A stretch of DNA of 64,000 bases. It comes from Lepidodermella squamata. Its lineage: Eukaryota; Animalia; Gastrotricha. The notes under the pieces were generated by a model. It did no database searches. It was not told where the DNA came from and saw only the letters and a program-made list of their open reading frames with translations. Location of the stretch: positions 372,001 to 436,000 of the forward strand of contig JBLDXI010000043.1 in NCBI GenBank assembly GCA_047495785.1, given 5' to 3'. Numbering within the stretch: the stretch's first letter is position 1; each line of letters opens with the position of its first letter. The translations under genes were made by a program, and so were the position numbers. Below, piece after piece: positions 1 through 64,000 of the stretch.

Positions 1-578
1 AAGAAATTATACGTATAATAATAAGAAATTTTACTTCAAAGATAACGTTGAAGACTAAACCTCTCCAAATGCCCAGATTATTCTAAACCTTGGATTTTCC
101 GTGAATGAGTGGGCCCGGCAATTCTGCATGACGTGATACTGCTGGTTCAGTCCGGTTTTATTTCGTAATTGTCACTCTTTTGTTTGAAATCGAACATTGA
201 AATTCAGAAAATCCGGAATTGAGAGCCGGGGAAATCTCGGCCATAGTGTGAGAAATACATTGAAGAACAGCGAGGTTATTCAAGGATAGCGTGAATAGCG
301 AGGAGATGCATTAAAAAATGGAGCGCTAGCCGACAGTAAATCCCAGTAATTTACCGGGCGTCGTCTAATGAAGTTTTATCACATCTTTAGCGCCGTCGAA
401 AAACTCGGATTTAGGCGTTTTTACATGAGACCCAAAGTGATTGGTAAAAGATAAAAAATCGTTAGGTTTTGTCACTTCGTTAACGCCGTTTTTTACTTGT
501 CACCCGTCACCTGGAAATGAATGTTTCATTTTGAGTTTTTATGGTTTTAGCTTTGAGTCACGTTTTGACAGGTTGTGT

Positions 579-1962
579 ACAACGAGCGATACCACCATTG
601 TGCCAGATTCAGCAGCGACATTGAAGGCAAGATCGCATACAATGCAATACAATTTCTCAACATTACCTACAGTTACTATTTGAATACTCGAGTCAGCGGA
701 GAATGTTGCCTGAAATTGAGAAATTGCTGGAGGATAGGCGTCTGAATTTGGATGTGAACAGTCGAAACGACGACGGCTTCACGCCACTGATGATTGCAGC
801 TCAGAAAGGATTCAATGAATTCATGAAGCCATTAGTAGAAACGTATGGAGCCAACGTTGACTTGAAAGACGATCAAGGCAGAACAGCAGTGTACATGGCT
901 GCTAAATATGGGCATATCAGAGTTGTGCAAGTCCTCGCCAAAGATTTGAGGGCGAATGTCGAAGCAGCGGAGAATGGCGGAGCGACGCCGTTATACATAG
1001 CTGCTCAGAATGGCCACTTGGACATCGTGAAACTTCTCGCTGATGACTTCAAGGCCAAAGTGAATGCAGCGGCAGATGATGGGGTTACGCCGTTATGGAT
1101 CGCTGCTCAGGAGGGTCACTTGGACATCGTAAAGCTTCTTGTTGGAGACTTCAACGCTGATGTGAATGCAGCGGCGGATGATGGCCTTACACCATTAACA
1201 ATTGCTGCTCAGCAAGGTCACTCGGAAGTCGTAAAGCTTCTCGCTCGAGACTTCAATGCCGAAGTAAATGCGGCGAGGAACGACGGTTCTACGCCGTTGT
1301 TTTTCGCTGCCTTCTACAATCATGCAAAAATCGTGAAGCTCCTCGCTGGAGACTATGAAGCTGATGTGAATGCAGCTAGGAACGACGGTGTCACGCCGTT
1401 ATTCGTCGCTGCTTACAACAGTCACTCGGAAATCGTGAAGCTTCTCGCCGGAGACTTCAAAGCCAACGTGAATGCAGCGACGAATGATGGCGTTACGCCA
1501 TTATTCGTCGCCGCTCAGGAGGGTTACTTCGAAATCGTTAGGCTTCTCACTGAAGACTTCAAAGCCGATGTGAATGCTGCCAGACAAGATGGTGTTACGC
1601 CGTTATTCGTGGCTGCTCAGAATGGCCACTTGGATGTCGTGAAGCTTCTCGTTAGAGACTTCAAAACCGATGTGAATGCATGGGCTGATGATGGTTCTAC
1701 GCCATTATTTATGGCTGCTCAGAATGGTCACTTGGAAGTTGTAAAGCTTCTCGTTGGAGACTTTAACGCCGATGTGAATGCAGCGACGAATGACTGCGTT
1801 ACGCCTTTATTCATAGCTGCTCAGGAGGGTCACTTGGAAGTCGTGAAGCTTCTCGCCGGAGACGTCAAAGCCGATGTGAACGCAGCGAGAAATGATGGTC
1901 TTACGCCGGTATCCGTGGCTGCTCAGATGGGTCACTTGGATATTGTTAATGTTCTCGCATAA
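579..1962 (+). CDS. Kinase-ankyrin family copy A: linker remnant (579-626), GC-AG intron (627-672), ankyrin exon (673-1962, 12 x 34-aa repeats); kinase exons absent from the window
   Basis: ORF 703-1962 is a TPLxxAAxxGHxEIVKLL array. The upstream TSDTTIVPDSAATLK and LLFEYSSQRRMLPE match the linker and exon start of copies B and C. Homology stops at about 579. Confidence 0.85.
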
Positions 1963-1990
1963 TCGTTCTATGCAGAGAAGGCGCGAGATA

Positions 1991-2670
1991 AGGGTGCTGT
2001 CCGTTAATAGACGCCTTCCTATAACGGTCTCCACGCTGTCTTAGCTTTGATTTTAAGGCGCCTGACATAAAGGTAAATGCTCGAATATCACTGGAATGCA
2101 TTTATTGGGATGGCGGGTTTTCTCTGCAGCCATAAACTGCCATTCGATTGTCTCGCCTGATAATACATAATAATAATAAAACAAAAAACCTATCGATGAG
2201 ATCTAGCTATCGATGAGATATGGCTGGAGTTTGTAACCTATAATGCAGATTTCAAATTACACCAGGTATGCTATGAAAGTTAGGATTAACTATGTATTGA
2301 GTTATACTTTTTCTATACACTCGTAATCCAATTTTTCATAAGGTATTGGAAGTAATTAGGGCTGACTGCAGCTGGCTAAAATTTCAAATACGTTATTGTC
2401 CACAAATGACCACAAATGAAATGATTTATTTTACGTCCTCCGGTGGAATTAAAAAGTGGGGACGGCGACGGGCGATCAGCTCGAGTCTGAGGGATCAGTC
2501 GCGAACGTTATTGTCGTCTTTAAATTTACATTTCGGACTGAAAAGTCGCTCGTTGAATTGTCGTGGCTGAAATGTCGCTCTTTTTACTTTAAATATAGGC
2601 TCGTTCGTTGCGGGCTGAATTTTCTGCTCAATAGGCGGGACTGAAAAGTCGGGGCTGAGAGGTCGTGGCC
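1991..2670 (+). repeat. 3' flank of copy A, duplicated at about 19920-20530
   Basis: TCCGTTAATAGACGCCTTC...ATAACGGTCTCCAC through GGGACTGAAAAGTCGGGGCTGAGAGGTCGTGG is colinear at both sites. Confidence 0.9.
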
Positions 2671-3075
2671 ACAAGGTCGTGAAACAAGATGTTAAATCTT
2701 GGTTTGATGATCGGGGCTTGATATCGGCGTTCTGTTCCATGACTCTTGACTACTGATTCTTCGGCCAGCCGGACAGCATGAAAGTTTCGCCGACGAATGA
2801 AGGTTGATCAAAATAAAGTTGCAAAGAAGAAAAAATTCGCCGAATGAAAAGTGATTTTCTTTTACAAACGAATAATCATTTTCGTGAAATTTTAAGTTGG
2901 ATGTTATATTTTCTCAAAATGATTATCACAAATTCCCCACTATGAACCTAATGCACCCATTTGTGGAGCCCAGGAGTGTTATGCGTCGGAATAGGATCAC
3001 TCTATGGCAAACCATGGAGAAATATAATTTCCCCAAGATCTGAAACCCTGAGTGAGTTTGGCTGCGCAGGCAAAC

Positions 3076-3600
3076 TCACTCGGCAGCCAAACTAACTCGG
3101 GGTTCCAGAGAGGGTTGCATAGAGTATTCCCTTATTCTGTTCAAACTGACAGTGAGCAAATGTCGCATGCTAAAAAGACTTTGCTGAATTGTCGACTGCT
3201 TAAAAATGTTGAACTGAGTTCTGCTGAACTGTCTTACTGCCTCGGTGTCTTCGTCGCGAAGCAACGCGACTAGGTTCCACGTCGGCAACCGCCGACCACC
3301 CGCAAGTTTATTCACCTTGCTGTTGTAGCCCTCACCTTGGGCTCCTCGCGGCCAACGCTGAACCATTGGTCGCGCCTTGACGAAAAGACACAGTGATGGG
3401 GGCGACGCAACTTCGAGAGCCGCAAAAGTAACCTTGATCGCGTCCAGGGGCAGTAGCGCAAGCGCCATGAATCGACGAATGAAGCGGCGGAACACCGGAA
3501 CTTGCCGGTAACGACGCCAGTACCCGTTTTCCTTGATGTAAGAAAGTATGCACTTGCAATAATGAAAAAGTCGCGAATCGAGAGCAAGAATCCCGTTTCG
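3076..3600 (-). mobile_element. Mutator-like (MULE) transposase C-terminal remnant
   Basis: FHYCKCI...GYWRRY...FRRFIRRFMALALLP and EGYNSKVNKL...WNLVALLRDE resemble the MULE CxFH, LAFLP and TNNxxEGxN motifs. The N-terminal catalytic part is missing. Confidence 0.7.
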
Positions 3601-3870
3601 AAGTCGACGGTTATGATTTTTTTCGGAAAAATTGAGTTTGCCGTCTTGCATTAACAGCCGGAAAATGAGGCGGTGGCAATCTTCACTCTTGTCACTCTTT
3701 TGCGAGAGAAAGACGAAGATAGCCGGCAACGCGACCCACTCGTCGACCTCGTAACTTAACAATTTTGAGACGCTGTTCGGTGGTGTATTTGAGAAAAACC
3801 ATATTTTTAATTCAATGCTAACGCTCAACCAAGGATTTATTTCAGCGATCTGATACTAATAAGTTTGCTT

Positions 3871-4443
3871 CATGAATATGAACACCATAGATACAATTCA
3901 GTAGAGATCGCACACTCGCGTAAAAAAGGGTGTTCGCCATGGGCGCCAGATGGTCAGCTGATTCATCAGAGGCTTGAAGGCCTAGTAAACAAAATTTTCG
4001 ATTATTTTTTTGTTGGTTCCGATCGAAGTTTAAAATGAATATAATTTGATGGTTCCAAATAGGCGACATTACTAGGAACACGATGCGGGCTACCTGAACC
4101 ATTAATAAATGGCTTCAATTTAAACTTCATAGATCAGGAAGTTATATTTTTTTTATAATATCGAAACTGTTTATTGTTTATAAAACCAGTTAAAATTCCT
4201 GTAAAAATTTCGAAAAAATAATCAGCGGGTTCCTTGTGATTTCCTCTGTCTGGATCCATCAACCAAACCCTTGGAAAAATCGAAGCGGTGACGGAACCAG
4301 CTAAAAACCATCGAATATTTTGTTTACTTTACCTCCAAGCGCTGATGAATCAGCTGACCATCTGGCGCCCATGGCGTAGCACCCTTTTTCTCGTGAGTAA
4401 GCAGTCTATCCTAAATTATGTCTATGGTCACTGTATTAGCATG
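3871..4443. mobile_element. MITE-like foldback element
   Basis: Perfect 35-bp inverted repeat at 3935-3969 / 4342-4376, with degenerate symmetry extending outward. Confidence 0.75.
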
Positions 4444-4786
4444 TCGTAGGTTTATTTATAAAGGCCCTCCGCCGGCCGGCGCTATAGGCACAGAATAGTT
4501 GTTATCAGAGCGTGAACATATATTGCCCCCATGCTATCTAGGGCTCGAAGCATTAAGAAATTGAACATTATCACAGGCAGTTCATATTTTCGAGTTTTAT
4601 GTTGTTATTTTTTTTTATTTTTGTTTTTTTATTTTTGTCGATTTTTGTTGGCTTTTTGTGCGTTTTTGTAGAAAGGTAGAATAGTCGATCGAGGGTTCGG
4701 GCTCGTTGCGCCAATTGAGTAGGGCTGAAAATTATCGAGGCAATAATAAAGGGCTTACAGGCAGGGCTATTCCAGCTCATCAGACA

Positions 4787-4887
4787 AGGCTCAGGTTCAG
4801 AAAGGCTCAAGGCTCAAGGGTCAGGCTTATGACGGCTCAGGCTCAAGCTCAGGCTCAGGCTCAGGCTCAGGTTCAGGTTCAGGGCTC
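4787..4887 (+). repeat. (GGCTCA)n / (GGTTCA)n hexamer microsatellite
   Basis: Directly visible tandem hexamers; explains the spurious AQAQAQ ORF. Confidence 0.9.
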
Positions 4888-5477
4888 TGTAAGGCAAGGC
4901 AGAGATCAATTCGTTAAACAGTAAGCTTACATTTTTTCCGGATGGCTCGAGAGGGGCACAGAAGGGCGAGGATCGCAAGGGCACCTAGAGGAATACAGGA
5001 AGCCACAGGCTCACATTAGTTTTTAGGGAAAATGTCGGTGATGAGGCGGCAGGGCTTAGCCGGGGCACCAATGCAGTCTCGCAAGTGCCATACTTGGTAA
5101 TATATCTACTGTTTGCGTTTGTTCGCCGTTGCAATGAAAATACTATTACTGGCATCCTGCTGATGACCAAATTTGCGTTCAAGCCGGTTGGCGGTTGGGT
5201 TTATTCTTTATTTGAATTCACCCTGGGAAATTGCAAATACCCGTCATTCAAGTCATCAAGAATGAAGCAAGTGACAGTGAAGTAACATTGATATAGCTAC
5301 AAACTAATAATACAATTACTATCGGAGATGCGGTTAAATTTTATTGTCAGCATTCTCAGCAAATCATAAAATTGTATTGCCAGACAGTGGGTATTGTCAG
5401 CATGACGTATTTGTGTCGCTCATCTCCAGCGTTTTACGAAATTCCGAAGGTTTCTCGTTCCTAATCTGAGTCGCAGT

Positions 5478-8400
5478 TCATGATTCATTTGAATCGGCTT
5501 TAGAGTCTCGAGCGAGAAGCGTCGAGATTTCCGAGTGACCATTCGCAGTAGCAATCATTAGCGGCGTAGAGCCATCCTTCCTCGCTGCATTACGTTTGGC
5601 TTTCAAGTCTCCGGCGAGAAGCTTCACGATCTCCAAATGACCGTTCTCAGAAGCCATGAATAATGGTGTTGTACCGTCATGCGTTGCCGCATTAACATCG
5701 GCTTTAAAATCTCGAGCGAGAAGCTTCACGATTTCCGAGTGACCCTTCGCAGCAGCAATCATTAGCGGCGTAGAGCCATCCTTCCTCGCTGCATTACGTT
5801 TAGCTTTGAAGTTTCCGGCGAGAAGCTTCACGATCTCCAAATGACCGTTCTCAGAAGCCATGAATAATGGTGTTGTACCGTCATGCGTTGCCGCATTAAC
5901 ATCAGCTTTAAAATCTCGAGCGAGAAGCTTCACGATTTCCGAGTGACCCTTCGCAGCAGCAATCATTAGCGGCGTAGAGCCATCATTCCTCGCTGCATTA
6001 CGTTTAGCTTTGAAGTTTCCGGCGAGATGCTTAACGATTTCTGAGTGACCATTCGCAGCAGCGACAAATAAAGGCGTTTCACCATCATCTGCCGCTGCAT
6101 CAACATTGGCTTTGAAGTCTCCTGCAAGAAGCTCCACGACCTCCAAATGACCATTGTGAGCGGCAATGCATAACGGCGTAACACCATCATTCTTCGCTGC
6201 ATTAATATCGGCTTCAAAATCTCGAGCGAGAAGCTTCACGATCTCCAAATGACCGTTCTCAGAAGCCATAAAAAATGGTGTTGTACCGTCATGCGTTGCC
6301 GCATTAACATCGCCTTTAAAATCTCGAGCGAGAAGCTTCACGATTTCCGAGTGACCCTTCGCAGCAGCAATCATTAGCGGCGTAGAGCCATCCTTCCTCG
6401 CTGCATTACGTTTGGCTTTCAAGTCTCCGGCGAGAAGCTTCACGATTTCTAAGTGACCATTCTGAGCAGCCATGTATAACGGCGTAGCACCGGTACTTCT
6501 CGCTGCATTAACATTGGCTTTAAAGTCTCGTGCGAGAAGCTTCACAATTTCTAAGTGACCATTCGCAGCAGCGACAAATAAAGGCGTTTCACCATCATCC
6601 GCCGCTGCATCAACATTGGCTTTGAAGTCTCCTGCAAGAAGCTCAACGACCTCCAAATGACCTTTGTGAGCGGCAATGCATAACGGCGTAGCACCATTCT
6701 TCCATGATGCATTCACATTGGCTTTGAATTCTCCAGCGAGAAGCTTCACGATTTCTAAGTGACCATTCTGAGCAGCGATCCATAATGGCGTAGCACCATC
6801 ATCATCTGCCGCCGCATTCACATTGGCTTTTAAGTCTCCCGCGAGAAGCTTAACAACCTCAAAATGACCATTCGCAGCAGCGATCCATAACGGCGTTGCA
6901 CCATCATTCATCTTTGCATTCACATTGGCTTTGAATTCTCCAGCAAGAAGCTTCACGATCTCCAAATGACCGTTCTCAGAAGCGATGTAGAACGGCGTTG
7001 CACCATCATTCATCGCTGCATTAACATTGGCTTTGAAATCTCGAGCGAGAAGCTTCACGATTTCTGAGTGGCCATTCTGAGCAGCCACGAATAACGGCGT
7101 CACACCATCTTGTCTGGAAGCATTCACATCGGCTTTAAAGTCTTCAGCGAGAAGCCTAACGATTTCTGAGTGACCTTTCGCAGCAGCGATCCACAATGGC
7201 GTTGCACCATCATTCATCGCAGCATTAACATTGGCTTTGAAGTCTCCTGCAAGAAGCTTAACGACCTCCAAATGACCGTTTTCAGAAGCGATGTATAACG
7301 GCGTTGCACAATCATCCGTTGCTACATTTACATGGGCTTTGAATTCTCCAGCCAGAAGCTTTACGATCTCCAAATGACCGTTCTCAGAAACGATGTAGAA
7401 CGGCGTTGCACCATCAATCCTCGCTGCATTAACATTAGCTTTGAGGTCCCCTGCGAGAAGCTTCACGATTTCTGAGTGACCATTCGCAGCAGCGATCCAT
7501 AATGGCGTAGTACCGTCATGCGTTGCCGCATTGATATTGGCTTTGAATTCTCCAGCCAGAAGCTTCACGACCTCCAAATGACCGTTGTGAGCGGCGATGT
7601 ATAATGGCGTAATAGCATCATCCATTACTGCATTCACATCCGCTTTGAAATCTCGAGCGAGAACCCTCACAACTTCGCAGTGACCATTATAAGCGGCGAT
7701 GCATAACGGCGTAGTTCCAGAATCTCCCGCCCCATTCACATCGGCTTTGAATTCTCCAGCGAGAAGCTTCACGATTTCTGAGTGACCATTAGCAGCAGCG
7801 ATCCATAATGGCGTAGCACCATCATCATCTGCCGCCGCATTCACAGTGGCTTTTAAGTCTCCCGCGAGAAGCTTAACAACCTCCAAATGACCATTAGCAG
7901 CAGCGATCATTAGCGGCGTAGTGCCTTCATGCGTTGCCGCATTGACATTGGCTCTGAAGTCTCCTGCGAGAAGCTTCACGATCTCCAAATGACCGTTCTG
8001 AGAAGCGATGTATAATGGTGTTATTCCGTCATGCGTTGCTGCATGGGCATCGGCTTTGAAGTCAACAGCGAGAAGCTTCACGATTTCCAAGTGACCATGC
8101 TGAGCAGCGATCATCAGCAGCGTTGTACCGTCATGCTTTGCTGCATTTACATTGGCTTTTAAGTCTCGAGCCAACATTTTCACGATTTCCAAATGATTAT
8201 TTTGAGCGGCGGTCCATAATGCGGCATACAATTTCCCTTTAAATGTTTCAGCGAGAAGCTTCACGATTTTTATGTTGCCGTGCTTTGCAGCAATGTATAA
8301 TGGCGTGGTACCATCACCCGTCGCTGCATTCACGTCAGCGTTGAAATCTCCAGCGAGAAGCTTCACGATTTCCAAATGACCCTCCTGAGCAGCCATGAAT

Positions 8401-11400
8401 AACGCCGTGGCGCCATTTTTCATTGCTGCATTCACATTGGCTTTGAAGTCTCCAGCGAGAAGCTTTACGATTTCCAAGTGACCATTCTGAGCTGCGATGT
8501 GCAACGGCGTTTCTCCGCCGTTTTCGGCTACTTCGATATTTGCACGCAAATCTTTGACAAGAACGCGCACAACTCTGATATGTCCATTTTTAGCGGCTAT
8601 GTATACAGCTGTTCTGCCTTGATCGTCGATCGAGTCAACGTTGGCGCCATACTTTTCTACTAATGGCTTCATGAATTCGTCGAATCCTTCCTGAGCTGCG
8701 ATCATCAGTGGCGTGAAGCCGTCGTCGTTCCGACTGTTCACATCCAAATTAAATCGCCTATCCTCCAGGAGTTTTTCTATTTCAGGCCACATTCTTCGTT
8801 CCCTTGAATATTTGAAAAGCAACTGTAAGTAATGATTTTGAATGTAAAAGGTGTACTGAAGAGTATGCGATTGAGCTTGCCTTCAAAGCCGCACCTGGCT
8901 CGAGTACAGCGGTGGTATCGCTTGTTGGTATGGCTGTAGCTCCGCTGCTGTTTTCTCGATTTGGCATCAAAAAAATACTCTTTAACAAATCGTCTGCTGT
9001 AGCTCGTTTTGTTTTTTCATTTCGGAGCATAGACCACACGAAGTCATGAAACTCAGCAGACCGTTGTTGATTATCTTCGAACTTTGGCTTCGTGCACCTG
9101 AGACAGACGAGATATAGACAAATCATACAATCTACTAAGAAAATAATCCCCTTTCGAAAAGCGCTTCCTGCAATTCAACAAAATAAATAACTTTGTTTTG
9201 TTGAATCGGGGGTTATTTTATGGTTATTTGTAAAATTAAAATTCATTTAAACATGTGTAAAAAACTAAATAAAAGTTTTATTTTTTATTTTGATTTCATT
9301 GAGGGCGAACAAAGAATCCCGCATAAGCCCAAATGAGAAGGAATAGCTATTCTTTTTATGCATTTACACATGTTACAATGTTTTAACCAATCGGACTGCG
9401 AGCAACAACCAAAATAGTAGTAAAGAGTAGTAAATCTGGGAAAGCCTGTTGTATCGTCCAAGTTCAATCAAATCTTAGTCTTAGTTTAATCTCGATCCTT
9501 GTTCTTCCTAATCCTTATTCTTCGTCAAATGTCGTCAATGTAACAGGTTGATGAGGCGAGTTTTTTGTTGCAAGAAGAACTTATTAATCATTATCAAAGA
9601 GTCGATTGCAGACTGCAGTTGCAAAGATCAAACTTCGTAGCTCATAACCTCAACACTAATTATCTATAATTAGGTACTTACTTACTGCTTACTGCAATAC
9701 TTGTAGATTGTAAGGTTTAACTTATTACCTTATAAAACATAAAATAGGCTAATGAATTAGTATTATGTGTTTAGTATTATGCTCTACTCTAATAGAGCTC
9801 TACTCTAAATTCTACCCATAGTGCATAGGGGCAGAAACCAGAAACACAGTAGAAGGTTTTAGTCCTCTGCAAGTAAATTTGAGCTATGGAAAAGTGTGCG
9901 AGGGCCATTTTCGCAACATAAAGAAGTCGTGTAAGAGGCCCGAGGACATCGAGAAAAGAAACAGAACACATCGAGGTTCCATCTTGAGGTAACGCGTAAC
10001 AAACGGACGCTCTACAAACGCCAGCGGCTCATCGGCCGCTGCCGCCAAAATCAAAATTTAAACTTTTCAGTTTTAAACACATGTTTAAATAAATTTTAAT
10101 TTTACCAATAACAAAAATATTTAAATCAAATTATTTAATAAACAAAATTTTATTTTCGTAAATCGGGGGTAAGAAGCGTTTTTCGAAAGGGAAGTATTTT
10201 CTTAGTAGATTAGATTTTGTAGCGTGGGTGGTTCCCCTAAAAACTGATCACAGTCGAGAGCAATTAAAGCTCGGGCATGTTGAAAAACGCACCTTTAGGA
10301 TTAGGAATTAAGGAGTAAAGAGTCATCGCAGTTACCTTCCTACTTGAAACAATTGTGACCACCCCTATCCACTAAAATGTTTGCAGTAAGTTTAGATCTT
10401 TTCATTTCTTTTCCTCGTATAGCTACATTGTGTGACCACTTGCGCGTTCTAATTTTTCTCCAATGCTATACGAGGTTTTGAACGACCAACTCGATTGATA
10501 ACGTCAAACAGCGTTAGAAATGTATTTTTGGGTATTTTTTGCGCCGTATTTCAGTTTGGAAAATCAAATTTTATTAAGGTGGAGTAATTGCACTCTCAGC
10601 GAAATAAAAGAGACAGAACAGCCAAGAAAACCACTCCCGACCTTCTTCAGGGATGAGGTCTCAAAATGTTCGGTAAATTGCTTAATAGTTTGCCATTTGC
10701 CATTTAAACCAAATGATTGGTATAGGATCCAATATTACAGGATAATAAACTAGTTTAATGAGCAAATTGGCAAAAAAGTTGGATTGGGAATCCAACTAAA
10801 TTGCTTATTAGACTACGACATATCTTTTGTGTGGACTGAAGAATCGATAATATCTAGAAATCCTGAAGTGATGACATCGTTGATTAGACTTAAACGTTAA
10901 ACGAAAAGAATCTGCTGTCATCTTTTATTTTCCCGAGAATAACAACATACTCATTCGACATCGAGCAATATGAAGCAATATGCGGTGAAGAAGGATGAGA
11001 GAAAAGCAACCGTGAGAATGATGAATTACTCAAGATCGCGCTGCCCTTGCGTTAGCCAGCTTCGCTACGCATTGACTGATGAAATCCGCTAAGAAAATTG
11101 CGTTTGTGCAACAAGTTTTGTGCAACTGCATTTGTGCAATCTTGTAAATCTTGTATGGTATAACATGAGTGATGAGTTCATATCTGAACCGAGTCGGCCG
11201 AGATGTACGAATTGAAACGAGCCGGAGGCGACTTGAGATGAGTAAATCGAGGACGGCGAGTTCAGATATAAACGATTTACGATACCGTTAACTATCGAAT
11301 TGGTTACTCGAAGCTACTCGACCTAGTTTTTTAGGACAATTCCAGATTTATATAAAAAATGACCTCGCCACGCCCTCTGCACGTTTTCCATTAACCACGA

Positions 11401-12660
11401 GCATAATATCTCGTAACATTTCATAATATTAATCCGTGGCAAACTACTGCGGCAAAAACACTTGCAAAAAATCTCATGGAACGTACGATCATAATGTTTC
11501 ATCCGGAAGTCATAAAGCAACGATCGATTGACCAATCAGCGCGCCCCTAGAAATGCTACTATTTATCTCAAGCACAATGGTAACGCGTAACGTGCGGACG
11601 CCCTCACTGATCTCTGATCTGTTATGTTAGTTTGCTACTAGGAAATAATTAGCTTAAGCCAAGGTTCGAGCGCGTGGCAAGCATTATAAATTCAAAACTT
11701 ACGAAATGATCTCATGTATTGTCGTGAACTAATAAAAAACGTGAAAACGGATTGACCCTAAAAAAATAATGTGAAATTATTACAGGTAGGCGAAAAGTAG
11801 CCAGCTCAAACAGCGTGACTCCAAGAGACCACCAATCACTGGCTGGTGAGTGCTGCTCCTTGTTGAAGATTTCAGGCGCGGCGTAGATCGGTGTTCCGAG
11901 TCCCAACGTTGTAGAGCTATTTGATCTGAAAAGGAGAAGTTTAGCTGATGGGCGTTAACAATAGTAGCTATTGCTTGCCCTCTGTAGATTTTAGCGAATC
12001 CGAAATCGCCCAGCTTGACAGTTTTTCTATCGGCTGAGAGGAAAATATTCGTTGGCTTGATATCGCGATGGAGTGCAGAATATTTGTGTAGACATGCTAT
12101 GGCCGAAACAAGTTGTCGAGCCCAATCGCGAATCAAATCTTCTGGAATGGGTTCTTTTGCCTCCTTAGCTCGATTAATGTAAGCTTGTAAATCTCCGCCG
12201 GGACAAAATTCCATGACGAGGTAGTACATTTCATCATTCAATCGCCACGGTAATCTATGTTGGTTAGTATCATCCAGTTCAAACAAAGGTTCTGGAATAA
12301 ATAAGTAGAATGAACGTGAAATAAAGTGTTTATTGACCTTCGAATGCGTCGAACATTGAGACTATGTTTACGTGCGTCAAATTTCGCAGCTTCACATGCT
12401 GATAGGTACAATCAGTAAGATCAGCATTCAAAATATCGATGTAGAACAAAAACCTCAGTGCGGCCTAATTTGACCAAGCTCTTCGCCTTATCTGGATCTG
12501 GATCATCTCCATATGTTCGTTGAATCGCGCTAAGATTGACCACCTTAATAGCATAGTCCGCAAAATCGTCTGTAACTTTGCAGTGCCAAACTGATCCAAA
12601 TGCGCCACAGCCCAAGCGTTTGATTTTGATGAATTCAGCGAATGATTCAAACCTCTGCAT
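5478..12660 (-). CDS. Kinase-ankyrin family copy B (complete): NEK-like Ser/Thr kinase plus 32 ankyrin repeats. Exons 12660-12454, 12398-12338, 12291-11979, 11925-11784, 11728-11703, 9097-8881, 8822-5478
   Basis: The exons splice in frame. Kinase motifs [43 protein letters not shown] and RATADDLL are present. Exon layout is the same as copy C. The ankyrin exon encodes 1114 aa. Confidence 0.85.
9129..10211. mobile_element. Non-autonomous DNA transposon with long imperfect TIRs inside intron 5 of copy B
   Basis: AATCTACTAAGAAAATA..CCCTTTCGAAAA.CGCTTC at 9129 is mirrored at 10211. A second mirrored block lies at about 9222-9258 / 10077-10112. Confidence 0.8.
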
Positions 12661-12936
12661 TTTTAGTATAGCAAATTTACGACCCTTGCTATCAGCGAGA
12701 ATGGTGGCTCGATCAGAATTAATAAATAAGCTTGCACAATCACAATGTAATATCTAACGAGCATCGATAATGTGACATAAAACATGACATAAGGGGAGTG
12801 CACAAAGGGGTGTAGCTTTTCTCTGAATGAAACAATTCGAAATCTCTCATCAGCCATCAGAGAAAAAATATGAAAGAAATAGTGAGAACACAGTTGACTT
12901 CTGTTGCTTAGTGGTAATTTTCGCTGAGTGATGGAC

Positions 12937-13195
12937 AGGCGGCCGAGGTTCGAACCACATCTCGTTCAATATTTTTGATAGTCTGATAAGAGACCTCTTA
13001 AAACATTTGTTTACCAAAAATACAAAAACATCTAGTTCGTGAACGTTTAAAAATGGAAAGGAAGTAAGAAGAAATAAAGCCGTGCGAATTTTTGTGTGTT
13101 ATGCGCAATGACTGTTTGTGCCCACCCCTTTTAAGAGGTCTCTTATTTAACTATCAAAAATATTGAACGAGATGGGGTTCGAACCTCGGCCGCCT
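12937..13195. repeat. 67-bp inverted repeat pair containing a Pol III B-box-like GGTTCGAACC (tRNA-derived/MITE-like)
   Basis: 12937-13003 versus 13129-13195, about 4 mismatches. An A-box-like TAGTGG lies at about 12909. Confidence 0.75.
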
Positions 13196-13702
13196 AGGAG
13201 CAATAAGAGCAACGACATGGAAGCAACACTAAATAAGAGCAACGAGAGAGGAGAAAGATGACATAAGAGCAATTATATTTTATTGGATTTACACTGTGAA
13301 TGTATGACTTAAGAGCAAGCGAAAAAAAGAGCAGCGATATGAGAGCAAACGAAATAAGAGCAATGTAATAAAAAGTGAATTTCTTGGCACACTGATATGG
13401 CAAAAATGGCGTCAAGCACGCAATGTTGCTCATTATTTTTCATAATCAGTAAGATTAGCAGCCCCAAAGCCAATCAAAAAAGCGGGTTTCGAAGAAAAAA
13501 CTATTTGGGCTTTGCGAACTGATGATAGTGGGACGAAAGTTTGACAGAAAAAATAGCCGCATAGAAGAATAAAACATTCATATAGCAACTAGAAATAACA
13601 ATATTCTTCTCATATTAAAATGCTCTTATGGCGTTCTGCTCCTATCTCGTTGCTCTGTTTGTGTGTTGCTCTGATGTCATTGCTCCGGTTTCGCTTGCTC
13701 TT
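13196..13702. repeat. AGAGCAA arrays in inverted orientation (about 13196-13362 versus TTGCTC/TGCTCT at about 13620-13702)
   Basis: Spaced AGAGCA(A) motifs and their reverse complements, typical of subterminal repeats of a decayed TIR element. Confidence 0.5.
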
Positions 13703-14928
13703 TCCGCACACAACCAAATGAAATAGTATAAAAAATGAAGCCGAGCGAATTTTGTGGCCTTTTGCGCAATGAAATGGCTGTTTGTCCACACCCCTGTAGT
13801 GCAGGCTATTATGGGTATAAGCATATTTTGCACAAGTAAGCAGTTGACAGTAAAACACTTATTCTATTGTAATCGTACGGGAATAGTCTTGGGATCAATG
13901 TCGTTGCAAGCGCGGCAAAAGGAACCTCAACATGCTTGTAGGATGTGGGACCTTTGGTGCGCAACCATCGAGACGAAAATTCGTTATAATTGGGCCAATA
14001 AAATGCATCCCGTTTTCTACGCAGACCGCAGACATTCAGAATAATTCCAGAATTCAAGTGATTAGAACAGGCTTGAGGATAAGATACCGTTTTTATTCAT
14101 TTTAGAATAATTCATTCAACGTTGTTATCAGTAATCGAAAATTTTGAATTGGCCAATTTTCGAGCGGCTGGTGCTTTAATTTGAAATCAATAGCAATGTC
14201 ATGAATATCGAATTACTGGCCGCAAAGATTAATAGGGTTAGAAATTCTATAAATTCTAGGAGCAGTTTGAGGGCAACTAATTTATCGCCTAAAAACTGTA
14301 TTTACCGTACGGAATTTTCGTTCCGTTTTTCGTTTAAATCAGATTCTGATTACATCAGATATCTACATCAGATTTGAAACCTCAATAATCACAGAAGATG
14401 AGACAGAAGAACGTTTAACAGAGAGTTAAAAGAAAAACTATTAATATGCATATCAATACATTTGTTGACTTTTTTTGCTTCGTCATTGTAAACTTTATAA
14501 TAAAAGTATTCATGGCAATGAATTATACTGTGACGATGAAAGCCTACGTAGCCCAAAGTATATCTACACGTTTTTTCAACAAAAGCAATGATTGTGGAAA
14601 GCAGAAAGCTTCTTGTCAGCATGCTTAACTGAACAAGTGAACTGGCGAAGCACTTGTGTTACGGCTGCTAAAGGAATAAGCCAATATAATAATATAATAT
14701 AATAATATTATATAATAATTATATAATAATAATTAATAATAATAATAATAATAGTATTATATAATAATTAATGCCGGGGGGAACCCCCATACTGTCACCG
14801 TTTGTGAGTGGACAAGTTGTTTGTTTGTTTGTATGTCGCCAGTGATGTCGCCAGCGTGCGCACAGTCTGTGCACGCCTGTTGCGCACTCTTTTAACTATT
14901 CAGGTTTGGTTTTTGGATGTAAAACTTG

Positions 14929-14992
14929 GGGATAACTGAGTAGTTAACCGCCGCATACATGGGATAACTGAGTAGTTAACCGCCGCATACAT
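14929..14992 (+). repeat. Perfect 2 x 32-bp tandem duplication
   Basis: GGGATAACTGAGTAGTTAACCGCCGCATACAT occurs twice. Confidence 0.95.
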
Positions 14993-15629
14993 AACAGACT
15001 TACACTATCGGACAAAACTTCTTGCCGGTGACCGAAAATTAACCTTTTCTTGAGATTTTATACTTCTGAGCGTGGTTTTATTCAGCAATCACATGGTGAG
15101 GGCAATAAAGTATTGGCCAGCAATTGACGTGGCTTCGATTCTGTCAATTCTGTTGATTTCAGCCCGCCGCAGAATGTCGATGTATTGATCTGCATTGACT
15201 CGACCTTGACACTGCTGTTCGACGCCGAATCATGACCATCACTTATGATGCCGGAGCAACACTCGTCAGAGAACGACGCACAGCGTTAATCGTGAATCGC
15301 TTTGTCGCCAGCATTCAGGTTGCGCTTTCAGACCGTCGGTTTGCGGCGAATACCGTTGATTCTCAAGTATAGTGAGACGGTTCGGGCTGTCGGTTCGGTT
15401 ATGCATATTGCTGCCCGACTCGGTGTTTCAGCTGATTCAGCGGCAATCTCCGTTCAAATCGTAGGGAGAGACACTGGCGTTTCATCTCCGAAGCTGACCC
15501 CATCCCCTGCTCATTCTCCCGGACGCTGCACAGCCACGTGCCAAACCCATTGAAATCCATTACGCCGTTCACCAAATTAGTTTCTTTTAGGCTCTAACTA
15601 TCCCGAACAATCACGCCCGATGTCCGTAC

Positions 15630-16240
15630 CCGATCTTCAACGAACTGAGCCTCTTCAGCTCCCAGAACGGCCGAGTTCTCCGTTCTCCGGCGCGTGGTAC
15701 ATCGCCTGGAGACTCTAATACCTATTGGTTGGATGCCACGAGTCCCATTTTCTACGAGTGGGGAAAGGATGTCAAGTAGTGGTACTTCGTTCTGCTGCCT
15801 TGTAATCTACACCTTACCTCTACCTCTACTACTACCTCTTAGGCTGCTAATACCGGTAGTTTGACGTGTCCGAACTTGATCTGCGACGAACTGGGTCTCT
15901 ACAACTCCCAGAACCGCCGAGTTCTCCTTTCTCAGGTGCGTGGTAGCCGATACTGCGTGTCTCGCCTTGAGACTTTTATAACTCCCTGGTTAGAGGCCTT
16001 ATTAGTCCTATTTTCTAAGAGCGAGGAGACGGCCACTTGACACGGCAACAGAACTACCGCTAGGGATGGTTCCGTGGTCCTACTTCACTATCTTCCACGA
16101 ACTGAGCCTCTTCAACCCCCAGTATCGCTGAGTTTTCTGTTAGCCAGCGCTTGGTTCAATTTAGCACACACCTTGACTCGCCTATAGCTTTCTACATTTC
16201 CCGGGTTAGATGTTATTAGCCCTATTTTCTAAAGGTACCG
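15630..16240 (+). repeat. Three diverged tandem units of about 210-250 bp inside the Helentron-like element
   Basis: The core ACGAACTG.G.CTCT.CA..CCCAG recurs at about 15640, 15887 and 16097. Confidence 0.8.
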
Positions 16241-17679
16241 ATCTCCTCTGTATTTCTTACCGTAGTTCTACTGTAGTGAGCACGTTGCCATTTAGCACGG
16301 CACAGTAGGCGGACAGAAAAATGACGGTAGCAGATGCCATTTGAACCCTCAATTCAACACTCGAAGCCAGGCACCTTATCAACTGAGCTATCGTGCAGTT
16401 TCGGACATGCTAGTATTTTAAAGGTGTCCCTGAATAGTTTTTCGCGTTGGTTTCAAACAAGACAGTTTCTGGAAACTTTCATTTCTATAGAAGAAAGTTT
16501 TCAAGTGAAAACTATGACACCGTGCTGAAGAACTACCGTTCCGCTGAGCTCTACCGTAGTCGTGGCTAAAACTAAGGTACATATGAGACCCGTCAAGCGA
16601 TTTCGGCCCTATCTCGCGGTGTTCAATCATTCGAAAAGTGGGTTTTGTGCAATTGGGACTATGCGCCAGATGTTGTCTATTCAAATGATTTACAAGGGCG
16701 AAATCGCTTGGCGGGTCCCAAATGTACGGTGTGAATCGGTTTTGCTAGGGGTGTCACCTCTTTTGTGCATAATTTGCTTAACTGGTCTCCTCCGTTTACC
16801 CAGCACCCTTCGCACGGCGCAGGACGCCATCCTGAGATTCCTTCCCACGTCAGAGTCTCCATCCTCGAGCACCGCTGTCGCTTGCCAGGCGTGCCTTTCT
16901 TCATGTGGCGTATTCAACGCCGCTGTGAGGTAACGCCGTTCGCTTAGTGCTGCCGTTGCGTGAGGATATGGAAGGGTACAGTGGATTTTGGTCTTGGCAA
17001 GGTAGGCTAGGTAGAATTACCACAATTGTTCTCGTCAGTCTCAAAAGTTCCCCCCGGCGCTACTGCAGCAGCTTTGCTGCTGCTGTTGCCAATAATAATA
17101 ATAATGATATGGGGAAATGTGCAATATTATTACGCGACGAACCAAGAGAAGCTTGGTACCCTCGGGAGCACAACCTTCATTAAAACTGCAGCAAATCAAA
17201 CCATCTTATTCTTTGACTGTTCCTGACCCCTGACCTCTGTCTTGAACCTAACCGCTTTTCAGTCCCCCATGTTCCCTGTGTGTTTTCAGTCCCTCCATGC
17301 GTTAAAAAGACCTGTTTTAGATTTTTTTCTTGGAACTAATTTAATCCATTAGGCCAAAAAGAATAGTGGTCTTAGGTAAAACACTTACCTGCGAATACGT
17401 GCTCTTAATTTCTCTCGTGCATATGTGAATTGTAGTCAGCATACACTGTCACTCAGCTGTCTGGTAGCTGCTCCGCATTCACCATTTCAGACCTGTGATG
17501 CACCAAGAAACGACATTCAGTCACTCTATGGGAACTATCCATCTATTGATATCGGTGTAATGGAGCATGTAATGGAGTATAGGACTTTGATCAACATCAA
17601 TAAAACAGTCCTTGAGTTGCGTCAATAGGGAGTTTTCAATAAGTTGCTTACGTTCGAAACGACGTCTTAACGCCGGTAT

Positions 17680-17936
17680 TCATTCGAGACCGCATTCGGT
17701 TGAAAATAATACTATCGATGATAATACTTGTGAGAAGCAGCATGAGAAAGAAATCAATCACCTTGGGTCAATCATACGGATGAGTGTGATTTGCATTTGC
17801 CGAGAAGTGATTTTCCGCAAATATGCGTGATTTGGCACGTGACAAGCGCGTAGATAGTACAAATGCACCCGGTCACCATTTGGCTGCCAATGAAAATCAC
17901 CGTGTAGTTCACCTCGGAAGATTTCGGCAGAGAATC
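17680..17936 (-). pseudogene. Inverted, frameshifted 3' fragment (M2-M3 loop to M4) of the Cys-loop gene at 21945-23284
   Basis: DSLPKSSEVNYTVIFIGSQMVTGCICTIYALVTCQ matches 23028-23284, followed by indels. It is truncated by a repeat beginning CCCTGTCGGAAAAAA. Confidence 0.9.
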
Positions 17937-18658
17937 CCTGTCGGAAAAAACTGGTCCACGGTGGGCCAAAATAATATCACTCATATTTGGGTCCAGGTGG
18001 CCCAAAAATTCGTGGCCCCAACTTGGAATGGGCTACGGTGGGCCAGAATTACCAGGCAAAATGGCCAGAATCCAGCATGAATTTAGTCTCGCATTGGTCC
18101 TTCTGCTCCCTTTTATTCCGTTTCTGGTACAAGAACTCAACTTCAGATTTCATTTTTATTGCTCAAAAATTATCATATATATCAAAAAGTATCAAAAAAT
18201 ATTTCACGAGTTCACGAGATTTTAATGAATAAAAAGAAGGCTCAACATGTTAATGAGTCAGTCGATAGTCGCCGACAGAAAAGGTGATCGTCACGGTCAC
18301 AGACCAAAACGCTCGTATGCAATAGAGTACCAAGAAACGGAGATTATCTGCAAACGAAAAAATGGTAATGAGTTAACTTGCAGTAATGATTCAGATGACT
18401 ATTATTAGTAGAGATTAAAAGCAATTAAAATTATTTAAAGAATAGGAAATTAACTTGGGAACTGAAATATTTATATTTCGAAATAAAATTTCGCAAGATT
18501 GTAAATTTTTCCAAATTTTGTTCATCAGGAAGCCAGAATCATATGGATATAAATGAATGAATGAATGAATGACCAAATGAATCAGTTTTATTTTTCGTCC
18601 TCCGTAGGCATGTGATGTTAATATTAGAGAGTAGAAAAAAGGCCTTACCCGTGAGGGT

Positions 18659-19917
18659 TTAGGGGACGGCTGACGACAGGCGATCGGCTTCAGGGGCCGA
18701 CAGATCGGTCGCGAACAACCTGCTTTTGCCCAAAAATTCATAATTTTCGATGCTATTGCACACTAATTGCCATTCTTCCCGGTCTCTGGCAGTTATTTCC
18801 GCTAATTCTAGATCCGCAATTTTGTGAATTTCAGTGCGTCGCATTAACAGGGTCGACTTACGAGGTCTCCCGCGTCTAACTGGCTCGTTTGGGTTTTTAA
18901 TATATTTCACATGAATATCGAACAAACCAATTTTAAGAAGACTCCTTTTCAAGCTATCGGTCCAGCGGGTTGGCGGTTTACCGCGAGGCAAGTACCAACT
19001 CGGGTCGACCGCTTTCCAATGATATATGGCATTCGTGAGACTTTCAGTTTCATACTCGTCTTGGCGAATAATGTGCCCGAAATATTTCAAACGATGCTTT
19101 TCAATCATTTTACTTAATTCCAAAACGTCACAGATCAATCTAATATCGATGTTAGGTATATAATCTGTTCTAAAAAATCCCATAATGGTTCTGAGCCAGC
19201 GCATGAAAGTGACATTTAACCTTTGTTCCTGCTTAGTAGTTAGGTTCCAGGTTTCACAGGCGTAGGTGACGGTAGGAATTACCACACATTTTAAAACTTT
19301 CAATTTTGTGGCTAGGCTTATATGTTTTCTGTTACACATCAGCTTGTTCAGTGCACCAAAACAGCTGCCAGCTTTCGCTAGGCGAGCTTTGATTTCCTCG
19401 TCCATTTTACCGTCTGATGTGATTATACTACCTAAATATTTAAAAGATGTAACTTTCTCCAATAATTTTCCATCTAGTTCCAGTTGGTAATCTTTATCCT
19501 CACCGATCACCATATACTGGATTTTGCTAACACTAATTTTCAGACCAAGCTCCTGGCAGGCCTTGTTGAAGACATCAAGTAGTAATTTAATTTCCTCGTG
19601 GCTCATGCCAATTAAAGTGCCGTCATCTGCAAATGCTATCAGATTCAAAAGCTGCTTACCAGTGATGGGGAAGCCACCCGGGGTGTCCCTCAATTTTTGA
19701 CAAATTTTATCGAACGTCGCGATAAAGAGTAGCGGGGACATTTAGAGCAGACTTAATTTCTTGGGTGCTAATACCATCAATATCAGGAGGAGGGGGTTCC
19801 TCGCTGCCAATGTTTGCATCGCACTCAGCAATGAAGTCGTCAATCTCGCAACCCTCGAGGAGTTCCGAAAAATATTCTTTCATTGCGTCCAGAATTTTGT
19901 CTAAATCCGTAACTAAA
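18659..19917 (-). mobile_element. 5'-truncated, internally deleted non-LTR retrotransposon (RTE-like reverse transcriptase)
   Basis: SPLLF, FADD, FKYLGS, EIKARLAKA, TYACETW, RLKYFGH and RGKPPTRWTD motifs. The sequence jumps from QEIKSAL to SPLLF, deleting the early RT domains. Confidence 0.9.
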
Positions 19918-19919
19918 TG

Positions 19920-20530
19920 AGGGTGCCGCTCCGTTAATAGACGCCTTCTTATAACGGTCTCCACTCAGTCCTAGCAGATTTTATTTGACATAAACGTAGT
20001 ATCACGTAATAAACGTAATAATAAATGCTCGGGATCACGGGAATGCATTTATTGGGATGGCGGATAGCGGCCATTACCTGCAAGCATTCTGCAGCCATAA
20101 CTGACATTCGATTGTCACGCCTGATAATCCGTACATAATAATAATAATTAAACAGAAAACCTATCTAGCTATCGATGAGAAATGGCTGGAGCTTTGTAAC
20201 CTATAATGCAGATTTCAAATTCCAGGTATCAAGGTATGAAATTTGGGATTAGCAATTTATAAAATTATACTTTTTCTCACGTTTTCTATTCACTGGTAAT
20301 CCGATTTTTCAAAAGGTATTGGGAGTATTTGGGCTGACTGTCGCTGGCTGAAATTTCAAATGCGTTATTGTCGTCTTTAAAATGAAATGAACATTTCGAA
20401 CTGAAAAGTCGCTCGCTGAATTGTCGTGGCTGAAATGTCGCACTTTTTACTTTAAATATAGGCTCTTACGTTGCGGGCTAAATTTTCTGCTCAATTGGCG
20501 GGACTGAAAAGTCGGGGCTGAGAGGTCGTG
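19920..20530 (+). repeat. Second copy of the kinase-ankyrin copy A 3' flank
   Basis: Colinear with 1991-2670 but lacks the 104-bp insert. Confidence 0.9.
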
Positions 20531-20940
20531 GAACAGAATGTCATACGAACCTGAAAACTTCCTGAAAATGAAAATGAGAATGAAAATGATACAATTCACC
20601 TAGAACTGCTAACCGCTGGGTTATTTTGAAGCCATATTCGAAAAGCTGAAGTCCACCTTTAGTCTAATGGATGATATGTTTTGTTGTTGCTTTTGAGAGA
20701 GCGTTACGTGGCTCGACAAGCAAGAAGAAAAATAAGTAATTTGGGGAAGATATGTAAAGTTATTAGAAATATCGAACTAAAGAGTACCGTCAGTTGGGGC
20801 TATCCGGACGGCGAAAAAAATTACCCCTTGATTTTTTTGCATTTTTACACGTTACAGAAGGTCATGATTCCAATGGCACCAGGGCAGGTGTGGGGCTATT
20901 AATGATACATAAATATTCAATTCAAATTTTACTGATATGT

Positions 20941-21035
20941 TGTGCTCAGTGGTCGAGTGGCTTTGGATGTGCTTCTAGAAAGCACAGCGAAGTACAAAAC
21001 GAGGGTTCGAGTCCAGGCGACGAAACAATTTTTTT
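20941..21035 (+). repeat. tRNA-like/SINE-like Pol III box pair
   Basis: A-box-like TGGTCGAGTGG and B-box-like GGTTCGAGTCC followed by a T-run; no convincing cloverleaf. Confidence 0.35.
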
Positions 21036-21944
21036 CCATACAAAAGTTTGCATTTTTCGCAATTATTTGAATGCAGTGCATATCGATGGTCTTTAGCTTA
21101 GTTAGTTTTTAGCAGTAGTAAATTAGCGAATTTTTAATTCATGCCACGAGCACTAGCCTTTCATTCGGTTAACCTAATTAAAAAGTTTTACAAGCCTCTG
21201 AAATACGAAGTATGCCTCAATTGCTGAGAAACTTATCAACTACAAAGCTCATTAGAATATTCCAATTCTGCCGCGTTTCTCTGTTCCGATTGCCCCACAA
21301 CCTCATTTTTTCGTGGGTCTATTCGGACGCAATTAATTAGACAAAAGTATGAGTCGGATCGGGTTGGTTTAAATTTTCATGGGTGCCCTATAATCTGTAG
21401 GATCAGAAAAAATTGATCGCAGGTCCAGCAAAATTCTCATCTGGTCCAGGTAATTCAACGCAGAACAGTGCTTAAACTGAGTTAAACTTACACCTGAAAG
21501 GTAAAGCTCATATCTTCACAACCACTTACTCTCAGGTCATGAAATTTTTATGGCATGTGGGTCGTCTTTCAACCTAACTCCGTGCAACAATTTCATTGCT
21601 AACGGCCGGGTAGTTTTGCTCATTTTCCCGTTTGCATGAACATTCGTCCGAATAGCCCCAATGACCCAGATTACCCCGACTGACGGTACTTTACGAACCG
21701 AATTCTTGGACTATTTAGGAAATATTAGAAATCATGCCGAAGAAACTGACATTGATTCATACCGTCGAGCCAAAAATAATAATTGTTCATGGTTGGGATG
21801 AACATATCCATCGATTTACACGTGTCAATATTAAAATAGTTCGTCGCACCGATAAATTATTCATCGAGACGGTATTATTAATTCTCAAGCGCTGTTCTCA
21901 GTTGCTCGTCGGCGTTTCTTGCATTACAATCAATCAAAAATACC

Positions 21945-23284
21945 ATGAAAGACCAAATGATTTTGCCATGGCTTGCATTTCTCAGCTCTCTGATACTAGC
22001 TTCGTCAGCTCAAGAATATGCCGGGGAACAACTCGAGGTCGATAACAACTACTCACCTCCAGGGGAAGCTTTCAAACAATCCGTTATCAAGCGGTGCGAT
22101 TTGAAGACTAAAACTCGCCCGTCGAAAGATTTTGACGATGTTGCAAATGTCACCCTAGAGTCTTTACCATTACGATTCACCGGAATCTACGACAAAGAAC
22201 AAACGTTAGCCTTTCCTACTTCTGATTTATCGATGAACGCCCACGTTTTCTCAAGGTACAAGGTACTCAATGTTGATGGAATTTGACTTCACATGGTATC
22301 ACCCCTGCGCGTTTTGGACGGCGAACGAAAGCCGGCTTCGGGCATTCGAGTTGCCGGCTGAAGACACGTGGTACCCGAAGGTGCAGCACATCAACGCAAA
22401 TGACGATGTTTCGAAGCTAACCAAATAAACTATTCCACTTAATCAACTTTTCCTTATTAGAAAAATGCAGAGAAATGGAGACAAGCGGCAAGGTTTTCGT
22501 AACAAGCGAAGGTATGATGCTGCTGCCCGTAGTTTTGGAGGTCAATTCATACTGTCCGCTGAAGTAATGAAGCAATATTTGCAGCCTTAACCTTTTTTAA
22601 TCACTTCATTTCAGACTGGCGAAATTTCCATTCGACAGCCAAAATTGTCGTGTCGAAATCGAATCTTGGTACCCGTCTATAGATGTTATTTTGAAACTCC
22701 CACCGGGGGTTGACAGTCTCGATGACAGAATCAGTGATAATGTTTTGTCTGCTGAGAACGACATTTGGGAGTTGGATGGGACTAACGCGAGCATATTCAC
22801 GCACTCATACAACGGGGATGCGGCTGCTTTTGTGTACTACCGGGTGGCTTACGAATTCAGTTACCGTCGCAAGTCAGCGTCTTACGTGATGAACATTTTC
22901 CTGCCCAGTTTTGCCCTTCTGTCTCTAATGCTGGCGGTGTGGGTGATGCCGCCGGAACACCCAGATCGGCCTGGTTTCTGCATGACTGTCGTTTTAGCCT
23001 ACACAGTTCTGCTGTCTATTGTCTCAGATTCTTTGCCGAAATCCTCCGAGGTGAACTACACGCTGATTTTCATGGGCGGTCAAATGGTGACCGGATGCGT
23101 TTGTACCATCTACGCGCTTGTGACGTGCCAACTCGCGCATATTCCACTTTTTAAGAAGCGGAAATTCACTTTTCGGCAACTGCAAATGACACTCATCCGT
23201 GTGATTGATTTGGCTTTCTTTCTCATGCTGCTTCTCACAAGTATGATAATGGATGGTGTAATTTTCAACCGAATGCGGTCTTGA
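21945..23284 (+). CDS. Divergent Cys-loop ligand-gated ion channel subunit 1. Exons about 21945-22204, 22263-~22410, ~22461-22563, 22615-23284; intron 2 junction unresolved
   Basis: Signal peptide, TRP, loop A WYPKVQHIN, Cys-loop CPLKLAKFPFDSQNC (C-x13-C), pre-M1 RR and four TM helices. Confidence 0.85.
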
Positions 23285-23701
23285 AAGAATAAATAGTCGA
23301 TGAACAAATGGCATGATGTTGAGACACCTCAAGTCGGCGGCTTGACCGGTGAACGCTAAACAATATGGATGATTTTGCGCTAAAACGAACTGACTAGATC
23401 TAGGAACGCTCAGCAAAATTAGCTCAACAAAAAAAAAACAAATATGTAGTTAACAAAATTGTACACGACCGACGGAACCTTGCGGTCAATCGCCATGAAG
23501 ACCTTTCGCCCTTCTCAGACATCTCAACATGAACACCCTCGACTAGGCTAGGGAATATATCGACCAATTCTTTAGGCAGACTACGCTTTGCTGATTGTTG
23601 ATTCATCTTAAATTGTCAATTGTGTACGCAATTTATCTAACCAATTTGAAATACTTATACAGTCAGCCCCAAGTTAGCCATTTTTTCTCAGAGCTTACTA
23701 A

Positions 23702-24479
23702 TGGTGCTTTCACAAATGCGTCCGACGGTGAAAACTTCGGCTAGCAACTAACAAACGTCGGTAGAGTGAAGCGAAACGTCGGAGAGCGTTATCAGTGGCA
23801 CTACGGACGCGCGCGCGCGGTCGGGCGCCCGAAGTCTCTATTGTTTAGTCGCCGAAGTTGCTGGGTGTCACGCACTTGAGCGCGCGTGCATGCGAGTGGC
23901 AGGGGTCAGGCAAAAAAATTTCCATTTCAGCGTAAATGCTGAAATCAACTAAATAATGAGACTTGAAATGCGATGCGGATCATAGAAATCTAAATTTCAT
24001 CGAAAAATTATGTGATAAAATGATTTCTTGCCGCGCCCAGCGCGGTTTTGCCGGCCTTAATTTTCTTTGTGCGCGGCTTTAAATTAAAAATTGAAAAATT
24101 GGTCAATTTCGAAATTATTTTCATGACTCATTGTAATCCAAGACGGCTCGAGTGTTTTACAGCAAGTCAAGCTGTCAAATGGCCGCGCGCGCTTATGTCT
24201 ATTGGTGCGCGTGTAATAATAGTGCGCGCTATTAACTTCGGTTCGGACGCACTTCGGACGGTAGTTTTGGGGGCCTCCGATCCGACGTTCTTTGTTGTGC
24301 GTGCGCGCGCCGCGTCGGACGCGCTATTGTTTAAACTTCGGGCGCGCGGGCCGAAGTGCGCGCGTTTGTGAAAGGAAATCTAAACGTCGGACAACTATTA
24401 CGTTACTTCGGGCGCCTATTACGAAACTTCGGGCGCCGAAAACGTCGGACGCTCGTCGGACGCATTTGTGAAAGCACCA
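23702..24479. mobile_element. PIF/Harbinger (Tourist-like) MITE
   Basis: Perfect 26-bp TIR TGGTGCTTTCACAAATGCGTCCGACG, TAA target duplication at 23699-23701 / 24480-24482, and internal GTCGGACGC/CCGAAG repeats. Confidence 0.9.
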
Positions 24480-24607
24480 TAACTCTCATCTCCTCAATTT
24501 TCGCCTAAGTGGGCGGTTCGCAATTTCAGCTGGGATAAAGCTCCAGCTCATTAGATAACATCTCTTCAGCTTGTATCAAGTATTAAGCAAACTGCGCTCG
24601 TTTTTAA

Positions 24608-27230
24608 CCCTTTAGCTACCAGCAAGTTGTAACAAGTGGTAGCGGTGTTTGCTATCCGCTATCGGCTAGCTGCTTTGGATATTTTTTTCCAGGTTTTTTC
24701 TTAAACCACCTATTGACCCTGCCTGGAGGACCATCCTCGTCGATTGGCGGCGCATTCGCGTCGATTACGTAACAATGGCGCAATTTCGCGTGCGCGCATG
24801 TAGTTGATTACTGATTAACCCGTGACGTCGATGTGGTAATACATCTGGTTTACGGGTTTACACGAGCAATAATTGCACATCCTCACGCGAAATGCGGATA
24901 CACGATATACAATTGGCCCGAGTTTATACGTACTTCAATTTTCGGTCATTTTTCATGCGTAAAATTATAAAAACAAATTGGAAGTGGTCGGGAATGTGCC
25001 TCAGTGATGAGATAACAATGATTTCTGTTTTGACGCATAAAAAGAAGAAGAAGTCTAAATCGAACAAGGCCAACTATCGACCCGTGGGTATGGGTGAACA
25101 CGTAGGCAAAGTCCTGGAGAGAATACTTGCTGAACTAGTCGTAAAAACCGCGATAGCTAACGGAGTAATACCTCCAGAACAAGCCGCCTTCCTGTCAGGC
25201 TGCGGCACAACCGATACCCAACTGTCCGTGGTAATCGACATCATCTCCGCGATAAACGACAGAAAAGATTTCATCCTCCGCCAAACTGATGTTAGTGGGG
25301 CGTTCGACAGAGTGGACAGATCTCTTCTTCTCGACATTCTTTGGAAATCGGGCATACAGGGACAAGTTCACGCTATGATCCGATCATTCCTGACAGACAG
25401 ATACTTCCGTGTCTTGGTGGCCGGGGCGTCGTCGAGCCTTCGATCTGAAGATGCAGGTATCTGCCAAGGTAGTGCACTGGGGCCATCCCTCTGGCTTGTC
25501 TGGTATAGCGGAATCAGCCGATCGGTGTCCAAAATCGTCGACCAGCCCAATTACCACCCACCTGAGCCGTACACCTTCGCCGATGACTTCAACCTGGGAA
25601 GCACGAACCAATCAGATGTCGACATTGGAGAAGAGAAGGCTATGCAGTGGGCGAGAGCTCACAGAGTCTCGATGGACCCGAAGAAGAGGATAGATACAAG
25701 GTTCTCTTATCCACGTTTCAACTGTGGAAGAAGAAGACTGAATGAAGATAGCTCGCTTGAAAGCACCAACCCCTCGAAAGCGGAAACGGCCACTACAACG
25801 CTACTGGGCCTAGTACTCGACACCGGTCTATCAATGGAGGAATGCATGACCAAGAAGATCGATCAGGCCAACAGGGCAATCACGCAGCTCCTAAGACTGA
25901 GACCTTACTTATCGACACGCCAGCTCGAAAATGCTTACAAGACCTACGTTCTACCATACCTCGAATTCGCCATGGTACCATATACATTCGCGGCGTCGGC
26001 TAGCACCTTGGAGAAACTCGATGCAGTTCAAAACAGATTTGTTAAGATGACGGAAGCCAAATTGACACCGCTGGGCCATCGCAGATTCGTCGGGGTCATG
26101 ACGTATCTCTACAAAACTATGGTAGCAGGTCGGGGGACGAAACAAGTCCGCTCGAAATTTATAAAAATCCCGAAGCCGAATACAAGAACGAGGGCAGCGA
26201 GCGAGAAACACCACCATCAACTACAGCTCGCAAAATCGTCGAAGAACAGGGTCGACACGGCACCCTTTCGAAGGATGCAAGAGATCGTCAATCAATGGAA
26301 CGACCTACCACGCGATACCTTCCCTGACACCGTCAACATCACAATATTTAAAGAAAAGATGAACGTCCTAGGGCGTCGGCTATAAGCCTACTAATGATAA
26401 CTGTGTGCGCCTGAATTTTTTCGTAAATAAAAAAAAAAAAAACACAGAAATATTGTTGTTCACATCTCCTAACATTGAAACGTGGTGGCTATAAAAAATA
26501 AAAAGCTCGCATTTAGTGAAGTAGCTTATCGAGCGCAGTCGATTTTCCTGATTAGTTTTCAGCATCAGTCATGTGATACCTTGCGATGCCGACGGCTGTC
26601 TTCCTTGACCCTTGATCGCCAATAAAATTGCGGCCGTTTTTACTGGTTTCGTTTTCGTGTTTTACAGGTTATCCGAAGGTGTTCTATGCCAGAAAATTGC
26701 CCTTTTACGGACATTGCTGAACAAGCGCTTACTTCTGGGCGATGAACAAAATCGAAGCGAAATGCACGAATTTGTCCTCACATGCGATTCGATTTTTGTC
26801 TTTTTTTATGCTTCCCGATCATATTTTATTGATTGCTGCAAATAAAAAATTCGATAGGTTTATTAGAAACAGGAAACAGATGTAGGCCTAGAAAATAAAC
26901 TAAACTTACCCTTTTTGTTGTCAAATAACAAGGGGCTGCTGCTAAGGTGTCTTAGATCCAGATATCATTTGATTAATTTTTTAAATAACCCCCCCATTTA
27001 CCATAACGCGTAAACTCGTATAACCATACGTGTTGACCCGGCAGCGATTTTCACGTGTTAACGCGGGGTTTTCACGAAAAAATATCAGTCTTGCAATTGA
27101 TCAAGATTTTATTCACACACTACGTATTATACACCCCAATGATACGTGTAAACACATTTTTCGCCGAAAAAACTGTAACGTGTATATACATTCGGTCGAA
27201 CATGTAAGTAGTTGCCTGGTAGCTAAAGGG
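24608..27230. mobile_element. Non-autonomous piggyBac element hosting a nested LINE
   Basis: TTAA-CCCTTTAGCTACCAG ... CTGGTAGCTAAAGGG-TTAA: perfect 15-bp TIRs and TTAA TSD. Confidence 0.9.
25030..26442 (+). mobile_element. 5'-truncated non-LTR retrotransposon (CR1/L2/Jockey-group RT) with poly(A) tail
   Basis: NYRPV, GKVLER, EQAAF, DVSGAFDRV, QGSALGP, FADD and LLGL motifs; A-tract at 26429-26442. Confidence 0.92.
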
Positions 27231-27916
27231 TTAATGGTTGTTATCAAATGTGCTATACTTATAGCAGGTGTATTTAGTATATACCTTAAGTACTGCTATG
27301 CGACATCTGAGGATAGCCTCGATATTTTTATATTCGTATCTTAATCTGATTAATCTCAAATAAGTACAGGGGGAGGGGTACCTGTCTTCCAGGCCCCAAA
27401 AATCCACAGAGGAACCTTCGGTCAGAAAAATACCTACATCATGTGCCCCCACCTCGAGGTTCCTACGTCCTCCACTGATCGTGTGAAGTTCCACAGGAGT
27501 CATTAGCAATAACGCCTGTGCAACTACCAGCAACATAAGTGCAATCGAATACACTATACCAACGTTGTTCTTTCCACAGACGTTTGTTATTTGATGTCGT
27601 CTGACAAGCCCAATAAGGCAGAGCAGAGCGACGGCGCGAAGCTTTCTGGAGTTTCGAAAAGCGATGGTAATCAACTCGCGGGAGAGTTAGCAGCGAACCT
27701 GCCGGTGCATGGATCTGACCAGGTCGAAGAGGCTAATCGGTCAAACAACTTCGGCGTTGATTTGGACGCGGGATTTTCATCTATCGTCAATCCAGCTGAA
27801 CGGAGCGTCGACTTTGCAGCAATATCCCTTTCAAGTTGTGGAAGTGCAAACATGGATGTTTCATGCGCGGCGATTCCTCCGAGGAAGTAAGGGATTAAAC
27901 TAAATTTGTCTATATC

Positions 27917-28230
27917 AGTGCTTCTCAACTTTTTTCCGAAGTGGGCCATTTTCTAACTCATTTTCCATTCCTGCGGGCCGCATGCCAGGATTTTTGTTTG
28001 GGTTCGAAAAATGTGCTCTTGCGGCCTAAAAAATACTTGAAAAAAACAAATTGCTGACGCTTTTTAGGGCATTTTCAACTTAGCATGGGCTTAAAATGCA
28101 CTGGAGGATTTATAGGAACCGTGTAGTTGGACTTCCGGGCATCACTTGGACCTTGAAGCTATTCAAAAATGATTGATAACAAGGCTTGCGGGCCGCAACT
28201 AATATGTACAAGTTACCTAGTTGAGTGCCG
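27917..28230. mobile_element. Decayed hAT-like non-autonomous element
   Basis: Starts CAGTGCTTCTCAAC (hAT/Charlie-like end) and contains repeated GCGGGCCGCA motifs; the right end is degenerate. Confidence 0.45.
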
Positions 28231-28378
28231 GGCCGGTCTATATAATATCAAATTGCCACAGGGGAAAGGAAGAGATAGGAATACATGTAGGTATTATTTT
28301 ATCCGCGTATGAGAATCTCTGTTTCTATGGAATTCAATATGTATTCTCAAACTCAAATCCTCTCCGAATAGAACGACC

Positions 28379-31300
28379 CAGAAGTTTAAATCCTTTGCTG
28401 AATTTACCAAAGTCGCATGCCTGGGCAGTGGCTCCTACGGATCCGTTTGGCACTGCGAAGCTGATTTTGCTGACTACGCTGTTAAGGTGGTCAATCTCAG
28501 CGCAATTCGACGAAAGTATCGAAATAATACAAATATGGCTGAGAGACTAGTCAAATTAGGCCGCAGTGAGGTTTCTGGTTAAATCGTGAAACGATATTTT
28601 ATGAATGCCCGTTATGTTCATCAGCATGTCAAACTGCTGGATTTGAGGCACGCAAATATAGTCTATGTTTACGACGCATTTGAAGGTCTGGTAAAACTCG
28701 CATCCCACTTCCAATATCATATTAAATCTTCAAATCATTTCAGAACCTTTGTTTCAAATTGATGATACGAACCAACATGAGTTACCATGGCTATTGACTG
28801 ATGAGATGTACTACCTCGTCATGGAATTTTGTCCTGGCGGAGATTTAGAAGCATACATCAAACGATCTAAGGAGGCAAACGAGCCCATTCCAGAAGATTT
28901 GATTCGCGATTGGGCTCGGCAACTTGTTTCGGCCATAATGTGTCTGCAAAAATGTTCTGCACTTCATCGCGATATAAAGCCGAAGAATATTTTCCTTTCA
29001 GCCGATAAAAAAACTGTTAAGCTTGGAGATTTTGGATTCGCCAAAATCTACAAAGGGTTAGCATCTTCTACTGTGGTGCGGGGAGGTTGATAGCTACCGT
29101 CTTCTTTTTCAGATCACATAGCGGTACAACCCTTGGACTAGGAACCCCTATCTATTCCGCGCCTGAAATCTTCAACAATGAGCAGCACTCGCCAGCCAGT
29201 GATTGGTGGTCTCTTGGAGTCACGCTGTTTGAGCTGGCTAATTATCGCCTACCCGTAAATAATATTCTATTAGTTATTAAATGTTATTATAGTTATCGTC
29301 CGGTGGTACAAAAATTATCAATAACAATGTTATTGTACTGGGCAAAATACAAATAACAGGCGTTTAAGGTGGATTTTTTAAATTTTATTGGTCAAATTGC
29401 CCAACTCGACCATTCACCCCTGACTGTACTAGCCAAAAGAACACGCATGTTTCTTATTTCTTAAATAATAAATAAGGAAAAACCAGGCAATTTTTGCTCT
29501 ACGAGATTCAAATCATCATTGCAGTATCATTACTTTATTGCAGTTATTGAAATTTTCAAAATTTTCAAAACGTATGGCATGTGACAAAGGTCCACAGGAG
29601 GGCGGAACTGAAAGAGGGTGACGAATTCATCGACATTTCTGTTCGACTACTAGCTTGCATTGTTGATTGCTCTCGTTGGGATCGTCCAAAGGCTGCTCCT
29701 TCTCCGAACTAGGAGAAGCATGGGCGAGGCGCTCCACCAGCTTCAACATTCGGTAATTGGAAAGAGCACTTATTGACGCATCGCCCTTTCACCAAAGCAT
29801 CGATTGAATGCTCGCCCAACTTCACCCGCTTGTAGAGCGCTCTTTTGATCGCAGTTCGCAGTTCGCAGTTCGGAATTGAACTTCCTCCAGAAAACCGATT
29901 GTTAGGCGCGGATAGCGTTGTAGTCCGGCAGGAAGACCAGCAACAAGACACAATCGACTTGCCAGAACAGCGTACGCGCTTGGTCCGCATCTTCATATCT
30001 TCATCTTCTTCTTCAGCTTCGAAGCCATGGGTTCCAATGAGGCGGGGATAAGCATAAGCAATTTTCCGTTAAAGGAACCGCAAAACTGTTGCGTGAATTA
30101 AATCGCGGTATCGAAAAATGAATAAATTGCAATGATTTTAGCAAAACGTTATTGGAAATTGGAAATATTAGGGTGGATTTTTTAATTTCTGAAAATAACG
30201 CCTGTTATCTAGCTATCCTACCCGGTCCGGCTCGTTTTGTCCCACCGAACGATATTGGCCGCGAGCCGGACGCCTCTCGGCCAATATCGGAGTACAATAA
30301 CTGCGTTATGTACTCCTTCGAATCCAATTTATACTATTATTATAGTTATTAAAAGTATTTTACTTCTTCCAGTTCAAAACAACACACGAGATCATTTTGT
30401 AAGTCCAAGACATTTTACTGCTAGCCCTCAACCAGTTGGCTGCTAGGAACCTTGGCATAGTGCAAAACTATTTAATATAACTCTCTCGTATTCAGGGGCT
30501 CGACGCAGCCGAAATTTGATGGTGACCCTCGATTGTCACCAGATTTTCGTGAATTCGTGCTGTCTATGTTACGAAAAGAGAAATCAAGACGTGCTACAGC
30601 TGACGTTTTGGTGGAAAGCTCTTTTTTAACGCTACAACCGGGGGCCAGACGCGTAAATATGTCAGTCCCAACGAGCGATTCCACAGTTGTACTCGATCCA
30701 GGAGCGGCTTTGAAGGCAAGATCGCGTACAATGCAGTACAACAATCAGAATTCTATTATTATTACTTAGGTGTTATTTAAATACTCAAGGCGACGAAACA
30801 TGTTGCCCGAAATTGCGAAGTTGCTGGAGGATGGGCGACTGAATTTGGACGTGAACAGTCGGAACGACGACGGCCTAACGCCACTGATGATTGCAGCACA
30901 AGAAGGATTCGATGAGTTTATGAAGCCATTAGTTAAAGCGTATGGAGCCAACGTTGAGTTAGTGGACGATCAAGGCAGAACAGCAGTGTACATAGCTGCT
31001 AAAAACGGGCATTTCAAAGTTGTGCGAATTCTTGCCAGAGATCTAAGGGCTAATGTCGAAACAGCTGAGAACAGCGGAGCGACACCGTTGTGGATCGCTG
31101 CTCAGAATGGTCACTTGGAAATCGTGAAGCTTCTCGTTGAAGACTTCAAAGCCGATGTGAACGCAGCGGCGGATGATGGTGCTACGCCGTTATACATCGC
31201 TGCTCAGAACGGTCACTTGGAAATTGTGAAGCTTCTCGCTGGAGACTTTAACGCCGATGTGAATGCAGCAAGGAATGATGGTGTTACGCCGTTATTTATG

Positions 31301-31963
31301 GCTGCTCAGGAGGGTCACTTGGAAATTGTGAAGCTTCTCGCTGGAGACTTCAACGCCGATGTGAATACAGCAAGGAATGATGGTGTTACGCCGTTATTTA
31401 TGGCTGCTCAGAAACGTCACCTGGAAATTGTGAAGCTTCTAGCTGGAGATTTCAACGCCGATGTGAACGCAGCGGCGGATGATGGTGTTACGCCGTTATA
31501 CATGACTGCTCAGAATGGTTACTTGGGAATTGTGAAACTTCTCGCTGGAGACTACAAAGCCGATGTGAATTCTGCGACAAAAGATGGTGTTACGCCGTTA
31601 TGGATCGCTGCTCAGAATGGTCACTTGGAAATTGTGAAGCTTCTCGTTGGAGACTTCAAAGCCGATGTGAACGCAGCGGCGGATGATGGTGCTACGCCGT
31701 TATTTATGGCTGCTCAGAACGGTCACTTGGAAATTTTGAAGCTTCTCGCTGGAGACTTCAACGCCGATGTGAATTTAGCAAGGAATGATGGTGTTACGCC
31801 GTTATTTATGGCTGCTCAGGAGGGTCACTTGGAAATCGTGAAGCTTCTAGCTGGAGAGTTCAACGCCGACATGAATACAGCAAGGAATGATGGGGTTACG
31901 CCGTTATTTATGGCTACTCAGAAACGTCACCTGGAAATTGTGAAGCTTCTAGCTGGAGATTGA
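28379..31963 (+). CDS. Kinase-ankyrin family copy C: NEK-like kinase plus 11 ankyrin repeats. Exons ~28379-28570, 28625-28685, 28744-29056, 29113-29254, 30373-30398, 30496-30715, 30770-31963; start codon not found
   Basis: GSGSYG, YAVK, HRDIKPKNIFL, KLGDFG, GTPIYSAPE and SDWWSLG are present. All six introns are at the same positions and phases as in copy B. Confidence 0.85.
29297..30337. mobile_element. About 1-kb insertion in intron 4 of copy C
   Basis: The homologous intron in copy B is 55 nt. Flanking direct repeat TATTATAGTTAT at 29285-29296 / 30338-30349, and mirrored ATAACAGGCGTT and TTATTGTACT motifs near the ends. Confidence 0.6.
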
Positions 31964-32065
31964 ACTGCGAGCCGACTGTCAAGCTGTAACGATTGGTGTT
32001 ACGGCGGCATCCCGGTCATGACTAATAAGATGAATAACCAAAGCTGTGATCTAGGACTTGTGATG

Positions 32066-34510
32066 TTTATTTATTTATTTATTTATCGAGCATAATCCCA
32101 ATGTTGAGAGCTCTACGTGGAAAAAGGTGCATGTAAAAAAACAAATCGTGCAGAGAGGCGTTGTCAGATCAGGCAGTGTCGGGAAGTCAAAACAAGTAAA
32201 ATAGTTAACAATTAAGTAAAACAATTAAGTAGATGGTTATATACAAGTTGGCGACAGTCATTGGCGGTATAGCAGGCTTTTACGCGGCATTCGCAGTTCG
32301 GCAGGGTACCATCCTACTCGAGTATTTCAATCGTTTTGTGTTGGCGGCAGTGAAAGTAAACAGGTAAAGAGTTAAAAAGCACTGGTCCTCGATAGCTGAG
32401 GCGGGCTAGACCGTAATCAATTCGGGCTTTAGGCACCTCGAAGGTAAGTCGGGAGCTTCGTAATTGCCGAGCAGGCTGTTTTTTCGTGAACAAGTGGGTA
32501 ATTGCGTCTGGTGCTTCTCCGGTGAAGCATATCTGAACATCATTGTTGCCAGATGAACGTCGCGTTTTCCTTGAAGATCTAACCATCCGAGTTGTTTTCG
32601 CAATGGCGCAGCTGCGGCGTCTTGTAGCGCGTTCATGATGATTCTCACGGCTCGATCTTGAAGCTTTTGCATTCGTTCCAGTGAGGTTTTACACGCTTCG
32701 CCAAGTACTGTGTCGCAGTATTGTAGATGGGAAAACACGAGTCCATTTGCCATAGCCTTGAGGCATGAGCGATTTAAACCATTTTTTGAGGCGAGTTGAA
32801 GAGCGAATAGACCTTTGCGTGCTTTACGGCATGCGCTATCGATTTGTTCGCGATGAAGAAGCTTGTTGTCAAAAGAGAATCCTAGAAGGCGTAGTGACTT
32901 TGTTTCTTCTATCTCGCTATTTTCGATCCTTATCGTGATTTTTCGGTCGGAGTGGCTAAGAGATAAAACCATTAATTGAGATTTTTTCGGATTAACTTTT
33001 AGGCTATTTGATCTCAGCCAGCCAGTTACTAGGTCCACGTCATGTTGTAGGGTTTTCTCAATTTCGGCAGCGTTTTTCGATGAAAAGTATAGGGTTGTAT
33101 CATCAGCGTATTGCACGATAGTTGATTTCAGAGACACGGACGACAGTTCGTTTACGTAAATGGGGAAAAGCAGTGGGCCCAGGACTGAGCCTTGTGGCAC
33201 TCCGTAGTTCACTTCGATAGATGAAGATCGCTGGTTATTGATGACCGTTGTTTGCTTCCCGCTGTAGACGTAGCTAGTGAACAGATCGATCACGTTTTCA
33301 TCGAATCCGGCACTTCTCAATGAAGAGAGAACACCGACTGGGTTGAGAGTATCAAATGCTTTTGACATGTCGATGCTGATGACGGCAGTGGTTAGTCCGT
33401 CGTCGATGGCTTTGTGCCAATCGTCGGACATTTTTGCAAGGCATGTTTCTGTCGAGTGGAACCGCCGGAATCCGAATTGCGCGGTGGACAAGAATTTCGA
33501 TTGGTGGAGGTGCTGCTTCATTTGTATTGCTACGCAACGCTCGAAGGTTCGGAGAAGTGGCGAGAGGATCGAGATTGGGCGATAGTTGCTTAGCATTTCC
33601 TTGTCGCCTTCTTTGAAAATAGGTATGATCGTCGAGGTTTTCCAGATGTCTGGTATTGTCCTTTCACTTAGAACCTTGTTGAAAATTGCGCATACGTGAG
33701 GCGCTAACAAGTCTGCAGCCGCTTTAAGCACACACTCCGGTACTCCATCCGCCGCTGTTGTAGGTTTTGTCCGAGATAATTCGTTGAGGCAGTGTCTGGT
33801 GATTTCAACAGAAAACGGCTTTAGGCTAAATTTATAATCCGAAGTCACTTTCCTTTCAGCTGATTGAGCGCTTGATATGGATTCGGCTGTTTTCAGGCCG
33901 GGGCTTGCGAAGTATTCGTTGAAATCTGAGGCTTTTTGTAGCGACTTTTCGGTATCGAGGTGACTGAAATTCGATGTCCGTACTCGTTTTGGCCGAAAGT
34001 TCTCGATATTCGCCACATTTTACCGCTATCGCGCTTGGCTTCTGCGACTTGCCAACGGTAGCGCGCTCTTCGGGCCTTACGTTGATGCCGCTGGTCGATT
34101 CGTAGCTTCTCGCGGGCTCGAAGCATCTCATCGATGTTTCGTTCCACTCGTTCACCGGGCTTCTTGTTGCGTTTGAATTGTTTTTCAGGCACGACTTCCT
34201 CCGTTGCTTCGATGATGGCTTGATTTTTGATTTAACGCACCTAGTAGTTTTTTGGGCGTTTAAATTAGGGACAGGGAAAACTAGACGCTTTCTTAGTGCG
34301 TTAGTGAGTCGATTCACATTCATTTTCTGGAAATCCTTGCCTGTGGTTGGCTGTTGAGAGATAGATATCGGTGCTGATGCGTCCATTTCGATGACCATGG
34401 CGCAGCCGTGGTGATCGCTTACGCCCTCAGTTGAACCAGCGACAATGACGCGTTGAGCTGAGAAAGTAGTCCAAAAGTAGTCCAACATTGTTAATGATTC
34501 GGGTCTGGTA
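32066..34510 (-). mobile_element. L2/CR1-group LINE, 3' part (end of endonuclease plus RT), frameshifted, with (TAAA)n tail
   Basis: NYRPISIL, QFGFR, DMSKAFD, GVPQGSVLGP, YADD and LRLLG motifs; endonuclease motifs TRP..MLDYF and SDH; TTTA repeats at 32066-32086. Confidence 0.93.
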
Positions 34511-37500
34511 CCCAGTCGTAAAAAAATAGATCCTAGCTAGACCCTAACCGCTATTATTGGGTCTATCTGGATAGATCGTGTGGGATGCGAAAAATGACAC
34601 TGGGGTAGATCTAGCTAGCGACTACCTAGACGGCGGACAGATCCTGATAGATAGACCGGCGGTAGATCTAAATTTTCGCGATTAGATCGTGCGTAGATCT
34701 AGTTCATAATACCGGCTTGAACTGCCTGCATGAATCACGGCTTGCCCCAGCTGTTCCTCCACTTGGTTCAGTTACCCTCATAGGAAGCAATTATTCCAAT
34801 AATTTCATTTATTTATTTAAAAACATTAAGCAATAATCAATTCTTATTATCACGATGAAGCAATTGATCAAAAATCACATAAATATTAAAAATAATGTCT
34901 CTCTGCTTGAAATTTCGAGCCGGCTACGACTTGGTTCCTGGAATTGTTGAAATTGAATCGAGTTATTTCGCCTTGTCGTCGTCACTCGTCATTCGCGGCT
35001 TCAGTCAAGCGAAAATCTTCAAACTTCCATCTCTGAAAATAAATTGAAGATGAGAATCGCATTTTTCCCTATAATCAGGGGTCTTACCTGAAATGGGAGC
35101 TCAAATTAAATCGGCGATAAGGCAATTTAGCACGTTATCTTGGCACGGTGAATCTTGGCACCTAAACATTTTTCCTAAAAATAAATAAAAAAATAGCTGC
35201 AAAATTGTCTTACCATTTTCACGTCGATCGAGATTCGGGTTGAAATTCGCCAAAAATTGTGAACCAATTTAGAAAAAAATTAATAACTTGAATTTTTTAT
35301 TATTGCTGATACCATAAAACAAAATATTGTTAAAAATTCATTTTTCTTACCCTCACGATTTCACGGTGGTTGAATTCGACAAACGATTAGTATTCGGCGA
35401 AAATTGCTGAAGCTTCAGGGGAAAAAATAAAATGAAATAATTACATGAGAATTTCAGAAAATATTTTTTGCTAACCAGCCGATAGCCGCAGTTTTTAGCC
35501 ACAATCGCTCGATAATTGTTTCGAATTCCAAATTTTCTTCCTTCTCTGAAAATTGAAAATCAGGAAATTAAAAAAAATTGTTGATTAAAATTGAAAATTT
35601 TGATTTTTGCTTCATAAATGCGTAATTCATCTAAATTGGTTAGCGGAAACTTTCGTATCATTGGTAAACAATCTTGGCCTCAGAAAATTATACGAGAGCA
35701 TTAAAGGTTGACTTTACAAATTATTTCAGGATCCTAATAATTTTGTTGAAATTTCACCAATTTGTTTTGTTTTTGAACTACATTTTACAGGCAGGTAATT
35801 TTCTTACCGCGCAGTTGGTTTTCATACAATCTTGTAACTGAGACTCGGCATTGGATGATGGATGACATACCGATGTCTTCGGCCGTTTACCAGTCAGCCT
35901 TGTGAGGCAGGTTCGACAGGATACTAGCAATCCTATTTGTGGTAGCTTCAACAATTAAGGTGGAATTTTCGGAACAAAAAACAAACCAAGTAGATCACGA
36001 CTGCCTTGTTGACGTGTTGCAGTGTTGAACCTGAAGCGATTTCACAAAAAAATTGAGGTGACGGAACGATCTTAAGTAAAAATAATTATTTACAAAATTC
36101 AGGAAAAAATAGACGGTCATTTCAAGCCTGTACTACGGCCGAATTTCCACGCAGGAAGTCCGCGATAATTGCGATTCCCCATTTCTCGCCCGTGACATCG
36201 GCATGGAAATTGATAAAATTCTAAAAATATGAAATGTGTGGCTGAAGTTTATTTAGCACAGTCGGTTAAATTAGGGTTCGAAAACTAGAAACTACACGTG
36301 GTTTAGCGGTTATGTGGTTTCATAATAAGTTTACTAAGACTATCAACTAAGAGTGTTGAGGTAGCAGCATAGCCTTAGCCTTTAGCATAGCAGTGAAAAA
36401 AGCAAGTCAGCCTCAACAAAATCAAACCAAAATTATGATGAAAAATAACAAATTCGAATTAGGTTGAAGAATTGCGAAATGAGAGATTTATTTCATTCTC
36501 AAAGTAGTTCAGAAATCTGCTGCTGTAACAATGGTGCGTCATAACGACACGTGCTGGACTCAAACCAATTTTGAATCGAGCAAGACAATTTATGACCTGA
36601 ATATTGCCGTGGGTCATCTCTAGATCTATCGCCTTAGATCCATGTGTGTGAAATTGATGAGCTAGAACGTGGCTCAGTTATTGGTCAAGTCAGAGCATCG
36701 CTGCTTGTGGGTCGACCCTGGCTAGATCGATCTGGTTAGATCCTGTTAAAACGACCCTGGCCTACTCCAAGTGGCTAGGCCTGCGTGGAATAATTACATG
36801 TGCTGAATAATGGCGATGGCTTGTCCGAATCTGAACAAAATCTGACCTATTGGCGATCGAGGAGCCTCGATCTATGGGTATAGACGCAATTGACACCATT
36901 CGGGCTGTTTGAATGGTCGCCTCGGTCTAGCTGTGACCTAATTTCTACGATCATAGTTGATAGATCTTTATTCGATCTTAATTCGATCATTCCGCTATTT
37001 CTCGGTCTACTGATTTCCGACTGGGTAATGGTTTTTTCAAAAGCTAGACTGAGGTTGAGTCCTTTCATCGCATCGTTGAAATCTTCGTGGTTCATATTAT
37101 CCATTAGGTTTAGGTTGAAGTCCCCACCTATAATGTGACTCTTTGCTGAAGGAAATCGTTTTTTAATGTGGGTGATCAAATCGTTTAACTCGAAGTAGTC
37201 TTCATCAGTCGGAGGGCCGAATTTCGGCCGGAAAACGCAGGTAACTGCAGCAAGGCCCGATCCTGTTTGTACAAGGCATGTTCCAGACGAAAATCAGTAG
37301 ACCGAGAGCTCAGTAGATCGTACGTAGATCCAAAAGGCAAAATATTCGTCCGATATTGCTGTTTTTCTGAGCTATTGTCGATCTATTAGACTGGATCTAC
37401 GGGCATGGATCCTGTTTAGGTCCTAATTTTACCATTCGATCTACTTAGGGTCGAACCCATACGATCTATCCCAGTGTCAAATTTAGATCCAGCCATGGTC

Positions 37501-37518
37501 TACTTTTTTTCGACTGGG
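34511..37518. mobile_element. 3-kb TIR DNA element inserted into the LINE
   Basis: Termini CCCAGTCG.AAAAAA / TTTTTTTCGACTGGG, dense TAGATC subterminal repeats, and an imperfect 8-bp TSD GTCTGGTA / GTCTAGTT. Confidence 0.75.
36847..37290 (-). mobile_element. LINE APE-endonuclease fragment nested in the TIR element
   Basis: VFRP...HIIGGDFNLNL motif. Confidence 0.65.
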
Positions 37519-37914
37519 GTCTAGTTTTCGATATAAGCATGATCAATTGAAGCTGAATCGACGACATTGTAGGATTTCTTGACAAGCATTCATACTGACG
37601 TCACCACTACGTAAGATGAGCATGAGAATCATTGTTAGGATACCCTTTTTAGAAACAGGGCGGCGAGGATCCAGGGGTTGTGAACAGAAGAAGACTATTA
37701 GGTTTTCTCCTCCGGCGTTCGCTGTCCGCGGGAAGCTGGTTTCAATACTTGTAAAAAACCGACCTGACAGGCTGACGCCGCTTGTTTCACGTTGACGTAG
37801 CAAACTGGCACGCGACCACGCGAAGTTCGTAATCGTTAAATGTTCGAGTTCATAAACGAAAGGTAACGTATACAAGGAAAACCGCCCCGTATTTCTTGGC
37901 AAAGAACACCTCAC
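37519..37914 (-). mobile_element. 5' part of the interrupted L2/CR1-group LINE
   Basis: Reading ...LISKTR joins PESLTMLD across the insertion. ILMLILRSGDVSMN resembles the LLLSGDVExNPGP motif of such elements. Confidence 0.55.
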
Positions 37915-38281
37915 GAGCCTGCCAATCTACCAATTTATCCGCTAGAGATTTCTGCTGCAAATTCAAAGAGACTATTTCAAATGCCATCACTCGCAACTTC
38001 GCGAGTCGCGAGTCTTCGCATTCAAGAGCTTAAATAGGTATCATCATATCTTTTACCTGTTTGAGAGGGTTGCGATGTTGAACTGATGTGTACTTATACT
38101 TCTTGTCATTTTATTTTATTGCACCATCTCCTGTTGGCTTTTAATGCATATCTCGAAAAATCATCTTCATTATTGAATATAGGCGGAATAAAAAAATTAT
38201 AGCAGGTCAACAATAATAACATTAGTCATCACATTTTCAATTTGCTAACGCCTGGCTAGTTACATAAGTATTCGGCTTCTT

Positions 38282-40739
38282 TCAAGTTTCGGTGTTGACT
38301 GTTGTAGTCGAAGATACGTCGTCACCATCGTTTATCCGGCCTGTGATAAGCTGTTGCGTGTCGTGATCTGCCCCGCCAAAGCTCGAGTTATTCTCATTAA
38401 CATCCCCACTTGGCACGTACAACCCGCCAGTTAGTGGCAGTAGATCGGCGTAGCCGGCTTTTGGATAGGCCGGTTCGTGCCCGTGCATCTCGTCCATGCC
38501 TTTCAGTTCATCGCTTTCGTCGATGCGTAACAGCTTAAACCAATGCATGACTTTGAGAACAATGGCTGTGTGGACGAAAGCCCATGAAAAGATAACAGCA
38601 GTTCCGCAAACTTGCCAACCAAGAAACTGAAAGATTAAATAAATAATAATAAATTCAGTATTATTAGTAAAATAGCTTAATTTTTTTAATCGTTATTTAC
38701 GACAAGGCACCAAAACAGTGCGCGAAGTAGGATCCTCGAACTAGGGGTATTTTGTGACCAAAGGGGACCCCTTTGGTTTTTTGGAGGTTTTTCCACTGTG
38801 GCCTGCCGAACGATACCCCTCGTTCTCCCCGCACCAAAATAATGTGAAAAAGATAAGTTGTTGAATCGTGAAAAAGTTGTTTTTGCGAACCGACTGGATC
38901 CTTTTCTGATAAGAATCTTCCTTGACTTAGTATACGGTGAATCACTGAGCAAACAGCTTTTAAATAAATTCTTCGAGAATTATCCTTGATGCTTGAGTAA
39001 TTTCAATCCCCAGAGGGACTTCAAATTGACAAGGAACAGAGGGAATTAATTGAGTTGAATGTGACTCCAAGTAAAAATTTATCAGCTCTAATATATTATG
39101 TGAGGTATTGAGATGACAATTCTTACCAAGCCAGAAGTTGAATCCCATCGATAGAAAACGCCATTCGTTGGGTCCAGAAACGCTGTCAGCAAAAGCCCAG
39201 TTATGCCGCCGCCTAGATGCACGGCTACAGCATCGACAGGGTCATCCAACCGGAACACAGTGACGAACCACGCGATGAACACGCATACCAACCCTGCGAC
39301 GAAACCAACCGCAACAGCAGCCCACGGCTCCAAAACGTCACAGCCAGCGCAAATTGCTACATTCCCAGCTAGAGAGCCACATAACGGTGGTAGCATGAGG
39401 AATTTCTTAGTTTTGATATAGGCGTAAATGCCGGCTGATAGAAAACCAGCCGCGCCTGCTAGCATGGTATTCACAGCAGCTTGGCCGATATGGGTTGCAT
39501 CACCCTTATGGTCGATCCTAAGCTCAGATCCCGAGTTGAAGGCGACGAATTCTGTTGAAAGGATCATACAACCCAGGGCGACGTAGGTCATAGAATGAGC
39601 GACAGGTTCCCATTTTGGGCCGCCGTCCTTCGGGAATCTTCTCAGCCTAGGCCTGAGTAAGATTAGGGCTGCTAATGAAGCGGCTCCTCCAGTTAAATGA
39701 ACCACCCCACTCCCCGCAAAATCCTCAAATCCAACTGACTCAGACGTTGTAGCGTTTATCATCGTTCCAGCTTTAAGCCATCCCTTATTGTTCCAAACCC
39801 AGTGTGAAATGAATGGGTAAGTTATTGAGGACATAGTGAAAGACGAAGCGAGGAAAACCCCGATGTGGGCATGCTCTGCTAGAGCCCCGCTAATGATAGT
39901 AGCAGCTGTTGTGCAGAACGAATATTCGAAAAACCAGAAATTTGCGTTGTTAACAGTTTCAGTTGAGTTGCTCATGCCGACGTAACCGAAGAGTGTTGTT
40001 CCGACAAAGCCGCCGACGGATTTGCCGAATGCAAAGCCGAATCCGGTCAGGTACCAGCCGATAGCAGCGACAAAACCGCAAACGCAGTTCTTCCACATTG
40101 AGTTAGTGGCACTTTTCGCACGAATGCAACCAGTTTCGAGCAGCGCGAAGCCACATTGCATAACTGAAAAGGATGATAAAGCATTAAAAAACATAATGAC
40201 TTCCCGAATATTTTTTAAATTTGTTAAAAAATGCAAATGAGCTCAAAAACGAATAACTGGGAATTTAATCTCCAATTTTTGGTAAATTTCGAAATTTAAA
40301 ACCCGGACAAAATAAAACTGATTTTACCTTCAAATATTGATTCTATTTGGGTTCATTTATACTCATTTGGCTTCATACATCTGGAAAAGAAAAATCGGAA
40401 CTAACTGTGAACCTGGATAGCCATTGAAATGAGGAAGAAAGCATTGAAATTGTCTGTGATAGGATCCGTCAACGGATTCGGCGCCCACAGCGAAAAATGG
40501 CGGGCGCTTTTAGCTTCAGTGTGGGGTTCAGCTAACAAGTCCAGTAAAGCCGTCCGTACTGTTAGGAGGAATTATTGCTATTCAATTGATAACTCATTAA
40601 TCGAATGAAATGAACCTTTTTCTCGATCACTAGCTGTGAGATTTGTGAGGTCCAGATTTATTGCGGAAGAATTGCAGGTTTGCAGCAAAGATAAGAGCAC
40701 GGCAAGCGCTAGAAGAACGTTTGCTTTCCGCGGAATCAT
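38282..40739 (-). CDS. amt: Ammonium transporter (Amt family). Exons 40739-40616, 40558-40406, 40163-39127, 38626-38282
   Basis: MQCGFALLE, HWVW, DFAGSGVVHLTGG, FNSGS, DDPVDAVAVHLGGG and ELKGMD motifs; in-frame GT-AG splicing; N-terminal signal peptide. Confidence 0.93.
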
Positions 40740-42552
40740 TCTGATTGAAATTAGTACGGCCCTAAAAATCGAAAGTTAATCAATCAATTTTGGTTTTTAG
40801 GTTTCTAGATAAAAGATGCTGCCGAAGAGAAGCTTTGAATGCTGACAAAAACTAAGTGCCCATTCCTAAATCAGAAAGCTTGTTACAAAATTATGATAAG
40901 GAGCTCTCACTTTCAAGTTTCGAAAGAAAATATTGACGAGCATGTAGTAATTTCTAAAAGCTTGAATGTAAAACTATCTTTCACATAAATTTTAAGCTAC
41001 ATTACAATATGTAGATTTTTCTAGGTTGTATTCGTCAATATTCGTAGTAAAAAGCCGGTGTGCGCTTGCGTATACACATTCTACAGTATGTGCAGTACTT
41101 AATATAAATGTGTGTGCTATGTGTTTTTTCATATGGATCTACAGGCCCGTAGTAGTAATAATAAAGGATTCTACGCCCAAATGCTGATATACGTGCGAGG
41201 CGAGGCTGTACGCGCTGTGCGATATGAAAGGCCGCAAATTGATTCATGCTTTCGGTACACACCGCTTTAGCATGTGACCACTCGATGTTTTATCATCATG
41301 TCTGGCGCAGATATCAGCGACGTCTCGGTGATGCCGCAGAATCACGTCTCAGGCGGTAAAGTGTCTGAAGAGATAAAAAGAATGATGTATGACTTCGTAT
41401 AGAAAACGATGTATCTCCAGGCTCGATTTTATCGTCTTGCAATGAGTATTGAACTATTTTGGAGAGGCATATCTGCTGCAGTATCCAAAGCTGCAGCTAG
41501 CTACATGGCATCCATTCCATAATTCCGATACAAGAGGGCCTTCAAGAGCTGCCTTATGCACCCTTTTGTGACAGCAAACCAATGCGGTCAAATTGATTTT
41601 GGAATAATGACTAATTCGGAATATCCGAAAACTTGGATGGTTTGAAGCACAGGACTTGTCAAATTCAAATCTTCGGAAATTTTTGAGCGGCCCTTCGCGT
41701 GAAGCCAGGTGCCAGGTTCCTTATTGAAAATATTACAAGTGAAGCTGCAAATTTGATTACACATTGACGAATGTGCGAAATTTTGAAAAAATCAGGCGTG
41801 TTAAGACTCGATGTAAATCTGGACAGATAGTGGATGAGGAAATACTGCTGTCGTTTCATCCCATTCCAAACAGTACCAGCTCCGGGCTATCTTTTTTTAC
41901 ACCAGTACAACAAATATAAGGCCACAACTTCCGTTCCTAAGCATCCGCAGTTTGGTTTTCCCTAAGTGATCGCAGTTCGATGGGGCGTGAGACATGAAAC
42001 GCATTTCAGGATTATTTTTATTATTTTCATTATTTTCTGATGGGATCATTTTTCTTTTCATAATTTTCGTCACGCAGAAATTTGTTTTTGTCTGAAGTCT
42101 GCCCATTGCCCATTGAAGGACGTGATTCACGCTCAACTTCCAGTTAGTAATGTTGGTAATAGCTAGTAATAAGTGAAAGCAGCGTTCTCGGTGGAAATGC
42201 TGACAGTATTTAATGTTTTGGAAACCCATTTTCCACTATTTAATTCAATATATTTATTTCATCGATTTTTTCAATCAACACTAAAACATTAACCTGAAAA
42301 ATAAACTACTCATTCATCAGTTGTGTAGTGTAAAACATGTTTTTTATGCTTCCAAGCACTAGCAAGCCACACTGGACAAATTTTTTTATCGCGTGCCTCC
42401 GGTGAGGCAACTCGCGTCGAAATGGGGCATTTTATACAAAGAAAATTCTTATTTTCTATAATATCAAACACATTTTCTACGAGAACTAATCATTTGGACT
42501 AAACAACTGATACGCAATCTTTTGCTTTTATTCAGAATTCTAGGTTCCTAAA

Positions 42553-43200
42553 ATGATTTTCGGGTTACCTCAGCATGTTTTCTGCATGCAAGCAACTGTC
42601 CTTACTGTTACGACCGTTCTATGGTTCATAATTCGAACTGGCCGTGGTTCAGGCTTGAGCCGTCTCAATTCTCTCGTCGTTTTCCTGTCGATTCTCCAAT
42701 TCACCCACAGCATAACCACGGATACCTACTACATTTACGGCCCGAAGATCGAACGCAACTCAACCTTCCCGCCTGTTGAATCCAGCGATGTGTTGGGCCA
42801 GATTAAACGCCAAGCTGGTCAGTGGTACCACTGGGCTGGGGTGACTATCGACTCGCGGGTCTTCTCCGACCAACATCAGGGCCTACTTCGAGCTGGCATC
42901 GGCTACGGCATTGGCGCAATCGCTAGTTTCCTGTCCCTCCTCACATGGACTGGCCATTGTTCAGTTAATCGATGCGTTTTTGTGACTCAGACAATTGCTG
43001 GGGTCTGGACGGGCGCTCTCTCGTTCATTTTCATCGCCTCTGATTATTTGGATGGGGCGAAGTATGCTGATGTTCAATTGTCTCTCCTCGCCTTTTCGCC
43101 GTCGTTTCTCTTCTGCTTTGCTGCGATTTTCGGCGCCTACTTTGGCCTGACAAGCTGCGACAAAGCCCCAGCAGCTGGCGCTACTAAGAAGAAGCAGTAA
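42553..43200 (+). CDS. Single-exon multi-pass membrane protein (215 aa), possibly claudin/PMP22-like
   Basis: Clean ATG ORF with 4-5 hydrophobic segments and a basic tail; family assignment is tentative. Confidence 0.6.
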   Translation: MIFGLPQHVFCMQATVLTVTTVLWFIIRTGRGSGLSRLNSLVVFLSILQFTHSITTDTYYIYGPKIERNSTFPPVESSDVLGQIKRQAGQWYHWAGVTIDSRVFSDQHQGLLRAGIGYGIGAIASFLSLLTWTGHCSVNRCVFVTQTIAGVWTGALSFIFIASDYLDGAKYADVQLSLLAFSPSFLFCFAAIFGAYFGLTSCDKAPAAGATKKKQ

Positions 43201-43718
43201 ATGAGATTCGTAACGGATTTCATGATTAAATGCTAACTGGATTGTTAAATTTGAAGTTGAATGCGATTATATTTTCGAAGAATCCCAAATAAAGTGAAAG
43301 GTAGCGAGTAGCGATGAAACGTAATATCGAAGCGTTTTTTTTATATCACAGCTCGCAGCTGAGGCGCTGCGACGCGTACTTCGCACTCTGATTTGATGGC
43401 TAACAGTCGGAGCTTGAAAGTTGAAAGCATCCGCGCGCGTGACAGGATTCGCAATGTTATGCGGATCTTTGCAGCGGTGCCTAGAGATGTTGCAACACGT
43501 GATGCGCCTAAACTCTGCGGAAATACAACTCAAGCCACGCATGAAAATCGTCTATTTCGGGGACATTGTCAGTGACACTCAAACATGTGGTAAATAAGCG
43601 AACCATCAAGAGGTTCCTTTTGTTATTCCAAACTTTTGCTGATCACATTCACACGCCTCGTTCGATTTTCAAATTTGATTTTTATTGCTTAATTAATCAT
43701 TTTGTTTACGACTCTTCA

Positions 43719-46149
43719 CTACTCAATTACTGCTTGTCCGACAGAAAAACTCGGAACAATCAAAGTAAGAAAAGTGGTAGCTGAAAGAATCAACGAAGAA
43801 AACGAAATAACAATGTATCGATCGACAAGTTTGTGTAGTACAGCGATAACTAACGAAGTGGACAGTGAAATCATTAGGGCGTTGATTACGCAAACAGAAA
43901 TGTAACTCAACTCAGGTATGTTGAATCTACCAACGATAAGCCGTAGTCTGATTGCAGACAATACACCTAGAATTAGGACTACAAGATTCAAACCGCCTAG
44001 GGATAAAATCCAAGCTAAATCATCCGAGTCTGATTCACAATCGAAAAAGAAACTTTCGATTACTTCATCCTTAGCCTCGACGAATTGGCTTGAGATTTTA
44101 GCCAAGCCGCATGTTAGGACTTGTGAACCCATCCAAATAGCAAGTAGAATGCAATGAATAAAACAGAAAATTGCAACAAATCCAATGCATGATTTTTCAA
44201 TCGATAGCATGTTCTCGATATTATGCTTATTAGAAATTGCAGGGTTCGGAAGTATCGAAGATGCTTGATCATCAACATAAATGATCGGGATATTGAGAGG
44301 TTTAACTAGGCTGTGACGCGATGCACTCTGTCGTAATCCATTTTTTGAGGATTTCCGGGCCGATGAAGTTTTCGCCAGGCTTTGATGCTTAACTTTCAAT
44401 TTAAGGACTGAAAGAGTGAAAGGCCTGAGCGATGCAACGCCGTAGATTAAACTTAGGCCAATAACAAGCAGTATGATTCGTATATTCCAAATAAAGTAAG
44501 GAAATTTCATGCAATCGGTTGAGAAAGAGATTGAAGCTAGATTACAGATCAAACAACCTATGAGCCCAAGATATTTCACCCGAGACATTCCACTAGAATC
44601 CTGAATCTTAGTGATCCGATAAATAGCCGCAGTTTCAACAAATGTTGTCAATGACGCTAGAACAACTACTGAATAAAATATCGAGACAGGAATAGTTTCG
44701 ATAATCTGGATGAATCGAACTTCATCACGGGGTGGTTTAGCCAGCCATATCGGGTCCCTGCGCTTTTTCAACCAATAGCTGTTTAAGGTATATCCAGAAG
44801 CATTGTCGAATTGATGCATTGTGTATAGCGATTGGAGTTTGTTTTCTATGGTCCAGTAACTGATGGTTTGAACATCCGCGTCCACCTCGCCGTATTTATT
44901 GTATCTGAACCTACCCCCTCTTAGCCCGATGTACTCGACTTTGATGGCCGTTTCGTTAGCCAATCGGCTGATGTATTGCGAATGGGTTGTCATGTTGCGA
45001 AGGGAGAGATTCAAAGTCTTCAGCTGCGTTTCAAGTGAGTCAAGCACAATCAGGGTCTGCAACAAGTTATCGTAGCAAAGAAAGCGCCACTCGTAGTCAT
45101 AGGTTCGCGTTGAGTAGTTTGAGTATTGATCGTAAATTCGATCGAAACTGGCTAAATTATGACCAAGTGGACTAGTAATATTTGGATCTGGAGAGGACAT
45201 TACCGCAGAAATCCAATAAGAATACTGAAATGGAAAAATCTAGATTACAACCCGAGAGTTTGGAAAAGCTTACCTTCATCTGCTCGAGAAACGTTGACCT
45301 TGGACAATCGGGCAAAACAGGATCAGGGAGGGATAACGGATCCGCAAAGGTACTACCAATCATTAAGAAAACATATCTCGGCCCAGTTAGTCCGAATTTG
45401 TAAGCTTGGCACAGGAACCTGAATACCAGCCTCGCGATTGTTGTTACAACAGACACAATCCTAACGTCACTCTGTTTCAGGGCCAAGATGTACTCATCAT
45501 CCATGTCCATGACAATGTCAAAATACCCGATAGAGAGGTTGGCAGAGTAAAGGGCGAGATTTTGTAAAATCGCAGCAGTTGTGTAGTCGAAAACCGAGCT
45601 TGGATTGGTTATGATTCCGAATCTTTGCCAGCCACCGATTTTTTGAATGAACATGACCTGAGCCATGGTCAATACTCGACTTGTTGATCTCGTCAGATAC
45701 AAATTCGGATATTTTGTTCTATCAGCCAAAAACGGGGAGGCACACATTGAGATGGTCAACGCGTTGAAGTGTTGTAGAGTTGGTGCCATTGCTTTACAGC
45801 CGCCGGAGAAAATATGCCCTGTTGTGATCGGCGATCGTATTTCGAGTGGCCTATCCCCGTCCTCGAAACTTCGGAAATAGTTGGCAGCTTGGCGAACAGC
45901 TTGAGTTCCAGCTGCCTCGTCTTCATGCTGAATCTCCACGTGATAGTCGGCTAGAATATCGCTGCGGTTGTTAGCAGCGTCAACAGCGATTTTCGCGCCA
46001 AGGTAACAGCCGAGACCTGTTGAAGGCGGATTGCCTGTTATCGCATTGAGCATCAATATCGACAGCCTTTGTTTAGTGTATTGTTGGGATGAAGCGATGA
46101 AAATCGCTAAAATTTGGATTTGTATTGCAGCGAAACGCTTGAAACCCAT
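43719..46149 (-). CDS. GABA-B-like class C GPCR paralog 1. Exons 46149-45274, 45224-43719
   Basis: Signal peptide, Venus-flytrap motifs (AVDAANNRSDIL, SPFLADRTKYP, GWQR, DVRI, FLCQAYKFGLTGPRYVF), PPRD, seven TM helices and a 49-nt phase-0 intron. Confidence 0.9.
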
Positions 46150-46968
46150 ATTGCTTTATTGCTTTATTGCTTTATTGACTTCGATTGTCCTACTGTCCAT
46201 AAGGTGGCGTTGAAAACACTGTCACTTATCATTCACGGACGAATACTGTACATTACTCTATTCATAGGCTTAAAAGCAGGAAGCAGTCAGCGGAGGCTGT
46301 TTGTCTTCAACAGGATTATATCCGCGTCCCAAGTTTCGGTTGATCTTTTACATTTCAGGCAATATGATAGCAATATTTAGGCTCCTCAGGTCACATAATG
46401 ACATTGTGAAATCTCGATTCGATGTCCCTCACAGGTGCCTTGTAGTACCGTGCCCGAGGCTTTCCCCTTATACAACCTGATTATTTTCATTCAACTAATT
46501 ATTCCTAGTTATTTTAAAGAAGGGACGGAAATAAAGCATTTCGCTTCGTAATAATTGTTTTTAGAATATTGATTGTTGGCTGACTGACTTCATTATGTCG
46601 CTTCTATTAATTACACAGCCAAATCGGCCGACATACCCCGCCTCGCAGATCTAAAATATGAGGATAATAGCGGAGTTCCCAGTTTAAATTAAATGTCAGC
46701 TTGTCCCCGGATCGGAAAGCGATCACTCTCGGCAACGTAATGCGCGTCAAGTGGTGAGCCGTCACGATTTTGAGTTGATTCCATCGATTTTAATCTTGGC
46801 TAAGAAATTGCAGGATTATAACAAATACGCGTTTTTTAATGAATCTTCAAGCAGGCGTCCAAACGTCACATTTTAACCGGGATTTTTCCGAGAAGAAATC
46901 TTCGAGTGAAACATTCTCTTCGGACGATTAGAGATTAGATGTACATTTTTTAGTAACGGGTCACGGGA

Positions 46969-48268
46969 ATGAGAGTGCTAACGGCTTTATTCGGATCGGC
47001 AGCCCTTTTGCTGGCAATCTGCGTGAAAGTAAGCATTGCTGAAGCAAACGCAAGCGAAGTGTTTCTCGACATCGATCCGAACGATATGCGAGATCAGTTT
47101 TTCAAGCTCTGCCCAATAGCTAAAGCAAGCAATCTCCCGGCGGCCTACCACAGGCAAATAAAAAACTTCTCGATACCCATCAAAAGTTACCTACTGTCCA
47201 GTTTACTAAACGTGAACGAAGTTAGCGACGTAGCCATGAGGTTCGCATAGTTTCAACCTTGCAATTTTTTCCAAGTTCTAGAATTTTAGCATGACCGTCG
47301 CAATGATTTTACGGATTTATTGGGATATGCCGTGCGGTAAAGATTTGAGGAGCCAACTTATGCCAGAATATGTGAAATACGACCAGAAAAATCTCGACAG
47401 GATACTGTTTGAAATTCCAACTGACGACCTTTGGTGGCCGGACATGCAACATATCAACGCAATCGGAGAATCTCGACCCATGAGAGCGTAAAAGACTTCT
47501 CCCATCATTAAACATTTTTTCAATTTCAACCCTTACAGTGAGAAAACGATTAAAGTTCGGCCGTTTCAAGTTCCTGGGCCGAAATTCGCCATGTACGCTG
47601 TGAGGTCATTCACGTCAAATTGCTATCGCTTCAAATACACGAAGTTTCCATTCGACTACGCAACCTGTACCTTCGAGTTCGAAAACGAGAACCTTAGCAA
47701 TGAAGTCGATATCGAAATTGCTTCAGTCTCAATCGCCAATAACTACAAGCCCCTTCGCGATGATGACATTTGGGAGTTCGTGAGCTACAATGGATCGGCG
47801 TTCGATGCTGGGGGCTACCTTCATGTTACCCTTAGCCTTACCCTGAAGCGAAAATATCAATACTATGTTGGGAGTGTTTTCATACCGATGTTCACTCTGT
47901 TCATTCTTCAGGTCTCATCGCTGACTTTGGACCCTCGCCACCCCGATCGGCCGAACTTTTGTGTAACCGTTAACCTATCAGTCGCAGTTATGCTGACGCT
48001 TGTGTATTCGCTGATCCCTCGAACTGCGGAGGAGGTGTATCTTATCAACGTTCTAATCAGTTTTATGATGATCTGCGCAATTCTAACGGGTTACGCTCTG
48101 ACTTCGTGCAGCTTGAGCGAGGCGAAGGTGGCACGTCAAATTGTTGGCCAGCGTTTCGTTGTTGGAGGCTTGAGAATTATCAGATTCATGGATGTGGTCG
48201 TTGGCTTGCTTTCGCTGATAACCGGTCTAACAGTTTGCGCTTATTACGGCTCGAAAATGCTGTCGTAG
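46969..48268 (+). CDS. Divergent Cys-loop ligand-gated ion channel subunit 2. Exons 46969-47240, 47290-47487, 47539-48268
   Basis: Signal peptide, LWWPDMQHIN, C...KFPFDYATC, LKRKYQYY and four TM helices; both GT-AG introns splice in frame. Confidence 0.9.
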
Positions 48269-48359
48269 AGTCTTAGAACGACATAAGCTGGATATCTCGT
48301 ATAAGTCTGGATAACAGTATTCTCGTAGCAAATGCTAGCCATCTTTTATTTATTCAAAT

Positions 48360-48542
48360 CAGAGTTGGAAAACATGCAAAACCGCGTGCCTGGCCCACAG
48401 GAAATTTTTGAGAAATATGGGAAACTTAGGAAATTTTCGTTCGCAAAAGTTGCAAAAGTTGCATAATTTTGCTAGGAGTCATTTTTGGCTAGTATATGTT
48501 GAAAATTGGTCCGCAGGAAATAGCGCATGTTTTCCAGCTCTG
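48360..48542. mobile_element. 183-bp hAT-type MITE
   Basis: TIR CAGAG(T/C)TGGAAAACATGC and a perfect 8-bp TSD ATTCAAAT at 48352-48359 / 48543-48550. Confidence 0.9.
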
Positions 48543-48616
48543 ATTCAAATTATAGGTCACTACATATTGTGAAGATTTCAGTAATCCCTTCATCTGGTTT
48601 GCACATTTCAGTTTAC

Positions 48617-51062
48617 CTATTCGCTACTTCTCGCGTCTCTTTTACGAAATAAGGGAAGAAGCCAAGTGGAGCTCGTCGAACTTGATAGAATCAGCGCTGC
48701 AAAAGCTATTGTAATGAATCTCGAAACTTGGCTCCTCAGAGCTATTAAAACCAGAAACGAAGCCAAGGTGATAGAAGTGGCATTGATCACTGAAATGCTG
48801 ATAAGATTCAGCTCGGGAACTTCTAGCTTCGAAGAAATCAGGCGAAGTCTCAGCACAGCTAGTATGCCAGCCACTAGCATTGCCAAGTGAAATCCGAACA
48901 GGCCAAACATCCATTTCGAATCATGTTCACCAGTATTGCAAGCCGTATGAAAAGTATTGATGACTAAGTCTTCCGCCTCAACTATCTTCTGTGCTATCTT
49001 CACCAAGTCGCAGTAACCATTTGAGCCTCCAAACCAAACAGCTAGAAAGATTGAATTCAGCACTGTTGTCACAAGTATAAAAAATACGCAGGATTTGTCG
49101 ATTGCCGAGATTTTCCTGAAGAAAAATTTCGATCGAAATTGATTTGACATCGTTCGGCGAGATGGTGGGTCCTCGGCTTGATAATACGCTCTGTTCCTCG
49201 CTGTGAACGTGTTAGTTCTGGAATATGATGACAATGGGATACTAACTGAAGCTATCGCGCTTGATTTGAATGACTTCAACGCTAGTATGATCGCTCGAGT
49301 AGAGACTGAGCTGAAAATCAGAGATAAGCCCACAACCAACAGGATAATACGAATCTTCCATAGCATTACGGAGTACATCGATGTTTTAATCGAAAAAGAG
49401 ATGCCAGCGGCATTGGTGATCAAACAACCGACGATCCCAGCCGATTTTACCCGGCCAAAAGATGAATCATCCTCTTTTATCATTTGAAGCCTTACAATGC
49501 CAGAAATCTGTACGAAACTGATTATGGACCCAAGTATTGCCACTAGGTACAACACTGAAACAGGGATTTCTTCGATTTCCGAAAAGACCTGAATTCTATC
49601 CCTAGGCGGTTGGCCATCTTCTGTGTGCCAAGAAGGTTCTCGATTCTTTTGCAGCCAGTAGCTTTCCATGGTATAGCCAGATGCATTCGAAAACTGATTA
49701 ACCGTGAAAAGAGACTGAAGTTTAGCTTCAGGTGACCAGTAACTAATAGTTTGAACATCAGCATCAACTTCGCCTTTGGAATTGTATTTAAAGCTTCCCA
49801 TTCTAAGGCCTGTATACTCAATTGTTGTCGCAGTTAGATTCACTATTTCGCTGATCAATTTAGAATGGCTTTTCATGTCTCTCAGCGATAGGTTGGCTTT
49901 TCGAAGTTTCGTCTCAGTTTGGTTGAGGATTAGAAGACCCTGTAACATGGTGTCGTAGCATAAGAATCGCCATTCGTAGTCGTAAGTTCGCTGTGAGTAA
50001 TTAGAGTATCGATCGTAGATTTTGTCAAACTCAACGGACGTGTGGCCGACTGCAGTCATAACATTGACATCAGGTGCAGACATCACCGGCGCAATCCAAT
50101 AAGAAAACTGGAAAATAGCGAAAAAATCACGTTACTCGCTTAAATTAGCTGCAAATTTTTTCATGACTAAGCTCTACAACTCAGGTCAAAAACTTCGAAC
50201 TCACCTTAAGCTGTTGTAGGAACGTTTGTTTCGAGCAACCAGGAAGGATTTGGTCACCCATAGTCAAAGGATCCGCAAACGTGCTTCCAATCATTATGAA
50301 AACATATCTCGGCCCAGTTAGTCCGAATTTGTAAGCTTGGCACAGGAACCTGAATACCAGCCTCGCGAGAGAGGTTACAACAGACACAATCCTAACGTCA
50401 GTCTGCTGTAACGCTAAGATGTACTCATCATCCATATCCATGACAATGTCGAAATACCCGATAGAGAGATTCGCAGAGTAAAGGGCGAGATTTTGTAAGA
50501 TTGCAGCTGTTGTATAGTCGTAGACCGAGCTTGGATTGGTTATGATACCGAATCTTTGCCATCCACCGATTTTTTGAACGAACATAACCTGAGCCGTGGT
50601 CAAGACGCGGCTAGTCGATCTCATAAGATACAAATTCGGATATTTTGTTCGGTCGCTGAGAAACGGAACGGAACAGCCAGTTGAAAGGCCGACTGAGTTG
50701 ATGTGGTGAAGAAATGGCCCCATGGCCTTACATCCGCCTGAAAAAATTGGACCTACTATGATTGGAGATTGAACTGCGTCTTTGTTTTCGAAGCTTCTGC
50801 TAAATTCAGCAGCTTTCCGTGCCGATTGAGACCCGGCAGCTTCATCTTCGTGTTGAATCTCGATGTGGTAGTCTGATAGGAAATCTGAATGGCTATTAGC
50901 TGCATCGACAGCGATTTCCGCGCCGAGATAGCAACCGAGACCGGTAGAGGGCGGATTACCAGTTATCGCATTCAGCATTAAAACTGATAATGTGGTTATA
51001 TTTTGCGTCAAAACTTGATTGACAGAATGCAGCAATAAGAGCGCGGTAATTGCAGCACACAT
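48617..51062 (-). CDS. GABA-B-like class C GPCR paralog 2. Exons 51062-50205, 50107-48617
   Basis: Same motifs and intron position as paralog 1; likely start MCAAI at 51062. Confidence 0.9.
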
Positions 51063-52297
51063 TTTCTGAGAAGAACTCTTTTCTTCAATGATTGCGAAGC
51101 TCTTAAAACTTTGATTCATTATCGAACAAACCTAGCCTAATGGAGAGAAATGATTAGCCAGATTAGATATCTCAAGTTGACTTTTGAAATGAGACATTCA
51201 TGAGATGATACGCTATCACAAATAGCTCTCTAAATTGAACTCGATGACGGACCAATTGGTCTCGAATGTCTTGGGCATATTTTTTAGAATTTCAAAGCTC
51301 ACATGAACTTTTATTCTTTCGAAGACCTGTTCTCCATGACTGTATGAGCAGGTCAAAAGTCAAAACACTCATCTGAAGAACCCGGTACATAGCACGAACA
51401 GAAAGAAGCGGCTTCTTTTCTTTTGTGTACGCTGCGCCCACTGACATATCTCGTCAAAACTGCGCCCAGGAAAATTCGCCAACAAGTTTTCGTCATACTC
51501 CGTCGAGTAGACACGCAGTCGCCTTGAGGTAGGGAAGCCGCCTGCCCGTAAAGAACTAACCAAGAGGTTCCAATATCGATTCTTATCCCGGACCAACTGC
51601 AAGCAACTGCAACTTTCCCAGCCGGACCAACTGCAAAATCGAACCGCTCGACAACCACTCCCGAACTTGCGAACAGAAGCCAACCGAACGTGCTCTTCCG
51701 GGAGCTTATATATCACTCAATACATCACGCGGAAGCGGCGCAGGGCACAAGCAGGGCACAAAAGCTGCCTAATACCCAATAAATACATTCGTGCCAGGTT
51801 TCCAGGATTTCAAACTGCCCACCCTCAAATAGTAGCCAATTTCTGCAAATTTTAGGGTCACCCAAATCGTTAGAAGCCCGGGTTTCAATTTGAGGCGATA
51901 CGGTATTCTCCAGATACAACGTTACCATTTTAGCCTTGGGCCATATTGTACCTGCGACGAAAATGTAGCAATGTATAGGCGTGCAGAAGAAAATCTCGAG
52001 GCCAGCTTTTTCCTTCTGAAAAATATCCTTTATTTAATATATTTTTTTGTGAAGCAACGATTGATATTACTATTCCAGCAAAAAGCAACAACAGCTTTAC
52101 TATCATTCAGTGCTGCATTACATGGCCTCGTGCACGACTCGTGACACAATTGAAAGGCTATATTTGGGTTTAGGCTCATGTTATTTGGCGGACATACTGT
52201 ACATCAAATGTCCTTCACATTGTGCTTGAATACTCGAAAGTTAACAATAATAATTCATATGGGATGATAGCGAGCGGCGAATATTCCATTTGTTTCT

Positions 52298-54166
52298 TCA
52301 ACCTGAAGGAATGAACGATTGAATCAAATCCCGCATTTCAGTTGTGCCAGCGTCATCCAAGGGTGTGTTATTATTGCTGTTCTTCACTGTGGGGCTAGCG
52401 CCGTTTTTCAGCAGCACCCTAGCAGCTTCCACGTTCTTGTAAAACGCCGCCAGATGCAACGGCGTGTTGCTATATTGGTCTTCTTTCAAATTGACATCTG
52501 CGCCTCGGCTGATGAACAGGCTGACAATCGTCGCTCGTTCAGCTGACATGTCAGTGCCCTGGCAGACACGATGCAACAACGCGCCGTTTTGCACGGCACC
52601 GTACAGAGCAGGATCGCGTTTATTCGGATCGAAGCTTCCGCCGGTCGCCGAGTCAATCGCCTCGACTAGTTGCCGCACTTTGCTAACGTCCGCATCAAAA
52701 CTCGCCTGTCCAAGCAGTGTGTACAGTTCATCCGTCGGGATTTTTGTCTGAAATGTGCAAGAAACAATGAATAAGATCATATAAAGGTATCCCCAGAGCC
52801 TCAATGTAGAAGTTTTAGGGACCAGGAATCTGCTTCTTTATTCAGCAGTATCATGCAACCATATACAAGTTGTGTTTGGGGAAAAATGTGCTGCTTACCG
52901 CTGAAACGAAACAGTGATTGATTGATGAGAAAAATTAAGCAATCGAAGCTTACTGCATAAATCGTCCCTCCAACCTGCCTTGCACTGGCATGCTGTTTTC
53001 GATTCTCCACAAGTGCCGCCATTTTGACAATTCAGGCTGCAACTCTCTGTAGGCAAATCGACCAGAATTGAATCAGAAAAATGTAAACTTTTGCATCGAT
53101 CAACGATCAACGAGAAATTTAATATTGTCAAGTGAAATTTAATTTTCATCCCGTTACATCACCTGAATACCGCTATTTTTCGTTTCATCTTAAACTGACG
53201 TAGGAAGCTTATACTTACGATCTGTTCAAAGATCAATGACACTCATACCCAGCTGGGATCATAAAATCATTGAAAGAATCTTGCGAGATAGCTAGGAATT
53301 TATTGGAGATTCGAAACAACCTCAGTTATAAATTTTGTGAACCCCCAAATTAAATTGGGTTTAATCCCGAAGGAATTCTCAAGTTTAAAAGATATATTAT
53401 CAATAAACTAACTGCAATCGGTACCGCTCCATGCGTTAAGGCAGGTGCATATTCCCCAGGGACCGCATGTTCCGCCATTTGCACACGTGCACGCTATTAT
53501 GATGAAAGCGTTGAATACAAAGCAAAGTCTAGTCGGAAATACCACCAAGAAACTCACTGTCGCAAGTTGGTCCAGAGTATGCGTTGAAGCAAGTGCAAAT
53601 TTTCGGACCTGAGCAGAATCCACCGTTGTTACACGGGTTCGGCAAACAAGCAGCTGTGATATCAACCCGTGATAACTTTCGACTGGGAGAGCGATGAGTG
53701 GCTTACATGTGTTGCAATTCTGCCCAGTCCATCCCGGAAAACAGTAGCACTTGTTCAGGCCGATGCACGTTCCACCGTTTTGGCACCACTGATCGCTGCA
53801 GTTGATAATAACTAGCACAGGCAGGATGTTCCTTCTTCTTGTCACCTCTAAACAATTTAATCGCTTACACTTATCGCACAGCGTACCGTTGTAACCAGAT
53901 GGGCATCGGCACGTACCGGCCGCTGAGTCGTATGTGCCTCCATTTAGGCACGTCTTCACCTTCAAGTAACATGAAAATCTCAGGTTTTCTTCTGATAGCT
54001 ACATAAGACGAGTCATAACGAGACTCACCGTTGCAGTTTCTTTCACAGTTGATGGGCTACATCCATCGCTTTCGATGATCGAAACTAAATTATTAGCGAA
54101 AGTAAAATACGGTTACTTGAAAGAATGTCGCAATTTGCCTGTAACGAGAAAAAGCTGCAGGATCAT
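52298..54166 (-). CDS. Predicted secreted protein with 5 EGF-like repeats and a C-terminal ankyrin domain. Exons 54166-54139, 54084-54029, 53959-53869, 53811-53707, 53653-53558, 53493-53413, 53046-52954, 52900-52899, 52747-52298
   Basis: One EGF module (CxNGG...CxC..G..G..C) per exon, separated by phase-1 introns; ankyrin motifs GADVN and NTPLHLAA. The EGF-ANK link depends on a 2-nt micro-exon. Confidence 0.65.
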
Positions 54167-54881
54167 AATTAGCTGAAATTGACAGGCTTGATGATAAATA
54201 AAAAGCTGTGGGCAAGAGTTTGAGCTTTGAAAATTGTTGAGGGTTGCGTCGCCAGAAACCTATTATAATTAATATGTCGCATGCAATTGTACCCCTCATC
54301 ACGTGGCTCATCCAGCCCGCGTTGTATCGTGGCCACTTTTATTTGCACGCTTCATATTAAATATCTTGCACGAATGCGGAGAAGTTAGTTAACTCATCCA
54401 CGAACGACGAAAGTAAATTAAAGCAATAAAGTAAATTAAAGTGGACGAAAGAAAAAAGTTTCTCTTTTCCAGAAACGTCCTTTCCTTCTATTAACATTTC
54501 AGGCGTAGAATGTTGAGATGTTGAGACCAGCAAATATTGATTACTGAAGATTTGGGCCATCTCTCACCTGCCGAATCGCGCTATGCTTCCAGTCCAAAAA
54601 GAAATCTTTTTTAATTCAGTTTTCGGGTAGAGGTAACGCGTCGCAACTTCGCACTATGATGATGCAGTTCACGTGATTACGCTCGGATCTCTGTTTAAAT
54701 TTTAAATCCATCCGATTCAAAGATGATTGGCGATTTATGAAAACTGAAGGAATCACAATCGCTGTTTTATTACAAAATCACAAAATTTGAAGGCAAAAAG
54801 CGATGATTTCAATAGTTTCACCGACGTATAGATTATCCCAATGTCAAATAAATCAATAACTCGGCCGGCACAACTTTTTAA

Positions 54882-57167
54882 CTAGATTGAAGGGAATCCA
54901 CAAGTGCATGTTGTAGCCGTTGCGAGGAAAACATGTCCCGGTGTATCGCACTTGTATGGCAGCCAGGCGTTGCTAACCCAGTCGTGGACGTAAAAGACAT
55001 TCGAAGCGTCAACGCCCGGGGTCGGGCCCTTCCTCCTCTGCCCAGTCGCAGGTTCGAAACACAGAACAGGATCGGGAGATAGTGTTGTAGTAGAAGTTGT
55101 CGTTGCTTGTAACTCATCATCCAAACCTTCGACTTTAGAATCCGCGATTTGAAATAGAGCCAAGCCCCGTCTCCGTTGCGACAGACGAGATTTTCGCCGA
55201 AGTTGGGTTGCATTCGCCTCTTGACTAGCAGTCAACTCACGCAGCTTAACAACTGGGCCGCTTTTCAGCTTGACAGAGGTGATTTTCGACTCTGGGGCCG
55301 ATAGGAACCATGGAGGATGGTTGTAGGTGTTCGATTGGCCGTTCAAAGCGGTGGGTGGTGATAGCGGGTTTTCGATAGCCATCGCTTCAGCCCACGTCAG
55401 GTCGTTACTTTCGTTCGGCGAGCAGGGAGTTGTGATTGGGCAGGCTTGCATTGAAGATGACGGCGTCACGCATGAGCAAGTGCCCGGGAGCAGGGTGCGA
55501 CCGGGTGGGCAGCAATGGAGAAGCGTTTGGCTTGTTTCGGGGTGGCAAGTAGCGAAAGCTCGGCAGTTTCCAGATGACTCAGCCAAGGAAACGCAAACCT
55601 AAGAATAGAAAGCAAGATATTGATATCACTTTGAATTAGTCAGTTCTAAAAATTTGCTAGTTTGGCCTAGTTCGGGCTTGTTTTGGACAGTCCACTGACC
55701 TGGTGAACAGTATTGTTGACGTGAAGCAGCGCCAGGAGATGCTCGGCATCCAGCGTGACTTGATCGCCCTTGGCAGCTTTCGAACTCGCCGCCATCAGAG
55801 CCGCCGCAGCCGCTGCCGAATTGGCCGCCATTCGCTTGGCAATATTGCCAGCCTCCTTCACGGCATCGGACGCTACGCAAAAATTCGGCTGGCACGGTGC
55901 CGATTTCTCATCATGGTCCAAGCACGACGAAGTAACCTCCGAGTAAAATTTGCCACTAGGGCATCGAAGAATCTCCTCCATCAAGTGATCACCGCCAAAA
56001 CCTCGAGACAGCTCGCATTTTGTGTAGTAGGTACAGCTCGGGTACAGGTCGCGGTAGTTTCGCGTGTAATGGTGGCTCTGGAAACGAGACGAAACCAGCG
56101 CGCCTGAGAACGAGAAGGGCAGTGAGTGTTTCGGGGCGAGGCCGTGTTCGTTTTCGATTATGTGTTCCAACATATAGCGACAGTGGCCGGCGTAGTGGCA
56201 AGCACTTTGCAGGACGTTGTCGGCTAGGAGACGGCTATCCTCCAACTTCAAGGTTTCGACACAGAAAACACTCAGCCTTAATGAAAAATAATAATAATGA
56301 ATTCGATTCCAAAATAAATCAAAGCAATTGTTACCTTGAACCGCCGACCAGCGCCTTCAGCCGCTTCGGGTTCGCGCAAACTTGGGCCGGGCAATCCAAG
56401 CAAACAGCCATCCGCCGAATGTGAAGCCCATCATCGGTCGAGTCTTGATAGTCCTCTGGCTTGGACGTTGTCTCTTCATAACTCGCGTCCTCCTCGGTTT
56501 TGCCAGCCTTCTCCGGGTTGTAGTTCAGCACAACAACCACAACGAGAGCCTTCTTCTCAGACTCTTTAGGCGCCTCGGTCGTGGCATCAGTCGAATTTTC
56601 GTCATCAGTCGAAAATCGATGTCGTCGCACCAATTTCCGCGACGTAGCTTCAATGACAGAATCAAAATCTTCATACGTCAAATGGCCACGCTGGGACGAG
56701 GCGTTCTTCAAAGCGATGTCAGCATAAAGCCAGAAATCTTCGACAGCTGCCGACCAAATTTCTTGTTGCTGCTCCAAGTCGACAAATTCGTCCTGATTTT
56801 CAGACGCGAAGTAACGAACAGTGGTGTTTGTGAATTCTGACGAAATTGTAACTTCACCAGCTGCGAGGCGAGAAGCGTCGACCAGTGCGAATAGAGAGCC
56901 GTTTCTGTCGATGAGGTGCTTGCCGAGTTGTTTCATAAACTGCCTCGCTTCAACCATCTGGTTGTCGTTGAGCAGCGACGCCGAATCGACAACGAGGACG
57001 AGGCTTGTTTTCGAGCATTTGATGGCGTCGTTCAGCGGCGGCTCTTCGACGTGTTTCGGGTTGAAAAAGGACAGAAATTTGCTGAAGATCGGCCCGCCGT
57101 AACAATAATTCGGTAGAAAAGAACAGCAGATAATAACAAGAATAGAGAAAACAATTGGGTTATTCAT
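54882..57167 (-). CDS. Secreted protein with a degenerate vWA domain and Cys-rich chitin-binding type-2-like modules. Exons 57167-56335, 56276-55700, 55598-54882
   Basis: Signal peptide; LVLVVDSAS...ARQFMKQL (vWA-like); CTYYTKC...RCPSGKFYSEVTSSC and two related modules; in-frame splicing. Confidence 0.75.
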
Positions 57168-57485
57168 TGCTTTATATTAAGGCTTATTTATGTGTGTATC
57201 ATTGAAATTAAAATGCGAGATTGAATTTTAACGATGGGGTTGATCGCGTGCTTCAAAAATCATGCGGCCAAGTCTTGAAATGTTTGAATGAAACGTAGTA
57301 TTTTCAAACCTTTTGATAAAAATAAAAGTTATAACAATTTGTTCCTTTTTCCTAGTCTGATATGCCAATAAGCAATAAGGTGAAGCCTTGCAACTGGCTC
57401 ATCTTAAAAACCGAGTTCCTTGAATCAAATGATGACCTGATAGCTTAATTTTAAGACAACATTTCAGATTTATTTTTTTGATTTA

Positions 57486-59954
57486 TCATTGAGGTTTGAA
57501 GATAGGGTATATCAAAGTCGCTGACGAAGTAGAAGCCAGAACGAGACCAGCAAATGCAACAGTCACTTCCTGAGCCACAATATTGCCAACTGCTACAACA
57601 ATCAACAAGCTAGCAACTAGCACGATACACAAATTCATAACAGCCATTGTGATAAAATTAAACTCGGGTACATAATTTGCCGCATTTCGAAATCTCAGCT
57701 TGATAACTGAAATAATTCCAACCAGCAAAATCGCGATATTCAAAGCTATGACGCTCGAAATCCAACCTGTTTGATTCCCGCTCGATGTACACATCCAAAA
57801 TTGCGATTCTATCAATTTGTCTTCATCTTCAAGTATCAATGGCGGCTGCTTTGATAGGTAGCAGACTAAAGGATCGCCTAGCAACCAACACGCGATAATC
57901 AAGCCATTAATTAGAACAAAAATCGCCAGCCAATTACAGGCGAGAGCGTCTACAGCTTCAAAAGCCTCCTTTCTCACGCTAATTGCCTTCAGCGAAGCTC
58001 GAAAGTTCGAAGTTGTAGACGCCCGGCGCACGAAATCAGCCTGACCGACTGTATTAGATCGCTGCTCCCTGTTTCGTACGTGATCTAAGGCGGCGATAGA
58101 ACTCTCGCGGCTGTTTTTCGTCGCCGGCTGGTGGATCGTTTTACGAGTTTCCGTGGGCTGGTGCGTTACCGACGTCAGAGTGCGAAATTTCACAGACAAA
58201 CACATTGCTCGCAAGTTCACTACGCCATTTGTGATTGCGAACGAAATAACAAGTAGGACAACCCGGATTTTCCAGATAAGCAAAGGTGAGATCGAAGATT
58301 TGAGAGAAAAGGAAACTGAAGCGCAATTCATTAGGAGAACACCTAATAATCCCGCCAATTTCGAGAAACAAAGACCTCGTTTTGTCGAACCAGTGTTCCA
58401 AGTTCGAAAAAGCTTGAACATACTACCAATTTGAATGAAACAAGAAAAGCCGGCCAAAATTGCGACCGTGTAGAAAATTGATTCTTGAATCTCTTCAACC
58501 ACGATTTCGACTTGAATTTTGTCCCTTGGCGGTTTTTTGTCCACTGTTAGCCAAATCGCCTTCTGATGTCTTTTCATCCAATAACTCTCATACTCGTACC
58601 CAGAGGCGTTTGCGAATTGGTGGACGGTATAGATGTATTGTAGCCGTCTCTCCGGGGTCCAGTAGCCAATCATTTGAACATCAGCATCAACTTCACCTCG
58701 GTTGTTGTACCTCATTCGACCCATTCTGAGACCCATGTAATCGACAGAAATCGCTGACTGATTCGCAATACGACTGACGAGCTCTGGCTGATCTCTCATG
58801 TTTAGCAATGACATATTTCGAGATTTCAGCATCTTCTCGGCATTATCTAAGGTTATAAGGCCTTGCAACATTGAATCGTGGCATAGGACTCTGGTTTCGT
58901 AGTCATAGGGCCGTGATATATTCGTGTATTGATCGAACATAGTATCGAATTCGATAAGGTTGTAGCCAAGGTGGGATGGAATCGAAGGTTCGTCCGTGAA
59001 TTGAACCGGGGCAGTCCAATATGAGATCTAACATGGAAAAATGTCGAATAATTGTGAAAAGCAAGGGAAAATTATTACTTTCATCTGTTCCATGATTACA
59101 GCCCTCCGACAACCTGGTACAACAGGGTCGGTCATGACTGTCGGATCTCGATAGACGATTCCTAGTAGGATGAAAACGTATTTTCGACCTGTGATTCCAA
59201 ATTTGAAAGTTTGGCACAGGAATGACCAAACAATTCGAGCTACTGAAGCTGAAATCACAATAACCCTAACATCACTCTGCTTCAACAGCATTATTACATC
59301 ATCTTCCATTTCCAAAGCTAAGTCAAAGTAGGAAACGGTTAAGTTCGCTTGGTCAAGGGCGTATCTCTGGAATAGCGCGGCGTAGGTCACGTCAAAAGCA
59401 CTTCCAGCATTGCCTAATATGCCAATTCGTTGCCATTTGCCAACTTCTTTTATGAAATGAATCTGAGCGAAGAGAAGGACGCCACCTGTTGATCGCAATA
59501 GGTACAAATTCTTGTAGATATTTCGATCTGACAGAAACGGAGCAGCACATGCGATCGAAATTGCAAGTGAGTTCAAGTGCGGCAACGTTGGTCCGATCGA
59601 TTTGCAGCTGTTCGAGAAAATTGGCCCGACGATCACCGGTGATTGGATTTCGTTCGGCCTAGCGTTTTGCTCAAAGCTTCGACTGAAAGCGGCGGTTGCT
59701 TTAGCAGCGGCTAGCCCAGCGATTTCGTCTTCGAATTGGATGTCGATGTGATAGTCGGCTAGGAAATCGGATCGGTTGTTCGCCATGTCGACAGCGATTT
59801 GAGAGGCGACTTTGCAAGCGTAGCCTGTTGAAGGCGCGTTGCCTGTGAAAGCTATTAGTTCTAGCATTGCAATGCGATTGGGCTTTCTTAATGCAGGCAT
59901 TTCGCAAGAGACAAGTACGAAGCCTGCAAAGAAAAGCGACACTTGCTGGAGCAT
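57486..59954 (-). CDS. GABA-B-like class C GPCR paralog 3. Exons 59954-59079, 59027-57486
   Basis: Same architecture, with a 51-nt intron at the homologous position. Confidence 0.9.
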
Positions 59955-61336
59955 CTTTTATCGAATCTGATTTGTTGTTGTTGTTTGCGTTGTTAACAAA
60001 TTGGTTAACAAAGTTGGTTATTTATGGACTCTCGGTAAATTTACTCTGAGATAACAATTTGTTGTATTTGATCCAGTTAATTTCTGAGGAAAATTGATGA
60101 ATGAATATTTACGAATAGATATCTTTTGCTTTGGGCTATGCGTGAAGATATTGGATATGGCTTGTTTTAACCAATCAATCTTAAAACTTTCACTGTAAAA
60201 CTTTCTGTTTCCATATCTAAAGCCTTTGATGGGCATGTTTGATAGAAAACGAAGAAATATAGCTGGGAGAGAGAATTTAAGCAACGGAAAAAACGAAAAG
60301 CAACGAAAAAGCGATCGATTTCTTAGCATCCATCATTTGAAATAACTTGAATTAAAATGGCTGAGAGCTCGTTATCGAACGATAAAGTTCTTGATTTTGA
60401 TGAAGAGTTGTTGACTTGAGTTCAAAAATTATCAATTCATTCTAATTTTTACTCAATTTTAACGCTTGAAAACTTTCTTTGAAACCATAAACAATAAACA
60501 ATAAAGCATGCTCGCAATTGTAACACGTCCCGTTTACAACCCCCCTTTTTCGAAGCTTTGAAAATACAATGCCCCCTGAAGCTAATACGGAAAATACGGT
60601 ACTTTGGAAAAATTGAGGAGATTATTATAAAAATGTACATATCGGCCTCAGTAACATTTGCTCTTATTCTAACGTTGACTAGCGCTGGAAATGCGGTCTT
60701 TGGGTTGCGAAGCCGGTCACTTCATGTCCGCGATGTCAGCGTCCGAAATATCGTAGGTTCTTCTTGTTGGGGATTAAAATTGAACCCAGTCGATTCCATT
60801 TTATTATAGAAATGGCGAATCTGCAATCAACGAATGATAGAGGCAGCCTTTCGCAAAGACATCGCGGAGTAAGTCATGCCAACTCCAGAAGTCAAGTTCA
60901 ACCATTTTCGACTGAAGCCTTTCGCAGTTCTACATTTACTAATAAGCTCTACTGTTGCTGCAATATGGGAGGGTGGGAGTTTCCCAAGCTACTCGAATTC
61001 AGCGAATATTTAATTGAATCTTTTTAGAACTGACAATGCTCAGATCCAGTGCTGAAGGGGTGAATAGAAGACGTACGTTCCTCGAGCTGAATCTGCCAGT
61101 CTCGGCGCTAATTATGTACTCATTTTAAGCTGCTTGCGCAAAGGAATGCTTGAATAGAGGCAATAGATGCACATGTACGAAAGAGCGGTATGGATCAAAC
61201 ATCAAACTGCGAACTACCGGTAATTCCACGACAAATTGCTTTTCTACTCTATACACTATCGACGTGTATCTTGATTTGTGCCCAAAGTTGAAAAATGACA
61301 TGTTTTCCCTCTTTCCTCATCTCTTAGTTCAGTTAG

Positions 61337-62045
61337 ATGAGCTTCAAAAAAATGAATAACCTGATTTCATGCAAGGTATGGAGTAGGATCCTCCAGCTGT
61401 CTAAAAAATGCAAGCCAGAGGAAATCTTTTATTATAGTTTTCTCGTTATTTTTGCTCAGACTCGAGCGATTTACGAGCATTTGTGGGCTGCGTGTGGCAA
61501 TATTGCTGACTTTTCGGAAGTGAAGCGGCTCGTAGCGGAGATCGACGCTGCTACTGGCGGTCTATTCGACCCCAACTTGACTTGAGATTTTCAAAGAAGA
61601 CACCTCATGCAGGATGTACATAACAAACGGTACTCTGCTACACCAAATAATGCAGTGTGGTGAAATGCCACGGCAACGCGACCAGCGGCTAGCAATAGCT
61701 CAGATGTTTTTGGACCGCGGCGCTGACGTGAATGCCACAGAGGACAATTTTGACAACAAGGCTTTGACAATAGCAGCGAATAATCGCAACGTCGAACTTG
61801 TACGGCTGCTCTTGGACCGAAATGCCGACATCGAGGCCAAGGATAGATATGGCTGCACGGCGTTGATTTGGGCGGCTTACAGAGGGGACATTGAGCTTGC
61901 GCGGCTGCTGCTCGACAGGGGTGCAAACACGGAAGCCGCAGATAAAGGTGGATTGGCAGCACTCGATCATGCAGTTCAACAAAGCCAAGCTGCCGTTGCC
62001 GATTTGCTGCGATCGCGAGGAGCAAGATGTGCACAAGCTTGCTAA
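61337..62045 (+). pseudogene. Ankyrin-repeat gene paralogous to the 52.3-52.7 kb ANK domain, with a stop/frameshift at about 61580
   Basis: VKRLVAEIDAATGGLFDPN versus VRQLVEAIDSATGGSFDPN; same phase-0 acceptor (exon starts 61461); TGA and a frame change before NGTLLH. Confidence 0.7.
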
Positions 62046-62927
62046 AGAAACAACTGACTGTAATGACCGCCAATGTGTGTCAGACTGAAATATTTAGTGC
62101 TTCTATATCAAGCTGTCATAAAAGGTGGCTTATGATCGAGGCTTTGTTTTGAAGTGAGAAATGCGGTTAATCGCAGCTCGCAGGGTCTGTTTTACTATAG
62201 TAATGCAGAATGCAGTATATGTTCCCTCGTTAAAGGCACCCTTTTTATAAGACCGTTTCCTTATGTTTACGATCGGAAGAGGATTAGCGCCCCACTCGGT
62301 GCCAATTTTTTGCTTTTTCGTAATAAATGTACGGCACCCTTGTAAAGGGAACGGGTCTGGCTCCCGACCCAGTGCTTTTATCGAGGGAGTACTGTATAAT
62401 ATATCACCAAGTCACAGATTTTAGCAACACTACACTGAATTGAGGCACTAATGTTTGATTGATAGAAGATCGATACCTATTTTTTTAACCTTATTTTGAT
62501 TTGTCGATTAACGTCATCGATGGTTATTTTTCCATTTTGAATCCGCACGGCGCTGTTGATTCCTTTCCGGACATCAATTCCACGCGTCAAAAGGATGAAA
62601 CGGAGGTATCGTTTCTTGAATTGCCAGCGCTTCCAACGACATCGTAAGAAAGTTCAAAAACAGTTTCTCATTTTTGTTTTCCAATCATCCTTCACATTTT
62701 TCTCCCCAATCCGTGTCCTTCAATCGACCAACCACGAAATTGGGGAGGTAGCCCACTGCTAAATATCCCACTCCAAACATTATCATTTTCCACGGAATTT
62801 TCAAACTTTTGCCACTAGATCTGATATTCATGGAAAAAACGTTGCTCCAAAAAGCATACCGACAGAAGCATAATGTGGCAATCGGTGTTCCTGATAATAA
62901 AGCATAGGTAAATGTTTAGAATTTCGT

Positions 62928-63539
62928 TTAAAAACACAGAAGTACCCATGTGTCGTCGGTGTTGTTTTTGAAGATGACATTGAAACACAGAATTCGCAAC
63001 GGAGTTAAAAAGCGTTCACAGATTATATATTCTGGACGAATAATGGTCAATTCGGTCGTGATTACGTTGTGAGCGCCGTGGCTAGTTATTGCTTCCACGG
63101 CCTTAGCCGTCCATTCCGCAGGAGGGTTAATACCTCGCTGACGGTACATAAAACATGCAAATTCCAGTGAGCATTGGGCAAGAAGGCGAGCAAGAACCAT
63201 CAAGTTGAGCGCTGCATAATTAATGACGACGCCATATTTGTCTTTTTCATAGATGCAGGAGATGAATGAGTTTTTCCCACAGTCATAAAGCACCCAATAT
63301 GTGATGCACGAACCGAGGAACAAGTCGTTAACACCCCAGGAAGTCGATACTCGATCCTTCCATAGAGAAGCTCTCCAAGTAAGTTTCCCATGAAAAATTG
63401 CGCTAGCTGGGAAATCTATTAATTGTTTTGACAACGACATCACTTTCCGATGCTTAAGGTCTTGGGTTGAATGTAAATATAGACGAACCCGACTTTTGCG
63501 ACTGGCACTTCGTTTTTCTCTTTTCGTATTTGTGAGCAA
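62928..63539 (-). CDS. Hypothetical coding exon of unknown function
   Basis: 203-aa open frame with plausible composition; no recognised motif. Confidence 0.3.
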   Translation of the reverse strand: MLTNTKREKRSASRKSRVRLYLHSTQDLKHRKVMSLSKQLIDFPASAIFHGKLTWRASLWKDRVSTSWGVNDLFLGSCITYWVLYDCGKNSFISCIYEKDKYGVVINYAALNLMVLARLLAQCSLEFACFMYRQRGINPPAEWTAKAVEAITSHGAHNVITTELTIIRPEYIICERFLTPLRILCFNVIFKNNTDDTWVLLCF

Positions 63540-64000
63540 GATAAGGCAACGCTTTCCTCTTTCGTAGGAAATGCGGTTGAAGCTTTTTTACTTTCATCGC
63601 AAGGTTCTACGGAATTTTCTTTACGTTTATGCAGGACAAAAGAAAAATTCCAGGAAACAAATTTATTTACTTACTTCCCGCCCCGGAAAGAACAAGAAGA
63701 TAAGCATTATGCACCGAGAAAATATACTTGAATATCGTTAATAGTTAATATTTCAGGTGCTATAATTAGAACAAGGGGTGGTGGGTTAGTGGGAAATTAG
63801 CCCCATGCGTAAAAAGACTGTTTATACAATATGTTGATAATCAAGAAATAACAATCATATGCCATGGATGGAACTCGGCGCGGTGAAATGCTAGGCGAGA
63901 GATCGCGATCGAGATTGAACAAATATAAAATTAATGATGGCGTTTTATATGGCGTTGGGGCTCTCAGTTCACAGGCACCTTGCGGAAGACGGCCAACAAA

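What the first reader, a model, noticed from the sequence alone, without database searches (positions are those of the whole stretch)
579..31963. Candidate new system: clustered NEK-like kinases fused to hypervariable, DARPin-like ankyrin arrays
Seen: the 'kinase' and 'ankyrin' ORFs splice in frame into one gene (copies B and C; copy A keeps the linker). Each array is one intronless exon of near-identical 102-bp/34-aa units, and repeat number differs sharply (12, 32, 11). The scaffold (TPL, AA, GH.EIVKLL..DF.A.VNA) is nearly fixed. Variation concentrates at the hairpin (AAD/ARN/ATH/AMN/SWK/ARQ), the residue before TPL, the two after TPL (W/Y/F/M/C/H) and the two before GH (QN/QE/AN/AK/EN/HN/YN/FY). 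Established: these positions line the ankyrin binding groove and largely coincide with those randomised in DARPin libraries. Internally conserved repeats with hypervariable surface sites are typical of fungal NLR sensor domains, and the kinase+ANK proteins RIPK4/ANKK1 and DAPK use other kinase groups and fixed, diverged repeats. Inference: a recombination-diversified intracellular sensor wired to a kinase output, such as innate immunity, symbiont recognition or allorecognition.
Basis: partly seen in the sequence, partly recalled or inferred. Interest (0 to 1): 0.9.

Follow-up and report, generated by a model that had tools for sequence, protein, structure and literature searches.

The report
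Kinases with shuffling ankyrin arrays
Two intact spliced genes (plus a third whose kinase half is not in the window) of an unidentified small invertebrate join an active-looking NEK-like protein kinase to 11-32 ankyrin repeats that swap pieces by recombination and vary mostly on their binding face, which suits a diversifying sensor, but no ligand or immune role is shown.

Summary
Observation confirmed. Copies B (7 exons, 1436 aa) and C (7-8 exons) splice without stops from an intact NEK-like kinase into one ankyrin exon across a GC-AG intron. An RNA-like run shows that junction and four other predicted junctions in family members. Copy A has only the linker exon and its array in this window. 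Repeat numbers are 12/32/11. Corrections: the repeats are not near-identical (75-86% DNA, 68-77% protein), and the variable sites match only 4 of 6 DARPin positions; two of the most variable are fixed in DARPins. Seven binding-face positions hold 52% of all variation (21% expected). Repeats recombine (p=0.0005), and A and B share a 100-nt tract at 96%. Face dN/dS is 1.0-1.4 against 0.3 elsewhere; the signal above 1 weakens as recombination is allowed (p 0.0002 to 0.06). Closest parallels: Giardia Nek-ankyrin kinases (architecture) and fungal NLRs with internally conserved repeats (repeat dynamics). It is a member of neither. One kinase relative was found in another run. The scan already met this family many times elsewhere in this genome. 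Immune sensing is plausible, not shown.

The parts
572..626 (+). Copy A linker exon (homologous to the last 55 nt of exon 6 of B/C; phase-2 acceptor in front); upstream exons not in the window
627..672 (+). Copy A GC-AG intron (46 nt)
673..1962 (+). Copy A ankyrin exon: helical cap plus 12 repeats (array 778-1959)
1531..1630 (+). Tract of repeats A8/A9 shared at 96% with B16/B17 (exchange between genes)
5478..8822 (-). Copy B exon 7: helical cap plus 32 ankyrin repeats (one of 27 aa, two of 35 aa), recent block duplications among B21-B31
7067..7166 (-). Tract of repeats B16/B17 shared with A8/A9
8881..9097 (-). Copy B exon 6: kinase subdomains X-XI and linker, followed by GC-AG intron 8880-8823
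11703..11728 (-). Copy B exon 5 (26-nt micro-exon)
   Evidence: homologous micro-exon spliced in X2
11784..11925 (-). Copy B exon 4: activation segment to subdomain IX
11979..12291 (-). Copy B exon 3: HRD and DFG motifs; GC donor follows
12338..12398 (-). Copy B exon 2
12454..12660 (-). Copy B exon 1: start codon, glycine loop, catalytic lysine, alpha-C glutamate
27594..27886 (+). Copy C probable first coding exon (98 aa, no known domain), joins exon 1 in frame
   Evidence: covered by an X2 contig 27584-27880 with empty flanks; its joint was not displayed
28372..28570 (+). Copy C exon 1
28625..28685 (+). Copy C exon 2
28744..29056 (+). Copy C exon 3 (HRD, DFG)
29113..29254 (+). Copy C exon 4
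30373..30398 (+). Copy C exon 5 (26-nt micro-exon)
30496..30715 (+). Copy C exon 6: end of kinase and linker, then GC-AG intron 30716-30769
30770..31963 (+). Copy C exon 7: helical cap plus 11 ankyrin repeats (array 30875-31960), folds as a regular ankyrin solenoid

Best explanation
A lineage-specific, expanded family of soluble, catalytically intact NEK-like kinases whose single-exon ankyrin array is a changeable binding module. Shown: the fusion, the intact kinase under purifying selection, a fixed cap and two first repeats, a constrained scaffold, and arrays remodelled by block duplication, chimeric repeats and exchange between genes, with change concentrated on the hairpin and inner-helix face. 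Inferred: the concave face binds a partner protein, and binding recruits, clusters or releases the kinase so that it phosphorylates itself or the partner. Further inferred, and least secure: the partners are variable foreign proteins (pathogen or symbiont), so the family is a bank of sensors, as with fungal NLRs with internally conserved repeats.
For: Splicing; all kinase motifs present; kinase dN/dS B vs C 0.285; no transmembrane or signal stretch (maximum 19-residue hydropathy 1.37); face positions 31, 32, 1, 5, 6, 9, 10 hold 171 of 329 non-consensus residues; 39 different face signatures among 44 repeats when counted per gene; recombination test p=0.0005, third positions only p 0.003-0.02; A/B tract 86 of 90 against a mean of 64; M8 vs M8a favours a class at dN/dS 1.5-1.8 holding positions 1, 5, 31; hundreds of paralogous contigs in DNA run X1; the same repeat dynamics mark fungal immune NLRs (PMC13449251).
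Against: Face dN/dS falls to 1.0-1.1 with separate IQ-TREE trees per half repeat, and DARPin-equivalent positions give 0.8-1.0; M8 vs M8a is not significant with three segments (p 0.06); the face set was partly chosen after seeing the data; unrelated ankyrin arrays show the same face-over-back variability (P0006, P0073, P0075, P0093); no NOD, TIR or death domain; no ligand, induction or population data.
Confidence: 0.45

Rival explanations
1. Giardia-like targeting family: the ankyrin array localises each kinase or picks endogenous substrates (cytoskeleton, cilia, cell cycle); face residues drift under relaxed constraint after duplication and arrays turn over by unequal crossing-over, without a foreign ligand.
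For: NEK-like kinase; Giardia Neks with 1-26 repeats turn over fast and a repeat deletion changed localisation (PMC3218828); face dN/dS near 1 in the recombination-aware fits.
Against: Simulations with true face dN/dS 1 and one breakpoint gave 0.8-1.29 on a single tree, below the observed 1.41 (10 runs); position 5 keeps mostly large aromatic or hydrophobic residues while changing; exchange between genes would blur fixed endogenous targeting.
Confidence: 0.33
2. Largely neutral expansion: an intronless tandem exon is prone to slippage and conversion; only folding is selected, and the face varies because it is the part of any ankyrin repeat that tolerates change.
For: Face-biased variability is generic to ankyrin arrays; LINE fragments and repeats surround and sit inside the genes; earlier scan notes report broken and dead-kinase copies elsewhere.
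Against: B and C are intact over 1436 and 815 codons, kinase dN/dS 0.285, scaffold 0.3, family members are spliced in RNA; site class above 1 in three of four fits.
Confidence: 0.14
3. Self/non-self (allorecognition or gamete) system in which kinase-ankyrin alleles read polymorphic self proteins.
For: Fungal het genes with internally conserved repeats work this way (PMC13449251).
Against: No linked polymorphic ligand gene seen in the window; the proteins are intracellular and no tissue-fusion biology is known for this unidentified animal.
Confidence: 0.08

Closest known systems
Giardia Nek-ankyrin kinases and Protein 21.1 (PMC3218828)
   Same: N-terminal Nek-type kinase followed by a variable ankyrin array (1-26 repeats); large family with fast gene turnover; ankyrin-only relatives.
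   Different: Giardia repeats are divergent TALM-type and most kinases are dead; here the repeats are a 34-aa TPL-x-x-AA-x-x-GH type with 73-86% identity to their own consensus, both full kinases look active, the genes have six or seven introns, and the host is an animal. No orthology shown: convergent.
Fungal NLRs with high internal conservation (HNWD het-e/het-d; ANK and TPR types) (PMC13449251)
   Same: Internally conserved solenoid repeats, a few hypervariable surface positions, repeat exchange between genes, neighbourhood of transposable elements.
   Different: No NACHT or NB-ARC switch and no death effector; a kinase instead. Repeat identity is lower than HNWD (80-100%). Allele length polymorphism and function are untested here.
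RIPK4 / ANKK1 (RIPK5) (PMC10492769)
   Same: Kinase, intermediate region, about 11 C-terminal ankyrin repeats.
   Different: RIP-type (TKL) kinase, vertebrate, single copy, fixed repeat number. No RIPK among the 60 best solved-structure hits of exon 3.
DARPins (designed)
   Same: Best structural and sequence matches of the array include DARPins (6MOL, 42% identity); cap-internal-cap layout; four of six randomised columns vary here (unit positions 32, 1, 9, 10).
   Different: Natural; 34-aa unit; the hairpin Asp and the TPLH His, fixed in DARPins, are among the most variable here (positions 31, 5), while two DARPin-randomised columns are conserved (A30 39/44, D33 39/44).

Membership tests
Active protein kinase | Gly loop, catalytic Lys, alpha-C Glu, HRDxKxxN, DFG, APE, subdomain IX Asp | tested here: met
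   All present in B and C; activity itself not assayed.
NEK (NIMA-related) kinases | Nearest characterised kinases are NEKs | tested here: met
   Exon 3: ULK3 6e-14, NEK1 3e-13, NEK2, NEK7 top in solved structures; named hits are NIMA-related, crab Nek6. Margin over ULK is nil, so 'NEK-like' only.
NEK (NIMA-related) kinases | Supported grouping with, or orthology to, a named NEK | tested here: inconclusive
   Tree of 34 kinase domains is unresolved at the base; B+C 99/97, nearest P0143, long branches. No RIPK or ULK reference rows were available.
Giardia Nek-ankyrin family | N-terminal Nek kinase plus variable ankyrin array | tested here: met
Giardia Nek-ankyrin family | TALM-type repeats | tested here: not met
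   Consensus is TPLF/Y/W (T44, P42, L41 of 44).
RIPK4/ANKK1 | RIP-type (TKL) kinase domain | tested here: not met
   No RIPK in the top 60 hits of exon 3 or exon 4.
NLR with high internal conservation | NACHT or NB-ARC domain | tested here: not met
   The models hold only kinase, short linker and ankyrin repeats.
NLR with high internal conservation | Repeat similarity to consensus of 0.7 or more | tested here: met
   0.73-0.77 over all 34-aa repeats, 0.78-0.86 over core repeats; my measure approximates T-REKS Psim.
NLR with high internal conservation | Repeat exchange within and between genes | tested here: met
NLR with high internal conservation | Diversifying selection at a few surface codons | tested here: inconclusive
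   p 0.0002 (one tree), 0.0005-0.013 (halves), 0.06 (thirds); face dN/dS 1.0-1.4.
NLR with high internal conservation | Allelic repeat-number polymorphism and balancing selection | not testable with these tools
Innate immune sensor | Binds a foreign ligand or is induced by infection and triggers defence | not testable with these tools
   No ligand or challenge data.

The most novel reading that the evidence does not exclude
An animal lineage has built a large germline repertoire of intracellular sensors from a NEK-like kinase wired directly to a recombining ankyrin array, with new specificities made by repeat shuffling within and between genes: NLR-style diversification with a kinase output and no nucleotide-binding switch.
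Probability: 0.3. Interest if true: 0.85.

Novelty: new variant of a known kind. Interest (0 to 1): 0.55.

Why it matters
The Nek-ankyrin pairing was described as not seen outside Giardia (PMC3218828, 2011), and shuffling, internally conserved sensor repeats are studied mainly in fungal NLRs. An animal family combining the two would be a second origin of the architecture and a test of whether repeat shuffling builds recognition repertoires without a NOD switch. The arrays are also a natural ankyrin library that varies two positions that DARPin design holds fixed. If the variation is only relaxed constraint, it is an ordinary lineage-specific expansion.

Tried and rejected
Separate kinase and ankyrin genes: rejected by in-frame models and spliced joints in X2. 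Alternative exon 5/6 choices for B (26-nt intron, acceptor at 9167): rejected by homology with C and the micro-exon joint. C cut short by the LINE at 32.1-34.5 kb: unlikely, as its stop and the next seven bases match those of B. Search with the head of B's ankyrin exon returned only generic ankyrin proteins. Exon 3 against 1.84 billion representatives gave no close relative except P0143. Metagenome scan gave only generic kinases, none with such repeats nearby. Atlas search of C's first exon was blank. The neighbouring ammonium transporter did not identify the organism (best 42% to molluscs). One search's fixed-class fits did not converge and were replaced; the first recombination test was inflated by same-codon sites and was replaced. 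Kohl 2003 was not held, so the DARPin randomised numbering rests on my knowledge plus the alignments.
Full report
Setting. The window is from an animal with short introns (46-58 nt in these genes); neighbours include an ammonium transporter, Cys-loop channel and class C receptor-like genes and LINE fragments. The organism could not be identified; earlier scan notes guess nematode, rotifer or gastrotrich (unchecked).

Gene structure. B on the minus strand and C on the plus strand each assemble from seven homologous exons into a stop-free frame, with the same six intron positions and phases. B is 1436 aa. C has a probable extra first exon (27594-27886) that joins in frame, giving 815 aa. The junction between linker and ankyrin exon is a GC-AG intron in A, B and C. 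In C and B reading through it meets a stop, so it must be spliced. Copy A has only a 55-nt exon homologous to the end of exon 6, behind a good acceptor, and no kinase sequence in the first 571 bases; whether A is a kinase gene cannot be told from this window.

Transcript evidence. Run X2, guessed to be RNA, covers the exons of C, is empty over several intronic bins, and shows joints at the predicted introns: 28683>28742 (GT..AG), 28565>28623, 29051>29112, 29253>30496 with a 27-letter insert matching the micro-exon, and 30715>30771 and 30715>30800 at the kinase-linker/ankyrin junction. The DNA-like run X1 shows none of these. Most X2 contigs are 86-95% alike, so this proves the fusion for family members, not for copy C itself. 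X1 laid 515 contigs, 325 of them under 95% alike, so the family is large (some of these lie on intronic repeats).

Kinase. All catalytic motifs are present in B and C. The two are 73% identical, dN/dS 0.285. Exon 3 is nearest to ULK3, NEK1, NEK2 and NEK7 among solved structures, with no RIPK in the top 60; named database hits are NIMA-related. A tree did not resolve a placement, so 'NEK-like' is as far as the data go. One true subfamily relative was found: P0143 (Logan SRR21279729), 40% identical, sharing two family-specific inserts, the start position and the position and phase of intron 3. Its contig ends in that intron, so an ankyrin array there is untested.

Repeats. Counts are 12, 32 and 11. 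A helical cap and repeats 1-2 are positional orthologues (78-91% DNA identity between copies). C's exon folds as a regular ankyrin solenoid (pLDDT 86) and matches DARPins and ankyrin-R/B. The 44 core repeats are internally conserved but not near-identical: 0.75-0.86 DNA within genes, synonymous difference about 0.42. Seven positions (31, 32, 1, 5, 6, 9, 10 of the unit) hold 52% of non-consensus residues against 21% expected. By alignment to DARPins these are the hairpin and the inner-helix face. Four coincide with DARPin-randomised columns; positions 31 and 5 are the hairpin Asp and TPLH His that DARPins fix, and two DARPin-randomised columns are conserved here (numbering from my knowledge, checked against the alignments). 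Face-over-back variability also appears in unrelated arrays, so the pattern alone is not diagnostic.

How the arrays change. Recent block duplications are plain (B24/28/30 at 98-99%, B21/26, B29/31, C3-6 vs C8-11). Several repeats are chimeras, for example B27 with a B22-like front and a B29-like back. An incompatibility test with codon-block permutation gives p=0.0005, and p 0.003-0.02 on third positions alone. A and B share about 100 nt with four mismatches across A8/A9 and B16/B17; the best 90-nt window is 86/90 against a mean of 64 (s.d. 7), while flanks differ. That is exchange between genes, directly or through a third copy.

Selection. My own codon-model fits: scaffold dN/dS about 0.3; face 1.28-1.41 on one tree (p 0.006-0.05), 1.0-1.1 with IQ-TREE half-repeat trees, 1.41 with FastTree half trees; DARPin-equivalent columns 0.8-1.0. 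Ten simulations with true value 1 and one breakpoint gave 0.8-1.29. M8 against M8a, which needs no prior choice of sites, gives p 0.0002 (one tree), 0.0005-0.013 (halves) and 0.06 (thirds), with a class at 1.5-1.8 holding positions 1, 5 and usually 31. So the face is at least free of purifying selection and probably under mild diversifying selection; more breakpoints could account for the excess.

Mechanism. Shown: soluble, intact kinase, short linker, capped array with a constrained scaffold and a reshuffled face. Inferred from ankyrin biology: the groove binds a protein and thereby places or switches the kinase. I put 0.45 on variable foreign partners (sensor), 0.33 on endogenous targeting as in Giardia, 0.14 on largely neutral turnover and 0.08 on allorecognition.

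Comparison. In Giardia 133 of 198 Neks carry 1-26 ankyrin repeats, a pairing then reported for no other species (PMC3218828); those repeats are TALM-type and most kinases are dead, so this family is convergent, not a member. Fungal NLRs with internally conserved repeats show hypervariable sites, exchange between genes and transposon neighbourhoods (PMC13449251), but need a NOD domain, absent here. RIPK4/ANKK1 share the layout with another kinase group (PMC10492769). I found no paper on such a family in an invertebrate; the library is incomplete.

Earlier scan notes report the same family, including dead-kinase and tandem-kinase forms, on many other pieces of this genome. They are unchecked AI notes and did not set the score. 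As the operators required, database searches and the fold used single exons by reference; the joined protein was used only inside local scripts (frame check, comparison with proteins already fetched, tree) and was not sent to any search or fold tool.

Verdict: real, transcribed, recombining kinase-ankyrin family; a new variant of known kinds; function open.

Noticed in passing
window 703, 8792 (- strand), 30800 region: All three ankyrin exons keep an in-frame ATG ten codons in (M-L/W-P-E-I), which could start an ankyrin-only isoform like Giardia Protein 21.1; it may just be a conserved cap residue.
   Followed up: no
L001:602-1205: Kinase from Logan run SRR21279729 (P0143) shares two inserts and the intron-3 site with these kinases: the subfamily exists in another short-intron organism.
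   Followed up: partly
window 43719-46149, 48617-51119, 57486-59954 (- strand): Three tandem class C GPCR-like genes (ANF-receptor ligand domain in 45175-46149), each in long exons; two are about 80% alike in the ligand domain.
   Followed up: partly
window 21945-23284 and 46957-48268 (+): Two compact, divergent Cys-loop ligand-gated channel-like genes that appear to end shortly after the fourth helix, with few introns.
   Followed up: partly
window 39088-40236 (-): Ammonium transporter, nearly intronless, only about 42% identical to the best animal hits.
   Followed up: partly
window 18659-19741 (-), 24892-26385 (+), 32406-34488 (-): Three different non-LTR retrotransposon RT fragments flank the kinase-ankyrin genes; the last ends in an (AAAT)n tail about 100 nt after C's stop.
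   Followed up: partly
window 9129-9292 and 10046-10211; 3884-4021 and 4292-4428; 12937-13003 and 13129-13195: Inverted repeat pairs (75-94%), probably small DNA transposons; the first lies in intron 5 of B.
   Followed up: no
window 1988-2668 and 19917-20531; 17677-17936 and 23027-23291: Dispersed repeats, one directly behind copy A's stop.
   Followed up: no
window 52298-52804 (-) and 61614-62045 (+): Two further short ankyrin genes of a different, 33-aa type.
   Followed up: partly
window 53408-57167 (-): Probable secreted multi-exon gene with a vWA-like start, chitin-binding-like Cys modules and EGF repeats (read by eye, not tested beyond a blank Pfam scan of 56334-57167).
   Followed up: no
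window 11978, 8880, 627, 30716: GC-AG introns are used at four of the fourteen introns modelled; the site of intron 3 is GC in B and GT in C.
   Followed up: yes
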